Shown here: in pieces, positions 1 through 64,000 of the stretch | Numbering within the stretch: position 1 is the stretch's first letter | Layout of the letters: each line of letters opens with the position of its first letter | Assembly: GCA_947626095.1 (NCBI GenBank) | Contig: CANQQV010000001.1 | Location: 98,009 to 162,008 of the forward strand | Length of the DNA: 64,000 nt | Reading direction: 5' to 3' | Source: an uncultured Bacilli bacterium | GTDB taxonomy: Bacteria > Bacillota_I > Bacilli_A > RF39 > UBA660 | The notes under the pieces: generated by a model | What the model was told of the DNA's origin: nothing | Databases searched by the model: none | The model's input: only the letters and a program-made list of their open reading frames with translations | Program-made: the position numbers and the translations under genes

Positions 1-9
1 CTTATTAAA

Positions 10-648
10 TTATTTATCATTTAATTTTATAGTAGCTAGTAAATAATTAAGATTATTTACATTTTCATTACCATATTCATTCCATTCTAAATCATATTTA
101 ACATTTATATCTTTAAAATCATTATCTACTTCTTCAATTGAATCATTAGATAAAATATATTTCGTTAAATTAGCTGTTTTATCTCTAAATTCAGTAAAAT
201 TAGTTAACAATATTGCATAACTTTCTTTAATTTTAAAACTATCTATTTCCTTAGTTATATTATTTAAATTTAATAGCCTTTCAATATCTTTACAATATTT
301 TCTTCTAAAATCTGTTGTTCCCTGTTCACTTACATTATTTATTTTATAATCTATATCTTTATCTAACTTTATTATTCCTCTTTTATAATCATAGTTATAT
401 TTAAGTTCAATCGGATAACAATTTTTATTAAAAATAACTAAAACATCAATACTTTGTCTTGTATCTTTTTCTTCTTTTAATAAAGTACCACTAGGATAAT
501 TATATTCCATAATAACTTGGGCATGCCTATACATTTTCTTTATCACATAGCCAAGCATAAACTGAAAGTCACCTTCTAAAGTAAAGCCTTGTCTTAATTT
601 ACTTAAATTAGTCATAACCTTCCTTATATCAAATTCTTTTGTATACAT
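10..648 (-). CDS. PD-(D/E)XK nuclease-like hypothetical protein
   Basis: EGDFQF, IDVLV and YPIELKY resemble a restriction-endonuclease-fold active site; GGAG RBS. Confidence 0.45.
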   Translation of the reverse strand: MYTKEFDIRKVMTNLSKLRQGFTLEGDFQFMLGYVIKKMYRHAQVIMEYNYPSGTLLKEEKDTRQSIDVLVIFNKNCYPIELKYNYDYKRGIIKLDKDIDYKINNVSEQGTTDFRRKYCKDIERLLNLNNITKEIDSFKIKESYAILLTNFTEFRDKTANLTKYILSNDSIEEVDNDFKDINVKYDLEWNEYGNENVNNLNYLLATIKLNDK

Positions 649-656
649 ATCTACTC

Positions 657-1502
657 CTATTTATTACCTACTATTACTTTACCATCTAAATTACAAATAT
701 AGCAATGTGGTAACTTATTTTTTATATATCTTATTTTTTCTTCGTCATGTTCTAATTTTCTTCCTACTAGTATTCCTTCAATTAACTTAGCTGGTAAACC
801 AAACATAATAGCTGTTTCACGATCAGTAGTTAAAGCATTACGATTTAAACGTTCAGTTAAGAATTTTTCATAATAACGATAATCTAAAAAATCTTTTAAA
901 GTCTCTTCATCCATTGATGGATTCCAAACATCAGCTTTTATAAGTTCCTGAGTAACAGGGTTATTTAGATTTAAAATAAAAGCAATTTGACGTTTATTAG
1001 CTACTAAACTAGGAAGAAATCTTACTTCTTTAGTTTGATCTCCCCAATACATCCAAACATCTTCACGATTATTTAACTCTTCAGTATAAGCATCAAATTG
1101 ATGATAAGGAATTAATTCAGTTATTTCTTTAGAACCTGGTCCACGACCAATAGTATAAGTAATAGTAAAACCACTATATTTTTTTATATAATCTTTTAGT
1201 AAAACATCTTCTTTTATTTCCCACATTCCAACACTATGTGTAATCTTATTATGCACATTTTCATCAGTAAAATCATTGCTTATAAAACCATTATTAACTA
1301 TCCAATCAAAATTATCTAACATCCCTGGTATACCATGAAGATAATTTACCTTCGCAAGACGAACATCTTCTCCAGGGTTATATTGATTATATGAATCAAT
1401 CTTAGAATCATCATAGAATAATTCAATTTGTTTTAATATTAAATTTAAAGCTTTACCACTAAAAGTACCTTTAGCATATTCAATATATTTTTCTTTCATC
1501 AT
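657..1502 (-). CDS. hypothetical protein
   Basis: 281-aa ORF, GAGG RBS, co-oriented with neighbours. Confidence 0.7.
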   Translation of the reverse strand: MMKEKYIEYAKGTFSGKALNLILKQIELFYDDSKIDSYNQYNPGEDVRLAKVNYLHGIPGMLDNFDWIVNNGFISNDFTDENVHNKITHSVGMWEIKEDVLLKDYIKKYSGFTITYTIGRGPGSKEITELIPYHQFDAYTEELNNREDVWMYWGDQTKEVRFLPSLVANKRQIAFILNLNNPVTQELIKADVWNPSMDEETLKDFLDYRYYEKFLTERLNRNALTTDRETAIMFGLPAKLIEGILVGRKLEHDEEKIRYIKNKLPHCYICNLDGKVIVGNK

Positions 1503-1513
1503 AAACCTCTATA

Positions 1514-1936
1514 TTAACCATTTAAAATATTAGAAAGCTCAACTAAATTTTTCGACATTGCTAATACTTCATCTGTCATTACATATTCATTATTATTTTC
1601 AACAATAATATTAGTAATTACTGGCAAGTTATCATTATTCATAACTATTTTTATTTCATTCTTTATATAATGTAATTGTGTACAATGTGGTGATTTATTA
1701 ACAGAAACAAAAGCCAACTCTGTTATTTTATTACATGATAACATCCCACATATTTTTGTAATCGCCATATTTATATGCTCTTTTTCTAAGCATAATGAAA
1801 GTACACAATCATATTTCTTAGCTATTCTATTATAAGCATCTGGTTCCATATTTGGTAAACAAGTACCGCAAACCATAACTTTACCCTTAGCATCATAAAT
1901 ATTTGTTTCTAATAAATTTTTCATTGTCTTATGCAC
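1514..1936 (-). CDS. Cys/His-motif protein, possibly Fe-S or metal binding
   Basis: CGTC, CLEKEH and SPHC motifs. Confidence 0.5.
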   Translation of the reverse strand: MHKTMKNLLETNIYDAKGKVMVCGTCLPNMEPDAYNRIAKKYDCVLSLCLEKEHINMAITKICGMLSCNKITELAFVSVNKSPHCTQLHYIKNEIKIVMNNDNLPVITNIIVENNNEYVMTDEVLAMSKNLVELSNILNG

Positions 1937-2033
1937 CTACTCTTTTAACGTTTGTTCTCAAAACAATTTTAACATACATTAAAGAAAAGTATACCATTAT
2001 ATGATATAATGCTAAATATAAGGAGAAATTAAA

Positions 2034-2435
2034 ATGAAAAAGAAAAAAGCTATCTTAATTTTAATCGCCATTATTACTTGCCTTTGTCTTGTCGGATGTG
2101 GTGATAAGAAAGAGGAAGAAAAGAAAGAAGACGTCTTAAAAATTTCGCTATATGATAATAGTTCAACAGGATATACTTGGTCATATACAGTTAGTGAAGA
2201 AGATATAATCGAAATTTCTGAAACTACAGATTATTCAAATTGTCCTCCAGATGTCGCTGGATGTGGTGGTAAAAAGATTTATACCATTAAAGGCTTAAAA
2301 CCAGATAAAACAACTTTATCTTTAGATTATACTTCTATACCTCATGGTAATACTGACAAAACGGCTGTATATGAAATAACTGTTGATAAAGACTTAAATA
2401 TAACAGAAACTCATAGTGGTTCATATTTCAAATAA
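2034..2435 (+). CDS. lipoprotein, protease inhibitor I42 (chagasin-like) family
   Basis: Lipobox LVGC; NSSTGYTW and GCGG motifs. Confidence 0.75.
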   Translation: MKKKKAILILIAIITCLCLVGCGDKKEEEKKEDVLKISLYDNSSTGYTWSYTVSEEDIIEISETTDYSNCPPDVAGCGGKKIYTIKGLKPDKTTLSLDYTSIPHGNTDKTAVYEITVDKDLNITETHSGSYFK

Positions 2436-2564
2436 AAAAAATCTACAGATAAAAAACGATTAATGATATTATATCTTAATCGCTTTTTTATTGCTTTTTT
2501 AACTATAATATAAGTTCAATCATTTAAAAACTCAAACCATAAAAGTTCGAGTTTAATAACAATT

Positions 2565-2927
2565 TGGTGGAGTAGAGGAGAATCGAACTCCTGTCCAAAC
2601 TACCTTGATATACAACGTCTACAAGTTTAGTTAGATTTATAATTTCACTAAGTAGCCGGCTATAACGTACCTACTATCCTAGCTATCCTAATAAAAATTT
2701 GTTATTATACCTTAGGCAATATAATAATATACCCTATATATATGAACCCTTATCTTATTCTATAGGTAAAAACAAGTAAGAGTGCTCCTATACCTTATAT
2801 TAGGCTGCTGCGAAAGCAGGAGCGAAACTATATGAAGTTTCGTCATTTAATTTTAATTTTGAATTTAAGGTATTCCTACCACTTGCAGTCATATTCAACA
2901 GTAATCTGTCGAAACCAAGTCTACCCC
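2565..2927 (-). ncRNA. ssrA: tmRNA; tag (A)DETSYSFAPAFAAA at 2844-2800
   Basis: 5' GGGGTAGACTTGGTTTCGAC; 3' T-arm plus CTCCACCA; resume codon GAC after TTAAAT; Ala-ending tag. Confidence 0.95.
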
Positions 2928-3167
2928 AAGACTTAGCTAATTATATCACAAAAAATCCATTTATAAAATTTTTTTCTAATCATCTAGCAAATTTTGACAT
3001 ATTTTCGCCGATAATGATATAATTTCTGTGTTAGAAAAATTATTGTTCTAATCAAAGCAATTTTTACATTATCTATATAATAAGATAAAGTTGACTTTTA
3101 TACCTTATTATGTTAGATTATCTACTTAAGAAAAAGAGTATTTTTGCTTATTAGAGGGGGTATTATA

Positions 3168-4553
3168 ATGGCAAAGAATCTATATGAGATTTTAGATGTA
3201 CCACAAAATGCAACACAAGATCAAATCCTTGAAGCATATGCTAAAAAGAAAAATAAACTACAACTTGAACGTAATAGTGGTGCAATAGAAACACATGAAT
3301 TTATTCAAAAATTAAGCGAACTTGATGAAGCTAAAAGTGTACTATTAGATGAAACAAGACGTAATGCATACAATAATGGAGTTCCAGCATTAACAACAGG
3401 TGCTCAAACAGGACAAAAACCAGAAAATAAAAAAGAAAAATCTATACTACCAAAAGTAGCATTAGCTACATGTATAGCAGCACTTGCTGTTTCACTTATA
3501 GGCTGTACTATATTTGGTTTAAGTAAAAACAAAGGAAAAGATGCTGAACCTTCAAATCCACCAATTGTAACTGTTACACCAAAACCAGATGACAATACAA
3601 CAACTGAACCACCAGCACCAGAAGAAACTCAAGCTCCAGTTGTTCCAAGTACAGTTCCAGAAATGATTAATCTTGGCGATGCTAAAGATGATGCTTTAGT
3701 TACAGAACGTGCTACTAAATTATTAGAAGAACTTAATGCTTCTAGTCTATATAATATAGGAACAAATGCTCCATATACAGTTGATGAATTAAAAACATTA
3801 ATTCAATATATGAATGGTGCATATAAACCACAAAATGAAGATGAAGCATACACATTAGTTAATGAAATAATTAATTTTGCAGTTGCTCCATTAAATTCTG
3901 AACACGTTTTATTCGCAGTTCAATATCAAGGTGGCGAAGACAGTTTCAAAGATACTGTTCAAGGATATATCGATAATTTCCATCCTATAAATATAGTTGA
4001 TAACATGTTACTAGGAAATACTTCAGCATATCCATACTTAAAATGGTTTGAAAATCAATATAACGCTATGTTATGCACAACTGATAGAGATGAATGTGCA
4101 AGAATTTATGATTCAATAGTTCAAAGCTTAGCTGATATGGTATATGGTGATGGTTTTACTCTAGATGGTAAAGTTTATGATAAAAGTGCTTTCTTAGGCC
4201 TAGATAAAGTTAATTCAGGTAACGTATTACAAATATTAACTTACATCATGGAACCATTTAGAACAGACAGAACAAAAGATACATTTACCGTTCATAATTC
4301 ATTAATCTCAGCAAACCCTGAAGAAAATGCTGTAGATGTTGGATATCAAGAAATTATGGAACACTTCAACATGGATTGTGAAGATGACTTATCACAAATA
4401 GCAGTCGACGATGAAGGCTTATTATTGATTGATAATCCTAATGGTAAGAACTTCCATTATATAAATCAAGTAAACACAATAAATTGTGCCTTAATGGAAT
4501 ACTATGGTAAAAGCCAAGCTTATACCAATGTTTATCAAAAAAGTTTAAATTAA
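3168..4553 (+). CDS. membrane protein with N-terminal J-domain-like region lacking HPD
   Basis: NLYEILDV...EAKSVLLDETRRNAYN; one TM helix; Pro-rich linker; ATG 3168 after AGAGGGGG. Confidence 0.65.
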   Translation: MAKNLYEILDVPQNATQDQILEAYAKKKNKLQLERNSGAIETHEFIQKLSELDEAKSVLLDETRRNAYNNGVPALTTGAQTGQKPENKKEKSILPKVALATCIAALAVSLIGCTIFGLSKNKGKDAEPSNPPIVTVTPKPDDNTTTEPPAPEETQAPVVPSTVPEMINLGDAKDDALVTERATKLLEELNASSLYNIGTNAPYTVDELKTLIQYMNGAYKPQNEDEAYTLVNEIINFAVAPLNSEHVLFAVQYQGGEDSFKDTVQGYIDNFHPINIVDNMLLGNTSAYPYLKWFENQYNAMLCTTDRDECARIYDSIVQSLADMVYGDGFTLDGKVYDKSAFLGLDKVNSGNVLQILTYIMEPFRTDRTKDTFTVHNSLISANPEENAVDVGYQEIMEHFNMDCEDDLSQIAVDDEGLLLIDNPNGKNFHYINQVNTINCALMEYYGKSQAYTNVYQKSLN

Positions 4554-4571
4554 TGAAAGGAGGAATTAATC

Positions 4572-6890
4572 ATGTACGAAGACAATAACTACACATATAA
4601 AATTGGTCTTAACTGGAAAGATATCCTAATAAAAATAGTAATGTTAATCTTATTTGTTATTTTATTATTATGGTTATTCCCAAGACCTAATTTAGATGTT
4701 TTCTACGATAATGTTTATAATACAAACATTAATGCAATGAAAGAAGCAGCTAAAAGTTATTATACAGTAGATAAATTACCAAATAACGTTGGAGAACAAA
4801 CATCAATGACTCTTCAAGAAATGTTTGATAATCACTTACTTATAAGATTTACAGACAAAGATGGTGCTACTTGTGATGAAAAATCAAGTAAAGTTGAATT
4901 ATCTAAAATATCTGATGAAGAATATGCTTTAAAAGTTCAACTTAATTGTGGTGATCAAAAAGATTACATTCTAGATACAATTGGTTGTACATCAGTATGT
5001 AAAAATGGTAATTGTACAACTCAAATAGTTGATAACAATAACAACAACCAAACAACTGATAATAACAATACAGATAATAATTACAATAATAGTGATGATG
5101 ACGAGATAGCAAGTAATCCTAACGTTGACAAAGACGGTAATCCAATAGATGACTTACTATACAAAACAACATATTATCAACATAAAAAAGCTGTAACAAC
5201 TACTAAAAAAGTATATACTTGTCCTAGTGGTTACAAATTAAATGGTACTAAATGTACTAAACCAACAACTGGTGCGACAATTGACGCTACTCCAGTATAC
5301 AACCCAGATCAAACAGTTATAACTGATGCTAAAGTAGTTACATCTGGTGAAAGAGAATATGTTAACCCAGTTAAAACTAAAGTAAGAACTGATTATACTT
5401 GTCCTACTGGATATACATTAAATGGTTCATATTGTATTAAATATATTGATGCAACAGAACAACATGGAGAAAATGCCTATACTTGTCCTAGTGGATTTAC
5501 TAAAAATGGTACTAAATGTACTAAAACATACACTGCTACATATGTAGCTGGAGGAGCAAGTTACTCTTGTCCTAATGGTGGTACATTAAATGGTACTAAA
5601 TGTACAATAACTCAAAATGCTAGTGCATCTACTACATATACTTGTCCTTCTGGTTATTCTAAGAATGGTACAAGTTGTTATAAAGTATATAATGCAACAG
5701 CTAAAACAACATATAGTTGTCCTAACGGTGGTTCATTAAGTGGTTCTAAATGTACTACAACCACAAGTTATAATGCAACAGCTAAAACAACTTATAGTTG
5801 CCCTAATGGGGGTTCATTAAGTGGTTCTAAATGTACTACAACCACAAGTTATAATGCAACACCATCTACAAGTTATGGTTCATGGGTAAGCCATGGTACA
5901 CAATACTATACTTCAGCAAGTAAAGCTTATACAGGAACAACAGCTAAATTAGTTTATAATGGTGCTGTATCAGGTGCTGTATGTGGCTCACCTTGTGGTA
6001 ACAAAGGTATTTGGTATAAATATACTTACTATACAAGATCAACTAGTACAAAATATAGTTGTCCTAATGGTGGTACACTAAGTGGTTCTAAATGTACTAA
6101 GACTACAAGTTATAATGCGACACCTAAAACAACATATAGTTGTCCTAATGGTGGAACATTAAATGGTTCTAAATGTACTAAGACTAGTAGTTATAATGCC
6201 ACACCATCTACATCATATAGTTGTCCTAATGGTGGAACTAGAAATGGTTCAACTTGTACATTAACAGCTAATGCTACTCCATCAACAACATATAGTTGTC
6301 CTGCTGGATTCACTCAAAGTGGTTCAAGCTGTGTTAAAACATATGACGCAACTAAAAATAATGGAGCTGGTTACTATACTTGTCCTAGTGGTGGATCATT
6401 AAGTGGTTCAACTTGTACAATTACTCAAGATGCTACACTTACTCCTGGTGGCGTAACATATACTTGTCCTGCTGGTTATACCTTAAGTGGTAATAAGTGT
6501 TTATATCAAATAAGCGCTACTCCAACAGATATCTATAGTTATACTTGTCCTACTGGTTACACAGCTGAAGGATCAGGAGAAAGTACTAAATGTTATAGAA
6601 TTGCTACTACAACTAAATATTACTGTGAAGATAGCGATGCTACATTAAATGGTACTAAGTGTACAAAAGTAGTTAAAGGAACAGTTAAATATTATACTTG
6701 TCCTACTGGTTACTCAGTAAGTGGTGATAAATGTATTAAACAATCTAATATTACAATCGACGCAACTGTAACAACTAAGAAGACTACTTCATATAAATAT
6801 AAATGGAGTAAGAATTCATACTTAGAAGGTTGGACATTTACTGGTAAAACTAAAGTAGTAACAGAAAAATATGTTGCTGGACAAAAATAA
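4572..6890 (+). CDS. membrane-anchored surface protein with ~16 Cys-pair repeats (Y-x-C-P-x-G...C)
   Basis: N-terminal TM; repeated YTCPxGxxLxGxKC units; AGGAGG RBS. Confidence 0.85.
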   Translation: MYEDNNYTYKIGLNWKDILIKIVMLILFVILLLWLFPRPNLDVFYDNVYNTNINAMKEAAKSYYTVDKLPNNVGEQTSMTLQEMFDNHLLIRFTDKDGATCDEKSSKVELSKISDEEYALKVQLNCGDQKDYILDTIGCTSVCKNGNCTTQIVDNNNNNQTTDNNNTDNNYNNSDDDEIASNPNVDKDGNPIDDLLYKTTYYQHKKAVTTTKKVYTCPSGYKLNGTKCTKPTTGATIDATPVYNPDQTVITDAKVVTSGEREYVNPVKTKVRTDYTCPTGYTLNGSYCIKYIDATEQHGENAYTCPSGFTKNGTKCTKTYTATYVAGGASYSCPNGGTLNGTKCTITQNASASTTYTCPSGYSKNGTSCYKVYNATAKTTYSCPNGGSLSGSKCTTTTSYNATAKTTYSCPNGGSLSGSKCTTTTSYNATPSTSYGSWVSHGTQYYTSASKAYTGTTAKLVYNGAVSGAVCGSPCGNKGIWYKYTYYTRSTSTKYSCPNGGTLSGSKCTKTTSYNATPKTTYSCPNGGTLNGSKCTKTSSYNATPSTSYSCPNGGTRNGSTCTLTANATPSTTYSCPAGFTQSGSSCVKTYDATKNNGAGYYTCPSGGSLSGSTCTITQDATLTPGGVTYTCPAGYTLSGNKCLYQISATPTDIYSYTCPTGYTAEGSGESTKCYRIATTTKYYCEDSDATLNGTKCTKVVKGTVKYYTCPTGYSVSGDKCIKQSNITIDATVTTKKTTSYKYKWSKNSYLEGWTFTGKTKVVTEKYVAGQK
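5688..5861 (+). repeat. 81-bp intragenic tandem repeat (about 2.1 copies)
   Basis: tataatgcaaca recurs at 5688, 5769 and 5850 with near-identical units. Confidence 0.9.
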
Positions 6891-6904
6891 TAATTAAAAA
6901 AAAT

Positions 6905-6932
6905 AAAGGTTTGATTAAATAATCAAACCTTT
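6905..6932. terminator. bidirectional intrinsic terminator
   Basis: AAAGGTTTGATT-AAAT-AATCAAACCTTT between convergent genes. Confidence 0.85.
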
Positions 6933-7343
6933 TTATTTGTCCTTAGCTTTTGGTAAATCAAATTCGTCTTCTTTTTCTTCTTTTTTCTTTTTATTTACCT
7001 TTTCATTTTTATCTTCTGCTTTTTCATTTTCTATAGTTTCAAATCTCTTATTAAATAACCACATAAATACTAATACAGAAAATAAAATACTTATAATATT
7101 AAAAATCCAATAATATACTTGAGCAGCCGTATTATTTAAGCCACCAGCGAATAACTGAATAGTATCAGAAAGAAAATCTCTTAAAACACCAATTGGGACA
7201 TAAACAAAAGCTGCTAAAACAAATAAACATAAAATAATAACCGTATTTACAAATAATTCTTTATATCCAACTTTCATTAAATAATCAACATACTTTTTTA
7301 AAGTTGGAAAGAAATTTTTTATAACCAACATTACTTTTTTCAT
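6933..7343 (-). CDS. small membrane protein
   Basis: Two TM helices, charged tail, GAGGTG RBS. Confidence 0.7.
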   Translation of the reverse strand: MKKVMLVIKNFFPTLKKYVDYLMKVGYKELFVNTVIILCLFVLAAFVYVPIGVLRDFLSDTIQLFAGGLNNTAAQVYYWIFNIISILFSVLVFMWLFNKRFETIENEKAEDKNEKVNKKKKEEKEDEFDLPKAKDK

Positions 7344-7356
7344 TTATATCACCTCT

Positions 7357-10300
7357 CTAATTATTATTTTTATTTAATGGCTTACCAATACTTCCGACTG
7401 ACTTAACTACAATATTCTTTTTTACTGGAGTACTAGCTTGACTAGAAGTAGCATTATTATTAGTTACACTACTAGTATTAGTAACAACTTCTTTTGGTTT
7501 ACTAGCTCCAACTGAAGATACTTTTTTAACTACTTTAACATTCTTTTGCGTAGTCACTGATGGTTTATTAGTATTATTAGTATTATTATTAGAATCTACA
7601 ATTGGTTTAAAGTCTGCAGTCGATATTTCTTGTTTTTCATTATTAACTAAACTAACATCACTTGGTTGATTTGTAAATGTCACAAAACCATTATCTTTTT
7701 TCTCTTCTTTAGCTTTTTCTTCTGCAGCTTTAGTTTCAACAACAACCTCATGATCTTCTACTTTTTTATCTTCTTGACTTGAAATAGTTGATTCTTGTAC
7801 TACTTCTTTTTCTTCGACAACAGGTTCACTAGTTTCTATTTTGTTTTCCACTGTTGGTACTTCCTCAGCTACAGCTACTTCATCTGCTTTAGCTTCATCT
7901 ATTACAGGTTCAGATGACTGAACACTAGGAGTATCTGTGTCATTCTTACTCTTAATATCAACTGCTGATATCATTGTTGATTCGTTATTAGCAGTTTCTA
8001 ATACTGCCTCTTTATTTTCTACTGACTCTGTAACTGATTCACTAGTTTCTACTTTATTTTCTACTGTTGGTACTTCCTCAGCTACTGTTGCTTCAACTTC
8101 TTTAGCTTCATCTATCACAGGTTCAGATGACTGAACACTAGGAGTATCTGTATCATTTTTACTCTTAATATCAACCGCTGATACCATTGTTGATTTGTTA
8201 TTAGCAGTTTCTAATACTGCCTCTTTATTTTCTTCTTGTTCCATAACTGATTCATTTGCTGAAACATTAGTTGTCTCCTCTATCTTAGATTCTGTGCCTG
8301 TTTCTTCAGATACAACTGGACCATCAGAAGAATTTTCAGTTACTGTTTCATTTTGATTTTGTTCTCCTTCCGGTTCTTTAACTTCTTCTTTATTCTCAAC
8401 ACTAGCTTGTTCTTCTTTTACTACTGCAGCCGTATTTACTTCTATTTGTTGTTCTGCAGGTGTTTGTTCTATTGCTTGCTCTGGTGCAACTGCTGTTTCA
8501 TTGTTTTGAGAAGAAACAGTTTCAACAGCTGGTTGATTAGAAACTACTTGCTGTTCTTCAGGATTAGCAATTACATTACTAACATTTTCTAAAGCAGCAT
8601 TACTTATGGTCACCATCGAATTTTCAACAAATGGCGTAGTATTTACAGCATTATTATCATTGACAACTGGCACTTCCTCTACATTTGATAAATTACTAAC
8701 TAAAGAGAATTTATTAAAAATAGTTGAATACTTTAATTTAATATCATCAACATAACTAATATTTTCCATTAATTGAGGTTCCGTATAATATCTTGCAACC
8801 TCTACCTTATTTTCATCGGTATAAATAGATACATCAGCAGTTTCAATTAACAATTCAAAATTAGTTACATCCTTAATTTCCATTAAAGGAGAAGCACCTT
8901 TACTATATAAATCACCTAAATCAAAATAATAAGGTGAATATAAAACAGGTAAATTTTCCTTTAATAAACATATTCCAATCGTCCAATTAAGTTCCCTTGC
9001 ATCATTTAACATTGTATTTAAATCATGCGTTAATAATATATACTTTCTTCTAGCAAAAGTATCAGCCTTTTGTACCAAAGAATACATATTAAAGTCACTT
9101 TTAATCGTCATTTTATTATTAATATTCTTTAAAGTAACTAATTTTTTAATCATTCCCGTAATAAAAGTTTCAAATGATGTGAAATCAACATTAGCAAACA
9201 ATGAATTTTTTATGTTCTCATTTACTGGATCATTAATTCTTTTCTTAACACTCTCATAACATTCAGATTTAAGTTTAGATATTCCTTTAACTGAATTAAG
9301 AGCTTTTAAAATTTCTTTTAATGGTTTTTCTTCATATTTATCAATTTCCAATATAGCATCAAAAATTTTAGCATACTTACTATTATTGTATAAAATCAAT
9401 ATACTCTGTTCTTCGCTACTTAACTTTTCTTTATATTGAATTGCTAAATCCGCCGCTACTTCATTTAACGGCAATTTAGATTTATTAATTTCGCCATCTT
9501 GAATAGCTACTGAATATTTTAAAGCCAAATCATCATAGTTAGTATTTTGAATAGCTTCACGTAAATAATCAGACATATAATATGGATTTAATTTATCAAA
9601 TACCGCATATTTCTTTTCAACTAATGCCAATCTTTCTTCAACATAGTTTTTAGACATATATTTACTTTCTCTACGGCATTTATCATTTATCTTCTTAAAT
9701 CTACTTACTAAATCTATTCCAAATATTGGTCTTAATTCTTCATTTAATTCCTGCATTAATTCTAACTTTTGATTAACTACTTTTAATTCATTACGTGTAT
9801 CATTTTCTTCTTTTTGGGCTTCATAATACTTAGTATTTAACTCTAACTTCATATTTAATTCCCAAACTTGTCTAATAAAATCTTTTATTTCGTTTAAAGA
9901 TGGACGATCAGCTATATACATATTATATTGATTCTTAATAGCTATTTCCAAATCTTCATCAATACTACCTTTATCTAAAACATCAGGTAACAAATTTAAT
10001 TCTCTTTCAACTTTATATTTATTATATTTATCTACTTCTTTTTGTAAATCAAAGTATTTACCGCGTAATTCATTTTTTAAAGAAATTAAATTTTGTAAAT
10101 ACTGTAATTGTCTAGCTTTTATCTCATCATAAACTAACAATAAATCTCCTGCTTCATATAAAATCTGTGATGCTTCATCCATTTGTCTTCTTTGACTTTC
10201 ACGCAAATCAAAATTATCGATATCAAACATTTCGCCTTCCATCATAATCTTTTCATTACGTAGATAAAGAACTTTAGGCATAGAAGACTCATAATTGTCT

Positions 10301-10542
10301 AAAATCATTCTTACATTATAATTTTTAGCATTACTTTTTAACCAACTTTGTTCTTTTAAAAAGTTTTCAAATTCTTCTAAATTATCAAACGTTTTAATAC
10401 GTTCTAATAAACCATATTCTTCATCAATATATGTATAACAAATTCCTAAAGTATCACCTTTTTGATATATATAAGGGTGAATAGAAGTTGAACTATACCC
10501 ATATTGCTTCATTAATTCTATAGCCGTAGTAAAATCTAACAT
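7357..10542 (-). CDS. large hypothetical protein, coiled-coil N-part and acidic low-complexity C-part
   Basis: 1061-aa ORF, GGAGG RBS. Confidence 0.8.
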   Translation of the reverse strand: MLDFTTAIELMKQYGYSSTSIHPYIYQKGDTLGICYTYIDEEYGLLERIKTFDNLEEFENFLKEQSWLKSNAKNYNVRMILDNYESSMPKVLYLRNEKIMMEGEMFDIDNFDLRESQRRQMDEASQILYEAGDLLLVYDEIKARQLQYLQNLISLKNELRGKYFDLQKEVDKYNKYKVERELNLLPDVLDKGSIDEDLEIAIKNQYNMYIADRPSLNEIKDFIRQVWELNMKLELNTKYYEAQKEENDTRNELKVVNQKLELMQELNEELRPIFGIDLVSRFKKINDKCRRESKYMSKNYVEERLALVEKKYAVFDKLNPYYMSDYLREAIQNTNYDDLALKYSVAIQDGEINKSKLPLNEVAADLAIQYKEKLSSEEQSILILYNNSKYAKIFDAILEIDKYEEKPLKEILKALNSVKGISKLKSECYESVKKRINDPVNENIKNSLFANVDFTSFETFITGMIKKLVTLKNINNKMTIKSDFNMYSLVQKADTFARRKYILLTHDLNTMLNDARELNWTIGICLLKENLPVLYSPYYFDLGDLYSKGASPLMEIKDVTNFELLIETADVSIYTDENKVEVARYYTEPQLMENISYVDDIKLKYSTIFNKFSLVSNLSNVEEVPVVNDNNAVNTTPFVENSMVTISNAALENVSNVIANPEEQQVVSNQPAVETVSSQNNETAVAPEQAIEQTPAEQQIEVNTAAVVKEEQASVENKEEVKEPEGEQNQNETVTENSSDGPVVSEETGTESKIEETTNVSANESVMEQEENKEAVLETANNKSTMVSAVDIKSKNDTDTPSVQSSEPVIDEAKEVEATVAEEVPTVENKVETSESVTESVENKEAVLETANNESTMISAVDIKSKNDTDTPSVQSSEPVIDEAKADEVAVAEEVPTVENKIETSEPVVEEKEVVQESTISSQEDKKVEDHEVVVETKAAEEKAKEEKKDNGFVTFTNQPSDVSLVNNEKQEISTADFKPIVDSNNNTNNTNKPSVTTQKNVKVVKKVSSVGASKPKEVVTNTSSVTNNNATSSQASTPVKKNIVVKSVGSIGKPLNKNNN
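7825..8233. repeat. 213-bp (71-aa) intragenic tandem duplication
   Basis: ENKEAVLETANN...EEVPTVENK occurs twice, offset 213 bp. Confidence 0.9.
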
Positions 10543-10659
10543 CTAGCACCCTCCTTATTATTCAAAATAATTATAACACATAAAATATTATAAAAACACA
10601 ACTTATTGCTAAATATCTTTACAATGTTGTATAATTAAAACTATGAAAGAGGTTATATA

Positions 10660-11343
10660 ATGGAAATCAAAGTCAAATCATACTCATCACAATCTTCCTT
10701 AATCAGTTCTATTATTTACTTTATAATTGGAGCTATTTTGTTTTCAAAAGCTGATGAAGTTGTTAAATTCTTATCAATATCTGTTGGTGTAATATTAGGA
10801 GTAGTCGCAGTAGTAAACTTAGTTATCTTTATTTTAACTAAAAGAGATGTCGAAAAGCCAACTAAAAAAAGTTCATTAATATTTTCAATTATTTCTTTAG
10901 TATTTGCTCTAGTCTTCATCTTATGTTCTGAAGCTATCGAACAATTTATTAGATTTATTGTTGGCGCTTGGATCTTATTTACTGGAATTATAAGATTAAT
11001 CGGTGCCTTATCTATCAGTCCCAAAAATAACAAATTTTTACCTTTATTAATAATCTCATTATTATTAATTGCAACAGGAATTTATTCAATAGTTGTTGGA
11101 AATGTAATTCTACCAACAGTTGGTATAATCATGATGGTCTATGCTGTTTTAGAAATAATTGGTTACATCTTCTATGCTAAAGATAAAGCTGAACCAGAAG
11201 TTCCAGGTACTACTACATTAATAGTTCCTAATGAACCTGTTGAAGTAACAGAAGAAAAAACAGTAGAAGAAACAAAAGAAGTTAAAGAAGCTAAAACTAA
11301 AAAAGCTAAAGAAAAGAAAAAGAAAAACAAAAAGGATGAATAA
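10660..11343 (+). CDS. HdeD/DUF308-like membrane protein
   Basis: About six TM segments with GAWILFTGIIRL-type repeats. Confidence 0.7.
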   Translation: MEIKVKSYSSQSSLISSIIYFIIGAILFSKADEVVKFLSISVGVILGVVAVVNLVIFILTKRDVEKPTKKSSLIFSIISLVFALVFILCSEAIEQFIRFIVGAWILFTGIIRLIGALSISPKNNKFLPLLIISLLLIATGIYSIVVGNVILPTVGIIMMVYAVLEIIGYIFYAKDKAEPEVPGTTTLIVPNEPVEVTEEKTVEETKEVKEAKTKKAKEKKKKNKKDE

Positions 11344-11944
11344 TATTCGTCCTATTTTTTTGCCATTTATGCTCTTTCATTAATATTTCTTTATCATATC
11401 CAGAACTATCGATAAAATTATTTATATCCTTTATTGCTCTTTCAATAACTCCAATATAAACATTTGAATCTAATACTACATCATCTTCATCTGTACATTG
11501 TTCTAACTCATCAATAACATTTCCCTTTGTCTTACACGTAAAAGATTTATCTTTATAACCAGCCAAAGCTGATGATGTCGTTCTTAATTTTATTATATCT
11601 CCTGAATTACTATGTTTAATATTTAAAGTATAAGCTGATGATATAATCGCAAAATCAAATCCATCATTACGTCTAGTAAACATTGATGTACTACTATCAC
11701 CTTTTAAAGTACAAGTACCACCATCTTGATGAATCATCTCACAACTATAACCATTATCTTCCATATAATTCTTTAAATAAGCAAAATCAACATTATCATC
11801 CACAAAACCCTTTTGATTACTAAGTATCACAAACACTATAATAACCGCAAAGACAGCTATTACAAAATAAGCTACTTTTTCAAAGAATTCAATTCTTTGT
11901 GCTCGTCCATATATTCTCGTCCCTTTATTATTCATTATAGCCAT
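11306..11944 (-). CDS. membrane-anchored hypothetical protein
   Basis: One N-terminal TM; GGAG RBS. Confidence 0.65.
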   Translation of the reverse strand: MAIMNNKGTRIYGRAQRIEFFEKVAYFVIAVFAVIIVFVILSNQKGFVDDNVDFAYLKNYMEDNGYSCEMIHQDGGTCTLKGDSSTSMFTRRNDGFDFAIISSAYTLNIKHSNSGDIIKLRTTSSALAGYKDKSFTCKTKGNVIDELEQCTDEDDVVLDSNVYIGVIERAIKDINNFIDSSGYDKEILMKEHKWQKNRTNIIHPFCFSFSFL

Positions 11945-12006
11945 CTCCTATTTTATTATTAATATCATATCATAAAATAAAAGAAAAAAGAATGAGTACC
12001 TTCATT

Positions 12007-12684
12007 CTATATTTTAATATCTTCGTTAACAAATTCTTTATCATCCATCAATAATTCATGGATTTCTTCTTCTGTTGTATTTAAGAACACTTCTTCTATA
12101 CGATCTACACGACATTTTTCGGCTTTTATAATTGCTTCTACTTTATCTATCGCTTCATCCAACTTATCATTTACTACGACATAATTATACTTCGTAACTT
12201 CATTAATTTCCTTATAAGCAGTATGAAATCTTTCCAGTATTTTTTCTTTAGAATCAGTACCACGCTTCTTAAGTCTTTTAACCATCTCTTGTAATGATGG
12301 TGGCATAATAAAGATAAACAATGCTTCTGGAACTAATTTTTTTATATTACTAGCTCCTTCTATTTCTATTTCTAATATTACATCAATTCCTTTATTTAAT
12401 TTTTCACTAATAAATTCCTTAGGTGTTCCATAATAATTACCAACATAATTAGTATATTCTAAAAAATAACCCTCTTTTATCTTTTCTTCAAATTCTTCTT
12501 TACTTACAAAATTATAAGTAACTCCTGGTATATCATTACTTCTAATTGGCCTTGTAGTCGTTGAAACTGATAACCATCTATTCTTATTATCATTTTTAAG
12601 TAATCCTTCTATAACACTGCCTTTACCACTACCACTAGGTGCCGAAATAACAATCAAAGTTCCTCTACTCTTCTGCTTAATCAT
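12007..12684 (-). CDS. gmk: guanylate kinase
   Basis: SAPSGSGKGS P-loop, SVSTTTR, YYGTP, FIMPPS. Confidence 0.97.
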   Translation of the reverse strand: MIKQKSRGTLIVISAPSGSGKGSVIEGLLKNDNKNRWLSVSTTTRPIRSNDIPGVTYNFVSKEEFEEKIKEGYFLEYTNYVGNYYGTPKEFISEKLNKGIDVILEIEIEGASNIKKLVPEALFIFIMPPSLQEMVKRLKKRGTDSKEKILERFHTAYKEINEVTKYNYVVVNDKLDEAIDKVEAIIKAEKCRVDRIEEVFLNTTEEEIHELLMDDKEFVNEDIKI

Positions 12685-12760
12685 AAGTTCCCCTCCTTAA
12701 ATTTATTATATTATAATAATTATTTATTTTACTATACATATTAATTATCATCGCTATAAT

Positions 12761-13237
12761 TTATCTAATAATATCAGCTACAATAATTTTAAACTTGTTA
12801 ATAAAATCATCTTTATTAACTTTAACTGAGACTCCTATTTTACCTCCACTAAAATAAATCTCATTATATATATTACAAGTATCATTAATAACTGTTTTAA
12901 ATTGCTTTTTCATTCCTACAGGTGAACAACCGCCATGCACATATCCTGTTAAAGGAAGTAATTCTTTTAACGGTAGCATTTCTAAATCTTTTTCCCCAAC
13001 TACCTTAGCCCCTTTTTTTAAATCCAACGATTCATTCACCGGCACCATAAAAACATAATATTCTCCACTTTTACCAACAGTAACTAACGTTTTAAAAAAA
13101 CAATTTTCATTAACCTTAAGTAAATGCGCAACACTTTCTCCATCTAAAGCTTCTTTAATATCAAGAGTATAAACTGAATATAAAACACCATTACTCTCTA
13201 AAATACGCATTGCATTAGTTTTTATTTCTTTTGCCAT
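12761..13237 (-). CDS. ybaK: Cys-tRNA(Pro) deacylase
   Basis: KTNAMRIL, FKTLV, TGYVHGGCSPVG. Confidence 0.93.
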   Translation of the reverse strand: MAKEIKTNAMRILESNGVLYSVYTLDIKEALDGESVAHLLKVNENCFFKTLVTVGKSGEYYVFMVPVNESLDLKKGAKVVGEKDLEMLPLKELLPLTGYVHGGCSPVGMKKQFKTVINDTCNIYNEIYFSGGKIGVSVKVNKDDFINKFKIIVADIIR

Positions 13238-13803
13238 TTCTTCTCCAATTCTAAGAAATCTCCATCTTGACTAAAAATTTTATAACCATGAGTTTTTCTA
13301 AATTCTTTTCTTTCTTCTGCTGCCATAACCTTTATCTCTAACGCTTTATCCATATGTAATATTCCATCTAAATGATCATATTCATGCGAAAAAACAGTAG
13401 CAGGGAATCCTTTAAAAGTTTTTTGATGCTTTCTGCCAAATAAATCAATATAACTTATTTTCACTTTATATGGTCTTAAAACCAGACCCATATTATCTAA
13501 ACAACTAGCACACGCTTCCCAATATTCCGTTAAACCCTCTTGGACTTTTATAACTGGATTAATAACTATTATTTCTTCATTCCAATTATCGTCATCTATC
13601 TTTTTTAAATCAGTATTTTTTATATACATAATTCTCTTATCTATCCCAAGTTGAATAGCAGCCATAGCAAATACTTCATTATTTAAACAGTATTCTTTCA
13701 AAAGTTTAATATCTTCAACAATATCCTCTTTACTAATATCAACATTTCTACTAACTTTTCTAAGCCACTCCATATCATTTTCTATCGTTTTAACTACAAC
13801 CAT
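13222..13803 (-). CDS. def: peptide deformylase (divergent motifs)
   Basis: AAIQLG, INP, EACAS, HEYDHLDG. Confidence 0.85.
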   Translation of the reverse strand: MVVVKTIENDMEWLRKVSRNVDISKEDIVEDIKLLKEYCLNNEVFAMAAIQLGIDKRIMYIKNTDLKKIDDDNWNEEIIVINPVIKVQEGLTEYWEACASCLDNMGLVLRPYKVKISYIDLFGRKHQKTFKGFPATVFSHEYDHLDGILHMDKALEIKVMAAEERKEFRKTHGYKIFSQDGDFLELEKKWQKK

Positions 13804-13854
13804 ATAACACCTCTAAATTTTATCTATTATAACAAATAAAAAAAGATAGATAAA

Positions 13855-14487
13855 CTATCTTCCCAATTTATGAGTTAATTTCTTAGCTGACATATCTATA
13901 TTAAATTCACCATCATTATAAGACCAATAACCGTATACATCATAACCATTACTCATAGAAGTTTTAAAGCTAACTCCTGCTCCTTCCTCTACTAAAGTAG
14001 GTGTTACTTTCTTCATTCCAACTAAGTTACCTTCATCATCATGAGTTAAAACATAACCTGTAGGTACTTCTAAATGAGTAACAACTGTACCATCCTCTTT
14101 TACTCTATTAACTTCTGTTGGTTTAACATAACTAACAGCAACATTATCTTCTAAAATATATCCATCAGGAGCAACGTACATAATTCTTGGATCATGATAC
14201 TCTTCATCTTCAACACTTTGCTTATCATAATTAATTAAATCTTTATATTGATGTTTTAAACCAGTTTCCTCACCAAATAACTTAGTTTCTATAATAGTAA
14301 AAGGACATACAGAATTAGTTGGATTATTCGCCTTACATTCATAAGATAAACCTAAAGCACTACCACCTAATATTAAACCAGCTAAAGTTAAACCAATAAT
14401 AGCTTTCTTAGCTCCTGTTTTTTCTTGGATCTCAGGTCCTAAATATTTTTCATCCACTATAGATTCTTTTTTATTAAACAATTTCAT
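13855..14487 (-). CDS. membrane-anchored hypothetical protein
   Basis: TM segment near N-terminus; AAGGGGG RBS. Confidence 0.65.
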   Translation of the reverse strand: MKLFNKKESIVDEKYLGPEIQEKTGAKKAIIGLTLAGLILGGSALGLSYECKANNPTNSVCPFTIIETKLFGEETGLKHQYKDLINYDKQSVEDEEYHDPRIMYVAPDGYILEDNVAVSYVKPTEVNRVKEDGTVVTHLEVPTGYVLTHDDEGNLVGMKKVTPTLVEEGAGVSFKTSMSNGYDVYGYWSYNDGEFNIDMSAKKLTHKLGR

Positions 14488-14595
14488 ACAAATCCCCCTT
14501 TAATCTTTGTATTACTCTCTTGAAGTATCTACATTATACAATTAAGTACTAATTTATGCAAATTTTCCTCCATATTTTAAAAAAAATAGTATTGA

Positions 14596-16464
14596 CTATT
14601 TTTCTTTAATTAAGTTATCACATATCAAATTAGTTAATTCTGTTGGATTTTCAATAGGTAATCCTTCGATTAATCTTGCTTGATTATATAATATTTTTGT
14701 ATATTGTTCTAATTTATCTTTATCTTTTTTAAATAAAGTTTCTAATTCTTTAGCAATTGGATGATTTTCATTAATTTCCAAGACTACTTCCGCTTTAACA
14801 CTTTCACCAGTTGGCATTGAATTCATAATTTTTTCCATTTCTAAAGAAATATTACCTTCCGTACTTAAACATACTGGATGATTCTTAAGTTTATTCGTAT
14901 ACTTAATATTTTTAACTTCTGGTAAAGCTTTCTTCATTGCTTCAAACATCTTTTCTGCATCTTTATTATGTTTATCTAGTTTTTCTTTTTCTTCAGGTTC
15001 ATCTAATTCAGTATTTTCTGAAGCTACATTAGCAAACTTCTTACCTTCATATTCCATTAAAGCTTGAATTGTAAATTCATCCACATAATCACATAAATAT
15101 AGTACTTCATAATCTTTATCTTTAAATCTTTCGACATTAGGAAGTAAATCTATTTTATCTATACTTTCACCAGAAGCATAATATATCTTATCTTGTTTAT
15201 CTTTCATGTTAGCAACATATTCTTTTAAAGTGATACGTTTTTTCTCTTTTGAACTATAGAATAACAATAAATCTTGTAATGCTTCATTATTCATTCCATA
15301 ACTGCTATATATACCATATTTAAGTTGCATACCAAAGGCATCAAAGAACTTTTCATACTCTTCACGATTATCTTTAAGTAAATCTTCTAAAGTACTTTTA
15401 ATTTTCTTTTCAATACTCTTAGCAATTAATTTAACCTGTCTATCTTGTTGTAACATCTCTCTTGATAAATTAAGTGATATATCTTCACTATCAACTAATC
15501 CTTTAACAAAACTAAAGTAATCAGGAAGTAAATCAGCACACTTATCCATTATTAAGACTCCATTAGAATATAATTGTAAGCCTTTTTCATATTCCTTAGT
15601 ATAGTAATCATATGGCGCATGAGAAGGTATAAACATTAAAGAATTATATGCAATTTGACCTTCTACACTACTATGAATAACTTTTAATGGCTTTTCAAAG
15701 TCATAGAACTTATCAGCATAAAAATTATTATATTCTTCTTCTGTTACTTCACTTTCATTACGTTTCCAAATAGGAATCATACTATTAATAGTTTCATCTT
15801 CTAATTTTTTCTCTTTACTATCTTCTTTTTCAACTTCTTTTAACATAATAATAGGATATTTAACATAATCAGAATATTTCTTAATAATTCCTTCTATTCT
15901 ACGAGGCTCTAAGAACTCATCATAATTATCAGTATCAGTATTATCCTTTAAATATAGAGTAATTAATGTACCAGCTTCATCCTTTGTAGCTTTACTAACA
16001 CTATATCCATCAGCTCCATCACTTACCCATTCATAAGCTTCATCACTGCCAAACGCTTTACTTAATACTCTTATTTCTTTAGCTACCATAAAAGCTGAAT
16101 AGAAACCTACTCCAAATTGGCCGATAATATTTATATCCTTATTCTTTTCATTCATTTCTTTAAATAAAGAAGAACCACTCTTCGCAATAATACCTAGATT
16201 CTCATCTAGTTCTTGCTCACTCATACCAATACCATTATCTAGTATAGTAATTGTTCTATTTTCTTTATCTAAATTAATTCTAATGCAAAAATCATCTTTA
16301 TCTAATTTAACCTTACGATCAGTTAAGGACTTATAATACAATTTATCAATTGCATCACTTGCATTAGATATTAATTCTCTTAAGAAAATATCTTTATTTG
16401 TATATACTGAATTAATCATTAAATCTAATATTTTTTTAGATTCAGTCTTAAATTGTTTTTTCAT
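14596..16464 (-). CDS. htpG: chaperone HtpG (Hsp90); start moved to ~16464
   Basis: FLRELISNASDA, DNGIGM, IGQFGVGFYS, LNLSRE; the ORF-track start lies inside the promoter. Confidence 0.97.
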   Translation of the reverse strand: MKKQFKTESKKILDLMINSVYTNKDIFLRELISNASDAIDKLYYKSLTDRKVKLDKDDFCIRINLDKENRTITILDNGIGMSEQELDENLGIIAKSGSSLFKEMNEKNKDINIIGQFGVGFYSAFMVAKEIRVLSKAFGSDEAYEWVSDGADGYSVSKATKDEAGTLITLYLKDNTDTDNYDEFLEPRRIEGIIKKYSDYVKYPIIMLKEVEKEDSKEKKLEDETINSMIPIWKRNESEVTEEEYNNFYADKFYDFEKPLKVIHSSVEGQIAYNSLMFIPSHAPYDYYTKEYEKGLQLYSNGVLIMDKCADLLPDYFSFVKGLVDSEDISLNLSREMLQQDRQVKLIAKSIEKKIKSTLEDLLKDNREEYEKFFDAFGMQLKYGIYSSYGMNNEALQDLLLFYSSKEKKRITLKEYVANMKDKQDKIYYASGESIDKIDLLPNVERFKDKDYEVLYLCDYVDEFTIQALMEYEGKKFANVASENTELDEPEEKEKLDKHNKDAEKMFEAMKKALPEVKNIKYTNKLKNHPVCLSTEGNISLEMEKIMNSMPTGESVKAEVVLEINENHPIAKELETLFKKDKDKLEQYTKILYNQARLIEGLPIENPTELTNLICDNLIKEK

Positions 16465-16511
16465 CAATTTCATCTTCCTTTTTTGTACTAATTGAATAAT
16501 ACCACTACCAA

Positions 16512-16538
16512 TTAGCACTGTCAATAGTTAAGTGCTAA
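16512..16538 (-). promoter_or_regulatory. CIRCE (HrcA operator) overlapping the -35 of the htpG sigma-A promoter
   Basis: TTAGCACTT-N9-CAGTGCTAA on the minus strand; TTGACA-17 nt-TATTAT. Confidence 0.88.
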
Positions 16539-16637
16539 TATAACTATTATTAATATTAAACACCATTTATATAAATAAACAGTGTGTTGATTTTACCTGA
16601 AAACTATACTATAATAAAAGAGGTAGAAGGTGAAAAT

Positions 16638-17186
16638 ATGGATACAAGAATACTAAATACAAAGAAAAAAGTAACAAATACATTACTTGTTTTATTAGAA
16701 ACTCAGCATATCGAAGACATAACTGTTTTAGAACTATGTGAAAAAGCTGATATCAACCGTACAACATTCTATAAATATTACAAAGATGTTGATGATTTAG
16801 TATTAAAAATCGAAAATTCCTTAATTAACGATTTAAAACAAAGTATCACTGAAATTAAAAGAAATTATCTAATTTCCTTTACTGGTAATATCTTAGATAC
16901 CATTTGTACTCGTAAAGAAACATATACTAGATTACTTGGTGAAAATGGTGATCATACCTTCTTACGAAGGATCTTACGTTTAGTATATAATGAAAGTATA
17001 GAAGAATGGCAAAAACTATTAAAAAAAGCTTCTCGTGAAGACCTAGATAAGATATATAGTTTTATCGTTGATGGTTCAGTAGGTATAATCCGTAATTGGA
17101 TTAAAAATGGTTGCCAAGACGATCCAAAAAACATTGCCATCTTTATTAATAAAATATGTATGAGTGGCTTAAGTAGTTTCATTTAA
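16638..17186 (+). CDS. TetR/AcrR family regulator
   Basis: ITVLELCEKADINRTTFYKYY HTH; ATG after AGGTG. Confidence 0.9.
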   Translation: MDTRILNTKKKVTNTLLVLLETQHIEDITVLELCEKADINRTTFYKYYKDVDDLVLKIENSLINDLKQSITEIKRNYLISFTGNILDTICTRKETYTRLLGENGDHTFLRRILRLVYNESIEEWQKLLKKASREDLDKIYSFIVDGSVGIIRNWIKNGCQDDPKNIAIFINKICMSGLSSFI

Positions 17187-17192
17187 AAAGAG

Positions 17193-17870
17193 TTAATCAA
17201 AAATTAACTCTTTTCTTATTGATGTCTCATCATCAGTTTCATTATATATAATACCTAATTTACTATCATTATTAACAAATAATTTATATCCATTATTTTT
17301 TATACTAGATAAAGAATACAATACATCTTCACTCTCTATTTTACTTTCTAACAACTTAAATAATTCATCTTCAGTTAAATTAAACTCTTTTAATAATTCG
17401 CTATTATCTATGTTTTTACCAGTCTCTAATGATAGATTAAATACCATATCACTTTCTTCTCCCTTACTACCATTAACATAATAATAGTATTTAACAATAA
17501 CTGATAAGTACTTACTATTCATATAATACTCATAATCTACAACATTACCATGAACTAATAAATTATTATTTAATTCATAATTCTTGCTAGTATTATTTAT
17601 AAAAGTTTTAATTTCTAAGTTAATATTATCAACATCTTCAGATTCAATATTAATTTCTAAATTATTTAATTCATATAACGTATTACCTAAAAAAACTTCT
17701 CTAACCTTACTTAATACAATATAGTCTTTACTGTCCACTTTTTTCTTTAATACAAACTTTTCTGGTTCATTACTTTCACTATTTTCATTAACCTCTTCAT
17801 TTTTCTTACAACCAACTAATAATAATAAAACTATTATGATTAATAATCCTTTTTTCAATATAATCACCAC
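17193..17870 (-). CDS. lipoprotein
   Basis: LLLVGC lipobox. Confidence 0.7.
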   Translation of the reverse strand: MVIILKKGLLIIIVLLLLVGCKKNEEVNENSESNEPEKFVLKKKVDSKDYIVLSKVREVFLGNTLYELNNLEINIESEDVDNINLEIKTFINNTSKNYELNNNLLVHGNVVDYEYYMNSKYLSVIVKYYYYVNGSKGEESDMVFNLSLETGKNIDNSELLKEFNLTEDELFKLLESKIESEDVLYSLSSIKNNGYKLFVNNDSKLGIIYNETDDETSIRKELIFD

Positions 17871-17909
17871 TTAAATTATACCAAAGAAAAAACAGACTTT
17901 CATCTGTTA

Positions 17910-18038
17910 CTATTTACTTTCTTTTTTAGCTTTAGTATTTTTTTTAGTATCTTTAGCTACTAATTTTACTTTAACTCCTCTTAAAGTACCGAATTTCTTT
18001 TTAACACCTTCTGGTAAATTTGCTTTATAAGTTCTCAT
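17910..18038 (-). CDS. 42-aa Lys-rich small protein (not in ORF track)
   Basis: GAGGAGGTG RBS, ATG, MRTYKANLPEGVKKKFG...KKESK, downstream hairpin plus U-run. Confidence 0.7.
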   Translation of the reverse strand: MRTYKANLPEGVKKKFGTLRGVKVKLVAKDTKKNTKAKKESK

Positions 18039-18095
18039 AATGCACCTCCTCATTAATAACTAAACAATTATATCATGTATTATACAAAAAATACA

Positions 18096-18431
18096 CTAAA
18101 TTTCAAGAAAAACCAACAATTTAATAACTGAAAAAGATATTGCTGCCAAAACCAATACTAGTAAAATAATAAATAAACTAGAATTATACTCTTTCTTTTT
18201 TCTAAATACATCGATAACTATCCAGATATAAAACAAACCAAAAAAACAAATAATAGCTACTAAATTAAATAAACTTATTCTTTTAAGTAATAAAAATGGA
18301 TAAATAACAAAGAAAAAAACTAAATAGAAAAAGGAAAAAACATAGAACTTACCAAATAATACCTTAATATTATCAGGTATTTCAGCTTTATATAATTTTT
18401 TTAATCTCCTTTTATCATTCTTTTTCTTCAT
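18096..18431 (-). CDS. small membrane protein
   Basis: Three TM segments; coupled to upstream gene. Confidence 0.65.
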   Translation of the reverse strand: MKKKNDKRRLKKLYKAEIPDNIKVLFGKFYVFSFFYLVFFFVIYPFLLLKRISLFNLVAIICFFGLFYIWIVIDVFRKKKEYNSSLFIILLVLVLAAISFSVIKLLVFLEI

Positions 18432-18709
18432 TATTTATTACATTCTTCATATGCAGTTCTAACGGCAACTGCTAGTTGATCCGCACAAGAAGTTCCTCTC
18501 ATACCACATTGGTTACCTTTTAATTTCTCTTCAATATAAGAAACAGTCATTCCATCTAATAATTTAGATATCGCTTTTAAATTACCAGGACAACCACCAA
18601 CAAACTCAATATTACTTATTACATCCCTATTAATATCAAATTTAATAATCGCTGAACAAGTTCCTTTTGTTTTATATTCATACTTCATAAATATCACCAA
18701 CAAAATCAT
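18431..18709 (-). CDS. TIGR03905-like TSCPD-domain protein
   Basis: GTCS, GGCPGNL, CGMRGTSCADQLA four-Cys pattern. Confidence 0.85.
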   Translation of the reverse strand: MILLVIFMKYEYKTKGTCSAIIKFDINRDVISNIEFVGGCPGNLKAISKLLDGMTVSYIEEKLKGNQCGMRGTSCADQLAVAVRTAYEECNK

Positions 18710-18743
18710 ACCATAAAAAAAAGAATAAATAAATTATTCTTTC

Positions 18744-19367
18744 TTATTGTTGCATATTATTATTTGGATATTGATTATCTTGTGGTTGTTGTGGCATTTG
18801 TTGATCCATTGGTTGTGGCATAGGTTGTTGCATTGGTTGAGGTTGTACTGGTTGAACTCCTTGTACTACTTGACCATTTTGTACTGGTGCATTATTATTT
18901 CCACCTAAACCATCAAATAATCCATTAGGTGTAACAGGAGCAGCAGCATTAAATACATCTTTATTATAACCACTTATTGGTAAAACGATTCCACCAAAGA
19001 ATACCATTAAAACAATCCATCCAGTATCTTTACCTAATTTCTTTGATAAATTGTAATAAATATTAACACTAACAACTATTGAGGCTATATTTAATAATAT
19101 AGCTAAAGCTCCATCTACGAAGAAACCAAGTAATGAAATACCTAAATAAATAAAGAACCAATAAATCTTTAATCCAACCATTTCGATTAAAACGTAGTTG
19201 TTATAATATGGAACAATAGCAGCCCATCCAGGACGTCCAGCTTTAACAAATAGTTTCCAAAGTCCTATTACATAAAAAACAAGCCATGCAATAACAACTA
19301 ATAAAACTACAAGAACGACTCCTATACTAGCAGCTAATAAGCCTCCTAAAACTTCTGTACCATCCAT
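18744..19367 (-). CDS. DUF5684-like membrane protein with Gln/Pro-rich tail
   Basis: WKLFVKAGRPGWAAIVPYYN. Confidence 0.8.
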   Translation of the reverse strand: MDGTEVLGGLLAASIGVVLVVLLVVIAWLVFYVIGLWKLFVKAGRPGWAAIVPYYNNYVLIEMVGLKIYWFFIYLGISLLGFFVDGALAILLNIASIVVSVNIYYNLSKKLGKDTGWIVLMVFFGGIVLPISGYNKDVFNAAAPVTPNGLFDGLGGNNNAPVQNGQVVQGVQPVQPQPMQQPMPQPMDQQMPQQPQDNQYPNNNMQQ

Positions 19368-19456
19368 ACTCTTTACTTCCTTTCTATTATAAAGTATACC
19401 CTCCCAAGTATAACTTTGTCAACTAAGGTTGACGAATATAAAAAGAAAAAAAGAGA

Positions 19457-20029
19457 CTAAATGTCTCCACCATCTAATTTATACTTATAATAAGTAATAG
19501 TATCGGTATATCTATCTATTTCAACTTCTAAATACATATTATCATCTACAGATTCTTTTATAAATCTTGTTGTGATATCAGAAGAATTAGTAAAACCTTC
19601 AATATCTAACAAATAATCTTCATACTCAATATAATCATCTACATTTAACTGCCCATCACAATATTCATAAGATAACATTATTTCATTATCTCTAGTCGAA
19701 GTATTATAAGAACAAACTTCTCTTCTACCTACTACATAATACATTGTTGGAATTTCATCACCTGATAAATCAACATATTCTTCCGTAGCTTGTTCACCCA
19801 ATGTTGAAAAAACAGCAAACATAATTAGGACAACAAATCCTACTATAGCTATTAATAATACAATAGGAACTATAATAGCTACCGCAATAACCGCTTTATG
19901 ACTTTTCTTCTCATTCATTGGTGCACCATTAACTAATATTTGGTTATTATTACCTCCTACTGGATTACCACATTTATTACAAAATTTAGCATTACCATTA
20001 ATTTGATTACCGCATTTACCACAATACAT
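19457..20029 (-). CDS. zinc-ribbon membrane protein
   Basis: MYCGKCG...FCNKCG followed by a TM; GGTGA RBS. Confidence 0.8.
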   Translation of the reverse strand: MYCGKCGNQINGNAKFCNKCGNPVGGNNNQILVNGAPMNEKKSHKAVIAVAIIVPIVLLIAIVGFVVLIMFAVFSTLGEQATEEYVDLSGDEIPTMYYVVGRREVCSYNTSTRDNEIMLSYEYCDGQLNVDDYIEYEDYLLDIEGFTNSSDITTRFIKESVDDNMYLEVEIDRYTDTITYYKYKLDGGDI

Positions 20030-20093
20030 TTCTATCACCAATTTAAATATATCATATTTACAAATATTTGTTATAATAAACTCTAAGAAATGA

Positions 20094-22163
20094 GTGAAAT
20101 ATATGTTAATAAAATCATCTGCCATAGAAAGACTACTACGAGAAAATCCTATGTTAAAAGAAAGAAGATTCGGTCTTCCTTATGTCGGTGCCCGTTTAGA
20201 TAAAGAAGAATTTAATCCAACCGTTAAAGAAATTGCTGATGCTATTGATTTTTATGGTTACGAAGTAAGAGATAGTGAAATAACATCTCATCCTGATATC
20301 AACCTTGGTGATGGTAATCCGATGAAATGTGAACCATTCCCTTGTTCTATTAAAGAAATGATTAAATCTTTAGAATCTAAAGAAATGTATAAGTATCCAT
20401 ATACCGAAGGTGATGATAACATTCGTAAAGAACTACTTAAATATATTGAACAAGAAGGTTTTATTAATACTGAACCATATGATTATGAAGATATCGATGA
20501 TAAAGGTTTATCTATTCATAATCTTACTTTCTTACCATCAACTTCTATTACCTTTAACTTAATTATTAATATTATTTCTAAACCTGGGGATGTAATCTTA
20601 GTTCCCGGTCCTAGCTATGGTTTATTTACTATTCGTGCTGAACGAGCAGGAGCAGAAGTTGAAGTTATTCCCCTAGAAAAAGAAGATAACTTCCTTATTA
20701 ATCCTGATAAACTAGCCCAAACGATTGACGATATCAACTATAGTCTTCAACGTGTTTATAATCGTCGTCATGGCTATGTCCCTCGTGTCGTTGCTTTCCT
20801 AAATGCTAATCCCAATAATCCAACCGGTAAAGTAATGGGGGAAAAACAAACTGAATTATTAACTAAAATAAGTCAAGTATGTTTAGAACGTGGTGTCTTC
20901 ATTATTGATGACATGGTTTATCGTGATACAACATATAATAAAAATAATATTGCTAAACCAATTGCTACCATACCTGGAATGTTTCGTAATACTATTACTT
21001 TATTTGGTTTATCTAAAAGTTATGGTATGGCTTCTCTACGTGCTGGTTTTCTAATTGCTGATGAAATAATAATTCGTGAAGTAATTAATCGTATCTTTCA
21101 AGAAATGGATTCTTCACCAGACATTGTTGGTCGTGCTTTAATTGGTGCCTTTAATAGTTCTAAAGAACGAAATGAAACATACGATAAATACTTTAAACAT
21201 ATTAGAAAAACCTATGTTCATCGTTTTAACATCTTAAAAGCTTTAGTAGAAGGTATTGATGCTATTAAAGATTTTCATACTAAAACCGAAATAGAACAAA
21301 CTATTTCTAAATATATAACTAATAAAAAAGAATATGATTTACTATTAAAAGGTTTACCATATACTAAATTTCCTGATAATTTAGAACCAGAAGCTGGTTT
21401 CTTTGCTATCTTAGATTTTACTGAATTAAAAGGTAAAACTTATCATGGTAATCCAATTAAAACTGAAAAAGACTTACTAGAATTCTTCTATAAAACTAAT
21501 CGTTTACGTTTCTTAATAGGTCAATCAATTAGTTGGCCATATAAAAAAGAACTAGTTGGTCGTATTACCTTTGCTTGGGAAGATCAAGACTTAATTAATG
21601 CTATTGCTTTAATTAATAATTCTCTCCAACAACTAGTAATGGAAAACTCTTATACCATTCGTTTAAATACGATAAACGATCAAAAAGATATGGCTAAAAT
21701 CAAAGTTGATAGTTGGCAAAAAACATATCCTGGTATTATCGATCAAAAATACTTAGACTCTCTAAACTATGAAGAGCAAGAAGCTAAATACCTTGATAGT
21801 TTTACAGAATATAAGCATTCTGTCTTAGTAGCTGAAGATAATGATACTAAAAAAGTCGTTGGATACTCATGTTTTAATTTAGAGACAAATGAATATACTG
21901 ATTGTGAATTAGTTAGTTTATATATTAATCCTAAGTATACTAGACGTGGTATAGGTACAATATTACTACGTGAAACAATTAAAGAATTAAAAGGCTATAA
22001 TAAAAAGACTATGTTACTATGGTGTTTAAAAGATAATAAGAATGCACTTAAATTCTATGAAAAACTAGGTGGAATTAAAACGTACTCTAAACTAGCTAAT
22101 ATCGGTGGTAAAGTTTACCACGAAGATGGTTTTATCTTTGATATCGATTCATTTAATAAATAA
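20094..22163 (+). CDS. class I/II PLP aminotransferase fused to C-terminal GNAT acetyltransferase
   Basis: NPNNPTG, DDMVY, SKSYGMASLRAG; C-terminal RRGIGT and NALKFYEKLG. Confidence 0.85.
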   Translation: MKYMLIKSSAIERLLRENPMLKERRFGLPYVGARLDKEEFNPTVKEIADAIDFYGYEVRDSEITSHPDINLGDGNPMKCEPFPCSIKEMIKSLESKEMYKYPYTEGDDNIRKELLKYIEQEGFINTEPYDYEDIDDKGLSIHNLTFLPSTSITFNLIINIISKPGDVILVPGPSYGLFTIRAERAGAEVEVIPLEKEDNFLINPDKLAQTIDDINYSLQRVYNRRHGYVPRVVAFLNANPNNPTGKVMGEKQTELLTKISQVCLERGVFIIDDMVYRDTTYNKNNIAKPIATIPGMFRNTITLFGLSKSYGMASLRAGFLIADEIIIREVINRIFQEMDSSPDIVGRALIGAFNSSKERNETYDKYFKHIRKTYVHRFNILKALVEGIDAIKDFHTKTEIEQTISKYITNKKEYDLLLKGLPYTKFPDNLEPEAGFFAILDFTELKGKTYHGNPIKTEKDLLEFFYKTNRLRFLIGQSISWPYKKELVGRITFAWEDQDLINAIALINNSLQQLVMENSYTIRLNTINDQKDMAKIKVDSWQKTYPGIIDQKYLDSLNYEEQEAKYLDSFTEYKHSVLVAEDNDTKKVVGYSCFNLETNEYTDCELVSLYINPKYTRRGIGTILLRETIKELKGYNKKTMLLWCLKDNKNALKFYEKLGGIKTYSKLANIGGKVYHEDGFIFDIDSFNK

Positions 22164-22256
22164 ATACGATATAATCGTATTTTTTCTTTGGTACAAATAA
22201 AATATCAAAAAAGAGCTTAACAAAGCTCTATAAGTCTAAAAATAAGCTTAAAATAA

Positions 22257-22715
22257 CTATTGACGATAATAAACCATTTTATACCTAGTCTCAGTCTCTT
22301 CATAAAATAAAAAGCCTAATCTCTCATATAAGTCTATTGCTTCCTTATTATCTTTATATACCCATAAATAAACAATAGCATTATTTCTTAAAACATCCTT
22401 AATTAAACGACTACCAATTCCCTTATTACGATATCTATCTTCTAAATATATTTCATCTAACAACTTACCATCTTCATAATCACTAACTAAAATACATCCA
22501 ATTATCTTCTCATCAACTACTACTAACTGATAATTACTTATTTCCATAGCTACACTACTATTGACATATTCTTTAATCTTATTAAGTTCTTCTTTACTTA
22601 AATCTTTTGCATACTTAAGAATTGTTAATAACTTATATTTTATTAACAATTCAATATTATCTGTAGTTGCTTTAACTAAACTATATTTTATTTTACTTTT
22701 AATATTGGTTTCCAT
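22257..22715 (-). CDS. GNAT acetyltransferase
   Basis: RNKGIGS, NKEAIDLYERLGF. Confidence 0.85.
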   Translation of the reverse strand: METNIKSKIKYSLVKATTDNIELLIKYKLLTILKYAKDLSKEELNKIKEYVNSSVAMEISNYQLVVVDEKIIGCILVSDYEDGKLLDEIYLEDRYRNKGIGSRLIKDVLRNNAIVYLWVYKDNKEAIDLYERLGFLFYEETETRYKMVYYRQ

Positions 22716-23026
22716 CTTTCCCCAACTTTTCCTTTTACTACTCCACAATAAACACTATAATCTTTTAAGTTATTATCTAAAGCTACTTGCTTATAAGTAT
22801 CTACACAAGTATTAATAACTTCTTCATTAGATTTAAAATCCCCTTGATAATAAACTATCTCATTATCTTTTATATAGCCTCTTACTAAGCGATTATATTC
22901 ATTATTATTAATTCCTAAACTATTACACCATTCCCTATGACTCATCGTGGAATTTCTTAAATACAATATATTACCATGATATATTATAAAAGCTACTCTA
23001 CTTTTATGAAAAATACTCTCATTCAT
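22688..23026 (-). CDS. hypothetical protein
   Basis: Overlaps neighbours within the operon. Confidence 0.6.
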   Translation of the reverse strand: MNESIFHKSRVAFIIYHGNILYLRNSTMSHREWCNSLGINNNEYNRLVRGYIKDNEIVYYQGDFKSNEEVINTCVDTYKQVALDNNLKDYSVYCGVVKGKVGERWKPILKVK

Positions 23027-23843
23027 TACGATCTAAAAACCAAGCTAAATAAACATCGAAATCATCAGGATGATGTAAATAACATCTACACATTCTAATA
23101 AATAAAACAACATTCATTAAAGCTACTTTATATTTTCTATCTCCTGGTAAAAAATCTAATATCATCGTTTCTCTTAAGTTTCTAAATAATTTAACACTAG
23201 AAAATATTGCAAAGTAAAAATCATATAATATATCACCAACGACTGGCATTGGATCAATAACTCTTATTAACCTTTCATCATCTATTAAAAAATTATGTAC
23301 GCCAAAATCACCATGTATTAAATACTTCGGCGCATCATACTTTTTAATCTTCTCTAAATCATCATATACACTACTAAAATCATAGTTTAAATCTTTAACT
23401 GATTGATAAGAATAATCAACTTCATCTTTTAAAAACTGATACCAACTCTTCTTATGATCTTCATATAAATATCCATATCCATCATATCTATAAGGTTTAT
23501 AATTAGTAACAATTCCAAAGCATTGTTCAATCGTTCCCATAACATCTGGATATGCTTCATCTTTAAACTTCGTACCTTCGATAAACTCAAAACATAAATA
23601 TCCTAATTTATTATTATGACATAATAACTTTTGTATTCTTTCCGTCTTTTTATATACTCTAAAATATTCTAGTTGCGCTTTCATTTCGTTTTTATCAACC
23701 GTTTTAACTAAATACTTATTATCAATACTAAAAACTAAAGAATCTGTCGTTCCTTCCTTATAATAAACTATATCCTCTTTATTAATATTAATTTTTAATT
23801 TTATTTCTAAATCATTGATAATGTTATCTAGCATAAATATCAC
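23019..23843 (-). CDS. aminoglycoside/choline phosphotransferase-family kinase
   Basis: HGDFGVHN, IDP...GD. Confidence 0.8.
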   Translation of the reverse strand: MIFMLDNIINDLEIKLKININKEDIVYYKEGTTDSLVFSIDNKYLVKTVDKNEMKAQLEYFRVYKKTERIQKLLCHNNKLGYLCFEFIEGTKFKDEAYPDVMGTIEQCFGIVTNYKPYRYDGYGYLYEDHKKSWYQFLKDEVDYSYQSVKDLNYDFSSVYDDLEKIKKYDAPKYLIHGDFGVHNFLIDDERLIRVIDPMPVVGDILYDFYFAIFSSVKLFRNLRETMILDFLPGDRKYKVALMNVVLFIRMCRCYLHHPDDFDVYLAWFLDRNE

Positions 23844-25187
23844 CTATAATCTATCTGCCATACCTATATAAGTACTTGGTTTTAATTCTTTAAGTATTTT
23901 TTTATCTTTATTACTAATATCTAAACTATCTATAAATTCATCTAATATCTCTTTAGTAACTTTCTTCCCTCTAGTTAATGCTTTTAATTTATCATATGCA
24001 TCAGGTATTCTATATTTTCTTAAAACTGTTTGAATAGGTTCAGCTAATACTTCCCATTCATTAGCTAATTCACTAGCTATTAACTCTTCATTAACTATCA
24101 CTTTATTTAAACCTTTTAATGTCTCTTTAATACCTTGTAACGCATAACCAAAAGCTACACCTAAATTTCTTAAAGCTGATGAATCAGATAAATCTCTTTG
24201 CATTCTTGATTTCGGTAACTTATTAGATAAAGTAACTAACATTCCATTCGCCATTTCCATATTAGCTTCGCTATTTTCAAAGTTAATCGGATTAACTTTA
24301 TGTGGCATTGTACTACTACCTACTTCATTTTTAATTACTTTAAGTAAGAAATAACCTCTACTTATATATAACCACATATCTAAATCCAAATCTAATACTA
24401 TATTATTTATATGTCTAATATTATCTAAAATATTAACTATATAGTCATGATTTTCTATTTGCGTCGTTAATGGATTAAAAGTAAGATTTAATCCATTTTC
24501 GATAAACTTCTTACATAACTTAACTACATCTATATCACTATAAGCTACACTTAAAGCGCTATAATTTCCTGTTGCACCATTAAACTTCGCTTTAATTTCA
24601 CTTTTCTTTAATCTCTCTAATTCATTAGTTAAACGATAACTATATACTTTAAATTCTTTACCTACAGTCGATGGTGTAGCTGGTTGACCATGTGTATGTG
24701 CTAAAAAAGCTATATCCTTATATTCATTACTTAATTCATCTATTTTACCAATAAACTCTTCCATTCTCGGACAATAAACTTTATTTAAGAAATCATTCAT
24801 CATTAAAGCATAAGCCGTATTATTAACATCTTCTGAAGTTAAACCAATATGAACAAAAGAAACTAATTCTTCCAATCCTATCTCTTTTAACTTTTTATCT
24901 ATAAAATACTCTATTGCTTTAACATCATGATTAGTAATCCTTTCTTCTTCTTTAACTCCGTTAAAAGAATCAATATTAAAACCATTACTAATTTCTAAAA
25001 TCCTTTTAATATCTTTATTAGTTCCTTCTACTATCCCTTCACTTATTAAATAAGATAACCATCTTATTTCTACTAATACTCTATATTTCACATAAGCGTA
25101 TTCCGAAAAATAAGGTGATAATGAATCTTTAATATCATAATATCTTCCATCTAAAGGACATAATTCCATAGCTTTGTATTCTTCCAT
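23844..25187 (-). CDS. purB: adenylosuccinate lyase
   Basis: TNHDVKA, HGQPATP, GSSTMPHKVNP, SRMQRDLSD. Confidence 0.96.
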   Translation of the reverse strand: MEEYKAMELCPLDGRYYDIKDSLSPYFSEYAYVKYRVLVEIRWLSYLISEGIVEGTNKDIKRILEISNGFNIDSFNGVKEEERITNHDVKAIEYFIDKKLKEIGLEELVSFVHIGLTSEDVNNTAYALMMNDFLNKVYCPRMEEFIGKIDELSNEYKDIAFLAHTHGQPATPSTVGKEFKVYSYRLTNELERLKKSEIKAKFNGATGNYSALSVAYSDIDVVKLCKKFIENGLNLTFNPLTTQIENHDYIVNILDNIRHINNIVLDLDLDMWLYISRGYFLLKVIKNEVGSSTMPHKVNPINFENSEANMEMANGMLVTLSNKLPKSRMQRDLSDSSALRNLGVAFGYALQGIKETLKGLNKVIVNEELIASELANEWEVLAEPIQTVLRKYRIPDAYDKLKALTRGKKVTKEILDEFIDSLDISNKDKKILKELKPSTYIGMADRL

Positions 25188-25390
25188 AACACATACTCCA
25201 TCTATACCCTTATATTACACCATATTTATCAATTATTAAAGCAAAAGAAAATAAACTATTACTAATAAAATACAATTAAATGATATATAAGTAAAAATAT
25301 GTCAAAAAAGCTAAAAAAGATTGAACATATTAAAAAGATATCATAAAATCAAGGTAAGAGTAGTCTTACTACTAAGGGAGGATAATAACA

Positions 25391-26044
25391 ATGGGAAACA
25401 ACACAATTGGTTTAAGCGAATCAAAAGTAAATACAATAATAGATGAGTTTAATAGAGATTCTAAAGAAGTACTTGAAACATTAACAGAAGAATTTAACAA
25501 AGTTCTAAAAAGCCTTGCCAAAAACTGGGGAACTGAAGATGGAAAAACTTGGGTAACTGAAACTTTAATTACCTCTTTAAGAGCAACTGGAGAAGAAGTT
25601 GCAAAAGCACTTTTAGCCTTTGGTAGAGTTATTAAAACAACAGCTGAAAGCCAAGCTGAAGATACTAATAATGTATTTAGCATTAATGCTCCAGAACAAG
25701 CCCAATTAGGTGGACTAGATAATCAAATGCAAAACGTCTTAGATAATGGATTCGTTGGTGTATATAGTACAATACATGCTGAAGTTGAAATTGCTCACGA
25801 AAATCTAAATACAAATGTAATGAATAAACTTACTAAATTAAGAATGAATGCTATTAATAATTGTAAAACAGCCTTCACTAATGAAGGTACAAGTAAAGTA
25901 GCTTCTAATGCTGATACTTACATTGAACAAATCAATCAATCTATTAATAAATGTTTTAAAGATTTAAACCAAGGCATAGATGAAAATACTAAAAAAGCTA
26001 AAATTTATGCAGGTACTATTCAAGAAGCTGGATTACGTAGTTAA
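25391..26044 (+). CDS. helical protein, possibly tandem WXG100-like
   Basis: Two ~100-aa helical halves; KNWGT at the centre of the first; no signal peptide. Confidence 0.45.
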   Translation: MGNNTIGLSESKVNTIIDEFNRDSKEVLETLTEEFNKVLKSLAKNWGTEDGKTWVTETLITSLRATGEEVAKALLAFGRVIKTTAESQAEDTNNVFSINAPEQAQLGGLDNQMQNVLDNGFVGVYSTIHAEVEIAHENLNTNVMNKLTKLRMNAINNCKTAFTNEGTSKVASNADTYIEQINQSINKCFKDLNQGIDENTKKAKIYAGTIQEAGLRS

Positions 26045-26094
26045 TATTTATCAATCAAAAATAGACACAACATGTGTCTATTTTTATTTTACAA

Positions 26095-28323
26095 CTAATT
26101 TTCTTCAATATTATTTTTTAATATTTTACTTAATTCTATATTACCATTCTCATTTAAATGAATGCCATCTATATCTAAGTAATCACTAGTACTACTAAAC
26201 ATATTACTTAGGTCAATTAAAACTACATTATCAGAAACTAATTCTTTCATAATATTCTTTTCATGATTATTAGTTACTACAATATATAATTTTTTATTTT
26301 GACATAAATTAATTATTTCTTGATATTCTTCCTTATTAAAACTAATACTATTATCAAACTCTAAAATAATATTATTTGGTAATAATTCTTCATTCTTAAT
26401 ACTTTCTATTACTTTTTCATAAGTAAATTCCTTATCCGTAATATACTTCGCATCAGTAAATACTTCATGTAACTTATCAAACGAATTAATAAGGATTTCA
26501 TTACCAATAAATAAGTACTTAGAAGTTAAATCTTCTTTATATTGATTTAATATTTCTTCCTTTTCTTTTTCAAAGTTTTCTAAATAAACTTCATATACCG
26601 AATTATATATAACTTCACTATAAGCTTTAATTCCTTTACTCGTTAAATGAATACCATCAGCATAAAAATATTCATCATGTCCCTCTGAAGCACTATTCCA
26701 ATCTATTAGATGAACATTATCATGTTGATTAGCAAAATTAAGTAATCTATCATTTACATGAACATCTTCATCATTCGTAACATTCACCCAGAATATTTCA
26801 CGATCACCACATTCTGCTAAAATAGCTTCCTTACATTTATTTGAGCAATCTCCATTTGTTCCTAAATTAAGTACAACCGGTCCTTTAAATAACTTTTTAC
26901 TCTTTAAATCAACAATTATATCTTGAACTGACCATGCCGTACGAGATATTTTCGCATCTACATAACTATTAGGAAACTGTTTATATAAACCATTAACTGC
27001 TCCTAACATAACTGAGTCTCCAATACCAACTAACGGTAATTCATGAACTTTATCTTCTAAATTGCTTTCGCCTTCTTCTAACTCTTCAATAGTTGAAGCC
27101 CAATTATCTTTCTTTTCACTAAGCATCTTCGCATATTCTTCTTGTTTTCTCTTAACTAATTCTTCATTCTCGGCCATTTTTTGTTCCAAAACATCCATTT
27201 CTTTCTGATAATCTTTAGCTACAACAAACTTATAACCACCAAACAAAGTAAAACCTAACACTAAAATACTCAAAGCTATCTTTAAATACTTAAGCTTAAT
27301 ATCTTTATATTTAAAATCTAATATATAACGTAATAAATAACCTAGAACAAAACTACCTATAACCACAATTAATACTTTTAACAAAATATTAATCTTAACT
27401 AACTGTAATAAAAAGATAATTGGATATTGTACTAAATAAACTTCATAAGTAACACTTGATAAACTCTTACATCCCATATCAAATATACTTAAACCTCTTT
27501 TATTTAAACTTACATATTCTATTAAACGACAAGCTATTAAACTATCTATTATCATAATTATCGCCAAAAGCTTAAAATCAGCTCTAATAAAGACAAAAGA
27601 ATAAATTAAAACTACAACATACATAATAATGATTAATTTAGAATATTTCTTTTGTTTAAATAAATCAGGAACTAAATTACCATAGTAAGAATGAATAAAA
27701 CCTAATGATAAACCTAATAATAATGAAAAAGCTCTAGCCAAAGTATCATAATAAGTAACCATTATATTGCCTTGTCTACTTACAATATAAAAATATATAC
27801 AACTAACTATTGCTAATATAACCGTTATTAAACAAGGAATAATCTTCTTCTTAAAGACTTTTTCTATCTTTCTTAAACCTAAATAAATAAAAGGAAATAC
27901 TAAGTCAAATTGAAATAATATACTTATATACCATAAATGCATAAAAGGCGAATTAACATGTTTGGCAAAATAATCTAAATTGGCACTAAGTTGCCAAAAA
28001 TTATTATAACCAAATAATACCGAGAATGTTTCTGGTTTTAAATTCATCCAATTAATACTTGATATTAAAGATACAACTCCAATACTAACCATAACTACTA
28101 CTAGCAGTGGAATATATAATCTTTTTAATTTATTAAGATAATACTCTTTTAAAGAAAACTCTTTCTTTTTAAAAGCACTAACACAAGATAAATAACCACT
28201 AAGGACAAAAAACACGCAAACAGCTAAAAAGCCACCCTTTAACACTGTTAAATGATATAATAATACACCAATACAAGCTATTAATCTAATATAATCAATT
28301 CCTATAATATACTTCTTATTCAT
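26095..28323 (-). CDS. OatA-like acyltransferase (AT3 plus SGNH, plus a second SGNH-like domain)
   Basis: FFVLSGYL, HLWY, GDSVM, LGTN, DGIHL twice. Confidence 0.85.
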   Translation of the reverse strand: MNKKYIIGIDYIRLIACIGVLLYHLTVLKGGFLAVCVFFVLSGYLSCVSAFKKKEFSLKEYYLNKLKRLYIPLLVVVMVSIGVVSLISSINWMNLKPETFSVLFGYNNFWQLSANLDYFAKHVNSPFMHLWYISILFQFDLVFPFIYLGLRKIEKVFKKKIIPCLITVILAIVSCIYFYIVSRQGNIMVTYYDTLARAFSLLLGLSLGFIHSYYGNLVPDLFKQKKYSKLIIIMYVVVLIYSFVFIRADFKLLAIIMIIDSLIACRLIEYVSLNKRGLSIFDMGCKSLSSVTYEVYLVQYPIIFLLQLVKINILLKVLIVVIGSFVLGYLLRYILDFKYKDIKLKYLKIALSILVLGFTLFGGYKFVVAKDYQKEMDVLEQKMAENEELVKRKQEEYAKMLSEKKDNWASTIEELEEGESNLEDKVHELPLVGIGDSVMLGAVNGLYKQFPNSYVDAKISRTAWSVQDIIVDLKSKKLFKGPVVLNLGTNGDCSNKCKEAILAECGDREIFWVNVTNDEDVHVNDRLLNFANQHDNVHLIDWNSASEGHDEYFYADGIHLTSKGIKAYSEVIYNSVYEVYLENFEKEKEEILNQYKEDLTSKYLFIGNEILINSFDKLHEVFTDAKYITDKEFTYEKVIESIKNEELLPNNIILEFDNSISFNKEEYQEIINLCQNKKLYIVVTNNHEKNIMKELVSDNVVLIDLSNMFSSTSDYLDIDGIHLNENGNIELSKILKNNIEEN

Positions 28324-28361
28324 CTTACAACCTCTTACTCCACGTTCAATAGAAAAAGAGT

Positions 28362-29120
28362 CTATAACTCTATATTCCTATTATATACCATTGCTTCTTT
28401 AGGAAAATACTTTTTATTATCAATTAATTCTCTATTTACTTTTTCTTTATAAAATTCATCAATAAAACCTAATATTGTATTAACAATATAGTTAGCATCT
28501 TCTCTACTTATATTATACACCTTACATTCTTCATCACTAATCACAACTGCTTTACGATGATACTCATAAAAAATATCCGCTACATCCATACCTTTATTTA
28601 TCATCTCATCTACAAACGGAATATATCTTAACTCTTTAATTATCTTTGGATTATTAACATATATCTCCTTTTCCGTTTGATATTTAATTAATGTTGTTGC
28701 TGAATGTACTTTATCAATCATTTTAGCAACTTTAGCTTCTAAATTACTACTATTATCAAAGTCTTTTATTAATTGCTTAATATTTATAATACCATTAAAT
28801 AATCTATCTAAATATTCAATTGCTACATTAGTAACTCTCTCAATTTCTTCACTAGATACTCCTTCAAACTTTGTAATATCTCCAGTAATAGCTTCCGGCA
28901 AATCATGACATATAATATAATCATATAATTTATCATAATTAATAAATTGGTCTAACTTATTTTTAAGTATTCTCGCTATTAAAATTAAATCTAATATATG
29001 ATCTTTAACATCTTCAAGTCGCTCTCTATCTACACACCATAATACTGGTCCACTTCTTTTAGTATCACCCAGTATATCAAAAATCATAAATAATTTTACT
29101 TCATTTTCCACTACTATCAC
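28362..29120 (-). CDS. HD-domain phosphohydrolase (YfbR-like)
   Basis: EDVKDH, CHDLPEAITGD. Confidence 0.8.
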   Translation of the reverse strand: MIVVENEVKLFMIFDILGDTKRSGPVLWCVDRERLEDVKDHILDLILIARILKNKLDQFINYDKLYDYIICHDLPEAITGDITKFEGVSSEEIERVTNVAIEYLDRLFNGIINIKQLIKDFDNSSNLEAKVAKMIDKVHSATTLIKYQTEKEIYVNNPKIIKELRYIPFVDEMINKGMDVADIFYEYHRKAVVISDEECKVYNISREDANYIVNTILGFIDEFYKEKVNRELIDNKKYFPKEAMVYNRNIEL

Positions 29121-29127
29121 CTAGTTG

Positions 29128-30636
29128 CTAGAACAATGGTGCTAATAATCTTAATATCGCTTGCCATATATTTTTAATGAATCCTACTTTAACATCCTTT
29201 TCTTTTAATTCTTTAGATTCTTTAAATGTCTTATCAAAATCTTCTTTTATCTTCTTAATTTCTTTACAATCTTCCATATAAATACCATTTTCAAAATGTA
29301 AATATAAACTACGATAATCCATATTAATAGTACCTACTACACTTCTTATATCATCAGCAATAAATACTTTTGAATGAACAAATCCCTTAGTAAAAGTATA
29401 TATTTTAACGCCACCCTTAGTAAGTACTTCAAAGAAAGAACTAGTCTGTGTATAAGTAACTTGTTTATCTGGAATACCAGGCACAATAATTCTTACATCT
29501 ACTCCTCTTTTAGCTGCTCTAATTAAACTATTAACCATATCTGTATCAATTATTAAATAAGGAGTCATAATATATAAATATTTCTTAGCACTATTAATCA
29601 TATTTATATATACATCTTCGCCAATTAAATCATTATGTAATGGTGATAATCCATAAGGTACTACATAACTACCATTATCTTTTTTATCTTTAAAATCATA
29701 TTTAAACTTTAATATATCTTTATCTTCCTGAACATTAGCATTCCACATTGTTAAAAACATAACAGTTAAATTCCAAATAGCATCTCCTACTATTTTAATC
29801 CCATTATCTTTCCAAATACCTAATGTACTATTAACATTAATATATTCATCACTTAAATTAACTCCTCCAGAGAATGCTACTTTACCATCTATAATTGTCA
29901 TCTTACGATGATCTCTATTATTCATAAATATTCCTCTAAAAGGACTTAATTTATTAAAAGGAATACACTTAATTCCATACTTAGCTAATTCTTTAGGATA
30001 CTTAGTAGATAACATCGCAATACTACCCATATCATCATATAATATTCTAACATCTACTCCCTTACTAGCTTTTTCTTTTAAGATATCTAGAATACCATTC
30101 CACATAACTCCTTCATTAATAATAAAGTATTCCATAAAGATAAACTTCTCAGCTTTCTTTAACTCTTTTATTAATTCAGGATAAAACTTCTCACCAAATT
30201 CATAATAAGTAACATCATTATTCTTAGTAACATTACATCCCGTACGATTCATTATGTATTTTAAGTTATCTAAGTCATTATCTAATATCTCGTTTTTAAT
30301 CTTTTCATCTTGTTTTAAATACTTACTATATTCTTTTTCATACTTAAAGATATTTTTAAGTAATTTATTCTTTGAATAACTTCTACCTAAAGTTAATAAT
30401 AAGATTGTTCCAAAGATTGGAAACATAATAATTAACATCATCCATGGCAAATCATTAGATAACCTTGTACTATTTTTTAAAATTCCTAATATAATTAATA
30501 TACTAACAACCCTATAGAATAAACTTATTATAGCAATATGCTCATTAAAAAAGAATTGAATAGATATTAAAAAGCCAAATTGTAACAATATACCAAGTAT
30601 CACAATTAAAGCTCTTTTTACTGCATTTATCACCAC
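29128..30636 (-). CDS. cls: cardiolipin synthase
   Basis: Two HKD motifs (HRKMTIIDG, HSKVFIADD) and N-terminal TMs. Confidence 0.93.
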   Translation of the reverse strand: MVINAVKRALIVILGILLQFGFLISIQFFFNEHIAIISLFYRVVSILIILGILKNSTRLSNDLPWMMLIIMFPIFGTILLLTLGRSYSKNKLLKNIFKYEKEYSKYLKQDEKIKNEILDNDLDNLKYIMNRTGCNVTKNNDVTYYEFGEKFYPELIKELKKAEKFIFMEYFIINEGVMWNGILDILKEKASKGVDVRILYDDMGSIAMLSTKYPKELAKYGIKCIPFNKLSPFRGIFMNNRDHRKMTIIDGKVAFSGGVNLSDEYINVNSTLGIWKDNGIKIVGDAIWNLTVMFLTMWNANVQEDKDILKFKYDFKDKKDNGSYVVPYGLSPLHNDLIGEDVYINMINSAKKYLYIMTPYLIIDTDMVNSLIRAAKRGVDVRIIVPGIPDKQVTYTQTSSFFEVLTKGGVKIYTFTKGFVHSKVFIADDIRSVVGTINMDYRSLYLHFENGIYMEDCKEIKKIKEDFDKTFKESKELKEKDVKVGFIKNIWQAILRLLAPLF

Positions 30637-30736
30637 TATACACCTCGCATATAGAATATCACAAAACAGGCAAAAAAACTATAAAAATACTTGCAGATTA
30701 GCAGTTTTATGCTATAATGAAATTGTTACATTTTTT

Positions 30737-30777
30737 AGGGGTATAGTTCAATGGTAGAACGTCGGTCTCCAAAACCG
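30737..30777 (+). pseudogene. 5' half of host tRNA-Trp(CCA), interrupted by the ICE (attL)
   Basis: AGGGGTATAGTTCAATGGTAGAACGTCGGTCTCCAAAACCG; no T-arm or acceptor 3' strand follows. Confidence 0.9.
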
Positions 30778-30860
30778 ACTGACTTGAAATGAATTGATGT
30801 TCTTTGAAAGTATTATAAATACTGGGAATAATGCCCATAAGAAAAAATAAAAAATAAAAA

Positions 30861-30882
30861 TTTGTGCCACGATTTGTGCCAA
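30861..30882. repeat. putative integrase arm-type sites (tandem TGTGCCA)
   Basis: TTTGTGCCACGATTTGTGCCAA; related copies at 63364-63384 (inverted), ~63475, ~63555, ~63639 and 63668-63688. Confidence 0.75.
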
Positions 30883-30928
30883 TAGCCATTTTTATGGTTA
30901 TATGCTATAATAATTCGTGGTTATATCT

Positions 30929-31002
30929 AGGGGATTAGTTTAATGGTAAAATAGGGGTCTCCAAAACCTTAGATAAGTGTTCGATTCACTTATCCCCTGC
31001 CA
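30929..31002 (+). tRNA. complete ICE-borne tRNA-Trp(CCA)
   Basis: AGGGGAT/ATCCCCT acceptor, CTCCAAA loop, AAGTG-TTCGATT-CACTT T-arm, CCA end; TGCTATAAT promoter at ~30903. Confidence 0.92.
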
Positions 31003-31135
31003 AAACAAGCGTTCGCTTTTTGCAGCGATTTATCATATATTATCTAGTAATCTTTACTAGATTTTTTTATTTTCAAAATGACTTGCAATAATACTTTTTT
31101 AGAGTTAACATCACAACATCAAAGGAGGATTTGTG

Positions 31136-31385
31136 ATGAGTAAAATAGTTGATTACAAAGTTAATTTAGGTTCATTGGTATTATATGAAACACTACTTGC
31201 ACTAGAAGGATCGTTTGAAGGAGGTTTACCCCTGTGCTGTTAGAAAAGAACTTAAAAGATTTATAAAAATTCTAATTGAAAACCTAGAACCTGAAGATTC
31301 TAAATTTAAAGACTATGATTTAGAAGATGTCGAATATTTAAAAAAATATTACTATGAAGATAACCCTAGCCCATTTATAAAATAA
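31136..31385 (+). pseudogene. small gene split by a +1 frameshift at CCCC (31229-31232)
   Basis: GGAGG RBS, ATG; stop at 31241; +1 frame open to 31385. Confidence 0.5.
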
Positions 31386-31513
31386 TAAATGTATATTTCT
31401 ACCCTTTTTTCTTATACTAAATATTGAAAGTGAAAAATATTTTCTAAAAACAATAGATTATATTTATGATTATGCTATAATAGGAATTAATTAAGAAATT
31501 TGGTGATGGTTAA

Positions 31514-31924
31514 ATGGATAAGTTTTCCATGTTAAAAGATAAACTAGAGAAATCAGGCACAGCACCCATTAGTTTCGATTGGATTTTAGATAACACCAAA
31601 GAAAAAAATAACAGCAATGGCTCGTTAAAAGAATTTTGTGATAAATACGAAGTCATAGAAAAAGACAATTGTTGCATGAGACTTTTAGTTGCTAAACAGA
31701 AGTTCCCTGTTAAGGATCTAAAAAGTAATAATAAACTTGATTACAATATGGAGCTATTTTATGTTTTGAAAGTAGTTATAAATAATGAAAGTGATATACT
31801 TGAAATAACTATTGATAAATATAATAATGAAAATGATTCTTATGCAGAATTTGATAAATGGTTAAGCATATTAAATGAAAAAAGTATGGATGAAATATTT
31901 GATTTATTATTATCTATGGTATAG
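31514..31924 (+). CDS. hypothetical ICE cargo protein
   Basis: TGCTATAAT promoter, GGTGA RBS, hairpin after stop. Confidence 0.7.
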   Translation: MDKFSMLKDKLEKSGTAPISFDWILDNTKEKNNSNGSLKEFCDKYEVIEKDNCCMRLLVAKQKFPVKDLKSNNKLDYNMELFYVLKVVINNESDILEITIDKYNNENDSYAEFDKWLSILNEKSMDEIFDLLLSMV

Positions 31925-31974
31925 CGATGAGCTATCTTTTTTTATGCAATCATATTTATAAAGGTCTTATTATC

Positions 31975-32021
31975 TGCTATAATATTTAATGAAACAAATA
32001 GTAATTTATATGAGCAAACAA
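31975..32021 (+). repeat. promoter plus AAATAGTAATTT site, copy 1 (empty)
   Basis: TGCTATAATATTTAATGAAACAAATAGTAATTT|ATATGAGCAAACAA. Confidence 0.75.
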
Positions 32022-32043
32022 TATATTAATTTTACTTTTTTTC

Positions 32044-32076
32044 TGATATAATATTTGGTGAAAAAAATAGTAATTT
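32044..32076 (+). repeat. promoter plus AAATAGTAATTT site, copy 2 (followed by a gene)
   Basis: TGATATAATATTTGGTGAAAAAAATAGTAATTT then GGAGGAGG. Confidence 0.75.
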
Positions 32077-32096
32077 GGAGGAGGAGAAAATACTTA

Positions 32097-32357
32097 ATGA
32101 AAATTGAAATCATAATTTTATCAATGATAGCTATTGTAGTTGTTTTATTAGCTTTATTTAAAATAATAAAATATATAAGAAGTAATTATTCTATTAAACC
32201 TATAAAAATAATTTTATATTTTGTTTTAATGTGTATAGATATCTATGTTTTAGGAGTGATAGACTTTATTGAACATAAACTTTATGGTGTTCTATTTGTA
32301 GTAATCAATGCTTGTTTAATAGCATTCATAAGATATGGCGGAAGAAAAAAACGATAA
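32097..32357 (+). CDS. small 3-TM membrane protein (cassette-like cargo)
   Basis: GGAGG RBS; followed by AAATTACAATTT at 32361-32372. Confidence 0.7.
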   Translation: MKIEIIILSMIAIVVVLLALFKIIKYIRSNYSIKPIKIILYFVLMCIDIYVLGVIDFIEHKLYGVLFVVINACLIAFIRYGGRKKR

Positions 32358-32586
32358 TACAAATTACAATTTGTATGAGTAAACAAAAAAATTATATGTT
32401 AGTCTTTCATATTTTAAAAAAATATAGTATAATTTTAATGTAGTCAAAAATAAATAAGACTACTATTACATATATCGATTTCGAGCAGTATTAGAAAAAG
32501 ATATAAATAAAATTTAAGCAGTATTTAATTAAATGTTTTATTTAGTTGGATACTGCTCTTTTTTTTGCTTTAAGGAGAGAGATGTT

Positions 32587-32865
32587 GTGATAGAAGAAAA
32601 AATTATTGATTGGGATACGGATTTTGGTTATGTAGAAAGTAATTTACAAAGACTTATGGATAAACAAGGAATTACTATCAGCACCATGAGTCATCTAACA
32701 AATATTAAATATGAAATTGTTAAAAAATATTACTATGGGGAAAACTATGCCTTTAATTGTGAAATATTAGCAAAATTTTGTTATATTTTAGATTGCAATA
32801 TCGCTGATATTATCTATTATGTACCATCGAAAGACTTTGTAAATAAAGGCGATTTTAATGATTAG
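32587..32865 (+). CDS. Cro/C1-type HTH regulator
   Basis: LQRLMDKQGIT...LAKFCYILDCNIADII. Confidence 0.8.
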   Translation: MIEEKIIDWDTDFGYVESNLQRLMDKQGITISTMSHLTNIKYEIVKKYYYGENYAFNCEILAKFCYILDCNIADIIYYVPSKDFVNKGDFND

Positions 32866-33078
32866 AAATTGAAAGTAAATTATAACTTATCATATTTTTG
32901 TTTTGCTATTTTAAAAATCAAGGGATAAAATGGTTATAATAAGTCAAAAGTATATGGAAGAAGGACTTATACATATTCCTAGTTCTAGGAATTGACCGAA
33001 AAAAATCGTAGTGATATTATAGGACACAAGTATTAAAAAACGAGAGATATCGTTCTTGTACTTGGGGATGTGGTTACT

Positions 33079-33183
33079 ATGGTTACACAAGAATTAAGAT
33101 CTTTATTTGAATTTTACGAAGGTGTCGAAGTTTCTTCTTCCCCTGTTTTTTATAGCAATGATGACTTAATGAAAGAGAGCTAA
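33079..33183 (+). CDS. possible 34-aa leader peptide
   Basis: GGGGATG upstream; stop lies inside a terminator-like hairpin. Confidence 0.35.
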   Translation: MVTQELRSLFEFYEGVEVSSSPVFYSNDDLMKES

Positions 33184-33237
33184 TAATGTTCAAGGCATTA
33201 CGCTCTCTTTTTCTATTGTTTTGATTTGGAGGGTACT

Positions 33238-33699
33238 ATGAAAAAAAGAAGAACTATGTTTTTAACGGATTTTATTGCTAATCAATATCCTATTGAAAAA
33301 TTTAAAGAAATTATATTTGTCACTTTGGATATTGTCGAGAATTTTCTTTTAACTTTGGAAAGTGGCTTTGACTATAATTCAGTATCTATTGCATCCTATG
33401 GCGAGAAGTATGGATCATCGCAACGAAATACCCATTCTAAAGTAGAAAGTATTTGTATCAAGAATATGCAAACACAAGAAAAAATGACAGAATTTTTAGA
33501 AAGTTATTTTGACGCTTATCGTTCATTAAATCAGGATGAAAAAAATATCTTTGATGCTACTTTTATTGATAAACTAACGGATCTTGAAATTATCGAAAAA
33601 TATAATACCCACTCTAAACAAATTAGGACTGTTAGAAAAAGTGCAATTGTTAGATTCTGCTTACGAGCAGGTTTAGATAAATTTGTAGATAAAATATAA
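33238..33699 (+). CDS. ArpU/RinA-like transcriptional activator
   Basis: SKVE motif plus C-terminal sigma-region-4-like HTH (SLNQDEK...RKSAIVRF). Confidence 0.65.
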   Translation: MKKRRTMFLTDFIANQYPIEKFKEIIFVTLDIVENFLLTLESGFDYNSVSIASYGEKYGSSQRNTHSKVESICIKNMQTQEKMTEFLESYFDAYRSLNQDEKNIFDATFIDKLTDLEIIEKYNTHSKQIRTVRKSAIVRFCLRAGLDKFVDKI

Positions 33700-33793
33700 C
33701 AAAACGAGTTTATAGGGATCTCGTTATCAAAAAACTAAATTATAAAAATAAGGAGGTGAGATATTAGAAACTTGTAATCCATACTACTCTACA

Positions 33794-34573
33794 ATGTTAG
33801 GTAATTTATATAAAGGTGATTGTTTGGAAGTTATGGATTATCTTATTGAGCAAGGTGTGAAAGTTGATGCAATAATCACTGATCCACCTTATGCAGTAAC
33901 TGGTTTTGTTTGGGATCAGATAATTCCCCTTGATGCCATGTGGGATAAACTTACAAAGTTAATTAAGGATGATGGTGCTATTGTTCTTTTTGGGAATGAA
34001 CCATTTAGTAGTAATCTTCGCTTGAGTAATCCTAAACTATATCGTTATGATTGGAAATGGATTAAAACTCAAGTAACAGGATTTCAAAATGCTAAATGTC
34101 AACCACTGCGATGTTATGAAGATATTATGGTGTTTTCTAAAGCAGGAGCTGTAACTTCTGCAAAACCACCCATGAAATATTTTCCTCAAGGTGTTATTCC
34201 TGTAAATGTAAAAGTGACTACAACTCCTGTTAACTATTTAAGGGATAATAAAAAGTTCGATAAAATCAGTTATACTCAAGAAGAAGCCAACTACCCTAGA
34301 AATGTTATACAATTTGCTAGGGAAACGGAATTGTACCATCCAACACAAAAACCTATTGCTCTTATGGAGTATATAATTTCTACCTATACAAAACGAGGTG
34401 ATTTAGTTTTGGATTTTACAAGTGGCAGTGGTTCTACCCTGTTGGCATGTGAGGTTCTTAATCGTAAATGGATTGGGATCGAAATTACAGACAAATATTG
34501 TGAAGTCATAAAAAAAAGAATTCAAAAAGGAATTCAAATGAAAATACAATTTGAGTACGATTGTGATAATTAA
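33794..34573 (+). CDS. orphan N4/N6 DNA methyltransferase, beta class (frame open upstream to ATA 33761)
   Basis: TDPPY, HPTQKP, DFTSGSGS. Confidence 0.9.
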   Translation: MLGNLYKGDCLEVMDYLIEQGVKVDAIITDPPYAVTGFVWDQIIPLDAMWDKLTKLIKDDGAIVLFGNEPFSSNLRLSNPKLYRYDWKWIKTQVTGFQNAKCQPLRCYEDIMVFSKAGAVTSAKPPMKYFPQGVIPVNVKVTTTPVNYLRDNKKFDKISYTQEEANYPRNVIQFARETELYHPTQKPIALMEYIISTYTKRGDLVLDFTSGSGSTLLACEVLNRKWIGIEITDKYCEVIKKRIQKGIQMKIQFEYDCDN

Positions 34574-34590
34574 ATATAGGAGGGATTTTA

Positions 34591-34692
34591 ATAATTAAAC
34601 AAAAAAATAGTCGAAATAACAAGGCACTCGTTTCATTCGACTACTATGATTATAACATTAAAACTGAAAAATTAACAGGAGGTATTGCTTAA
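34591..34692 (+). CDS. 33-aa ORF with ATA start, coupled to next gene
   Basis: GGAGG, 7 nt, ATA; TAATG overlap with 34692. Confidence 0.4.
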   Translation: MIKQKNSRNNKALVSFDYYDYNIKTEKLTGGIA

Positions 34693-34931
34693 TGGAAAGC
34701 ATACTTCAAGATGTACTTAAACTTATAAATGATGCTATGGGATTTTTAAGGTTGTTCGTTATTGGTGGAACAGCTTTTTTTGTTGCAAAAGATTTTGCTC
34801 TTAAAATGGCATCTAGTGATGATAATCAAAAAGCAAGTTATGATCGTAAGATAAAAACAACAATAATCGCAGGTGTTTCGGCACTTGTAACTACTCAATT
34901 TGTAACATGGATTCTAGGATACTTTCAATAA
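34692..34931 (+). CDS. TrbC/VirB2 pilin-like membrane protein
   Basis: 79 aa, two hydrophobic segments, position in transfer operon. Confidence 0.6.
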   Translation: MESILQDVLKLINDAMGFLRLFVIGGTAFFVAKDFALKMASSDDNQKASYDRKIKTTIIAGVSALVTTQFVTWILGYFQ

Positions 34932-35137
34932 TGAAACAAAAGGATTTTAATAAAACAATAAATGAAGTTTTAGATGAAGGTAAAATTGAAAATAAAGATA
35001 TTAAGAATATTGATACTTTAAGATATATTCTTGAAGATAAGAAAAATAAACATCAAAAAAATATTGAATTGAGATGTAATTTGGTAGATCTAATCAATGA
35101 TTTAGACTTCCTGAAACAATATTTAGAAAATAAGTGA
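34931..35137 (+). CDS. hypothetical protein
   Basis: TAATG coupling to upstream gene. Confidence 0.55.
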   Translation: MKQKDFNKTINEVLDEGKIENKDIKNIDTLRYILEDKKNKHQKNIELRCNLVDLINDLDFLKQYLENK

Positions 35138-35190
35138 TTTGACATATTTTTAAATTAGAGCTAACATCACTTTCAAAGAGGTGGTTCTTA

Positions 35191-35829
35191 ATGAAAAAAG
35201 TTTTAATATCTATTTCAATAATACTTTTAGTTTCTATTTCCATAGTTTCTCTTTGGTTATTCACAGGCAAAGAGAAATTAAAAGAAAAAGATAACGATAA
35301 TAATTCTAGTGCAATTCAAGAAAACATAAACGAAGATCTAAATGAAAATGATAGTACCAACTATACTAATAAACCTGATGAGGTCTTAAATGGCGATGCT
35401 ATAACTAATAACAAAGAAACTGAACATCAAAGTTCTAATGATTCAAATAATACTATAAAAAATGATAATTCAAATAATAATGTTGCAAGTAAAAAAGAAG
35501 AAAACAAACAAAGTTCACAAAATAAGCCAAATTCAAATACAACACAATCAAATTCAAAACCTAGTAATAATACCCAACAAGAAAAACCTAAAGTAGAAGA
35601 ACAACCTAAAAGTTGTACTCCTAAAAAGTTTGATATGTCTTTCGTTCGTGCCGATTTTTCTTCTTTCGCAGAATGTACTGCTATGGGTGATAAATATAAA
35701 GCAAACGGATATGGTTATTATTGTGATAGTTATCAAGATGATTGCTTTGATACTTATTATATGTTGACTTTGTATGAGCCAAATACAGGAAAATTGTTTG
35801 ACTATCATACAATTTCGATACCTGAATAG
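35191..35829 (+). CDS. membrane-anchored protein with Asn/Ser-rich linker and Cys-containing C-domain
   Basis: N-terminal TM; TTGACA-17-TAACAT promoter. Confidence 0.7.
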   Translation: MKKVLISISIILLVSISIVSLWLFTGKEKLKEKDNDNNSSAIQENINEDLNENDSTNYTNKPDEVLNGDAITNNKETEHQSSNDSNNTIKNDNSNNNVASKKEENKQSSQNKPNSNTTQSNSKPSNNTQQEKPKVEEQPKSCTPKKFDMSFVRADFSSFAECTAMGDKYKANGYGYYCDSYQDDCFDTYYMLTLYEPNTGKLFDYHTISIPE

Positions 35830-35865
35830 GTATCTTTTTTTTGCAACAATTTAAGGAGGGATATA

Positions 35866-38595
35866 ATGAAAAGTAAATTAAAATATTTATTATTTTTATT
35901 GATGTTTGTTGCTGTTTGCCCTAGTTTAACTGCTCATGCAGAAACTTATAAGGCAGAATTCAACGACAAATATAAATGGATTCCTAATGTTTATGTAAGT
36001 AAGAAAGAGTCTAATGGTCGTGTTCATTATCAACAACTAACAATGATTGCTCGTAAAGGTGATAATCAATTTGTTTATTGTATTGAACCAGGTACTCCAT
36101 TAGATCCTAACGAAACTTATACAGGTCAAGATTACGATCAATCTTATGTCGCAAACATGACCCCTGAACAATGGAAAAGAATTCAATTGTTAGCATATTA
36201 TGGTTATGGTTATAGTGATAGTGAAGTAAATCACGATGATATCAAATGGTATTCAGTAACTCAATTTATGATTTGGAAGACTGTACCACATGGTATGGAT
36301 ATCTATTTTACTGATACCTTAAACGGAAATAAAATTACAAGATATACCGAAGAAATGGAAGAAATGGAAAGATTACTTTCTAACCATTATAAAGTTCCTG
36401 ATTTTGGAGCTACAAGTTTTGATATGGTTGTAGGAAATACATTAAAATTAACTGATTCAAATAATGTAATTTCTAAATATGCTGTACCAAGTAATGATCT
36501 TATCACTGCAAGTAAAAATGGTAATGAATTACATTTAACTGCTAAAGGTGTTGGTGATGCAACTTTAAAATTAACTAAAAAGGATTTAAAATACTCTCAT
36601 CCTACTATTGTTTATGTTAAACCTAATACTCAAGATTTAGTTCAAGTAGGAAGTTATGATCCTGTTGATACAACTATAAATCTTCATATTGTTGGTGGTA
36701 AAATTGCTATCAATAAAGTTGATTATGATACAGGTTTATCAGAGCCAAGAGGCATGGCTACTCTTGAAGGAGCTATCTATGGGGTATATTTAGAAGATGG
36801 TACTTATGTAACTCAAATGGTAACTGATAAAAATGGTCATGCACAAAGTGATTATTTACCAAGTTTAGGTAGATTTTATGTTCAAGAAATCAGCCCAAGT
36901 AAAGGTTATGAACTTGATACAAATAAATATTACTTTGACTTAACTAATGATAATTTAGATCCTGTTCTTCCTGTTCAAGAAAAAGTTATCGAACGAGAAT
37001 ATCAAATAACAAAAGTAGTCGCTACTGATAAAACACAAATTATGACTCCTGAACCTAATGTTCAATTTGGCATCTATGATCATAATAATAAACTTGTTAA
37101 AACTTTAACTACTGATGCTGAAGGAAAAATTACATTTACTCTCCCTTATGGTAAATATACTTTAAGACAATTAACGACTCCAAGTGGCTTTGAAAAGATA
37201 AAAGATTTTAATTTTGAAATTACGGAGTCAGGAGATACTATTAACAAGGTGTTCTCTAATGCAGAAATAACAGCAAGAATTAAAGTTGTTAAAATAGATC
37301 AAGATGGTAATGTTGTCACTAAAGCAGGTATTAAGTTTAAGATAAAGGATCTTTCAACAGGTAAATATGTATGTCAAACTGTTGCTTACCCTAATCAAAA
37401 AACTTACTGCGAATTTGAGACTGATGAAAATGGTATGCTTATAACTCCATACCCTTTAAATTCAGGTGACTATCAACTTGAAGAAGTAGACCAACTTATT
37501 GATGGATATTTATGGAACTCTGAACCATTAAAGTTCTCTATTAATGAAAACTCTGATATTAAAAGTACCAATGACTTTGATGCCATTATGGAAATTAGAT
37601 TTACTAATCAAGAAGTAAAAGGTAAAATTGAAATCCAAAAAACTGGCGAACAAGTCGTAATTGAGGATGGCAAATTCACTTATGTTGAAGTACCACTACC
37701 TAATATTACTTTCGGTTTATATGATGCTGAAGGTAGCTTGATTGATACTTATACTACTGATGAACAAGGTAGAATTGTTATCGAAGATCTTAAATTAGGT
37801 AATTATGTTTTAAAAGAACTTAAAACTGATGATAAATATGTTCTTGATGAAAAAGAATATAACATCGAGTTAAAGTATAAGGATCAATACACAGCTGTTG
37901 TAACTGAAACCTTTACTTTAAAAAATTACTTAAAGAAAGGTACTTTAGATTTTTCTAAAAAGGATCTAACAACTGGTAAAGAAATTCCTAATGTTAAATT
38001 AGAGGTTTATACTGAAAACGATGAGCTTATTTATAGTGGCATTACTGATGAAAATGGTAAAATCACTATCGAAGATTTATTCGTCGGTAAATTCTATATT
38101 GTTGAAACTGAACCTGCTACTGGTTATAAATTAAGTGATGAAAAAGTATATTTTGAAGTTAAGGAAAACGGCGAAATAGTAAAAGCCGAAATGACAAACG
38201 AAAAAATTACAGGATCACTTGAATTTACAAAAGAAGATCTTTCTACTGGTGAGGCACTTCCTAATACTTTAATCGAGGTATATAATGCCGAAACTGATGA
38301 GTTAGTATTTTCTGGTCGTACCGATGAAAACGGAAAGATTATTATTGAAAACTTGGAATATGGTAAATACTATATTTTAGAGAAGGAAGCTCCCGAAGGA
38401 TATAAATTAAATCCTGATAGAATGTATTTTGAAATTCTAGAGGACGGACAAGTTATTAAATCAGTAATGAAAGATGAAATTGTTGATGTTCCTAATACTG
38501 GTATCAATGATTATCATATTATTGATATTATAGGTCTTGTCTTTATCATTGGTGGTATTGGTTTCCTTATTTATGAAAAAACAAAGAAAAAATAA
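35866..38595 (+). CDS. thioester-domain (TED) adhesin with SpaA/CnaB repeats and VPNTG sorting signal
   Basis: Signal peptide; YCIEPG and TQFMIW; TTDxxG and ExxAPxGY repeats; VPNTG-TM-basic tail. Confidence 0.85.
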   Translation: MKSKLKYLLFLLMFVAVCPSLTAHAETYKAEFNDKYKWIPNVYVSKKESNGRVHYQQLTMIARKGDNQFVYCIEPGTPLDPNETYTGQDYDQSYVANMTPEQWKRIQLLAYYGYGYSDSEVNHDDIKWYSVTQFMIWKTVPHGMDIYFTDTLNGNKITRYTEEMEEMERLLSNHYKVPDFGATSFDMVVGNTLKLTDSNNVISKYAVPSNDLITASKNGNELHLTAKGVGDATLKLTKKDLKYSHPTIVYVKPNTQDLVQVGSYDPVDTTINLHIVGGKIAINKVDYDTGLSEPRGMATLEGAIYGVYLEDGTYVTQMVTDKNGHAQSDYLPSLGRFYVQEISPSKGYELDTNKYYFDLTNDNLDPVLPVQEKVIEREYQITKVVATDKTQIMTPEPNVQFGIYDHNNKLVKTLTTDAEGKITFTLPYGKYTLRQLTTPSGFEKIKDFNFEITESGDTINKVFSNAEITARIKVVKIDQDGNVVTKAGIKFKIKDLSTGKYVCQTVAYPNQKTYCEFETDENGMLITPYPLNSGDYQLEEVDQLIDGYLWNSEPLKFSINENSDIKSTNDFDAIMEIRFTNQEVKGKIEIQKTGEQVVIEDGKFTYVEVPLPNITFGLYDAEGSLIDTYTTDEQGRIVIEDLKLGNYVLKELKTDDKYVLDEKEYNIELKYKDQYTAVVTETFTLKNYLKKGTLDFSKKDLTTGKEIPNVKLEVYTENDELIYSGITDENGKITIEDLFVGKFYIVETEPATGYKLSDEKVYFEVKENGEIVKAEMTNEKITGSLEFTKEDLSTGEALPNTLIEVYNAETDELVFSGRTDENGKIIIENLEYGKYYILEKEAPEGYKLNPDRMYFEILEDGQVIKSVMKDEIVDVPNTGINDYHIIDIIGLVFIIGGIGFLIYEKTKKK

Positions 38596-39214
38596 AAATA
38601 ATGGTAAGAGCCGATTCATAGTAATTGGCTCTTTATTTATTTTGTTTGGTGTTTCTATTATTGGCTATCATATATATTCTAATTACAAGTTAGATAAAAT
38701 AGCAGACGATAATATTGAGCAATTTTTTGAAGAAGAAAAAATTATCGATGATCAGCCACAGGAAGAACAATTTGTTGAAGTAGAAAAAAAAGAAGTTAGT
38801 AAAACTAATTATGATTACATTGCTGTAATCGAAATACCTAAAATAAATGTTAAAAGAGGTTTGTCACAAGATAAATATTACAATAATGTTAATAGGAATA
38901 TTGAGATTCTTAAAGGATCTACTATGCCTGATGTTTCACAAGGTAATTTTATGGTTGCTGGTCATTCAGGTACAGCTCGAACTTCCTATTTTAGAAATTT
39001 AGATAAGTTAGTAATTGGGGATCTTACTTATATATATTACAATGGCATTAAATATACTTATAAAGTTAATAATATTTATGATATTGAAAAAACTGGTAAA
39101 GCAACTATTCGTAGGGATTTAAATAAAACTACTCTTACGATGATTACTTGCCGACATAATACCAACAAGCAGATTGTTGTTATTTCCGAGTTAGTTAATA
39201 AAGAAACTTATTAA
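38573..39214 (+). CDS. sortase
   Basis: AGHSG, LTMITC, N-terminal TM. Confidence 0.9.
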   Translation: MKKQRKNKNNGKSRFIVIGSLFILFGVSIIGYHIYSNYKLDKIADDNIEQFFEEEKIIDDQPQEEQFVEVEKKEVSKTNYDYIAVIEIPKINVKRGLSQDKYYNNVNRNIEILKGSTMPDVSQGNFMVAGHSGTARTSYFRNLDKLVIGDLTYIYYNGIKYTYKVNNIYDIEKTGKATIRRDLNKTTLTMITCRHNTNKQIVVISELVNKETY

Positions 39215-39227
39215 GGAGGAGTGATGA

Positions 39228-40583
39228 ATACAAATATTAGCAGTTAATCAAGTCGGACAAAAATGGTATCTTGATATATTAAGGAATGCTTTATGGAGTA
39301 TCGCTAAAGGTATTCTATGGTTTCTTGATGGCTTCTTTGATATCATTGATAAGATTTGGCGATATAAATTTTTTGATAATGATTATGTTAATAAGATTTT
39401 TGGTGGAGCTTTAATAATCGCCTGTTCATGGCTGATTCTTAAAACGATTATTGAATTGATTATGAATTATATAGTCAAAAACGATGGTCGTGGCAGTCCA
39501 CTAACTATTTATCGTGGTGTAATTCTTGCTATTGTAATGATGTTCTTAATCAATCCATTATTTCAATTTGGATATGATTTTTCGACTAAAACAACTGATG
39601 CTGTTATTTCAGTATCAGGTATGAGTGGATCTAGTAGTGCTGAAGGTACAATATCAAAAGCATTAATTAGGGCTATGTCGTATGATGATGAAATGAAAGA
39701 AAGCGATAAAAATTATTTAATAAACAATTGGAAGACCATAGATATAAATTCTACTGAAGGTGGAGTTGTTGGTATTGGTGATGTTTATAAATATTCGCTT
39801 AACTTTTTTATGCTGATAGTTCTCTCAATTGTAACTATCTTTTTATTATTCTTTGTGGCGATTCAGATGGCTAAACGAGTCATGGAAATCGCTCTGATGA
39901 AGATAGTCGGACCTTTCTGCTGTACGAGTCTGACTAACAATCAATCTAAAGCATTTGAAACATGGACTAAAAGTACAATGGGATATTTCCTTATAACTAT
40001 TGTTCAATTCATTTGTATAGGATTATTACTTAATATGTTTGGATCTGCTATTCAAGATAATGGAACTCTAACAGGAATATTCTTAATTATTGGTGCTTTA
40101 TTATTCGTAATAAGTACGCCTACATTAATTAGTTCTCTATTAGGTCAACAATCAGGTATGATGTCTGCCTTTGGCGATATGCAATCATTACTTGCAATTG
40201 GTAGTGGTGTTAATGCAGGGCTTTCTCTTGCTAAAGCAGGATCTATGTCTGCTCTTGGTATGGGAGCTAATGTTGTTAAAGGTGGAGCTAATAAAATATC
40301 AGGAGGCATTTCAAATATGTTTGGTGGACATGGTGGTGGTTCGTTAAATAAAGAACAAATGGCTAATGTTCAAGAAAAATTAGGACAACATAATAGTTAT
40401 GGTGCTAATCAATTAGTAAAACAATATACCCAAGAAAATATGAAGAAAAAACCTACTACTTCATTTACTAATTCTAATCCATATAAAAATCCATTCAGTA
40501 TGCAATATAACCCAATTAGAAATCAGTATATGAGCAATTCAGGACTTGAGGCAAATAGTAATTTTGATAGGAAGTGGTATTAA
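39228..40583 (+). CDS. VirB6/TrbL-like conjugation membrane protein (ATA start proposed)
   Basis: Multi-TM with Gly-rich tail; frame open 76 codons upstream of ORF-track start to ATA 8 nt after GGAGG. Confidence 0.75.
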   Translation: MQILAVNQVGQKWYLDILRNALWSIAKGILWFLDGFFDIIDKIWRYKFFDNDYVNKIFGGALIIACSWLILKTIIELIMNYIVKNDGRGSPLTIYRGVILAIVMMFLINPLFQFGYDFSTKTTDAVISVSGMSGSSSAEGTISKALIRAMSYDDEMKESDKNYLINNWKTIDINSTEGGVVGIGDVYKYSLNFFMLIVLSIVTIFLLFFVAIQMAKRVMEIALMKIVGPFCCTSLTNNQSKAFETWTKSTMGYFLITIVQFICIGLLLNMFGSAIQDNGTLTGIFLIIGALLFVISTPTLISSLLGQQSGMMSAFGDMQSLLAIGSGVNAGLSLAKAGSMSALGMGANVVKGGANKISGGISNMFGGHGGGSLNKEQMANVQEKLGQHNSYGANQLVKQYTQENMKKKPTTSFTNSNPYKNPFSMQYNPIRNQYMSNSGLEANSNFDRKWY

Positions 40584-40855
40584 TGTATTTGATTCCAAAA
40601 AATATAAAAACAAAAAAAGAAATATTTAAAGGATTTGGTATATTCGAGTGTATTGCAATTGCAGTATCACTTGGCATTGGGTATTTTTGTTCATTATTGA
40701 TCTCTCAATTTAAAATTAAAATGATTTTATTTTGTGTTCCACCATTACTTATGTTTTTATTATTACTTCCCTTACCTAACGGAAGTACAGCTTTAACTAT
40801 TTTAAGAAAGTTTTTTATTTATCAAAAACATCAAAAATGTTTTAAAGTGAAATAA
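40583..40855 (+). CDS. PrgI/VirB3-like membrane protein
   Basis: YLIPKNIKTKKEIFKGFG plus two TMs. Confidence 0.65.
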   Translation: MYLIPKNIKTKKEIFKGFGIFECIAIAVSLGIGYFCSLLISQFKIKMILFCVPPLLMFLLLLPLPNGSTALTILRKFFIYQKHQKCFKVK

Positions 40856-40967
40856 TTATAATTTACTTATAGCCATTTTATACTTTTTGATTATCAATCC
40901 TAGTTAAAATGGGAATTTCATGATATAATTAATTTGTTAGTTTATGTCTTAAAGGATGTGATATAAA

Positions 40968-42884
40968 ATGGCTAAAAAAGAAGTTAACACAGATTTATGG
41001 GTTAATGATATTTTAAAAGAAGCTAATATTAAATTGACAGCACAAGGATGCGATATAATTGAAATCGATAATGCATTAAAAACGGCATCAAAAAACGGAA
41101 CTGGAAATGTTGGGTTTCCTGAATATTGTGGAGTCGTAAAAGATTTTGTAATTGTTATTGAAGATAAACCAACAATCGATAAACAAGTTAAATTTGATGA
41201 AAATGGCATTTTGGATATGGATGTAAAGTCTATAAAGGATTATGCTCTAAATGGTGCTTATTTTTATGCAAAACATATTTTAGAAAATACAAATTATAAA
41301 AAAGCAATTGCATTCGGTATTAGTGGTAATGAAAAAAATCATATTATTAAACCTATATATCTTGATGGTAGAGAATATTATATGGACTTACCTGAAGTTG
41401 AAAGTTTTATTCAGTTCAATAGTGAAAATATAGATGAATACTATATTAGGGAAATTTTAAAAGAGGATACTGATGAAGAAAAAACAACTGCTGAAATTAT
41501 CAATGATGCTAAAGAACTGCACGAATACTTGAGAAACTATGGTAATTTAAAAGATACTGATAAACCATTAGTAGTAAGTGGTATTCTTCTTGCATTAAGA
41601 GAAATGGAATTCAAAAATTTTTCAATAGATCAATTAAATGGTGATAGTGAAAAAACTGACGGATTAAAAATTTATAATGCAATAGAGGATAATTTAAAAA
41701 GATCTCAAGTATCTCCTGAAACTAAAAAGGATAAATTATTATCGCAATTTGCTTTAATAAAAGACACCGTTGTACTAAACGAAATTAATCCCATATTAGG
41801 GAAAACACCTTTAAAATATTATACGGAATATTTATATCAAAAACTATATAAAACTATTAGATATAATAAAACAGCTGAAGATTATCTTGGAAGATTCTAT
41901 GGCGAATTTATGAGTTATAGTGGTGGCGATGGTCAAAGTTTAGGAATAGTTTTAACTCCAAAGCATATTTGTTCATTATTTTGTGATTTAATAGATTTAA
42001 ATGAAAATGATATCGTTCTTGATCCTTGTTGTGGTACAGCTGGATTTTTAGTATCTGCAATGCATCATATGACATCTAAAACTAGCAATCCAGATTTAAT
42101 AAGAAAAATTAAAAGAGAACAGCTACATGGCTTTGAATTACAACCTTATATGTTTACTATTGCTACAACTAATATGATATTGCGTGGTGATGGTAAAAGT
42201 AATTTAATTTGTGATGATTTTTTAGCACAAGATCCTAATAAAATACAATTGAAAGGTGCTACTGTTGGAATGATGAACCCACCTTACTCTATGGGTAAAG
42301 TTAGTCCTGAAAAGTGTGAGTTAAGTTTTGTAGAGCATTTATTAGATTCTCTTACAACTGATGCTCGTTGTATAGTTATTGTTCCACAAAGTGCAATGAC
42401 TGGTAAAAATGGATATGAAAAAGCAATCAAAAAGAATATTTATAAAAAGCATACTTTAGAAGGGGTAATTACTCTTAATACTGATACATTTCACGGTGTT
42501 GGAACAAATCCTTGTATTGCAATATTTACTGCTCATGTTCCTCATAATAAAAATAAAATTTGTAAATTTATAAATTTTGAGAATGATGGATTTGTTGTTC
42601 AAAAACATAGAGGATTGGTTGAAACAGAAATTGCTAAAGATAAAAAACAACATTTGCTTGATGTTTGGAATGATAGAATTGAGTCATCAACTAAATTTTG
42701 TGTTAAAACTACTGTGGAAGATGATGATGAGTGGTTACATTCTTTTTACTATTTTAATGATGAAATACCTACTGAGGATGACTTTGAAAAAACAATGGCT
42801 GACTATTTAACCTTTGAATTTTCAATGGTAATGCAAAATAGAGATTATCTATTTAAAGGTGGCGATCATAATGAACTTGAATGA
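40968..42884 (+). CDS. BcgI-like type IIB RM endonuclease-methyltransferase subunit
   Basis: N-terminal PE...EDK nuclease motif; DPCCGTAGF and NPPY; 638 aa. Confidence 0.85.
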   Translation: MAKKEVNTDLWVNDILKEANIKLTAQGCDIIEIDNALKTASKNGTGNVGFPEYCGVVKDFVIVIEDKPTIDKQVKFDENGILDMDVKSIKDYALNGAYFYAKHILENTNYKKAIAFGISGNEKNHIIKPIYLDGREYYMDLPEVESFIQFNSENIDEYYIREILKEDTDEEKTTAEIINDAKELHEYLRNYGNLKDTDKPLVVSGILLALREMEFKNFSIDQLNGDSEKTDGLKIYNAIEDNLKRSQVSPETKKDKLLSQFALIKDTVVLNEINPILGKTPLKYYTEYLYQKLYKTIRYNKTAEDYLGRFYGEFMSYSGGDGQSLGIVLTPKHICSLFCDLIDLNENDIVLDPCCGTAGFLVSAMHHMTSKTSNPDLIRKIKREQLHGFELQPYMFTIATTNMILRGDGKSNLICDDFLAQDPNKIQLKGATVGMMNPPYSMGKVSPEKCELSFVEHLLDSLTTDARCIVIVPQSAMTGKNGYEKAIKKNIYKKHTLEGVITLNTDTFHGVGTNPCIAIFTAHVPHNKNKICKFINFENDGFVVQKHRGLVETEIAKDKKQHLLDVWNDRIESSTKFCVKTTVEDDDEWLHSFYYFNDEIPTEDDFEKTMADYLTFEFSMVMQNRDYLFKGGDHNELE

Positions 42885-43941
42885 TAAAGAATGGAGACCA
42901 TTTCCATTAGATAGTTTAGAAAAAGATGGAATTTTTAATATTTTTTCTACATCTAGTGGTATTGATAAAAACAAACTCGAAAATTTAGAAGGCAATATAC
43001 CATATATTACTAGAACTGACAAAAACAACGGAATAGAAAACTTTATAGGTAAACAACTAAATTCAAAATGGAATATCGATAAAGGAAATGTAATAACAAT
43101 TGGATTAGATACTCAAACAGTTTTTTATCAACCAAATTATTTTTATACAGGGCAAAATATACAAATATTAAGTAATGACAATTTAAATTACTATACTGCA
43201 ATGTTTATTATTCCTTTACTGAAAATTCTTTTAAAAAAATTTAGTTGGGGTGGAAATGGAGCAACACTAACAAGATTAAAAAAAAGTAAAATAATGTTAC
43301 CTATAAATGATAATGGGACTCCTGATTATATATTTATGGAAACATATACAAAAGAAAAAGAAAAAAATATGTTAAAAAAATATGTTGAATATATAAAAGT
43401 TCAAGATAAGTTCGATATGAATTCTATATCTCGTATAGTTTCATGGAAAGAATTTAAAATTAGTGATATATTCAATGAAATATCTAGGGGTAAAAGATTA
43501 AAAAAAGATAATCATATAGTTGGTAATATACCCTATGTATCTTCAACAATGCTAAACAATGGAGTTGATGGATTTATTGGTAACTCTAACGGAAGATCAT
43601 TTAATAATTGTATAACAATTGCAAATAGTGGTTCAGTTGGTTATAGTTTTTATCATCCTTATAATTTTATTGGTAGTGATCATGTAACAGCATTGAAAAA
43701 TAAAAGTTATGATAAATATATTTATTTATATATATCTACTATGTTAAAAACTTTAAGTGAAAAATATAGTTTTAATAGAGAGATAAATGATTATAGAATA
43801 AATAAGGAAAAAGTATTGTTGCCAATTAATCCAAAAACAAATGAAATAGATTTCGAATATATGGAACAACATATGAAAAAAGTAATGATTAATCAAATTA
43901 AAAAATACTTGAATTATGTTGAAAATAGAATTTATGGTTAG
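42871..43941 (+). CDS. RM specificity subunit (two TRDs)
   Basis: Two repeats GNIPY...LP...FMExY; overlaps the MTase stop. Confidence 0.85.
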   Translation: MNLNDKEWRPFPLDSLEKDGIFNIFSTSSGIDKNKLENLEGNIPYITRTDKNNGIENFIGKQLNSKWNIDKGNVITIGLDTQTVFYQPNYFYTGQNIQILSNDNLNYYTAMFIIPLLKILLKKFSWGGNGATLTRLKKSKIMLPINDNGTPDYIFMETYTKEKEKNMLKKYVEYIKVQDKFDMNSISRIVSWKEFKISDIFNEISRGKRLKKDNHIVGNIPYVSSTMLNNGVDGFIGNSNGRSFNNCITIANSGSVGYSFYHPYNFIGSDHVTALKNKSYDKYIYLYISTMLKTLSEKYSFNREINDYRINKEKVLLPINPKTNEIDFEYMEQHMKKVMINQIKKYLNYVENRIYG

Positions 43942-43972
43942 CACTCGCTAATCTTTTTTTATGGGAGGAATT

Positions 43973-44104
43973 ATGAAATATGTTATTATAGGGCTAATAG
44001 GAATATTAGTTCTTTTTATTTACTCTGCTTGTGTTGTATCAAGTAGATGTTCTCGTGAAGAAGAAAAATGGAGGGATGAAAATGAGCATTCTACAAGAAT
44101 ATGA
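43973..44104 (+). CDS. 43-aa single-TM protein (not in ORF track)
   Basis: GGAGG RBS, MKYVIIGLIGILVLFIYSAC... Confidence 0.6.
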   Translation: MKYVIIGLIGILVLFIYSACVVSSRCSREEEKWRDENEHSTRI

Positions 44105-44594
44105 ACAAATTAGAAAAGAAATGGGTTCTACTCGTTTCGATGCTATTGGTGATTATCTCAATGAAATCAATAAGAATAGCAATACTGAATTGTTTTTATC
44201 TGATGTCTTATATAAGCAACAAGAATATGCCAAGTTTGATGCTTGGTTTTTAGATCAAATAGCACCTTTTAAATTATTTGAACAAGACAATTCTATTGCT
44301 CTAATTTTAGATGAAGAAGATTTTAAAAGCGATGCTTTTGTTAATCGTGAAGTAGATCAAATATACTCTAATGGTTATGGATGGGATCAAGTTATAAAAT
44401 CATATATCAATGATCATTTTCCTAATATGTTAGATAATGTATATTTCGATTCGGAGCTATCAATGTTTTGTGTTTATTTTAATGATAAAAGAGACTTTGA
44501 CGAATTATCTTATAACTTTATTAAGTTATATAAAGATGATGTTGCCTTAAAAGATTATATTGATAATATGAAAATTATTGATATCAATATATAA
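44082..44594 (+). CDS. protein with Imm51-like C-terminal domain
   Basis: NGYGW...FDSELSMFCVY. Confidence 0.55.
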   Translation: MSILQEYEQIRKEMGSTRFDAIGDYLNEINKNSNTELFLSDVLYKQQEYAKFDAWFLDQIAPFKLFEQDNSIALILDEEDFKSDAFVNREVDQIYSNGYGWDQVIKSYINDHFPNMLDNVYFDSELSMFCVYFNDKRDFDELSYNFIKLYKDDVALKDYIDNMKIIDINI

Positions 44595-44606
44595 GGGGGA
44601 TGGGAT

Positions 44607-44963
44607 ATAGAAAAAAGGAAAAAATTAAAATATAATAATCAATTATGGTTTGTTAATGTTTCTTCTTATAATAACGGAAGAATGAAACTTACCATTTCAA
44701 ATAGAAAAGAAATTAAAGAAATTACTATTGATTTAGATGATGCCTACTTAAAAGATGGGCATATTTTTTTAAATCCTGAAGTCAAAGATAATGGTATTCT
44801 TAAAGTTCTTAAAAAAAGTCGTATTATTAGAGAGATAGATGGTACTCTTTGTTATGATTATACAATGATTCCTATTGCTCTTACTAATAATGGAATACTT
44901 AAAACTTATGATTATTCAGGTGTTTTAAATTATCTTGATTTTATAAATAATAAGGAGGACTGA
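44607..44963 (+). CDS. hypothetical protein (ATA start proposed)
   Basis: AAGGGGG, 7 nt, ATA; in frame with 44682 ORF. Confidence 0.6.
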   Translation: MEKRKKLKYNNQLWFVNVSSYNNGRMKLTISNRKEIKEITIDLDDAYLKDGHIFLNPEVKDNGILKVLKKSRIIREIDGTLCYDYTMIPIALTNNGILKTYDYSGVLNYLDFINNKED

Positions 44964-44966
44964 TCT

Positions 44967-45209
44967 ATAAAGAATGATAGATTAAAATTATATAATTCTA
45001 CTCTAACGATAAGGTTAGATAAAAAAGAAAAAGATACTTTAAAGCGAAATGCTTATAAAAATAAAATGACAATGTCTAATTATATTAGATTACTTATTTC
45101 TATGGATAATAGATTATGTGAAATTCAAAAGAATAAGGATAAAAATAATAAGTATGCATCTGAAATCTCTAAAATTATGATAAATATTGGGAGGGATTTA
45201 GATGTTTAA
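44967..45209 (+). CDS. ribbon-helix-helix protein with ATA start (not in ORF track)
   Basis: GGAGG, 8 nt, ATA; TLTIRLDKKEKDTLKRNAYKNKMTMSNYIR. Confidence 0.7.
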   Translation: MKNDRLKLYNSTLTIRLDKKEKDTLKRNAYKNKMTMSNYIRLLISMDNRLCEIQKNKDKNNKYASEISKIMINIGRDLDV

Positions 45210-47562
45210 GAAAAAAACAAAATTACCTAAAAATATAGCAGACTTTATTCCCTTTCAGGATGTTTGGAATAACCTAGTATATCTTGATAATAATAAAATC
45301 GTTGCAGGTATTAAAATAGGTTCTATTAACTTACATTTATTATTTGATGAAGAACAAAAAATTAAAGTTGCTGAACTTAAAAAGGTTTTAAATTCTATTG
45401 ATTACCCTGTTAAAATATTTAGTGTCGATAAACCTATCAATTTAGATGATAACTTAAATATTTTAGGATCTAAAATTAAATCTGAAAACAATAAACATAA
45501 AATTCAGTTATTGGAGGAAGATTATAATTTTGTACAGGATCTAAATAGTAAGAAATGGGTAGTTAATCGTGAATTTTATTTAATTGTTGAAGAAGATTCG
45601 GCAAACGAACAATTACTTAATCAAAAAGTTAATGATCTTATTCAAGAATTTATTTCTATTGGATTACATAGTGAACGAGTATCTTCAGAGGAATGGCGAG
45701 ATCTATTATATGTTATTTTAAACCCTGTAACATCGCTCGATGTCTTTAAAAAAGATGCCACAGGTATAACTCGTTCATTTAAAGAGAAAATCGCTCCAAA
45801 TGGCTTAAAAATCAATGAAAAAGATATAATTATGGGTGATGCTTATGTTAGTGTCGTAACTTTAAGAACCTACCCATCTATCGTTGGTGTTGGATGGCTT
45901 GGAGCTGTTGCTAATGTTAATCATACTCGTATGGTTATGACTATTAGTCCAATGGATGCACTTGAAATAAGTAATACTTTGAAAAAAAGTATGTCAGAGG
46001 TTAAATCAAAACTAATGAATACCAATAATTATAATGATGAAGTTGTTTTAAATAATCAGTTAGATGATTATGTTCAACTTGTTAATCGTATTGATCGTGA
46101 ACATGAAAAGTTTTCATTATTGACGGTCAATTTTTTATGTTATGGGGATTCAAAAGAAAATATGGAACGAGCTAAAAAAGAACTTAAAACCACTCTTTCT
46201 GCCTATGGTATGGGTGGTACTGATTTAATGTTCGAACAAGAACGATCATTAAAAATGTGTTTGCCTACCATGTATCGTGATTTAGAAAAAGAATTTGGAT
46301 TGCCTATACCGATGATGACTGTGGCATCTTCCTTTCCTTTCATCTTTCAAACTTTGCAAGATGATGGCGATGCTATGATGCTTGGTACTGATTCACTTGG
46401 TAGTTTATTATTCTTTGACTTATGGAAAAGGACAAGTAAAAGAAATAACTCTAATGCTGTAATTATTGGTAAGTCGGGATCTGGTAAATCTACTTTAATT
46501 AAAAAACTGATTCGTGGTACTTGGTGTCGTGGTTCTAAAGTTATAGTAATAGATCCTGAACGAGAATATAAGGACTTATGTGAAAATATTAACGGAACAT
46601 GGATTGATTGTGGAACTGGATCACAAGGAATTATAAATCCTTTGGAGGTTCGTAGAGGTAATGATGACTCTGATGAAGATAAGAAAATTGCTAACAATGA
46701 TTTATCAAGGCATTTTCAAACTTTTAGAACCTTTATTAAGTATTATTTACAAGATTTAAGTGCTTATGAATTAACTAAAATCGAAGAAATACTTATTGAA
46801 GTTTATAAGGACAAAGGTATTGATTTTGATACTGATTTATCTACTTTAACGAGTGAAGATTACCCAACTATGCAAGACTTATATAATAAAGTTGTTGAAA
46901 CTTTAAAGGTTGCTAAAGCCAATAAAGAAGCTCGTAATGTTGTTGAGTCTTTGGAAAAGATTTCTTCTATGTTAAAGAAATCTACTATTGGAGCTGATGC
47001 TCGTATCTTTAATGGGCATTCAAGTATAAATGTAGATAATTCATCAGACTTTATTGTTTTAGATATTCATAGTTTAGTTGATTCAGATGAAACTATTTTA
47101 AGAACTCAATTCTTTAATATTTTATCTTGGTGTTGGAACGAGATAAGTCGTGATAGAAACGAACAAGTAATTCTTGTTTGTGATGAGGCACATTTACTTA
47201 TCGATCCTAACAATAAGGATGGTATTGATTTCTTAAAAAGAACTGCTAAAAGAATAAGAAAATATAACGGATCTCTTTGGATAATTAGTCAAAACTTAAT
47301 CGATTTTACTTCACAAGGAATTGAAAGATTCGGTCAAGTAATTATTGATAATAGTTCCTACATTGTGGTAATGGCTCAAGGTCAAAAAGAAATTGAGGCA
47401 GTTCAAAAAATGATGAATTTATCGGAGTCCGAGATTCAATTCCTTACAACTGCATCTCGAGGTCAAGGTTTATTTGTCATAAGTCAGGACACAAGATTAC
47501 CTATTCAAATTCATTTAAGGGAGGAAGAAAAAGAATTATTTGGTAATGCAGGTGGTAGATAA
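45202..47562 (+). CDS. virB4: VirB4-like T4SS ATPase
   Basis: GKSGSGKS, IDPEREY, DEAH, RIRKYNG. Confidence 0.92.
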   Translation: MFKKKTKLPKNIADFIPFQDVWNNLVYLDNNKIVAGIKIGSINLHLLFDEEQKIKVAELKKVLNSIDYPVKIFSVDKPINLDDNLNILGSKIKSENNKHKIQLLEEDYNFVQDLNSKKWVVNREFYLIVEEDSANEQLLNQKVNDLIQEFISIGLHSERVSSEEWRDLLYVILNPVTSLDVFKKDATGITRSFKEKIAPNGLKINEKDIIMGDAYVSVVTLRTYPSIVGVGWLGAVANVNHTRMVMTISPMDALEISNTLKKSMSEVKSKLMNTNNYNDEVVLNNQLDDYVQLVNRIDREHEKFSLLTVNFLCYGDSKENMERAKKELKTTLSAYGMGGTDLMFEQERSLKMCLPTMYRDLEKEFGLPIPMMTVASSFPFIFQTLQDDGDAMMLGTDSLGSLLFFDLWKRTSKRNNSNAVIIGKSGSGKSTLIKKLIRGTWCRGSKVIVIDPEREYKDLCENINGTWIDCGTGSQGIINPLEVRRGNDDSDEDKKIANNDLSRHFQTFRTFIKYYLQDLSAYELTKIEEILIEVYKDKGIDFDTDLSTLTSEDYPTMQDLYNKVVETLKVAKANKEARNVVESLEKISSMLKKSTIGADARIFNGHSSINVDNSSDFIVLDIHSLVDSDETILRTQFFNILSWCWNEISRDRNEQVILVCDEAHLLIDPNNKDGIDFLKRTAKRIRKYNGSLWIISQNLIDFTSQGIERFGQVIIDNSSYIVVMAQGQKEIEAVQKMMNLSESEIQFLTTASRGQGLFVISQDTRLPIQIHLREEEKELFGNAGGR

Positions 47563-48200
47563 TGCAGGATATGAAAAAAATATATATCTTTCTTTCGTGT
47601 TGTCCTGTTCTTGTAGTAGTATTAGTTTTCTTTTTAATATTGATGGTATGTTCTTCATCTAGTTCTGATTCCTCGGCTGTTCCTGTTGGTGATATTATGG
47701 AGTTTAATGCCCCATTTAAAATGGGTGTTAATTACACCATTACTTCCCCTTATGGGTCAAGAAAAGATCCTTTCACTGGTGAGGAGTCCTTTCATAGTGG
47801 TATAGATTTGGCAGCACCTGTTGGTACTGAAATTGTGGCATCAGCAAGTGGTACTGTCTATAAAACTGGTTATGAAGAAAACGGATTAGGTAACTATGTA
47901 AAATTAGAGCACACCGTTAGTGGCATAAAATACTATACTGCTTATGGTCACATGAGTGATAATTCGATTGTTGTAAGTGAAGGTCAAATAGTCACTCAAG
48001 GTCAAAAATTAGGTATTATTGGTATGTCAGGAAGAGCAACTGGTGTTCATGTTCACTTTATGCTTATGACACCCAATTGTACCTATAATAGTTCGGATTT
48101 GAAAGATCCACAAATGATAATAGATAACGATTTAGCAAGGAGGAATAAATATAAACTACCAACAATCCAACCAAGACCAACTTATGGAGTCACAAAGTGA
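47562..48200 (+). CDS. M23 peptidoglycan endopeptidase
   Basis: HSGID, YGH, GVHVHF; N-terminal TM. Confidence 0.9.
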   Translation: MQDMKKIYIFLSCCPVLVVVLVFFLILMVCSSSSSDSSAVPVGDIMEFNAPFKMGVNYTITSPYGSRKDPFTGEESFHSGIDLAAPVGTEIVASASGTVYKTGYEENGLGNYVKLEHTVSGIKYYTAYGHMSDNSIVVSEGQIVTQGQKLGIIGMSGRATGVHVHFMLMTPNCTYNSSDLKDPQMIIDNDLARRNKYKLPTIQPRPTYGVTK

Positions 48201-48414
48201 TTTAATAGAAAGTTATGCTTTACAAGTTGCTAGTGTTCTTCATAAAACTGGTAAAGGTTCATTTACAATGGATGAGATTTGTGAAAAAGTAAAAGAACTT
48301 GTTAAGGAAGAAGAACTTGTAGAACCTGTTGTAATTGAGGTTAAACAACTTCTAATTAACAAGTATAATTTTGAAATTATAAATACTAATATTAAGTTTG
48401 ATATTGAAATATAA
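48184..48414 (+). CDS. hypothetical protein
   Basis: Overlaps upstream stop; ends FDIEI. Confidence 0.6.
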   Translation: MESQSDLIESYALQVASVLHKTGKGSFTMDEICEKVKELVKEEELVEPVVIEVKQLLINKYNFEIINTNIKFDIEI

Positions 48415-48600
48415 AGGTTCTTCTTTTGTTTCAGTATTAAGTTTTTAAGTTATAAAAAAGGTTCTTTCAATACCCTTTTAGGTAGTTATAATGTTATAAC
48501 ATTTGTTAGACTTAAAGCCCTATTTTTAAAGATTTCGGTATAAATGCTGTTAGACAAAAGACAGACAAATAGAAAAATGTATGACAAAGCAAGACTTTGG

Positions 48601-48670
48601 AAACCCTTTAAATTAGGGCTAAACTACCCACTGGGTAGTTGTTTGTCAGCCGTACTTATCCTGATAACAA
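48601..48670 (+). other. putative oriT
   Basis: Inverted repeat AACTACCCA-C-TGGGTAGTT (48622-48640) then TATCCTG (48657-48663), like the IncP nic core; upstream of RHH/relaxase genes. Confidence 0.7.
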
Positions 48671-48759
48671 ATGGTCTTAAAATTGTGTCCTATTTCTCGT
48701 GAATTTCAAAATAACTGATGTCCTTGTTTTGTGGCATCATTTTATATGGAGGTGATATT

Positions 48760-48936
48760 ATAAATAATAACAATGGATGTACTTTTATTAAGTTTAGAAT
48801 TGATGATAATCTAAATACTGCTTTTAAAAGTATTTTAGAAAAAGAAAAAATAACTCAACAAGATCTACTCGAAAAATTAGTTAAAGAATATGTATTAAGT
48901 AACCTTAACCTATTGATAAGTAAGGATAATAAATGA
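48760..48936 (+). CDS. RHH relaxosome accessory protein (ATA start proposed)
   Basis: GGAGG, 7 nt, ATA; FIKFRIDD...QQDLLEKLVKEYV. Confidence 0.65.
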   Translation: MNNNNGCTFIKFRIDDNLNTAFKSILEKEKITQQDLLEKLVKEYVLSNLNLLISKDNK

Positions 48937-49355
48937 AAGAAGAACGCATAACTATTCGAGTCACTCCTGAAGATAAAAAAGAAATTGAGCTACTTGCTGA
49001 TAAATATAAAATGAATGTATCTAGATTCGTTTATAATACCTTAAAAGAAAAAATGGATACTGATAAACTTACCGATAGCCAAGAACAATTTATGGAGCTT
49101 TTTGATATCGCTTTTAAGAAAAGTTTTGATACTTTCTTTAAGCAATTAATGGTGGTCTTAAATCGTGTGGAGTTTAATAGTAGATGGTCTATTAAACAAA
49201 CGGATATATTTATGAACCAGTTAAAGATACCTCAATCAAGGGATGAATTAAGTCTATCTATTATTGATCATCCTGTAACTGAAGTAGCCCATGAACAGGT
49301 ACTTAAAGACATAAGAAAAATGTCGAGTAAAAAGCACGAGCTAGATAATGAGTAG
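48933..49355 (+). CDS. MobC-like RHH protein
   Basis: RITIRVTPEDKKEI...NVSRFV. Confidence 0.75.
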   Translation: MKEERITIRVTPEDKKEIELLADKYKMNVSRFVYNTLKEKMDTDKLTDSQEQFMELFDIAFKKSFDTFFKQLMVVLNRVEFNSRWSIKQTDIFMNQLKIPQSRDELSLSIIDHPVTEVAHEQVLKDIRKMSSKKHELDNE

Positions 49356-50787
49356 TTCTAATATTGTGGTTCGTGTTAAGTACCAGTCTTGTAGTGATTT
49401 ACGAAAAAGTGTTGCCAAGACTATTAGTTATATTAGTGATAAGAAAAAAGCCGATGCTACTTCTATTGATGAATACGATATATTAAAAGACTATATGCAA
49501 TTTGCTAGTAATGATTCGTATTTATATGAAGATAAGGAGTCATTTACTTGGTCTAATGATGGTGATATTGATGCTAGTTATAATTTAAAAAATATAAATA
49601 ATTTAGATCCTAAAGGTACTCTTTGGAGTTTAGTAATTTCCTTTCCACCAGAGTTTGCCATTAACAATGGTCTAATAACAAAAGTAGATTATTACAATCT
49701 AACAAAAAACTTTATGCCATCATTTTTAACTGGTATGGGATTTAAAATGAATAATGTAACTTGGTATTGTAGTTTGCATCGTAATACTGATAATCCCCAT
49801 TTGCATATTAACTTTTTCGAACATCATAAAACAATAAGCAACCCCAAAGTTCCTTATGATCTTATCTATAAATTGAAAAGTAATATTGCTAATTATTTAA
49901 TAGATAATGAAAAGTTTTATAGACTTCGTGATGAAGAATTTAAATCAATAACTGGTTCTATTTCTCTTGCTGAATTAACAAGAATTAAAAATCAAAAGTT
50001 ATTCGGTGATAAATATAGAAAAGATTTAAATAAAATGCTACTTGAATTATACGATGTTCTTCCTGCAACTGGTAGACTTCAATATAATTCAAAAAATATG
50101 AGACCATATAAAGAACAGCTTAATAGGATAATTGAATTTATTTTATTACATGATTCAACTAAATATAAGTATGCTCGTTATATAAAATTATTAGATGAAC
50201 ATCAAAAAGAATTAACGGCAATTTATGGTTCTTCTTCTGCAAATAAAAATTTGGAATACTATAATCATCAAATCAATAAACTTTATTCTAAAATAGGAAA
50301 TGAGATTTTATCTAATTACAAAGTTTATCAATCATTAGATAAGATGGATCGTGAAAAAGAATTTTTAAATAAGCATATTAAGGATCTAAAATTCAAAAGT
50401 AGTCCTTATCGTAAAAAAGAAAACATTGATAGTGTTGCTAAAGACTTAAATAAATTATGTAATCTTGCAGGACTCAATTATTTAGAAAAACGATATGTCT
50501 TTACTAATTGGATATCAAAATCAAAATATAAAATTGATGTAGATGCTTTATTAAGTAGTATGGATAATTCAAAACCTGAAATGAGTTCTACTGAATTTTA
50601 TACTATATTAAGAAAACTAAATTATGATTATGATCGATATTCAAAATATAAAAGTAAAATGTTCTATCAAGAACTTAATTATAAAAAGTTTATCAATCAA
50701 GCTATGAATTATCTTGAATACGAATTAGAGCAAGAAGAAAAACAAATTATCAATGATTTAGAATATGAGCTATCTGATTATAAATAA
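49348..50787 (+). CDS. HUH relaxase (MobL/MOBP-like)
   Basis: ISYI, LWSLVISF, HRNTDNPHLH. Confidence 0.88.
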   Translation: MSSSNIVVRVKYQSCSDLRKSVAKTISYISDKKKADATSIDEYDILKDYMQFASNDSYLYEDKESFTWSNDGDIDASYNLKNINNLDPKGTLWSLVISFPPEFAINNGLITKVDYYNLTKNFMPSFLTGMGFKMNNVTWYCSLHRNTDNPHLHINFFEHHKTISNPKVPYDLIYKLKSNIANYLIDNEKFYRLRDEEFKSITGSISLAELTRIKNQKLFGDKYRKDLNKMLLELYDVLPATGRLQYNSKNMRPYKEQLNRIIEFILLHDSTKYKYARYIKLLDEHQKELTAIYGSSSANKNLEYYNHQINKLYSKIGNEILSNYKVYQSLDKMDREKEFLNKHIKDLKFKSSPYRKKENIDSVAKDLNKLCNLAGLNYLEKRYVFTNWISKSKYKIDVDALLSSMDNSKPEMSSTEFYTILRKLNYDYDRYSKYKSKMFYQELNYKKFINQAMNYLEYELEQEEKQIINDLEYELSDYK

Positions 50788-50825
50788 GTATGTTATAATT
50801 CTATATGGAGAGGTAATTTAAATAT

Positions 50826-51224
50826 ATGGAACAATTAGATTTAAAATTAGATGAATATAAAAAGTCTTTAATTACAATTAACATTAGTGACCAGTATTGG
50901 TGTATGGTAGACTTATGTTTTGAAAATGAATATTTTAAATATAATAATTGTTCAGAGATGTTGCAAAAAACGGAAGTTAAAAGGATCTATGAAACTTTAA
51001 CTTCCTGTTTAGCAGGTCGACTTGCAGATAATACTAAATTGTCATTCGATGAAGATTATTTGCAATTCTATTTTTACAAAGATAAAATAGATAATCAACA
51101 TTGTGTCGAATTAAGAATATTCACTTTTATAGATGAATACAGGGATTATTATTCAGTAATGTTAACTACACCAGAAATGAGTGAGTTAAGGGATTATTTA
51201 TATGAATTAGTAAAAAAGTTTTAA
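50826..51224 (+). CDS. hypothetical protein
   Basis: Own TGTTATAAT promoter; terminator after stop. Confidence 0.65.
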   Translation: MEQLDLKLDEYKKSLITINISDQYWCMVDLCFENEYFKYNNCSEMLQKTEVKRIYETLTSCLAGRLADNTKLSFDEDYLQFYFYKDKIDNQHCVELRIFTFIDEYRDYYSVMLTTPEMSELRDYLYELVKKF

Positions 51225-51255
51225 TAAAAAAGTAGTATGATTTTTATTTTTCATA

Positions 51256-51696
51256 CTACTTTATTTTTCCTGTTAACCAGTCTAGTGATACCTTATACTT
51301 AATGCACATTTGATAAGCAAATGCTGTAAGGATTAAAGTTTTACCTGTTTCATAAGCATAGATAGTTGATTTTGTTGTATTAAGTTCTTTGGCTAGATCA
51401 TTATATGACATACCATGATCTTCTCTTATTTTCTTAATTCTCTTTCCTATTTCTTCTTTATTTAAGGTTGTTAGGTACTTCATATTTTTATAAGTTCTTT
51501 CATCAGATAGACTTAATACATAATCCATTGAAACCTTATAGTAATTACAAAGTGTATTTAAATGTTTTAATGGAATTATTTTAGTACCCTTTTCCCATAA
51601 AGAATAAGTTTGTTGTGTAACTCCTATTTCCTTTGCAATGTCTTTTTGATATAGGTCACTATATTCTCTTAAATCAAATAATCGTTTCTCATTCAT
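51256..51696 (-). CDS. tandem XRE-HTH regulator
   Basis: Two HTH_3-like repeats, each ending VS[M/L]D[Y/W]. Confidence 0.85.
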   Translation of the reverse strand: MNEKRLFDLREYSDLYQKDIAKEIGVTQQTYSLWEKGTKIIPLKHLNTLCNYYKVSMDYVLSLSDERTYKNMKYLTTLNKEEIGKRIKKIREDHGMSYNDLAKELNTTKSTIYAYETGKTLILTAFAYQMCIKYKVSLDWLTGKIK

Positions 51697-51822
51697 AAGA
51701 TTAATCACCATAATAATTTTCCCATCAAAAAGAAAATTATTCGTTTCCCACAAACAAATACGAACGATATGTGATATAATTATAAAGGTAGTAAATCTTA
51801 AACAAAAAATTGGAGGGATGAA

Positions 51823-52881
51823 ATGAAAGATGATTTTATCTTGGAAGATACAGAAACGACCAAGAGATTAAAAGAAATTTGTTTAAGTAGTAGTTATTCA
51901 TGTACTGGGGAAATTCGTAGATTGTTGAGTATGGAAGTGCTTCATAATCTAGTTAAGAAAATTCCTAAAGGCAATGTTAAATTATGTGGTAATATTTTGT
52001 TTGGAAGGGACAAGATTAGTAGCGAAGAAAAGTTTATTGAGAACTTGGATGATTATATCGGCTATGTCAAAGATCATTATCATATACAGCATAATGAGTT
52101 AACTTGTGTTTTAGAAGAAACTTTGAAAAGTAAATATTCAAAGATACTCTTTAATATGAAGGATATTCATAAAAAGGATAATTATATTCAGTTTCATGAT
52201 TCATTTAGAAAAATGTTCTTATTTAACCTATATGATAACATTCGTTTTTACTCAAAGTTTTCTGATAGTCGTTCTTTTACTAATATATTATTAGATGAAA
52301 TAAAAGAATATAATTTTGATAAACCCGAAGATGCTATTAAACTTGAAAAGTTATTTATTAAAATTATCAACAATAGAAAAGATAACTTATTTAATTCATT
52401 TGTACATCATAGTGAAGTTAGAGAGGATCAATATGATTTCTTTACTAATCAAATCGAATGGTTAATTGGTGATTATTATAAGGAAGGATCATATGATTTT
52501 GATTTAATGCATGATGATCACTATATTGAATTATTTAATAATGACACTTTGCTTTTTAATGTTATTTCAAAGAGTAAAGATGAAATTGTTGTTAGATTTG
52601 GAATTAAAAACAAAAACTTTAAAGGCGATAAAATAGTAAGATTTGGAAAAAATGAATTAGATATATTTTTAGAAAAATTAGTTTCTAAAGATCATACAAA
52701 AAAATATAAATTGGATATGCAACTAGTAGATGCAACATTATCTTTTGAGTTTTGGACTGATTATCATCATAATTTTTTAGATATTGCTTTTCAATATTCG
52801 AATACTGGTGATAAGTTTATTGTAGATTTAGAACCAGATGATATGCATAATTTATATAAAATTATAAAGAAACAAGTCTAA
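51823..52881 (+). CDS. hypothetical protein
   Basis: 352-aa ORF with GGAGG RBS. Confidence 0.7.
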   Translation: MKDDFILEDTETTKRLKEICLSSSYSCTGEIRRLLSMEVLHNLVKKIPKGNVKLCGNILFGRDKISSEEKFIENLDDYIGYVKDHYHIQHNELTCVLEETLKSKYSKILFNMKDIHKKDNYIQFHDSFRKMFLFNLYDNIRFYSKFSDSRSFTNILLDEIKEYNFDKPEDAIKLEKLFIKIINNRKDNLFNSFVHHSEVREDQYDFFTNQIEWLIGDYYKEGSYDFDLMHDDHYIELFNNDTLLFNVISKSKDEIVVRFGIKNKNFKGDKIVRFGKNELDIFLEKLVSKDHTKKYKLDMQLVDATLSFEFWTDYHHNFLDIAFQYSNTGDKFIVDLEPDDMHNLYKIIKKQV

Positions 52882-52888
52882 ACTTGTT

Positions 52889-54391
52889 TCAGATTGTTGA
52901 CAAAAGGGTATTATTTTTGAATAATGCCCTTTTTATTTTAGTTATTGACATTAAAATTGTTTTTTGAACATTATTTTTAGTCATATCCATTTTGTTTTCC
53001 CCTTTATTTGATTTCCACATTGCCATTTTCTTTAAATTGTAGCATGAAAAAATTAAGAGTACTTGGTTTTTATTTTTTTCTAAACCTCTTACTCTTGTAA
53101 ATCTTAATCCATGTTGTTCTTTACAAATTGCAAAAATACGTTCAACTGTTTCCTTTCTTTTTGGATACTCTTGTTTAAATAAATCTTCATATCTTTTTTG
53201 ATTTGCTTTATCTTTTTTATCTTGCCATATGTGTCTTGTTATAACTTTTTGATGATTTTTACTTTTTGTACACTTTTTTAGTAGAGGACATTTTGAACAG
53301 CTTTCTTTATTGGCTTTATATATTTTATATCCTTTTTTATCTATTGTTTTAAGTTCCAGTATTTCTCCTGTTGGACATACATAACAATCATTTTTTGCAT
53401 TATATTCATATTCTTTTTTTGAAAACATTTCTTTATCTTTTCTACCTTTTGGTCTTGAATATGGCATTAATGCTTCTTTTCCCGTATCTTCAATTTTTTT
53501 ACAAATAGCTGATGTATTATATCCTGCATCTAAACAAACATTATCTATTTCTTTATCGTAGTCATTCAACAACTCTTCATATACACTTTCAAATGCGACA
53601 CTATCATGAGTATTACCTGAATTTGTTGAACATGCTACAACAAAACCATTTCCATCACTAAAAGCTTGATGTGTATATGCAAAACATTTTTCATGTTCTC
53701 CTTTGTGATAGTATCCACTATCTGGATCTATCGTACTAGATTTTATATTTTTTTTCTTCTTGACTTCTATTTCTTCTCCTGTTTTTTCATCGAAATCTTT
53801 TTCAATTATTTCGATACTTTTAAATGGTTTTTTATTTAATTTTAAACGTCCTTCATTTATTTCTTTTAGTAATTCTTCATCATATGATTTTAATTCAATT
53901 TCTACTTCTAAGTCTTCATACTTGTTTTTATTTGCATTAGCCTTTTGATGAGTTCCATCTCCATATACTGTCTTCATATTTAACATTTTATATTCTTTTG
54001 CTTGTTTTAATATTCTTTTAAATATAGTTTTGAATATATCTGTATTTCTATATCTTCTTATATAGTTTTGACTCCAAGTACTATAATCTGGTATTTTATC
54101 ATCTATTGATAATCCCAAATACCATCTATATGCTAAATTTACTTCACACTCACTGCATGTTTTTCTCATCGAATTTATACCAAACATGTAATTTATAATT
54201 AACAATTTAAAAAGTACCAAAGGAGGAATACTTGGTTTACCAAATGCACTGTATAGATTTTCAACTTCATCTTCAATGAATTTTAAATCTATGACTTTAT
54301 CTAATTTTCTAACCAAATGTTCTTGAGGTACTATATCTTCTATCGTTTTTAATATTATACAATCATTTCTAAATTCTTGTCTTGACATCAT
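52889..54391 (-). CDS. IS1182-family DDE transposase
   Basis: GKPSIPP, DGTHQKANA, DAGY, RKETVERIFA. Confidence 0.9.
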   Translation of the reverse strand: MMSRQEFRNDCIILKTIEDIVPQEHLVRKLDKVIDLKFIEDEVENLYSAFGKPSIPPLVLFKLLIINYMFGINSMRKTCSECEVNLAYRWYLGLSIDDKIPDYSTWSQNYIRRYRNTDIFKTIFKRILKQAKEYKMLNMKTVYGDGTHQKANANKNKYEDLEVEIELKSYDEELLKEINEGRLKLNKKPFKSIEIIEKDFDEKTGEEIEVKKKKNIKSSTIDPDSGYYHKGEHEKCFAYTHQAFSDGNGFVVACSTNSGNTHDSVAFESVYEELLNDYDKEIDNVCLDAGYNTSAICKKIEDTGKEALMPYSRPKGRKDKEMFSKKEYEYNAKNDCYVCPTGEILELKTIDKKGYKIYKANKESCSKCPLLKKCTKSKNHQKVITRHIWQDKKDKANQKRYEDLFKQEYPKRKETVERIFAICKEQHGLRFTRVRGLEKNKNQVLLIFSCYNLKKMAMWKSNKGENKMDMTKNNVQKTILMSITKIKRALFKNNTLLSTI

Positions 54392-54562
54392 TATTTATCA
54401 CATCCTTAGTTTAACCACTAATATTATCTCATAAAAGCAATAAAAAAACGAGATATATGTGACAAACATTGGTTAAACTAAGTCATATCTCGTAATTAAA
54501 TTATAAAATAAATTTAAAAAAAAGAAAAGACCATTAACAAAATTTCTTTTGTCAACAGTCTG
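52890..54562 (-). mobile_element. IS1182-family insertion sequence with 20-bp target duplication
   Basis: TIRs CAGA(T/C)TGTTGACAAA; AAACAAGTCTAAACTTGTTT at 52870-52889 and 54563-54582. Confidence 0.9.
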
Positions 54563-54601
54563 AAACAAGTCTAAACTTGTTTTTTATTTGGAGGGATATA
54601 A

Positions 54602-56389
54602 ATAAAAATTAAAAAATACTTTAACTATTTTCTTTTATTCATCTTAACTTTTTTAGCATCCTCGAATATTTGCTATAATCTTACTCATATAATCGAAACA
54701 AATATAAAATTAACTTGGAATTTAAATTTCTTTCACTCCTTTCTAAAAACGATTACTGATGTTAGTTTATTATTTGGTTCATTATTGCTTATGTCAATTA
54801 TGATGTTATTTATATTGAAATATGATAAAGAATTTAAGTTAAAGCTAAATAAATTTAAAAAGATGCCTGAAGAAGACGGATCATATGAGTATGGATCTTC
54901 TCGTTGGGCTACTAAAAAAGAAATTAGAAAAAATTATAAGACATGGAATATCAATTCAAAATTAAAGTCAGGTGGTATTCCTGTAACTTATATGGATGGT
55001 AAATATTACTATTCGGATAAATTTGATCATACTTTGATTATTGGTTCTACTGGTTCAGGTAAAACTATCAGTTGTATATTGCCACTTATATTCAATTTAG
55101 GATGTGCTGGTGAGTCAATGGTTATAAATGATACTAAAGGCGAACTTTATTCTTATACTGCTGACTTTTTAAAGAAAAAAGGTTATAAGATTCGAATAAT
55201 CAATTTAAGAGATGCTCTTGCAAGTGATGGTTGGAACCCACTTCATTTACCTTATAAATATTATCAAAGTAATAATAAAGATGAGGCAGGAGATCTAATT
55301 GAAAACTTTTCTAAATCTTTATGTAAAAACTTATCATCTAAAGATATGTATTGGGAAAAGTCAGCAACTGCTGTTTTGTCTGCTTTATGTTATGCTCTTA
55401 TTGAAGATGCTCCTAGTGAGTCACAAGTAAATTTATATTCTATATATAATTTATTGGTTGAACATGGAAGTAAAACTATTGATAGATTCAACTCGTTAGA
55501 TTTATATTTTCAACAAAAACCTTTCGGTAGTTTAAGTAAGATGAGTTATGCTACTGGTTCTTTTGCAAAGGGCGAGACTAGAGCTACTCTTTTCTCTGTC
55601 CTAGCAACTGTCATCAAAATGTTTAGTGATACAGGAATTGCTAACTTAACTAGTCGTACTGATTTTGAATTAGATGATATTGGGAAAAAGAAAACTGCTG
55701 TATTTTTAATTATTCCTGATGAAAAAGAGTCTAGACATGAATTAGCATCATTGTTTATCGATCAATGCTATCAAGCATTAGTTAATACAGCTCAAAATAT
55801 GAAAGATGGTCGTATGCCTATTAGAGTTAATTTTATACTTGATGAATTTGCTAATATGCCACCTATAAGTTCTATATCAAATAAGATTACTGTCAGTCGA
55901 TCTCGTAATATTAGATTCTATTTAGTTTTACAAGATTTTGATCAGTTGAAAGAAACCTATAAAGATTCTGCAGGTACTATTAAATCAAATTGTACTAACT
56001 GGATTTATCTTCTGACTGCAGATAATGAAACAGCAAAAGAAATAAGTTCAAGGTTAGGAAAATATACTATTTCAAGTAACAGGGTTTCTACTTCTACTCG
56101 TTTGGAACAATTGGATTATAATATTTCGAATGATAAATCTTTAATTGGTCGTGAGTTATTGATGCCTGATGAACTTATGCGATTTAAATTAGGCGATGGC
56201 TTATTCATATCGGCTAGACAATACCCAATTAGATCTAAATTACTTCCTATTAGTCAGTATGGAATAAAAATAAAAATGTCATCCGTTCCTAAAAAAGCAA
56301 AAGACTTTACTATTGATTGCTTTAATCTTGATGAGTTTAGAAAGAAAAAAATACAACAAGACGATGATGGCAAGGTAGATTTAGTATAA
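54602..56389 (+). CDS. virD4: VirD4/TraG coupling protein (ATA start proposed)
   Basis: GSTGSGKT, DTKGEL, LDEFAN; first TM lies in the 61 codons upstream of the ORF-track start. Confidence 0.9.
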   Translation: MKIKKYFNYFLLFILTFLASSNICYNLTHIIETNIKLTWNLNFFHSFLKTITDVSLLFGSLLLMSIMMLFILKYDKEFKLKLNKFKKMPEEDGSYEYGSSRWATKKEIRKNYKTWNINSKLKSGGIPVTYMDGKYYYSDKFDHTLIIGSTGSGKTISCILPLIFNLGCAGESMVINDTKGELYSYTADFLKKKGYKIRIINLRDALASDGWNPLHLPYKYYQSNNKDEAGDLIENFSKSLCKNLSSKDMYWEKSATAVLSALCYALIEDAPSESQVNLYSIYNLLVEHGSKTIDRFNSLDLYFQQKPFGSLSKMSYATGSFAKGETRATLFSVLATVIKMFSDTGIANLTSRTDFELDDIGKKKTAVFLIIPDEKESRHELASLFIDQCYQALVNTAQNMKDGRMPIRVNFILDEFANMPPISSISNKITVSRSRNIRFYLVLQDFDQLKETYKDSAGTIKSNCTNWIYLLTADNETAKEISSRLGKYTISSNRVSTSTRLEQLDYNISNDKSLIGRELLMPDELMRFKLGDGLFISARQYPIRSKLLPISQYGIKIKMSSVPKKAKDFTIDCFNLDEFRKKKIQQDDDGKVDLV

Positions 56390-56392
56390 TTA

Positions 56393-56425
56393 TGTTATAA
56401 TATTTAGTGAAACAAATAGTAATTT
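56393..56425 (+). repeat. promoter plus AAATAGTAATTT site, copy 3 (followed by two genes)
   Basis: TGTTATAATATTTAGTGAAACAAATAGTAATTT then GTAGGAGG. Confidence 0.75.
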
Positions 56426-56439
56426 GTAGGAGGAAAATT

Positions 56440-56874
56440 ATGAAATTATTTAAAAAATCAAAAAATAATAATTTTGAGTTAATATGTGAAAAAATGGCAA
56501 ATGAGTTAATTAGTTTATATAATAAAAATAAAGGTATATCTTTTGAAAATATTTCTGAATTAGAAAGACAAATTTTAGCAGTATATTTTTTTGGTATGAG
56601 TGATGGATTAAGACAAGATTTAGCGACTAATTCAAATGTAAATGAAATAGCCAATATAATTATAAATATTATGATTAAAGATTTTAAGTATTCAAAAGAA
56701 CAAGCAGAACAATTCTTTGATGAAATGATAGATAATCTTCAAAGTAAAAATCCAAGCAACACCCATTATGCTATTATTCACAATGGTCTTGATGGTTATT
56801 TTAAATGGCAAAAAAATAACAAAAATGAAGTGATTAACGATATTTGTAAAATTATTGATATACTAAAAAAGTAG
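56440..56874 (+). CDS. Imm48-like orphan immunity protein (cassette-like cargo)
   Basis: ELERQILAVYFFGM and IIHNGLDGY; followed by AAATTACAATTT at 56879-56890. Confidence 0.6.
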   Translation: MKLFKKSKNNNFELICEKMANELISLYNKNKGISFENISELERQILAVYFFGMSDGLRQDLATNSNVNEIANIIINIMIKDFKYSKEQAEQFFDEMIDNLQSKNPSNTHYAIIHNGLDGYFKWQKNNKNEVINDICKIIDILKK

Positions 56875-56978
56875 CATTAAATTACAATTTATATAATCAA
56901 AAAAATCTAACTCTACTAATTGTAGGTGTTAAAAATTGTGTTAATATTATATAGTTGTTTTTGAAAGGAGCAAGAAGT

Positions 56979-58130
56979 ATGGATCAAGAAAAAATAGGAA
57001 AATTCATTGCAACTTGTAGAAAAGAACAAAAATTAACACAAGAGCAACTTGCTGAAAAATTAGGAATAACTTATAAAGCAGTATCTAAATGGGAATGTGG
57101 TAAGGGATTACCTGATGCATCTATTATGATGGAGTTATGCAAAATTTTAAAAATAACAGTTAATGATTTATTAAGTGGCGAAAAAGTTAAAGAAAAAGAA
57201 TATCAAGAAAAACTAGAAAAAAACATTATTGATACAATAGATTATTCTACCAAAAAATTATTTGAAAAAAATAAACTGATTTATCAAATGCTTATATTCT
57301 TTGGTTTAGTTTTAATCTTTATTGCCTTTACTAATTTTCCAAATGATAGTAGTTGGGGTTCTATTCATTCTATGATAGGATTACTTATTTCTACTTTTGG
57401 GATTGTTAATATAAAAAGTGGTAAAACTATTTTAAAAAAGATATCTTTGGGTATAGTTTATTTTATGATAGGTTTTATATTATTACTTTTACTTGATTAT
57501 TCTAATGTAGTATTAAATAAAGTTGCCCCTAGATTTTCTTATTTAAAAGAAACTGGGGATACTATGATTATTTATAAAGCACCTTTTTATAATGTATATA
57601 GAATAAATAGAGATACTAAAAATGAGTATTATATAATCGATACAAAAAAAGAATACACAGAAAGTAATATACCGATAACTCCATTTAATAGAGACAAATC
57701 AGGAATTGACAACATAATACAATATAAAAATAAATATGTTGGTAATAATAGTAATGATAGTCATTTAATAGATAACTTACCACTCGCTGAATATGGATAT
57801 GTATTTGAAATAGATTCTAAAAATCTAGGACTTATTATTGATTACCACATTACAGACTGGTATGTTAATGAGGGACATTATTTGGAAAAATCATTATTAT
57901 ATAATTCAGTATCAATATTTGCTTTAATAGATAATGTAGAACAAATTACTTTTAATTTTAGTGGGAATACATATATAGTAAGTAGAAAACAAATAAATGA
58001 ATTGTATCCTAATTTTAAAGATATAGTAAATAATGGAATTAATCAAAATAATTTCAATAAGTATTTAGAAAGCAAAATTAATGATAATAATTTTGTGGAA
58101 GATACATTTAAAAAAATATTTGTTAATTAA
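56979..58130 (+). CDS. XRE-HTH membrane regulator with DUF4825-like external domain
   Basis: MDQEKIGKFI...AVSKWE; TMs; KYVGNNS and FALIDNV; followed by AAATTATAATTT at 58129-58140. Confidence 0.8.
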   Translation: MDQEKIGKFIATCRKEQKLTQEQLAEKLGITYKAVSKWECGKGLPDASIMMELCKILKITVNDLLSGEKVKEKEYQEKLEKNIIDTIDYSTKKLFEKNKLIYQMLIFFGLVLIFIAFTNFPNDSSWGSIHSMIGLLISTFGIVNIKSGKTILKKISLGIVYFMIGFILLLLLDYSNVVLNKVAPRFSYLKETGDTMIIYKAPFYNVYRINRDTKNEYYIIDTKKEYTESNIPITPFNRDKSGIDNIIQYKNKYVGNNSNDSHLIDNLPLAEYGYVFEIDSKNLGLIIDYHITDWYVNEGHYLEKSLLYNSVSIFALIDNVEQITFNFSGNTYIVSRKQINELYPNFKDIVNNGINQNNFNKYLESKINDNNFVEDTFKKIFVN

Positions 58131-58145
58131 ATTATAATTTATTCG

Positions 58146-58171
58146 AGTAGAAAACCATCTACTCTTTTTTT
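58146..58171 (+). terminator. intrinsic terminator
   Basis: GAGTAGA-AAACCA-TCTACTC followed by T-run. Confidence 0.75.
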
Positions 58172-58189
58172 ATAGGAGGAGGAATAAAA

Positions 58190-58894
58190 ATAGTATTTGA
58201 AAAAAATAGTAGTTTGGAAGTAAGCCAAACTTTTTTTAATGAATTAGAAAAGAAATTAAAAAATGCACCAGATTCTTTGAATGGATATTATAAAACTTTT
58301 AATAATTGCCGAGAACAAGGATTAATGTTAACGATTTATAATGATAACGATAATGAAATATTGGTATGGGCTTGTGAAAGTCGTAATAGCGATAATATTA
58401 TGGTTATTACAGCTGATCGTAATTGTTCTGATATAAACGATATGTTTAATGATGTTGCATGGCAATCTGCTAAATATTTCAAATGTGGTGATTATGATTC
58501 AGCAGTTAATTATGCTTTTAATGTTATAAAAAAACAATTCAAAAATGATTTTCCTGAAATCTCTAATACAAAGTTTGAAATGTATAAATCTCTTTCGGAT
58601 ATTCAAAGAATAGAGGCAGATGCAAAACAATTAGATTATGAAGATTATAAAGATCTTGCTAATTTTGAAGATGTAAATGAAGGATATTTTTGTGATCTAA
58701 TAATTATGGATGGTAAGTTAGGTTTAAGATATTCAAAATATTGTGATGAATGCCATGATGAATTCGATAATCTTATCTTTGAAGAATGGCATCCCGATTT
58801 AACAAGTAGCACTACTTTAATGTTAGGGATGCAAAATAAATTAAAAGATTTTGTAGATAAAGAAATAGATTACGAAGTTAATATTGGCATTTAA
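58190..58894 (+). CDS. hypothetical protein (ATA start proposed)
   Basis: GGAGG, 7 nt, ATA in frame; ends NIGI. Confidence 0.65.
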   Translation: MVFEKNSSLEVSQTFFNELEKKLKNAPDSLNGYYKTFNNCREQGLMLTIYNDNDNEILVWACESRNSDNIMVITADRNCSDINDMFNDVAWQSAKYFKCGDYDSAVNYAFNVIKKQFKNDFPEISNTKFEMYKSLSDIQRIEADAKQLDYEDYKDLANFEDVNEGYFCDLIIMDGKLGLRYSKYCDECHDEFDNLIFEEWHPDLTSSTTLMLGMQNKLKDFVDKEIDYEVNIGI

Positions 58895-58910
58895 ATATAG
58901 GAGGTAAAAT

Positions 58911-59387
58911 ATGTTTGATGAAAACAAAATAAAAAGAATTAAAGAACAATACCCTAAAGGTACTGAAATAGAACTTATTAGTATGGAAGATTCTCAAGCT
59001 GTACCATCAGGGACACATGGGGTTGTAGATTTTGTAGATGATATTGGTACTATTTTTATGAAATGGGATAATGGTTCATCTCTTGGTTTGGTTGTTGGCG
59101 AGGATCAATTTAGAGTTGTTAAAAGACCAAATCTTGCTCGTGAAGAATTAGAAAAAGCAAAGAAACAACTTAAAGATAATGATACTTTATCTTTATTTAC
59201 TTATAACAAAGAAACAGGAAGTACAGGTGTTGCATCTTTCATACAAAATGAAAATAAAGTTAAAGTTTTTGAAGGAAACCCTGACGGATCTGATGATATC
59301 ATTATGGACTATGATGAATTTGTAAATAATTACAAATATGAGGTTGCTAATGAATTTGATAATCCTTTTAAGGATATAGGTATTTAG
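58911..59387 (+). CDS. DUF4314-domain protein
   Basis: YPKGTEIELISMED...VDDIGTI..WDNGSSLGL. Confidence 0.8.
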   Translation: MFDENKIKRIKEQYPKGTEIELISMEDSQAVPSGTHGVVDFVDDIGTIFMKWDNGSSLGLVVGEDQFRVVKRPNLAREELEKAKKQLKDNDTLSLFTYNKETGSTGVASFIQNENKVKVFEGNPDGSDDIIMDYDEFVNNYKYEVANEFDNPFKDIGI

Positions 59388-59398
59388 GAGGGATATAT

Positions 59399-59971
59399 AT
59401 AGAAGTTAAAAATATTTCTTGTAAGGAAGTAAAAGAATTACGAAAAGATGAATACGAATATTTAGTATTACAAGGTTGTGGTGGTGACCTTAATGAATGG
59501 GTTAACAGCTTTACTAAAATGTTAAAAGATGAAGGGATCGTAAGTGATTCCTTTTCTTTTAGTAGAGTTTATTCGTTTAAAAATAATGAGTTAACTAATT
59601 TACTTTTTCCACTCTTTGATAAGGATATTATAATGACAAAATTAGCAATGTTTAGACTAAAAATTAGGGATAACTTTGGAGCTATGTGGCTATCTGATTA
59701 TATTGATAATGGTTATATAAAAGACATAGAAAAACCTAAAGCCCCTATTATTGGAGCTGATGGTAATGTCTTTAATTTAATTGGGATATGTAGTCGTGTA
59801 TTAAGAAAAGCAGGATACTCAGATCAGGCAAAAGAAATGACTGATAGAATTACAAATTCAAAAAGTTATGATGATGCTCTTTCTATAATGTGTGAATATA
59901 TAGAACCAGTCGATCAAAACTATAATACCATTGATGTTTTTAGCGATGATGATATCGATATAGATATATAA
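59399..59971 (+). CDS. hypothetical ICE protein (ATA start proposed)
   Basis: GGAGG, 7 nt, ATA; LVLQGCGGDLNEW upstream of first ATG; GADGNVFNLIG domain. Confidence 0.7.
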   Translation: MEVKNISCKEVKELRKDEYEYLVLQGCGGDLNEWVNSFTKMLKDEGIVSDSFSFSRVYSFKNNELTNLLFPLFDKDIIMTKLAMFRLKIRDNFGAMWLSDYIDNGYIKDIEKPKAPIIGADGNVFNLIGICSRVLRKAGYSDQAKEMTDRITNSKSYDDALSIMCEYIEPVDQNYNTIDVFSDDDIDIDI

Positions 59972-59983
59972 GGAGGATTGAGG

Positions 59984-61012
59984 TTGTTAGAAGAACAATT
60001 AAAGAAAATAAATGAATTAAGTTTTCAAACAAATAAAACAAAAGATGTTCAAGAAAAAGAAAAATTAGAAGATGATATTAAGTCTATAATTAACGATCTA
60101 AAAAAACAAGCAATTGAAAGTTTTAAATCTGAAAGTGATGTTAAAAAGTTTTTGGATAATATCGTTAAATTTAATAATTATTCTTATAATAATCAATGTT
60201 TAATTTGGATGCAAAAACCTGATGCGAGTTATGTAGCACCACTTCGTACTTTTAATAAAATGGGATATCGTATTAACTCTAATGAAAAAGGTATTAAAAT
60301 ATTAGTTCCTACTTTTTATACTATTGTAAAAATTAAAACTGATGAAGAAGGCAAATATATAGTAAAACCTTTATTTAGTTTGACGGATGAAGAAAGAAAA
60401 AAATATGAAAACAAAGATGACGATTCTATTACTTATCATAGTCAAAAGTTAAGTAACTTTAAAATTGGGACTGTCTTTGATGCTAGTCAAACTACTATGC
60501 CATTAGATGCGATAGAAGAAAAATTAAATCCTGTATTAGAGGATGATCGTGCTAGTGGTATGGAAGATAACTTTATTAAAGCTATTTATCGTAATGGGTT
60601 CAAAGTTCGTTATGAAGAAAAGATAGAGTCAGGTGCTAAAGGTTATTGTGACTTTGAAAAAAATGAGATAGTTGTATTAAAAGGTTTAAGTAATCTTATG
60701 AGGTTAAAAGTAGTTATTCATGAATATGCCCACTCCCTTGCTCATAAGCATTTACTTAATAATAATATGGATTATCAAACAAATAGAAATAAATATGAAA
60801 CGGAGGCAGAGTCTATTGCTTATGTTGTATCAAAATATTTAGGTTTAGATACAAGTTCATATTCACAAATGTATTTATATTCTTGGAGTAAGGATAAAGA
60901 CTTTAAAGAAATTGATGATTCATTAAGTTCTATCGTTAACTATTCAAAAATGATTATAGATAATTATGAAAAAATTGTTTCTAAAGATTTAGAACAAAAT
61001 ATTGCTATATAG
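59984..61012 (+). CDS. ArdC-like ssDNA-binding antirestriction protein with HExxH domain
   Basis: FNNYSYNNQCLI, GIKILVP, VFDASQT, HEYAH, ETEAES. Confidence 0.8.
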   Translation: MLEEQLKKINELSFQTNKTKDVQEKEKLEDDIKSIINDLKKQAIESFKSESDVKKFLDNIVKFNNYSYNNQCLIWMQKPDASYVAPLRTFNKMGYRINSNEKGIKILVPTFYTIVKIKTDEEGKYIVKPLFSLTDEERKKYENKDDDSITYHSQKLSNFKIGTVFDASQTTMPLDAIEEKLNPVLEDDRASGMEDNFIKAIYRNGFKVRYEEKIESGAKGYCDFEKNEIVVLKGLSNLMRLKVVIHEYAHSLAHKHLLNNNMDYQTNRNKYETEAESIAYVVSKYLGLDTSSYSQMYLYSWSKDKDFKEIDDSLSSIVNYSKMIIDNYEKIVSKDLEQNIAI

Positions 61013-61024
61013 TGAGGTGTTCTT

Positions 61025-61438
61025 ATGATAATGAAACATAAAAGCATAGATCTATCTAGTCGAGTTGTTAATGGAATATATGATAAAGCAAATAAAAGTT
61101 TCAAAGGATTAGATGGAATTATTGAGGTTTTTAATAATACAAGAGATCAAGGTTATATTTTAAAAATATATGATTCTTATGATCCACAATATGATACTTG
61201 TATTTGGGTTTATGATGTTCCTTATGATGAAAAATTAGTTGTAATCTTTGGTAATAGATTAGATTGTAATAGTGATAATTCTTGGAATAAGGAAATGTTT
61301 GAAAGTAGAAAAGAATATGTCTTATCAGAGCATGGAGGTATTCTTGCAACTGTGACTCTTGTGACTGATGAATTATTTGATTACTTAAAAGAAAAGTATG
61401 ATAAAGATGAAAAAATGGATGTTCATCTAAATATATAA
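61025..61438 (+). CDS. hypothetical protein, weak paralog of the 58190 N-terminus
   Basis: FNNTRDQG versus FNNCREQG. Confidence 0.65.
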   Translation: MIMKHKSIDLSSRVVNGIYDKANKSFKGLDGIIEVFNNTRDQGYILKIYDSYDPQYDTCIWVYDVPYDEKLVVIFGNRLDCNSDNSWNKEMFESRKEYVLSEHGGILATVTLVTDELFDYLKEKYDKDEKMDVHLNI

Positions 61439-61450
61439 GGAGGATTAGAT

Positions 61451-61738
61451 ATAGAGGATAAGAAATATACTCTTGGTGATTTAATAACTTGTATTGGAAG
61501 TCTAGTAAAAGATTATGAAAATGACTTGAATAATCATCAAATAAATGGTAATAAACAACACAGGTTAGTTAAAACCAAAGATGTAGTTAAGGAATACCCA
61601 ATCTTAACTTTGTATGCTCTTGAAAAAGCAGTCAAAGAAAATAAGATTCCTTATACTCGAGTTGGTAATACTAATTACTTTGATGTTGTAGATATAGAAG
61701 AATATATAACATCCAATAAGCGAAATGGTGATGATTAG
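61451..61738 (+). CDS. xis: excisionase-like HTH protein (ATA start proposed)
   Basis: KIPYTRVG...IEEYI; directly upstream of integrase; GGAGG, 7 nt, ATA. Confidence 0.7.
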   Translation: MEDKKYTLGDLITCIGSLVKDYENDLNNHQINGNKQHRLVKTKDVVKEYPILTLYALEKAVKENKIPYTRVGNTNYFDVVDIEEYITSNKRNGDD

Positions 61739-61740
61739 TT

Positions 61741-63321
61741 ATGGCTAGATTAAGTAAAAATGATATTTCTCGTTTTTCTATTTCTTTTGAAGAAGTAAAT
61801 AAACTAAATATTTCAAAAGATGATTTAAAAGGAATAACTGAAATAATACCAAATAAAAAATATAGAATTGTTGTTAGCAATGGTATGAAACGAGATGGAA
61901 GTCGTGATCGTATAAGTGAAACAATCGAAGGATCTCTTTTGGATGCAGTGGAAAGAAAAAAACAAATAAAAAAGGATTTGGATCAAAATGTTATTACAGC
62001 TGATGCTCGTTCTAAATTTGAAGATTTTTCTAAATTATACATTTCCTACTTGGAAGAAAAAGTAAAAAATAATCAGTTATCTGCTACCACTTATCAAAAC
62101 TATTATTCAATATTAGAAAAAAGGATACTACCTTATTTTAAAAATATGGTGGTACTAGATATTAATGAAAGAGATATTGAACATTGGATTGCAGTTTTAG
62201 GAAAAACTAAAACTAATACTTCTGATCGTGAATTCTTGCATCCTACCACAATTGCTCATGCATATAAAGTTTTATATAATATGTTTAACTTTGCTAAACT
62301 TGAAAGAATTTTAAGAGAAAACCCTTGCGAGTTCGTTCATAAAAAACCAACTGAAGCTCCTGATGAAAAAGAATATTTTACTCTCGAAGAAATGGACTAT
62401 ATTAAGGAATTACTTACAACTGCAAATATAAGATTAAAATCTGCTATATATTTAACTATGGATACAGGTTGTCGTAGAGAGGAAATATGTGGTCTTAAAT
62501 GGGAAGATCTTGACTTTGAAAATAATACAATTGATATCAATAAAGCAGTAGTTTCTAATTATGTGAAAACTAATTTAGATATTCCTAGAGTTCGTGAAAA
62601 AGATGTTAAAACAAAAAATAGTAAAAGAAAAATTGGTGTTCCAAAAGTAACTATGGATATACTAAAACAATATAAAACTTTTAAATCAGATATGGGTATT
62701 CGAGTAAAAGAACAGGATTATGTTTTTACAAATTGGGATAGTAATAAAGTTTTAGATCCTAATAGATTAACTTCCGAGTGGGCAAATTTTAGGCGAGATC
62801 ATGGTATAACAAAGAAAGTACCAATTCATGGATTGAGGCATTCCAATGCTACTTTTCTTCTATCAACTGGGATGCCTGATAAAGATGTTGCTAAAAGATT
62901 AGGTCATACACCTGAAGTTTTAGGTAGGATTTATACTCATAGTAATATGGAAGATGATAAAAAGTTATTGAATGTTTTAGAAGAAAAGTTTTATGGTGAT
63001 AAGAATAAATTTAAGTTAGAGTCTATTTGTTCTATAATTGCAGGTAATGTTAATAATGAATATGAAACCGAAAACTATAAACTTCTAGATTATTTAACAA
63101 GGGAACGAGTAATGAAGGAAGATGTTGATTCGTATTTAGAACCTTGTAAAAAATATTTGCTTTCACAATTTCCTGTATTAGAGATATTTACTTATAATGA
63201 TGTAACTAATGATTCCAAAAAGTTTAATGAAAAAGTAAATGACTTTAAAAACTTTATGGGTGATAAAACTGAAATCAATCCACCTGATGATATTAAAAAA
63301 ATTGAAAGAATAGATATTTGA
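61741..63321 (+). CDS. int: tyrosine integrase with C-terminal extension
   Basis: TGCRREE, KT, HGLRH, RLGH, IYTH catalytic set. Confidence 0.95.
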   Translation: MARLSKNDISRFSISFEEVNKLNISKDDLKGITEIIPNKKYRIVVSNGMKRDGSRDRISETIEGSLLDAVERKKQIKKDLDQNVITADARSKFEDFSKLYISYLEEKVKNNQLSATTYQNYYSILEKRILPYFKNMVVLDINERDIEHWIAVLGKTKTNTSDREFLHPTTIAHAYKVLYNMFNFAKLERILRENPCEFVHKKPTEAPDEKEYFTLEEMDYIKELLTTANIRLKSAIYLTMDTGCRREEICGLKWEDLDFENNTIDINKAVVSNYVKTNLDIPRVREKDVKTKNSKRKIGVPKVTMDILKQYKTFKSDMGIRVKEQDYVFTNWDSNKVLDPNRLTSEWANFRRDHGITKKVPIHGLRHSNATFLLSTGMPDKDVAKRLGHTPEVLGRIYTHSNMEDDKKLLNVLEEKFYGDKNKFKLESICSIIAGNVNNEYETENYKLLDYLTRERVMKEDVDSYLEPCKKYLLSQFPVLEIFTYNDVTNDSKKFNEKVNDFKNFMGDKTEINPPDDIKKIERIDI

Positions 63322-63358
63322 GAGGATCTACAAATGGGTAGATTCTCTCTCTTTTTTT
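63320..63358 (+). terminator. terminator after int
   Basis: GAGAGGATCTAC/GTAGATTCTCTC stem plus T-run. Confidence 0.75.
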
Positions 63359-63808
63359 AGTTATTGACACAAATTGTGGCACAATTCTAAAAAGTGAGTT
63401 GAAATAAACTATTATAAAATCTAGGTTTTCTTGATATTAACATATTTGGTTTGCAGAACCGACGCTATAATTTTTTGTGCCAATTGCCTAAAAAATGAAT
63501 TGATTTAGAGCGATTTTGGAGGTTCTAAATTGATCCATTTTAACTAAAAAATTAGTGGCACAATTTCAAAAGTCAATCTTCACAAACCTTTATAAATACT
63601 GACTTTGCAAGATAGCAGTCAGTCGGTCTACAACCCAATTGGCACACGGATTTTTGGGGTAAAAAATTTTTGTGCCACTCGTGTGCCAAAAATATCAAAA
63701 AATATCAAAAAAAAGCCCTTTTTTGGACTTTTTGAAAAATTGTGAAATGCCTTGCTTTCCCTTTATTTATGGGCTTTTCAAAGCATTTCAAAAAAACTGA
63801 CTTCTTCG

Positions 63809-63852
63809 CTCCAAAACCGCTGATGTGGGTTCAACTCCTGCTACCCCTGCCA
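63809..63852 (+). pseudogene. 3' half of host tRNA-Trp (attR)
   Basis: CTCCAAAACCGCTGATGTGGGTTCAACTCCTGCTACCCCTGCCA; TACCCCT pairs with AGGGGTA at 30737. Confidence 0.9.
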
Positions 63853-64000
63853 ATGATATAAATTGCTCAACTCTTTTATAAGTTTGAGCTTTAAATATAA
63901 AATTAACTACTTTTTAGTAGTTAATTTTCAGAGCGTTGACAAAGTCAATAGCTCTTTTCTTTTTAAAAAATATATTATATAATTTATTTGTAAGGTTGCT

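Follow-up and report, generated by a model that had tools for sequence, protein, structure and literature searches.

A split host tRNA-Trp gene and a complete carried tRNA-Trp at a predicted integrative conjugative element of gut Bacilli

Introduction

The closest described systems are temperate phages. For tRNA-dependent lysogeny in actinobacteriophages, which has been reported for Fionnbharth and for further phages, including those of Cluster K4 and Cluster L (Guerrero-Bustamante and Hatfull, mBio 2024, PMC10865867), the need for the phage tRNA is reported to be proven by genetics, and the targets comprise tRNA-Lys(TTT) and others. Its discussion expects the phenomenon to occur elsewhere and cites prophage Lj965 in this regard.

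Here we describe a related arrangement in a 64-kb stretch of DNA, referred to below as the window, that forms the end of contig C1 in a draft genome (G000) of 1.6 Mb, 34 contigs and ~28% G+C. A preliminary description of this DNA treated the strategy of breaking a host tRNA gene and supplying a replacement as unprecedented, a view that does not survive its publication for phages in 2024 (PMC10865867). The principle is already known from phages, and the case of the integrative conjugative element (ICE) examined here is a variant of it with a wider family behind it.

Results

A host tRNA-Trp gene in two pieces

In the genome to which the window belongs, the host tRNA-Trp gene is cut in its anticodon loop, and the resulting pieces lie ~33 kb apart (Table 1). 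This split, along with an 11-bp overlap between the pieces, had been reported in the preliminary description, all of whose coordinates for it hold. The core, CTCCAAAACCG, is all that the two pieces have in common. The 5′ piece is identical to the 5′ portion of the intact tRNA-Trp genes in two relatives (G008 and G019), and the 3′ piece shows 100% identity to the corresponding half of intact genes in 13 genomes of the genus. Upstream of the 5′ half stands an extended -10 element, TGCTATAAT, at positions 30710-18.

No tRNA was called by ARAGORN at attL or attR in the window. The stump at attL scores 34.6 bits in Rfam, and its 3′ part, where the T arm and the 3′ strand of the acceptor stem would lie, is unpaired. 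Neither junction of the ICE rebuilds a tRNA, so that the host gene is left broken, as had been claimed; because the sequence 3′ of the attL core is without a T arm or an acceptor strand, the element is not a classical tRNA-restoring island.

The preliminary description had suggested a tRNA call on the rejoined attB as a check. Rejoining the halves in silico yields a tRNA-Trp that ARAGORN accepts as valid and that is the same as the intact G008 gene at 74/74 positions. The U27-C43 mismatch to which attention had been drawn is indeed present upon rejoining, but since the rejoined sequence equals an intact gene throughout, the mismatch is native and does not represent damage. Position 27-43 is likewise unpaired in 8 of 13 aligned tRNA-Trp sequences.

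Table 1. Positions in the window of the split tRNA-Trp gene, the att sites and the annotated features of the element.
Feature	Position	Strand	Remarks
Host tRNA-Trp promoter	30691..30718	+	TTGCAG, 16 nt, TGCTATAAT; read directly
Host tRNA-Trp 5′ half, orphaned; attL	30737..30777	+	First 41 nt; tRNA positions 1-42
Common core CTCCAAAACCG	30767..30777 (attL), 63809-19 (attR)	+	Anticodon loop and 4 nt of the 3′ stem strand
Integrative conjugative element	30778..63808	+	33,031 bp; bounds from attL/attR/attB comparison
Two direct ATTTGTGCCA repeats, putative arm-type integrase sites (P′ arm)	30860..30881	+	TGTGCCA motif shared with P arm
Promoter-like site of ICE tRNA	30883..30911	+	TAGCCA-17-TATAAT, TG-extended
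Complete ICE tRNA-Trp(CCA)	30929..31002	+	ARAGORN; Rfam 64.4 bits; CCA encoded, A1-U72, G73
Terminator-like hairpin 3′ of ICE tRNA	31013..31028	+	
SpaA/thioester-domain surface adhesin and sortase	35866..39214	+	
TrbL/VirB6-like channel protein	39456..40583	+	PF19597
Type I restriction-modification M and S subunits (cargo)	40968..43941	+	
VirB4/TraC-like conjugation ATPase	45202..47562	+	PF19044, PF12846
M23 peptidase, cell-wall hydrolase of transfer apparatus	47562..48200	+	Domain match
NikA-like accessory protein and MobL-family relaxase	48933..50787	+	PF21983, PF18555
DDE transposase (insertion sequence in ICE)	52889..54391	-	Domain match
VirD4/TraG-type coupling protein	54785..56389	+	PF02534, 1.3e-62
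ArdC-like anti-restriction protein	59978..61012	+	Domain match
70-aa ORF abutting integrase gene	61526..61738	+	Candidate excisionase by position
Tyrosine integrase, 526 aa	61741..63321	+	PF00589 (3.9e-23), PF14659
P arm: six TGTGCCA/TGGCACA repeats, both orientations, putative arm-type sites	63371..63690	+	
Host tRNA-Trp 3′ half, displaced	63809..63852	+	Ends in CCA; initial 11 nt are the attR core

A predicted conjugative element between the pieces

The gene content of the intervening DNA was assigned from Pfam matches, with ORFs of at least 70 aa scanned. A transfer gene set and an integrase were recovered in this way, in agreement with the earlier designation of the element as an ICE, and judged by its genes, which include those for a relaxase, a coupling protein, a VirB4-type ATPase and an integrase, as well as by the att sites at its flanks, the element is an ICE. 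Among the Pfam matches of the element there are no phage structural genes, and searches of phage and plasmid collections returned nothing close, the best phage integrase being ~30% identical. Aligned to PDB 3nkh and to the Tn1549 integrase (6emy), the integrase presents the R, HxxR and Y motifs as RREE, LRHS and IYTHS. The small ORF that abuts its gene has no match in Pfam or PHROG, and no excisionase family was recognised.

Among the ICE ORFs of at least 70 aa that were scanned, no R subunit accompanies the type I M and S subunits. Genes for the immunity proteins Imm51, WapI-like and Imm48 are scattered in the element (44031-44594, 50826-51224 and 56407-56874), and no toxin domain was recognised among the scanned ORFs. 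The insertion sequence separates the relaxase region from the gene for the coupling protein. With respect to the ends, an inverted near-copy of the core (AGCGATTTTGGAG) occurs within the P arm at 63509-63521, and direct ACTGACTT repeats at 30778-30785 and 63796-63803 flank the core in the deduced attP.

Two further observations concern the rest of the window. Positions 63906-64000 hold a promoter-like repeat (TTGACA ... TATAAT) that is also found at the ends or starts of contigs C30, C17 and C18, and which probably represents sequence upstream of an operon that is repeated, for example that of rRNA. A tmRNA gene at 2565-2927 scores 132 bits in Rfam; the tag peptide that ARAGORN assigns to it (VHIYRVYYYIA) is odd, and this tag call may be wrong.

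A second, complete tRNA-Trp inside the left end

Just past the repeats of the P′ arm, the element holds, 151 bp inside attL, a complete tRNA-Trp(CCA) that is preceded by a promoter-like site. The preliminary description had placed such a gene about 150 bp inside attL with a promoter of its own, and it had noted that the stems around the loop differ from those of the host gene; both statements are confirmed, the anticodon stems being GGGGT/ACCTT in the ICE copy and TCGGT/ACCGC in the host. The carried gene scores 92.5 bits with a tRNA-Trp covariance model of our own. Of its 74 positions, 52 agree with the host gene, and most of the changes are compensated in stems; 10 of the 11 core bases are retained, as are 13 contiguous bases of the target (GGTCTCCAAAACC). 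Also kept are A1-U72, G73 and the CCA anticodon, which we take to be the identity elements for TrpRS. The cloverleaf is conserved in an alignment of 13 tRNA-Trp sequences from hosts and elements, with 96% of cells paired and compensatory changes in 13 of 21 pairs; its score is reached by none of 500 shuffles, and slid controls are 41-58% paired. We infer that the ICE tRNA would be expressed, charged by the host TrpRS and needed by integrants to live.

The same junctions occur at the same site in G010, a genome of another species of the genus. Between G010 and G000, the left end of the element is identical at 538 of 549 positions (98%), with the tRNA-Trp within it 100% identical, and the right ends agree at 64 of 66 positions, whereas the host flank is identical at only 536 of 650 (82%). 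The G010 assembly is without the interior of the ICE, so that this comparison confirms the ends of the element there. The contrast between the left end and the flank argues that the tRNA moves with the ICE. Host-specific differences between the two genomes start directly on both sides of the core, which places the crossover inside the 11-bp core and shows that one mobile element inserted twice independently. The attL junction is also spanned, next to another upstream flank, by a metagenome contig from a different study, one of three contigs from runs of other studies that cross the junction or start at it; metagenome contig ends at position 30777 correspond to intact tRNA-Trp genes of other organisms. 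By these comparisons, the complete tRNA-Trp belongs to mobile DNA. Because the same junctions are present in an independent genome and in metagenome contigs, the arrangement is also not a product of chance.

These data bear on the possibility that the split is an artefact of assembling or binning a metagenome-derived genome. The G000 assembly (91% complete) carries 7.9% contamination, and contig C1 ends 148 bp past attR, in a repeat, both of which would be compatible with such an error. Nevertheless, the two junctions and the entire ICE lie on one contig, and the junctions recur in an independently assembled genome and in contigs from the runs of other studies. We regard an artefact as scarcely credible.

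Another explanation is that the tRNA gene at 30929 is chromosomal, being the second member of a tandem pair, and that the ICE starts to its right with nothing having been replaced. Consistent with this, the -10 block of the host tRNA-Trp is 93% alike to the block before the ICE tRNA. Furthermore, in a sister species (G042) the ICE allele is chromosomal, at a locus that other species also conserve; its initial 39 nt can be read there, all identical, before the contig ends in the anticodon loop. The allele is also present in complete form on a metagenome contig, where the sequence upstream of it is the same as that in G042. A tandem pair is nonetheless hard to reconcile with the 98% identity between G000 and G010 over positions 30778-31325, which include the tRNA, as compared with 82% in the flank, or with the arm-type repeats that stand between the core and the tRNA. 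Relatives with an empty site, a comparison that the preliminary description had also suggested, have an intact gene (G008, G019 and others), and in them this is one tRNA-Trp with no second copy adjoining. We therefore regard a chromosomal tandem pair as very improbable, and favor a tRNA gene that is part of the element.

The surroundings of the locus differ within the genus. In G000 and G010 a cardiolipin-synthase-like gene adjoins tRNA-Trp (window positions 29128-30736), and in at least six other species (loci L021, L036 and L037 were compared) tRNA-Trp adjoins a homologue of G000 C30:7580-8038. By this comparison, the locus has been rearranged in the lineage of G000 and G010.

Sole copies and extra copies

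The gene at 30929-31002 is the sole tRNA-Trp called by ARAGORN in the window and in the whole 34-contig assembly. With our covariance model, G000 and G010 each yield one match of at least 70 bits, which is the ICE copy, and exactly one full-length match of at least 78 bits is present in 16 of 27 genomes of the genus. Extra tRNA-Trp genes do occur in relatives, with three in G007 and two in G021. In G001, a tRNA-Cys(GCA) and a tRNA-Trp(CCA) adjoin one another in phage-like surroundings (C3:135029-135188, L107). The carried copy is thus not the sole copy in every host.

The G001 pair has the same two isotypes as the host genes that ICEs split in that genome, and the pair may be a coincidence or a third source of replacement tRNAs. 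A BLAST-based candidate, in which the ICE copies were the sole tRNA-Cys and tRNA-Trp genes of G001, was rejected when the covariance search found this pair. Elsewhere in G001 (C4:52822-52891, L076) there is a 5′-truncated piece of tRNA-Trp that extends from the D loop as far as CCA and is perhaps the displaced piece of an older insertion.

Copy number is central to a third explanation, namely that the carried tRNA-Trp is dispensable cargo, that another intact tRNA-Trp gene went unassembled, and that the role of the carried gene is, for example, resistance to anticodon nucleases or tRNA supply. The G000 assembly contains just 22 tRNA genes, which implies that tRNA clusters are unassembled and that the single copy is a property established for the draft. 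The two or three tRNA-Trp genes of some relatives (G001, G007 and G021) are in keeping with dispensability, and the discussion section of the actinobacteriophage report raises anti-defence roles for phage tRNAs (PMC10865867). On the other hand, neither ARAGORN nor the covariance model finds a second tRNA-Trp in G000 or G010, most of the surveyed genus genomes have the one full-length match described above, and unrelated cargo leaves unexplained why carried and split isotypes agree in all nine elements described below, over four amino-acid isotypes. We consider the cargo explanation unlikely. The isotype agreement makes complementation of the broken host gene the natural reading, and to this extent the earlier proposal of complementation in cis stands; its second part, that the copy has been recoded, does not, as described next.

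Natural alleles on chromosomes and elements

That the carried copy was recoded to evade the integrase is rejected as a general rule, since the copy keeps 10 of the 11 core bases and is a natural allele, that of G042. In another element (G123), the carried copy and the target have 14 contiguous bases in common. Recoding against the integrase may apply to the copy carried in G199, where the 31-39 loop-closing pair is flipped, a change seen only there.

At one chromosomal locus in the genus, three clearly different tRNA-Trp alleles are found (L028 in G042, L058 in G022 and L031 in G011, compared with L021, L036 and L037), and two of these three are the alleles carried by elements. In addition to the match between G042 and the window ICE, the chromosomal tRNA-Trp of G022 and of G011 is of the allele type borne by the G001 element. 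No half-sites that would mark the scar of an ICE were found within ~4 kb of the element-type chromosomal gene in G022. The tRNAs on these ICEs therefore resemble natural alleles that are exchanged between chromosomes and elements, with either direction of exchange being compatible with the sequences.

The same layout at other tRNA genes

Relatives of the window integrase (E values of 1e-30 or better) are encoded in 15 of 301 genomes of the order. In five of these 15, the integrase gene is followed by a tRNA-Trp 3′ half that begins at the anticodon loop, and two of the five, G199 and G123 from other genera, have the element in its entirety on a single contig. Both show the order 5′ half, arm repeats, promoter, a complete tRNA-Trp of the element's own, 24-35 kb that encode MobL and a coupling protein, the integrase and the 3′ half. 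In total, tRNA-Trp is split in this manner by four further elements, which come from three genera, and those in G001, G199 and G123 carry their own complete copy 140-220 bp inside attL. The G001 element (28 kb, with a 512-aa integrase and a 12-bp core) has its tRNA-Trp at 140 bp. A coupling protein is encoded inside all three of these elements, and a MobL relaxase inside those of G199 and G123; in the G001 tRNA-Trp element no MobL was found.

The layout extends to tRNA-Cys (G001), tRNA-Leu(CAA) (G043 and G044) and tRNA-Arg(CCT) (contig C2 of G000 itself). The tRNA-Cys ICE of G001 (C1:383362-419722, L059-L063) is 36 kb long, and its transfer genes are 70-76% identical to those of the window ICE; a full tRNA-Cys lies between ardC and int in reverse orientation. 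At its attL is a degenerate sequence resembling a tRNA 3′ half (32.6 bits in Rfam), with an intact acceptor strand and the T-loop TGCGATT, which is possibly the fossil of a classical restoring attP. Given this remnant, the border between restoring and replacing elements is not sharp. Three further loci have a split tRNA-Cys. The tRNA-Leu(CAA) elements are 14-18 kb long, and no coupling protein was found inside them. In G000, a 9.7-kb island (C2:150226-160044, L109) splits the host tRNA-Arg(CCT) at the anticodon loop and carries, 75 bp inside attL, a complete tRNA-Arg(CCT) that is the only one in the assembly, together with genes for two N6/N4 DNA methylases, a TGT-like protein and an intact 386-aa integrase.

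All nine split genes rejoin to a valid tRNA whose isotype is that of the carried copy, and ARAGORN calls a tRNA at the attL of none of the nine loci. The integrases of the Trp, Cys, Leu(CAA) and Arg(CCT) elements are ~30-35% identical to one another. In a tree of 18 integrase rows, from which L052 (no ORF found) and G025 (217 aa, partial) were left out, those beside tRNA-Trp fall in three clades, with moderate support for the deep forks.

Discussion

We propose that the window ICE represents a disrupt-and-replace integration module on a conjugative element, a reading to which we assign a probability of roughly 0.8. According to this proposal, the tyrosine integrase would recombine the 11-bp core of attP with the anticodon loop and 3′ stem strand of the host tRNA-Trp. 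Since attP has no tRNA 3′ half, integration would leave two dead halves 33 kb apart. In the circular form, the carried tRNA-Trp gene, with its own promoter and terminator, would be separated from the core by ~150 bp and from the int start by ~2 kb, and for as long as the ICE is integrated this gene would serve as the sole UGG decoder. Precise excision would restore the host tRNA-Trp exactly. The benefit of such a module is likely to be host range, because a complete tRNA can work in a host with any acceptor and T arms, whereas a hybrid formed at attL must pair strands of host and element.

Several consequences would follow. A mechanism shown in 2024 in actinobacteriophages would extend to conjugative elements and to uncultured gut Bacilli, and it would be modular, with one layout serving Trp, Cys, Leu(CAA) and Arg(CCT) in combination with distant integrases. 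If the only UGG decoder is on the ICE, the element could be lost just by precise excision, which amounts to a built-in stabiliser. Programs that find islands by seeking a restored tRNA and a displaced fragment would miss such elements or misplace their borders, and tRNA counts in such genomes would be assigned to the wrong replicon. A cassette of int, attP and tRNA (~2.3 kb) could become a self-selecting integration tool.

A broader generalisation is more doubtful, and we put it forward tentatively, with the odds somewhat against it. Cassettes of int, attP and tRNA on ICEs and small islands might constitute a general mode of landing in anticodon loops among gut Bacilli, at Trp and Cys, which by anticodon have no substitute decoder, and elsewhere. 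They might also drive horizontal turnover of tRNA genes between chromosome and element in both directions, such that the only tRNA-Trp of a host can be derived from mobile DNA. The survey of copy number covered tRNA-Trp.

In the full-text literature, with subscription journals outside the scope of the search, we found no ICE that uses a disrupt-and-replace strategy. The window element nevertheless shares components with several known systems. Its integrase has the same catalytic fold and motifs as Tn916/Tn1549-type and staphylococcal integrases (PDB 6emy and 3nkh), from which it differs in its low similarity (E-values of 1e-12 to 1e-6) and in a C-terminal extension of ~120 aa. ICEMh1 and ICEPmu1, which integrate in tRNA-Leu (PMC6861422) and exemplify the classical elements that target anticodon loops, are like the window ICE in being conjugative, in using a tyrosine recombinase and in having the anticodon loop of the target as their direct repeat. 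These two elements, however, carry the rest of the tRNA, such that one junction is a full-length functional gene, whereas neither junction of the window ICE is.

Temperate phages provide the closer parallels. Prophage Lj965 of Lactobacillus johnsonii, as cited in PMC10865867, interrupts a tRNA gene and carries a full cognate, and the same is true of the vTRX32-1-like temperate phages of Rhizobium (PMC8631192). The tRNA-Leu carried by the latter is reported to be without the 12-bp target motif, in contrast to the window ICE copy with its largely retained core. Compared with the actinobacteriophages of PMC10865867, the present case differs in concerning a conjugative element of gut Bacilli that is known from its sequence, in having tRNA-Trp as its target and in carrying its tRNA directly beside attP. 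Like those phages, it combines a tyrosine integrase and arm-type sites with an attB in a tRNA gene and a core of ~10 bp, rebuilds no functional tRNA, and brings with it a tRNA whose isotype matches that of the gene that it interrupts.

What the first reader, a model, noticed from the sequence alone, without database searches (positions are those of the whole stretch)
31975..58154. Integron-like gene-cassette capture sites in the ICE: one empty and two filled copies
Seen: a 33-bp block TGnTATAATATTTRRTGAAAMAAATAGTAATTT (extended -10 promoter plus 12-mer) occurs at 31975, 32044 and 56393. Copy 1 continues directly into ATATGAGCAAACAA. Copy 2 continues into an RBS and a 3-TM gene (32097-32357), then AAATTACAATTT (32361), then GTATGAGTAAACAA. 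That is the same flank as copy 1, displaced by exactly one gene unit. Copy 3 carries an Imm48-like gene ending in AAATTACAATTT (56879), then an HTH/DUF4825-like gene ending in AAATTATAATTT (58129), then ATTCGAGTAG and a terminator. The cargo genes are unrelated to each other. Inference: RBS-gene units are inserted site-specifically at AATTT behind a resident promoter, as in integron attI/attC, but with a 12-bp quasi-palindrome instead of attC hairpins. No IntI-like gene is in the window, so the recombinase is unknown (in trans, or the ICE integrase).
Basis: partly seen in the sequence, partly recalled or inferred. Interest (0 to 1): 0.88.

Follow-up and report, generated by a model that had tools for sequence, protein, structure and literature searches.

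The report
Promoter-led gene-cassette slots in gut mobile elements
A nearly invariant 33-base promoter block in this conjugative element, and in related mobile elements of uncultured gut bacteria, heads slots where unrelated genes are swapped in and out at a short palindromic junction, much like integron cassettes but with no integron integrase nearby.

Summary
The 30-bp block (33 bp with its TGn) sits at 31978, 32047 and 56396, nowhere else in the 1.6-Mb genome. Shuffles expect 0.

Comparative data support the cassette reading.
- I collected 48 distinct block contexts: 45 from other uncultured gut Bacilli, mostly rabbit MAGs, and 3 from this window.
- The block is almost invariant. The next 3 nt are GTA (G 38, T 37, A 43 of 48). 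After that the sequences are unrelated.
- The block follows T4CP, relaxase and Mob_Pre genes and tRNA-adjacent element edges.
- Several right-hand flanks occur both "empty" (block fused to RTATGA...) and "filled" (block, RBS-gene(s), TAA-yAC-AAATTACAATTT, same flank).
- Identical cassettes occur behind a full block and behind a bare AAATAGTAATTT, with identity starting at the 12-mer.
- Exact AAATTACAATTT is 16:0 strand-biased.
- Cargo is diverse: Imm48, GNATs, an ABC-F-like protein, TfoX_N, small membrane proteins and others.

The junction is a 16-20-bp near-palindrome. No recombinase is linked to it. AAATTACAATTT is never followed by another cassette (0 of 16), whereas AAATAGTAATTT usually is (7 of 8). 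That departs from a simple integron.

Whether the exchange is site-specific or driven by homology between regulatory motifs (as with phage T4 PeSLs) is open. I rate it a new variant of a known kind.

The parts
31975..32007 (+). Block copy 1: TGC + extended -10 promoter TATAAT + leader ending AAATAGTAATTT. It is followed directly by ATATGAG ('empty' form).
   Evidence: The only copy the promoter scan flags with a -35-like hexamer. Orthologous position in L004, L022 and L008.
32008..32043 (+). Spacer ATATGAGCAAAC...TTTTTTTC. It is a decayed member of the recurring RTATGAGCAAAC terminator module that precedes blocks elsewhere. Together with copy 2 it forms a 69-bp unit that L004 lacks.
   Evidence: It folds poorly here (z -0.10).
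32044..32076 (+). Block copy 2 (TGA + block, variant GG/A)
32077..32357 (+). Cassette: GGAGGAGG RBS + 86-aa ORF (32097-32357) with three hydrophobic segments and no family match
   Evidence: A protein 100% identical over 86 aa lies behind the class C block in L004.
32355..32382 (+). Cassette 3' element: TAA-TAC-AAATTACAATTT-GTATGAGTAA. ATACAAATTACAATTTGTAT is a 20-bp palindrome apart from its central AC.
   Evidence: DNA hairpin -4.5 kcal/mol, z -2.9. Metagenome contigs break at 32361-32382.
56393..56425 (+). Block copy 3, 3 nt after the stop codon of the T4CP gene. ACAAATAGTAATTTGT is a 16-bp palindrome with 6-bp arms.
   Evidence: Block 29/30 identical to L017 although the 300 nt upstream are only 191/324 identical.
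56426..56874 (+). Cassette: GTAGGAGG RBS + Imm48 immunity-protein ORF (56440-56874)
56879..56890 (+). AAATTACAATTT after the Imm48 stop codon. It is followed by the promoter region of the next gene, not by an RBS.
56979..58130 (+). HTH_3 (Xre-type) + membrane segment + DUF4825 gene. Genes of this kind recur to the right of the cassettes in at least 10 related loci. It is a candidate regulator, or a resident gene of the slot.
58129..58140 (+). AAATTATAATTT variant overlapping the stop codon
58145..58164 (+). Terminator-like hairpin GAGTAGAAAACCATCTACTC + T run that closes the unit
58189..58218 (+). Weak block-like stretch (83% to copy 2). It may be a decayed copy or chance.
   Evidence: not followed up
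54785..56389 (+). Context: T4SS coupling protein gene that block copy 3 follows
31514..31924 (+). Context: conserved 136-aa ORF of unknown family that block copy 1 follows
61741..63321 (+). Context: the only tyrosine recombinase in the window (the ICE integrase), not IntI-like

Best explanation
The block is the fixed front end of a cargo slot shared by a family of ICEs and mobilisable elements in uncultured small-genome gut Bacilli.

How the slot is built:
- The block supplies an extended -10 promoter (TGnTATAAT) and a short leader.
- The leader ends in a near-palindromic junction site, aCAAAT-AGTA-ATTT|GTA.
- Cargo comes as promoterless units of the form GTA + RBS + ORF(s).
- A unit ends in one of two ways. 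It can end in another AAATAGTAATTT, whose TAG often serves as the stop codon; a further cassette then follows.
- Or it ends in TAA-yAC-AAATTACAATTT followed by RTATGAG and a terminator, or by the next promoter. That closes the transcription unit.

How I think it works:
- Units are gained, lost and swapped by recombination at these sites, with the crossover in or next to AATTT|GTA.
- My favoured mechanism is conservative site-specific recombination by an enzyme acting in trans. A tyrosine recombinase is the leading candidate, possibly the host Xer pair.

Shown: the architecture, the empty and filled forms, the breakpoints, the orientation, and the spread over many contexts.
Inferred: promoter activity, the enzyme, the existence of circular intermediates, and the exact crossover point.
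For: 1. Island of identity. In 48 distinct contexts the block is almost invariant: most positions 46-48 of 48, the variable ones being block positions 12, 16 and 18. The next three bases are GTA (G 38, T 37, A 43 of 48). Everything further on is unrelated. Against L017 and L008 the block is 29/30 identical, while the 300 nt upstream are 191/324 and 221/322 identical.
2. Same backbone position, different cargo.
3. Empty and filled pairs with the same right flank. In one search: L051 empty against L027, L025, L018 and L005 filled; L023 empty against L007 and L010 filled; window copy 1, L020 and L041 empty against the window 3-TM cassette, L018, L007 and L028 filled. Across: L020 empty against this genome's contig C16 filled, in front of the same sigma-factor operon.
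4. Same cassette, different context, with identity starting at the 12-mer. L001 (after a bare 12-mer at an ORF end) and L008 (after a full block) match at every aligned position from the 12-mer onward, about 120 nt. L012/L010 and L016/L057 behave likewise. The 3-TM cassette is the same in the window and L004 (protein 100% identical over 86 aa), and the flanks diverge right after AATTT. A PETase-like gene occurs with two different right flanks.
5. Arrays such as L014 (block, gene, 12-mer, gene, 12-mer, gene) share only the 12-mer and its GTA, about 15-17 bp, between unrelated genes.
6. Strand bias: exact AAATTACAATTT 16 on the block strand against 0 on the other.
7. In four rabbit or gut metagenome runs from four studies, assembly contigs break at 31978, 32007/32011, 32065 and 32361-32382. 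Depth in the bin holding copy 1 is 4-26 times that of the neighbouring bin (X5 344 against 13; X9 330 against 50). Loose ends lead into other cassettes and other flanks.
8. The motif is not a general host signal. The other exact copies in the genome lie in unrelated sequence without GTA + RBS, except on contig C16.
9. Of 5 block-bearing genomes, 2 have no PF00239 (serine recombinase) match. All 5 have tyrosine recombinases of Xer-like size.
Against: - No recombinase is linked to the sites. Among the held loci L001-L058 (the window's own three excluded), only L005 and L028 hold a recombinase detectable with my 8 queries. The ICE integrase is generic and its attachment site is a tRNA end.
- No circular form or cassette-to-cassette joint was seen. 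Only assembled contigs were available, and these cannot show rare forms.
- AAATTACAATTT is followed by an RBS + ORF in 0 of 16 cases, free AAATAGTAATTT in 7 of 8. Free insertion of cassettes at the block predicts internal AAATTACAATTT sites. The pattern suggests the motifs also carry, or only carry, regulatory meaning: 'continue' versus 'end'.
- The invariance of a 30-bp sequence is unlike integron attC sites. It is what homology-driven exchange or concerted evolution would give.
- Direct and inverted alignments of the two site types score alike (19/25 against 20/24), so the site polarity is undetermined.
- The hairpins are weak (-3.6 and -4.5 kcal/mol).
- A probe for a host dif site found nothing usable, so the Xer idea is untested.
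- Most loci come from one rabbit-gut study, so the contexts are not fully independent.
Confidence: 0.45

Rival explanations
1. Homology-driven modular shuffling through conserved regulatory cassettes, as with the PeSL promoter/stem-loop motifs of T4-type phages. On this reading the block (promoter and leader) and the 3' element with its terminator are regulatory sequences. Because they are identical in many elements, they serve as short homologies for general or single-strand-annealing recombination between co-resident or incoming elements. No dedicated recombinase is needed.
For: - The composite unit 'RTATGAGCAAAC terminator + block' recurs between genes: L001, L018, L021, L023 and window copy 2, with L011 and L030 as degenerate versions. 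This is the PeSL layout.
- PeSL papers describe the same empty/filled logic, mini-circles, and crossovers between the -10 box and the ATG (PMC2839356, passages read).
- The block is sequence-invariant over 30 bp, as perfect-homology recombination would favour.
- The motifs follow a regulatory grammar: AAATAGTAATTT before an RBS, AAATTACAATTT before terminators.
- No linked recombinase was found.
Against: - The shared sequence at internal junctions is only about 12-17 bp. From my own knowledge, that is below the usual minimum for RecA-type recombination.
- PeSL homologies span about 100 bp and depend on the phage's own very active recombination system.
- The 7 empty sites that run straight into RTATGA all keep the block-type centre (AGTA, AGCA in L041). 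This points to a fixed crossover side. My search patterns would have missed the other outcome.
- The strand bias and the conserved GTA fit a defined site.
Confidence: 0.33
2. The palindromes are only regulatory: operators for the Xre-type HTH proteins encoded beside the slots, or RNA hairpins or 5'-3' pairing elements. Cargo differences then arise by ordinary indels and replacement of whole regions, not by recombination at the motifs.
For: - HTH_3 membrane proteins sit to the right of the cassettes in many loci, and in the window at 56979-58130. An HTH_26 gene lies 170 nt after the 32361 site.
- 16-20-bp palindromes overlapping the start of the transcript are typical operator positions (my own knowledge).
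- The two 12-mers are 11/12 complementary, so a transcript's 5' leader could pair with its 3' end (seen directly in the sequence).
- The continue/end grammar.
Against: - It does not explain why identity between loci starts and stops exactly at the motifs.
- It does not explain operator-like sites between every gene of an operon-like array (L014).
- It does not explain repeated precise empty forms in several flank families.
- A regulatory role is compatible with, and does not replace, recombination at the same sites.
Confidence: 0.12
3. A small non-autonomous transposable unit (MITE-like or mobile-insertion-cassette-like). Either the roughly 66-69-bp terminator-plus-promoter unit, or the whole promoter-gene-terminator unit, is moved by a transposase encoded elsewhere, with AATTT as target.
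For: - The window differs from L004 by exactly one 69-bp unit that starts RTA and ends AATTT.
- The unit between AAATTACAATTT and AAATAGTAATTT in L018 has 11/12 inverted 12-mers at its ends.
- The block appears in many unrelated contexts.
Against: - There are few copies per genome: 0-8 core sites in 5 block-bearing genomes, and 3 blocks in this one.
- No target-site duplication is seen beyond the shared AATTT.
- The left ends of the terminator units are often degenerate.
- No common sequence lies upstream of TGnTATAAT that would mark a transposon end.
- No associated transposase was found. The IS in the window (52889-54391) is unrelated to the sites.
Confidence: 0.06
4. An invertible on/off switch: the cargo segment flips between the two near-inverted 12-mers.
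For: AAATAGTAATTT and AAATTACAATTT are inverted repeats (11/12) flanking the cargo, with centres GT and AC (seen directly in the sequence).
Against: - None of the 48 block contexts looks like an inverted cassette. A scan for a minus-strand ORF of 60 codons or more ending within 150 nt after the block gave two hits. The L049 one is a convergent backbone gene (TetR-like by eye) with no motif at its start. The 67-aa hit in L024 was not examined.
- Exact AAATTACAATTT never occurs on the opposite strand (0 against 16).
Confidence: 0.02

Closest known systems
Integrons (IntI, attI, attC gene cassettes, Pc promoter)
   Same: A resident promoter in front of an array of co-oriented, mostly promoterless single-gene cassettes. 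Each cassette ends in a recombination-type site at or over its stop codon. Empty and filled platforms exist. Cargo is very diverse and often of unknown function, and includes acetyltransferases and immunity-like proteins.
   Different: No IntI: the only tyrosine recombinase in the window scores 47.8 bits against a 265 cut-off. No 57-141-bp folded attC. Sites are 16-28 bp and sequence-invariant. The platform sits inside ICEs and mobilisable elements of Bacilli. There are two site types with different positions, internal and terminal.
PeSL mobile regulatory cassettes of T4-type phages (PMC2839356, passages read; PMC4122927, search listing only)
   Same: Conserved promoter-plus-terminator motifs flank small variable ORFs. 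One genome has two motifs around an ORF where its relative has one motif and no ORF. Crossovers lie between the -10 box and the start codon. The authors themselves compare the arrangement with integrons.
   Different: Here the hosts are conjugative and mobilisable elements of bacteria, not lytic phages with their own recombination machinery. The conserved tract is 12-33 bp rather than about 100 bp. Cassettes can be joined by the bare 12-mer with no promoter or terminator. Circles have not been shown.
pdif (Xer) modules of Acinetobacter plasmids (abstracts seen: PMC6449649, PMC13141974, PMC9947245)
   Same: Discrete accessory-gene modules bounded by short near-palindromic sites, with no recombinase in the module. 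The enzyme would be supplied by the host. Read as a 28-mer, the 3' element has 11-bp arms (9/11 symmetric, by eye) around a 6-bp centre.
   Different: No resemblance to a host dif site could be shown. The promoter linkage and co-orientation of the cargo are not features of pdif modules. The sites are shorter and more AT-rich. Whether flanking sites are inverted or direct cannot be decided.
Phage morons and ICE cargo hotspots
   Same: Self-contained promoter-gene-terminator units placed between backbone modules at the ends of operons.
   Different: Morons and hotspots have no shared junction sequence. Here an identical block and junction motif bound the variable DNA in dozens of contexts.

Membership tests
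Integron | intI gene (tyrosine recombinase with the IntI-specific signature) next to the array | tested here: not met
   There is one PF00589 gene in the window (61741-63321), 3.6 kb beyond the last site. It scores 47.8 bits on TIGR02249 (cut-off 265) and 19.8 on NF011946 (cut-off 435). None lies beside the block in the loci held.
Integron | attC sites: 57-141-bp imperfect inverted repeats that fold, with conserved R/L boxes | tested here: not met
   The sites are 12-mers inside 16-20-bp near-palindromes. DNA folds give -3.6 and -4.5 kcal/mol.
Integron | Resident promoter reading into co-oriented promoterless cassettes | tested here: met
   TGnTATAAT lies in the block. An RBS + ORF follows within 45 nt in 26 of 40 exact blocks. 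The 3' motif shows a 16:0 strand bias. Promoter activity itself was not tested.
Integron | Cassettes excise as circles and insert at attI | not testable with these tools
   Only assembled contigs of public runs were available, and they showed no joints.
PeSL-type mobile regulatory cassettes | Composite conserved promoter + stem-loop terminator motif flanking variable ORFs | tested here: met
   The unit 'RTATGAGCAAAC terminator + block' occurs in L001, L018, L021, L023 and window copy 2, with degenerate versions in L011 and L030. Many slots have only the block, or only the 12-mer.
PeSL-type mobile regulatory cassettes | Exchange by homologous recombination over about 100 bp of motif | tested here: inconclusive
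   The conserved tracts are 33 bp (block), about 22-30 bp (3' element) and about 12-17 bp (internal junctions). The mechanism is not testable here.
PeSL-type mobile regulatory cassettes | Located in hyperplastic regions of T4-type phage genomes | tested here: not met
   The window is an ICE with T4SS, relaxase, T4CP and integrase genes. The block has no match in viral contigs or phage records.
pdif / Xer modules | 28-bp sites that resemble the host chromosomal dif site (XerC arm, 6 bp, XerD arm) | tested here: inconclusive
   An 11-6-11 reading is possible by eye from the consensus. A probe with a recalled XerD-arm motif found no credible dif site in this 91%-complete genome.
pdif / Xer modules | Host XerC/XerD present, with no recombinase inside the module | tested here: met
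   This genome has two Xer-sized tyrosine recombinases (305 and 308 aa), as do all 5 other block-bearing genomes checked. This is permissive only.
MITE / mobile insertion cassette | Terminal inverted repeats, target-site duplication and many copies per genome | tested here: not met
   There are 3 blocks in this genome and 0-8 core sites in 5 others. No duplication beyond AATTT. The left ends are degenerate.
Invertible promoter/gene switch | Both orientations of the segment between the inverted repeats occur | tested here: not met
   0 of 48 contexts looks inverted. Of the two minus-strand ORFs that end just after a block, the one in L049 is a backbone gene and the one in L024 was not examined. 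The 3' motif is 16:0 by strand.

The most novel reading that the evidence does not exclude
This is an integrase-less, promoter-coupled gene-cassette system of Gram-positive gut mobile elements. A 16-28-bp near-palindromic core (aCAAAT-NNNN-ATTTGTA) is cut and rejoined by a recombinase supplied in trans, either the host Xer pair or an enzyme not yet recognised. Single RBS-gene units can then be loaded behind a standard promoter in ICEs and mobilisable elements, and traded across genera. Two heterospecific site types (centres AGTA and TACA) define 'continue' and 'end' positions. Functionally it would be a Firmicute counterpart of integrons and pdif modules.
Probability: 0.3. Interest if true: 0.9.

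Novelty: new variant of a known kind. Interest (0 to 1): 0.74.

Why it matters
Integron-like cassette capture is known almost only from Gram-negative bacteria and depends on IntI. Here a standard promoter and junction motif bounds swappable single-gene cargo in conjugative and mobilisable elements of uncultured small-genome gut Bacilli.

Its reach:
- 24 of 401 genomes sampled from the order, in 16 of 146 genera.
- One human-gut contig among the metagenome contigs.

The cargo includes orphan immunity proteins, acetyltransferases, an ABC-F-like protein with a leader peptide, and many small membrane proteins.

If the exchange is enzymatic, this is a new route by which accessory genes, possibly including resistance genes, are packaged for transfer. 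The short site would also be a handy marker for mining cargo from metagenomes. If the exchange is homology-driven, it extends the phage PeSL principle to conjugative elements.

Either way it gives a concrete, testable model for how ICE cargo slots are filled.

Tried and rejected
- Inversion switch: rejected.
- Chromosomal platform between recG and a P-type ATPase gene: dropped. The block in L045 lies in element-like DNA, and a relative (G405) has the ATPase with its own promoter and no block.
- Host dif/Xer similarity: a recalled 11-nt XerD-arm motif plus a symmetry filter gave 206 weak hits and no credible dif site. The one other ACAAAT-N4-ATTTGT palindrome in the genome (C15:11234) is a terminator-like hairpin.
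- Linked recombinase: tblastn with 8 recombinases against the loci L001-L058 (the window's own three excluded) hit only L005 and L028. Family searches in 5 block-bearing genomes placed no recombinase on the contigs holding the full blocks, except a large serine recombinase 3.6 kb from the block on G124:C18. A tyrosine recombinase also lies just upstream of a bare 3'-type site on G141:C23.
- Known RNA families: only the tRNA matched.
- Other cargo genes in the window (Imm51, WapI-like, type I RM): they do not carry the block.
- Cultured plasmids and phages: only chance-level partial hits. Viral contigs: 0.
- Literature: the motif strings gave 4 unrelated papers. Two keyword searches for integron-like cassettes in ICEs or Firmicutes gave nothing describing this in the titles and abstract openings listed. 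I therefore say 'not found in these searches', not 'unpublished'. Supplements were closed and not consulted. The PeSL supplementary tables could refine the size comparison.
- Public runs: all 17 listed were DNA kept as contigs, with no RNA, so neither expression nor circles could be tested. The laid contigs showed no joints; this is not evidence against circles.

Full report
**What is in the window.**
The region lies in an integrative conjugative element of about 33 kb. Its parts are:
- tRNA-Trp at 30929-31002;
- a TrbL-like gene, a VirB4-like ATPase and an M23 peptidase;
- a NikA-like gene plus a MobL relaxase;
- a T4SS coupling protein (54785-56389);
- an ArdC-N protein;
- a 526-aa tyrosine integrase (61741-63321).

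The genome is a 1.6-Mb, 28% GC assembly of 34 contigs.

The 30-bp block TATAATATTTrrTGAAAmAAATAGTAATTT, preceded by TGn, occurs at 31978, 32047 and 56396 and nowhere else in the genome. Shuffles expect 0.

The 12-mer AAATTAYAATTT is only weakly enriched inside the window: 3 exact sites against 0.86 expected, and not significant with one mismatch allowed.

**Relatives.**
- An exact-pattern scan of one genome per species found 27 loci. By their titles, 22 are 'uncultured Bacilli' MAGs, 2 lie in a Phocaeicola-labelled bin, and 1 each is labelled Mollicutes, Clostridia and Tenericutes. Most come from one rabbit-gut study.
- The metagenome scan added one human-gut contig. The viral scan added none.
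- With up to 2 mismatches, 24 of 401 genomes sampled from the order (16 of 146 genera, this genome included) have the block.
- Cultured plasmid and phage collections have no real match.

**The block is an island of identity.**
- After removing duplicates there are 48 block contexts, 3 of them from this window.
- The block is almost invariant. The next three bases are GTA (G 38, T 37, A 43 of 48). Further on there is no similarity.
- Against L017, which has the same T4CP position, the upstream 300 nt are 191/324 identical and the block 29/30. Against L008 the figures are 221/322 and 29/30.
- Upstream contexts fall into classes:
  - after Mob_Pre relaxase genes of elements that also carry a large serine recombinase (L028);
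  - after another relaxase;
  - after the T4CP gene;
  - after the 136-aa ORF at the ICE's left end;
  - directly after a tRNA 3' end plus terminator, that is, at an element edge;
  - after a recurring terminator module.

**Cassettes.**
- Behind 26 of 40 exact blocks an RBS and an ORF start within 45 nt.
- The first genes are diverse: Imm48, TfoX_N, a YbaK-type editing domain, two GNATs, an ABC-F-like protein preceded by a short leader ORF, a deaminase, a flavodoxin, an AAA_33 kinase, HTH_3 membrane proteins, and many small membrane proteins with no family.
- Units end in one of two ways.
  - (a) TAA-yAC-AAATTACAATTT followed by RTATGAG. There are 16 exact sites, all on the block strand and none on the other. 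12 lie within 14 nt of an ORF end.
  - (b) AAATAGTAATTT again. Its TAG is the stop codon of the upstream ORF in 5 of 8 cases, and an RBS and gene follow in 7 of 8. This gives arrays such as L014: block, gene, 12-mer, gene, 12-mer, gene.

**Evidence for exchange at the motif.**
- Several right-flank families occur both empty and filled. In the empty form the block's AATTT is fused to the flank. In the filled form the flank follows block, gene(s) and AAATTACAATTT. A further pair links L020 (empty) with contig C16 of this genome (filled), in front of the same sigma-factor operon.
- The 88-aa DUF3953-like cassette matches at every aligned position over about 120 nt in L001 and L008. In L001 it follows a bare 12-mer at the end of another ORF. 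In L008 it follows a full block. Identity begins at the first base of the 12-mer.
- L012/L010 and L016/L057 show the same left boundary.
- The 3-TM cassette of the window recurs in L004, where the protein is 100% identical over 86 aa. The flanks diverge immediately after AATTT.
- Relative to L004, the window carries one extra 69-bp unit (ATATGAG...terminator remnant...block copy 2). The unit itself starts RTA and ends AATTT.
- In assembled contigs of four runs from four studies, contigs end at 31978, 32007/32011, 32065 and 32361-32382. Depth in the bin holding copy 1 is 4-26 times that of the neighbouring bin. Loose ends continue into other cassettes and other flanks. The block is therefore a multi-context repeat in these communities.

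**Anatomy of the site.**
- The junction lies inside a near-palindrome. In the block it is ACAAAT-AGTA-ATTTGT, with 6-bp arms.
- At cassette ends it is ATACAAAT-TACA-ATTTGTAT, a 20-mer that is palindromic apart from the central AC.
- The consensus extends to RTATGAnTAA.
- Direct and inverted alignments of the two site types score alike (19/25 and 20/24), so polarity is undecided.
- As single strands the hairpins are weak.
- The motif is not a general host signal, and copies per genome are few.

**Mechanism.**
The architecture, the precise empty and filled forms, the 12-17-bp junctions and the strand bias point to recombination at a defined site. I favour a trans-acting site-specific recombinase (0.45).

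No enzyme is linked to the sites:
- the ICE integrase is generic;
- the loci held contain recombinases in only two cases;
- two of five block-bearing genomes have no serine recombinase, while all five have Xer-sized tyrosine recombinases. This is a permissive hint only.

Two facts argue for caution.
- The two motifs obey a grammar: AAATTACAATTT is never followed by a cassette (0 of 16), while AAATAGTAATTT usually is (7 of 8).
- The block is sequence-invariant.

Both fit the main rival (0.33), in which conserved regulatory cassettes act as short homologies. That is the mechanism shown for PeSL motifs in T4-type phages, where empty/filled pairs and mini-circles were demonstrated (PMC2839356, passages read).

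The other readings score lower:
- a purely regulatory reading, as operators for the neighbouring Xre-type HTH proteins or as RNA pairing (0.12);
- a MITE-like reading (0.06);
- an inversion switch (0.02).

**Comparison and novelty.**
The system works like an integron: promoter, co-oriented promoterless cassettes, and a site at each cassette's end. It fails the membership tests for IntI and attC.

It resembles PeSLs in layout and pdif modules in lacking a recombinase of its own. It differs from both in host, in site and in promoter coupling.

Searches of the paper library for the motif strings and for integron-like cassettes in ICEs or Firmicutes found no description.

I rate it a new variant of a known kind, with interest 0.74.

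**Limits.**
- Most loci come from one study and are short (2-8 kb).
- My patterns demanded the AGTA centre.
- No raw reads or RNA were available.
- Promoter activity, circles and the enzyme are inferred.

Noticed in passing
window 30929-31002 and 63826-63853: tRNA-Trp(CCA) marks the left end of the ICE. Near the right end, just past the integrase, sits a tRNA-like 3' fragment (GGGTTCAACTCC...CCCCTGCCA). It shares only CCCCTGCCA with the tRNA end and is the probable displaced attachment-site half. Repeats of GTGGCACAA / TTGTGCCA at 63370-63690 look like arm-type sites.
   Followed up: partly
window 52889-54391 (-), flanks 52871-52893 and 54559-54581: An IS with a DDE_Tnp_1_6 transposase lies between two copies of the hairpin-forming sequence AAACAAGTCTAAACTTGTTT. 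It seems to have inserted in or beside a terminator between the 352-aa ORF and the T4CP gene.
   Followed up: no
window 44031-44594, 50826-51224, 56440-56874: Three orphan immunity-protein genes (Imm51, WapI-like, Imm48) are scattered through the ICE with no toxin gene beside them. Only Imm48 sits behind the block.
   Followed up: partly
window 35866-39214: A 909-aa surface protein with a thioester domain and six SpaA-type domains is followed by a sortase, inside the transfer region. It is probably a conjugation adhesin.
   Followed up: no
window 40968-43941: Type I restriction-modification methylase and specificity genes, with no restriction subunit next to them, sit between the PrgI-like gene and Imm51.
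   Followed up: no
window 2565-2927 (-): ARAGORN calls a tmRNA gene with tag peptide VHIYRVYYYIA, which is unusual for a tmRNA tag. Not checked further.
   Followed up: no
L024 (and L026), the 80 nt after the block: The cassette holds a 6-codon leader ORF (MRILMI) and a hairpin in front of a 504-aa protein with two ABC_tran domains. This is the layout of attenuator-controlled ABC-F ribosome-protection resistance genes.
   Followed up: no
G000 contig C16 about 33340-32560 (-) and C22 about 1200-820 (-): Further junction motifs lie outside the ICE. On C16, AAATTACAATTT-GTATGAGTCAAAT-AAATAGTAATTT precedes a membrane-protein gene with a long leader. On C22 a TfoX_N cassette sits behind AATAATAATTT|GAAAGTGAG. 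These are degenerate members of the same system.
   Followed up: partly
L028 9040-10647 and 1582-2856: The human-gut contig carries the block in an element with a Mob_Pre relaxase and a large serine recombinase with DUF4368. From memory, this layout is like Tn4451.
   Followed up: partly
window 40553-40564: An exact AAATAGTAATTT lies inside the 3' end of the TrbL-like gene, 10 nt before the start of the PrgI-like ORF. It has no block and is followed by TGA rather than GTA. Probably chance.
   Followed up: partly

Follow-up and report, generated by a model that had tools for sequence, protein, structure and literature searches.

The infC gene of Escherichia coli begins with AUU, a codon that is discriminated against by IF3 and that attenuates expression. 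The conjugative element described here shares with infC a near-cognate, isoleucine-type start codon behind a good Shine-Dalgarno (SD) sequence, conserved in homologues and expected to be weak and IF3-sensitive; however, infC is a single gene autoregulated by its own product, whereas the element has such starts in ~11 of its ~31 genes, about one third, none of which encodes a translation factor. In Staphylococcus aureus, infC, ccpN, cvfC1, and citZ are likewise described as having AUA or AUU behind a well-spaced, strong, Firmicute-type SD, and ccpN output is reported to depend on the growth medium (bioRxiv 10.1101/2025.06.19.660503; PMC13009471). Those are four scattered chromosomal genes, whereas the set reported here is clustered and element-wide. 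For Tn916, also a Firmicute integrative conjugative element (ICE), an ATA start was proposed in 1993 for the regulatory gene orf7.1; later authors judge it unlikely and prefer a nearby GTG (bioRxiv 10.64898/2026.10.01.756105), and orf7.1 is a single case, while the present usage is systematic. In gene content, the closest relatives are Firmicute type IV secretion system (T4SS) ICEs with a “CD1115 family” VirD4 (a name taken from the plasmid annotations of PLSDB matches), which have in common with our element the VirB4-like and TraG-P-loop ATPases, TrbL/VirB6, VirD4, a MobL relaxase with a NikA-like partner, a sortase, an M23 peptidase, an ArdC-like protein, xis with a tyrosine integrase, and a tRNA-gene target. 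Unlike those ICEs, the present family was found solely in uncultured gut/rumen assemblies, and none of the plasmid-borne relatives of its VirD4 in PLSDB reached 40% identity.

The window, the whole 64,000-nucleotide stretch analyzed, contains a 33-kb ICE inside a tRNA-Trp gene of an uncultured, low-GC gut bacterium of the class Bacilli (genome size, 1.6 Mb; GC, ~27-28%). All features named below lie on the + strand. The attL core, CTCCAAAACCG (30767-30777), falls within the 5′ half of the split native tRNA-Trp gene (30737-30783; partial Rfam tRNA match, 34.6 bits), and the attR core, again CTCCAAAACCG (63809-63819), is followed by the 3′ half; this 11-bp repeat has two copies in the window, against 0.01 expected. 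Just inside attL is a complete, element-borne tRNA-Trp(CCA) (30929-31002; ARAGORN; Rfam, 64.4 bits), which likely replaces the split host gene. An IS transposase sits within the element, and the source genome was binned from a metagenome (completeness, 91%; contamination, 7.9%), which might point to an assembly or sequencing artifact, or to a dead element in decay. We regard this as extremely improbable, given that a 162-kb contig joins the element to host genes without a break, with tRNA gene halves on both flanks, that its long open reading frames (ORFs) are all intact, and that the unusual starts recur in 47 loci of other assemblies and in further genomes.

The ten ATA sites listed in an initial annotation of this DNA were all re-read in the sequence, and each is in frame with a long ORF behind GGAGG (AAGGGGG at 44607), at a spacing of 7-8 nt in 9/10 cases and of 4 nt at 33761. 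The first canonical codon lies 8-76 codons past the ATA. The in-frame stops that had been placed just upstream are there as well, 3 nt before 39228, 15 before 44607, 6 before 44967, and 3 before 54602. Among the transfer genes, the TrbL/VirB6-like protein (39215-40583) starts at ATA 39228, 8 nt after GGAGG, immediately behind a TGA and 76 codons ahead of the first canonical codon, and the VirD4 coupling protein (54590-56389) starts at ATA 54602, 7 nt after GGAGG, immediately behind a TAA, 61 codons ahead of the first canonical codon and with no co-directional gene before it. The NikA-like ribbon-helix-helix protein (44954-45209) has GGAGG, 8 nt, and ATA 44967. With a spacing of 7 nt throughout, orf118 (44593-44963) has AAGGGGG and ATA 44607; the RelB/DinJ-like small protein orf58 (48748-48936), GGAGG and ATA 48760, with an in-frame ATG lacking an SD 14 codons 5′ of it at 48718; orf234 (phrog_6319; 58175-58894), GGAGGAGG and ATA 58190; orf190 (phrog_1933 over its C-terminal part; 59387-59971), GGAGG and ATA 59399; and xis, an excisionase-like HTH_17 protein (61439-61738), GGAGG and ATA 61451. 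The tyrosine integrase (61741-63321; Pfam Phage_integrase) begins at ATG 61741, 2 nt past the xis stop, with no SD scored upstream, and its translation is probably coupled to that of xis. An eleventh site was also found, in orf87 (48139-48414), where GGAGG at 48139-48143 is followed after 7 nt by ATA 48151 and 87 codons, this gene overlapping that of the M23 peptidase at the latter's 3′ end.

Two sites are less clear. The N6/N4 DNA methylase (33752-34573; first ATG, 33794) has the SD AAGGAGGTGA followed by ATA 33761 at 4 nt or TTA 33764 at 7 nt, and its exact start is ambiguous because TTA rather than ATA stands at the usual 7-nt distance; the homologue in G001, a genome of the same genus with a related element (65-76% DNA identity), has ATT 7 nt after GGAGG. 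The 33-codon ORF at 34579-34692 (GGAGG, 7 nt, ATA 34591) lacks canonical codons altogether and has no protein-level match in G001, the sole relative covering the site, and is doubtful as a gene. Ascribing the ATA starts to transfer and excision genes thus holds in part: the set is wider, in that the methylase and four functionally unassigned proteins belong to it, and also narrower, as VirB4, the MobL relaxase, and the integrase have ATG starts in the present copy.

The starts are a property of the element rather than of its host. ATA occupied position +7/+8 of GGAGG at 11/32 motifs in the element and at 31/585 elsewhere in the 1.6-Mb genome (Fisher p = 1.8e-6; odds ratio, 9.4); the background rate for ATA is 4.2% per position. 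When GGAGG motifs were restricted to those with an ORF of at least 60 codons and a nearby upstream stop, the element had 8 canonical, 7 ATA, and 4 other codons, versus 193 canonical, 6 ATA, 5 ATT, and 42 other elsewhere. A looser scan outside the element returned 21 ATA candidates, two or three of which are credible by eye (C22 at 15686, C15 at 24963, and perhaps C3 at 133351). The concern that an SD followed by ATA might be just as common in host genes was not borne out, and the host genes of the window have no ATA starts, in agreement with the initial annotation.

It could be argued that these codons are not starts, the SD serving as a standby site or a ribosome pad that stabilizes the mRNA, with translation beginning at a downstream canonical codon. 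Start-less SD elements that stabilize mRNA are known in Bacillus, and every ORF but the 33-codon one contains a downstream in-frame ATG, GTG, or TTG. Nevertheless, this is very improbable, as the 5′ extensions evolve as coding sequence. Over the stretch that separates the ATA from the first canonical codon, codon positions 1/2/3 showed 720/295/1027 differences for VirD4, 84/51/140 for VirB6, and 121/39/162 for orf190, and amino acid identity was similar in the extensions and in the 60 codons that follow. In homologues, the index of the first canonical codon ranges from 0 to 67, with no SD scored at those downstream codons, and in many loci, a stop directly precedes the ATA, such that the conserved frame opens precisely there. 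Functional parts also precede the first canonical codon, as had been proposed: the NikA-like domain match covers residues 11-44 of the ATA-started protein, whose first ATG is codon 34, and VirD4 has a hydrophobic stretch at residues 6-27, ahead of its first TTG (codon 62). Together with conservation in diverged relatives, these patterns support the ATA-type codons as genuine start positions.

Conservation was assessed in related elements from 47 other assemblies (VirD4 66-91% identical), with counts given as distinct start contexts, which are not phylogenetically independent. Summed over these loci, SD-led starts comprised 133 ATA/ATT/ATC, 11 GTA/TTA/CTG, and 66 canonical contexts. All 15 contexts of xis had ATA (13), ATT, or ATC, and orf118 had one of the same three codons in 17/17; the VirD4 site, over 30 contexts, had 14 ATA, 5 GTA, 4 ATT, 2 TTA, 1 ATC, 1 AAT, and 3 without an SD. 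SD-led canonical starts (ATG/GTG/TTG) were therefore seen in 0/15, 0/17, and 0/30 contexts, respectively. VirB6 homologues at 62-86% identity had ATA/ATT behind GGAGG/GGGGG in 8/8, versus ATG in 5/5 at 42-49% identity. Elsewhere, usage was mixed: NikA-like, 5 ATA, 3 ATG, and 6 without a scored SD (14 contexts); orf58, 14 ATA/ATT versus 6 canonical (20 contexts); orf234, 14 ATA/ATT/ATC, 4 canonical, and 3 without an SD (21 contexts); orf190, 4 ATA, 2 canonical, 2 without an SD, and 1 other (9 contexts); orf137, 13 canonical versus 8 ATA-type. For orf87, there were only 2 distinct contexts. The ArdC-like gene had ATA in 15/22 contexts despite diverged spacers, and starts were canonical in DUF4314 (9/9), orf352 (3/3), and Imm51 (5/6). 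G001 has ATT or ATA at the methylase, VirB6, orf58, VirD4, and xis sites. Close homologues thus mostly lack ATG at these codons, and although ATA is the codon in this copy and the commonest one in relatives, ATT, ATC, GTA, and TTA occur there too. On this comparative evidence, the ATA starts are neither decay nor assembly error, being kept by related elements. Their usage is not cleanly lineage-specific, given that the distant relatives G123 and G274 (VirD4 48-51% identical) have a VirD4 ATA 8 nt past AAGGGGG, while G117 has TTG at that site and mostly canonical starts.

The GTA and TTA codons at the VirD4 site would make double mismatches to a CAU anticodon, and plain near-cognate reading explains them poorly; the exact start at these loci is ambiguous because they also have ATA, ATT, or ATG in frame, 1-4 nt past the SD.

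Conserved starts might still reflect tolerated drift, in which AT-biased mutation turned ATG into ATA in rarely expressed genes, a strong SD sufficed, and the codon carried no regulatory meaning. The low genomic GC content, the single transition that G-to-A requires, and the class switching at orf137, orf58, and orf234 are in line with this, as are the relaxosome ATPase and the ArdC-like gene, which are canonical in this copy but start with ATA in many relatives. We nonetheless consider it unlikely. Within this AT-rich host family, other T4SS families have retained ATG/GTG at VirD4 in 15/15 loci evaluated (of 18, 3 being left out since the script chose another ORF), host genes almost never use ATA, and ATA is much commoner than ATT at the starts, though both triplets are common. 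Further, a single A-to-G change would restore ATG, yet 0/62 contexts in xis, orf118, and VirD4 have an SD-led canonical start despite diverged spacers.

Internal ATA codons of VirD4 align mostly with isoleucine (525/696 residues of the eight commonest classes), showing that the genetic code is standard and that internal ATA apparently acts as Ile. Start spacing was 7-8 nt in 107/133 ATA-type versus 28/60 canonical contexts, a contrast that may be sharpened by the start-calling script, which took canonical codons first and then the spacing nearest 7 nt. T stood at -1 in 89/133 (67%) ATA-type versus 23/60 (38%) canonical contexts of the same elements (p = 2.7e-4), and T precedes 27.6% of ATA triplets genome-wide. 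Within the same elements, SD length was no greater at ATA-type starts than at canonical ones (mean, 6.50 versus 6.35 nt; p = 0.64), so compensation by an extended SD is not specifically supported. The tight spacing and the T at -1 fit an ordinary fMet-tRNA reading a near-cognate codon. In E. coli, U(-1) has been shown to pair with A37 of the initiator tRNA (PMC10018350), and likewise here, U is enriched at -1 and the initiator tRNA of G001, a standard one, has A37, along with C1/A72 and three G-C pairs in the anticodon stem; the boost described in E. coli is small and general, whereas here the pairing would offset a third-position mismatch.

Alternatively, a dedicated aid could make AUA efficient, be it an element or host factor, a modified or variant initiator tRNA reading NUA, or third-base A-to-I editing. 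The ATA, GTA, and TTA of the VirD4 site are the three canonical starts with the third G replaced by A, as an NUA reader or editing predicts; the usage clusters in a single element lineage; and nine element proteins have no assigned function. Even so, such an aid seems quite improbable. The element carries no tRNA besides Trp, the 14 tRNAs in the 47 related sequences are all Cys, Gly, Trp, or Arg with none initiator-like, and the only initiator-like UAU motif, in one relative, is not a tRNA but part of an ORF. Comparison of the element with Pfam, NCBIfam, and PHROG gave no match to any translation factor, deaminase, or tRNA-modifying enzyme, which leaves the earlier suggestion of an element-encoded factor releasing a throttle without a candidate in these searches. 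The ATT and ATC starts are explained by neither editing nor an NUA reader, and the bases 3′ of the ATA vary by site, with no shared editing motif.

We therefore favor translational attenuation, in which a defined subset of genes probably initiates at a near-cognate codon, giving low translation per transcript with a regulatory use; as far as sequence can tell, the ATA habit most likely represents a selected, gene-specific way to restrain translation. The codon, AUA here and in relatives either AUA or, at lower frequency, AUU (AUC, GUA, and UUA being rare), lies at an optimal 7-8 nt from a strong SD and would be read by the ordinary initiator fMet-tRNA (anticodon CAU) through a third-position mismatch, aided by the well-spaced SD and often by a U at -1 pairing with A37. 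Near-cognate codons would be expected to initiate far worse than AUG and to be discriminated against by IF3, and each gene would therefore yield little protein per transcript. The attenuated set would comprise xis (and, via coupling, probably int), VirD4, VirB6, the NikA-like accessory protein, the methylase, and several unknowns, with the ArdC-like gene and the second T4SS ATPase added in relatives. Relative to AUG, AUA/AUU are reported to yield 1-2% in E. coli (bioRxiv 10.1101/063800) and, with strong SDs, about 10-30% in S. aureus (bioRxiv 10.1101/2025.06.19.660503). The throttle proposed in the initial annotation is the most economical interpretation. Output should depend on the condition of the initiation machinery in terms of IF3, ppGpp, and nutrient status. 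Non-AUG mRNAs are described as more depressed than AUG mRNAs by nutrient limitation and ppGpp (PMC5499595), which suggests that the throttle would be relieved in rich conditions, not under stress. The infC gene of the host itself starts with TTG.

The element occupying about 30.77 to 63.82 kb of the window is an integrative conjugative element (ICE) of the Firmicute T4SS type, as its genes include T4SS ATPases, a coupling protein, a relaxase, and an integrase and excisionase (by Pfam), and repeats bound it at a tRNA gene. By our gene map, about 11 of its roughly 31 genes appear to start at ATA. Ten of these sites were listed in the initial annotation, and each matched its description when the sequence was re-read: 33761 (MTase), 34591, 39228 (VirB6), 44607 (orf118), 44967 (NikA-like), 48760 (orf58), 54602 (VirD4), 58190 (orf234), 59399 (orf190), and 61451 (xis). 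The MTase site is the weaker case described, with 4-nt spacing and a TTA filling the 7-nt position, and 34591 is also weak, opening a 33-codon ORF for which a homologue was not found. At usable Shine-Dalgarno (SD) distance, AUA, AUU, or AUC is present and a canonical codon is not. A stop codon adjoins the ATA directly 5' at 39228 and 54602, and both the NikA-like domain and VirD4's first hydrophobic segment do lie ahead of the first canonical codon, as had been claimed.

The pattern is concentrated in the element. We scanned the genome for GGAGG motifs that lacked a canonical start at 4 to 10 nt and opened an ORF of 50 or more codons with a stop close upstream; among the 46 places found, those with ATA at 7 to 8 nt cluster in the element, and they added an eleventh site at 48151 (orf87). 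Had ATA behind a ribosome-binding site been equally common in host genes, the idea of an element-specific habit would have lost its footing, but ATA stood at +7 or +8 after GGAGG in 11 of 32 cases in the element versus 31 of 585 in the rest of the genome (odds ratio 9.4, p = 1.8e-6). GGAGG-led ORF starts comprised 8 canonical, 7 ATA, and 4 other codons in the element, versus 193 canonical, 6 ATA, 5 ATT, and 42 others elsewhere. A looser scan outside the element returned 21 candidate ATA starts among about 1250 long ORFs, of which we judged two to three credible. The best lies on another contig of the bin (G000:C22, near 15686, minus strand), where AGGAGG and a 7-nt spacer lead to an ATA that opens a thioredoxin-like ORF of 223 codons, the first canonical codon coming 80 codons later. 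The host gene infC starts at TTG.

Comparison with relatives bears on whether these codons are genuine. In a related element from the same genus (genome G001, 65-76% DNA identity), GGAGG is followed by ATT after 7 nt in both the MTase and VirB6 genes and after 9 nt in orf58, and by ATA after 10 nt in VirD4 and 8 nt in xis, while the NikA-like gene has ATA and then ATG. Scanning species-representative genomes with VirD4 yielded 47 loci at 66-91% identity. Their assemblies are of gut and rumen origin, and most bear the title Bacilli, Tenericutes, Erysipelotrichaceae, or "Mycoplasma sp. CAG:472". With identical contexts collapsed, canonical codons given priority, and SD-led starts scored, ATA, ATT, or ATC was kept in 15/15 distinct contexts of xis (13 ATA) and 17/17 of orf118 (13 ATA). 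The corresponding counts were 16 of 22 for the ArdC-like gene, 11 of 18 for the second, TraG-like ATPase, 14 of 21 for orf234, and 14 of 20 for orf58. VirD4 had 19 of 30 (14 ATA, 4 ATT, 1 ATC), the remainder being 5 GTA, 2 TTA, 1 AAT, and 3 without an SD, with no SD-led canonical start. Other genes were canonical throughout or nearly so (DUF4314, 9 of 9; orf352, 3 of 3; Imm51, 5 of 6, the sixth being ATA-type). Summed over genes, SD-led contexts were ATA-type in 133 cases, GTA, TTA, or CTG in 11, and canonical in 66. The start-calling script has a low false-positive rate, given that genes without an SD (M23, NikA2, and MobL) gave no ATA-type call in 57 contexts. A family-wide search of 301 genomes added 13 VirB6 loci, of which the eight at 62-86% identity all had ATA or ATT after GGAGG or GGGGG, while the five at 42-49% all had ATG. 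Decay or assembly error, with ATG in the close homologues, is thus contradicted by both G001 and the 47 related loci; judged by these alignments, the ATA starts are neither. One local irregularity is a one-A difference between related loci L047 and L050, located in an A7/A8 run three codons past the VirD4 start; it shifts the frame with respect to the SD-proximal ATA and may be a homopolymer assembly error or slippage.

The 5' extensions, from the ATA to the first canonical codon, evolve as coding sequence. Differences at codon positions 1/2/3 numbered 720/295/1027 in the VirD4 extension, 84/51/140 in that of VirB6, and 121/39/162 in that of orf190, and amino-acid identity in the extensions resembles that of the next 60 codons. 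Further, the first canonical codon falls anywhere from index 0 to 67 among homologues, and many related loci carry a stop codon immediately 5' of the ATA. On this comparative evidence, the proteins begin at the ATA position and the extension is coding.

How such a codon is read admits several answers. Reassignment of ATA to methionine is ruled out, as internal ATA codons of VirD4 align mostly with isoleucine in homologues (Ile 525, Met 53, Val 47, Leu 37), while ATG aligns with Met 440 times; the code is therefore the standard one. A specialized initiator tRNA carried by the element, with UAU or another anticodon, was also sought, and only Trp, Cys, Gly, and Arg tRNAs were found; the one motif match to a UAU-anticodon initiator, in the relative G012, falls within an ORF and does not represent a tRNA. 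Neither the element nor its relatives yielded an initiator-like tRNA, another RNA family, or a protein family linked to translation. Neither an initiator tRNA nor a 16S gene was assembled in the source bin; the initiator of G001, used as a same-genus stand-in, has the standard features C1/A72, three G-C pairs, and A37.

Spacing to the SD core was 7 to 8 nt in 107 of 133 ATA-type versus 28 of 60 canonical contexts of the same elements. T occupied position -1 in 89/133 versus 23/60 (p = 2.7e-4, the counts being phylogenetically non-independent), an enrichment that recurs in orf118, orf58, xis, orf234, NikA, and orf137; genome-wide, T precedes 27.6% of ATA triplets. In E. coli, pairing of a U at -1 with A37 of the initiator is reported to promote initiation (PMC10018350). 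In the extended-SD model from S. aureus, non-canonical starts have longer SDs. Family-wide, SD length did not differ (6.50 nt for ATA-type versus 6.35 nt for canonical, p = 0.64); within the window, the mean match to an assumed anti-SD complement was longest at ATA sites (6.7 nt), followed by host genes (5.6) and the canonical starts of the element (5.2). Given the standard code, the lack of a special tRNA or factor among the families detected, the spacing, and the -1 T, the ATA sites are probably near-cognate codons at which the ordinary fMet-tRNA initiates, a step that optimal SD spacing, and often a fourth base pair (-1 U:A37), would aid. A dedicated mechanism, either an NUA-reading initiator or A-to-I editing of the third base, predicts the set of ATA, GTA, and TTA seen at the VirD4 site, where GTA and TTA would be double mismatches to the CAU anticodon; at those GTA and TTA loci, the start is ambiguous, since an in-frame ATA, ATT, or ATG sits 1 to 4 nt after the SD, and we assign this mechanism a small probability.

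Two other routes were rejected as general explanations. First, an out-of-frame ATG followed by a frameshift is not general, as out-of-frame ATG or GTG codons overlap the SD region only at 39228, 44607, and 48760. A start-stop "ATG TAA" ahead of the ATA in related loci L040 and L045 looks like neutral spacer, since elsewhere the same position may be A, C, or G. Second, most ATA starts lie 3 to 62 nt after the upstream gene, as would suit reinitiation, but canonical starts lie equally close, and VirD4 lacks a co-directional upstream neighbor, being separated by 210 nt from an IS gene in convergent orientation, which excludes coupling as a general mechanism. Directly 5' of the VirD4 SD (54563-54590), here and in L023, L027, and other related loci, is a short hairpin followed by a T-run, whose stems differ in sequence among relatives yet still pair (AAACAAG/CTTGTTT here, CAAGTG/CACTTG and CAAGTT/AACTTG elsewhere). 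A simple terminator scan of the plus strand made no call there; the hairpin may act as a terminator or have some other regulatory role.

What the codon would do to expression can be gauged from other systems. In E. coli, initiation at AUA, AUU, or AUC is put at 1-2% of AUG (bioRxiv 10.1101/063800), while conserved AUA and AUU codons behind strong SDs in S. aureus are reported to give about 10-30%, with output from the near-cognate start of ccpN depending on the medium (bioRxiv 10.1101/2025.06.19.660503). In vitro, nutrient limitation and ppGpp are described as preferentially depressing non-AUG mRNAs (PMC5499595). By analogy with these three reports, output from the ATA genes would probably be lower than from AUG and may depend on IF3. 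The arrangement resembles infC- and ccpN-type attenuation, where a near-cognate codon is likewise kept in homologues, as in xis, orf118, and, among its close homologues, VirB6. Simple tolerance of ATA would leave one observation unexplained: xis, orf118, and VirD4, whose spacers have diverged, show no SD-led canonical start in any of their 62 contexts. Gene-specific fixation, despite reversion being one step away, argues for selection against ATG, i.e., for low output. The translational throttle proposed in the initial annotation thus gains backing at the level of sequence. For xis, the ATA probably limits both Xis and the integrase, because the integrase ATG lies 2 nt past the xis stop and has no SD.

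More speculatively, and with odds we consider rather against it, the AUA starts might form a putative "start-codon regulon" that ties the whole transfer programme to one host initiation variable. Its members would be xis (with the coupled int), the coupling protein, the channel protein, relaxosome accessories, and anti-restriction functions, and the variable would be IF3 occupancy, ppGpp, or nutrient state; in a bolder version, an element protein so far unrecognized would turn AUA initiation on. If true, a mobile element would be using initiation fidelity as a post-transcriptional switch that acts globally; the literature searched describes no ICE that does so. That literature likewise held no report of element-wide ATA or AUA starts in conjugative or mobile elements; the only case it returned, an ATA start for orf7.1 of Tn916, is judged unlikely by the authors who discuss it (bioRxiv 10.64898/2026.10.01.756105).

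The habit is old for some genes and strongest in the lineage of the window. In other T4SS families of the same host family, VirD4 starts at ATG or GTG in all 15 loci evaluated (3 of 18 were left out). An outgroup genome, G117, has 14 canonical versus 2 ATA-type strong-SD starts and a TTG in VirD4, while G001 has 8 ATA-type versus 5 canonical. The more distant G123 and G274 still have a VirD4 ATA 8 nt past AAGGGGG, and G123 has the same arrangement in the ArdC-like gene.

Non-canonical starts are usually isolated curiosities; here, they would involve a third of an element's genes and be kept across dozens of diverged copies, suggesting that the choice of start codon can serve an entire genetic programme. 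The family could serve as a natural system for studying how IF3, ppGpp, and growth state gate horizontal gene transfer in the gut. Standard gene callers accept only ATG, GTG, and TTG. They would cut 61 residues from VirD4, 76 from VirB6, and 25 to 33 from the small xis, NikA-like, and orf118 proteins, truncations that would distort metagenome surveys of conjugative elements, so the pattern is relevant to annotation practice as well as to translation initiation and conjugative elements.

The element lies in a 162-kb contig of a 1.6-Mb metagenome bin of roughly 28% GC. An 11-bp direct repeat, CTCCAAAACCG, flanks it at 30767 and 63809 (0.01 chance matches expected) and splits the native tRNA-Trp gene, whose 5' half occupies 30737-30783 and whose 3' half lies beyond attR; the interruption falls at the anticodon loop. 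Just inside attL, the element carries a complete tRNA-Trp(CCA), more AT-rich than the host copy and apparently a replacement for it; the two tRNA-bearing ends are at 30737-31002 and 63800-63850. Its cargo includes an ArpU/sigma-like regulator, an N6/N4 DNA methylase, an HTH repressor, and an ArdC-like protein; a VirB4-like ATPase, TrbL/VirB6, a second T4SS ATPase (TraG P-loop/TraC-like), and VirD4; a sortase, an M23 peptidase, two NikA-like proteins, and a MobL relaxase; and an HTH_17 excisionase-like protein with a tyrosine integrase. It also has the methylase and specificity subunit of a type I restriction-modification system (40968-43941), with no restriction subunit among the element genes scanned, and three orphan immunity-like genes (Imm51 at 44082, WapI-like at 50826, and Imm48 at 56440). 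An IS-type DDE transposase (DDE_Tnp_1_6, DUF772; 52889-54391, minus strand) is inserted between VirD4 and orf352, in convergent orientation to the genes that precede it. A VirD4 query of PLSDB found no cultured close relative, the best matches being below 40% identity, in Bacillus thuringiensis plasmids. In the protein atlas, orf118 pointed only weakly to DUF4313-like clusters (119-141 aa), and orf234 gave no usable match.

Several smaller features accompany these. A promoter- or leader-like module (TATAAT, then ...GTGAAACAAATAGTAATTTG, then GGAGGAGG) is present three to four times in the element (31962-32088, 56380-56437, and 58189-58218), the last copy overlapping the orf234 ATA start. Related loci (G001, L047, L050, L057, L059, L065, L066, and L068) carry a tRNA-Cys(GCA) on the opposite strand, which in G001 lies between the ArdC-like gene and xis, the position of orf137 in the window copy. 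Finally, outside the element, a tmRNA gene (2565-2927, minus strand) has an ARAGORN-predicted tag, VHIYRVYYYIA, that is unlike the usual alanine-rich tags and may reflect a mis-called resume codon.
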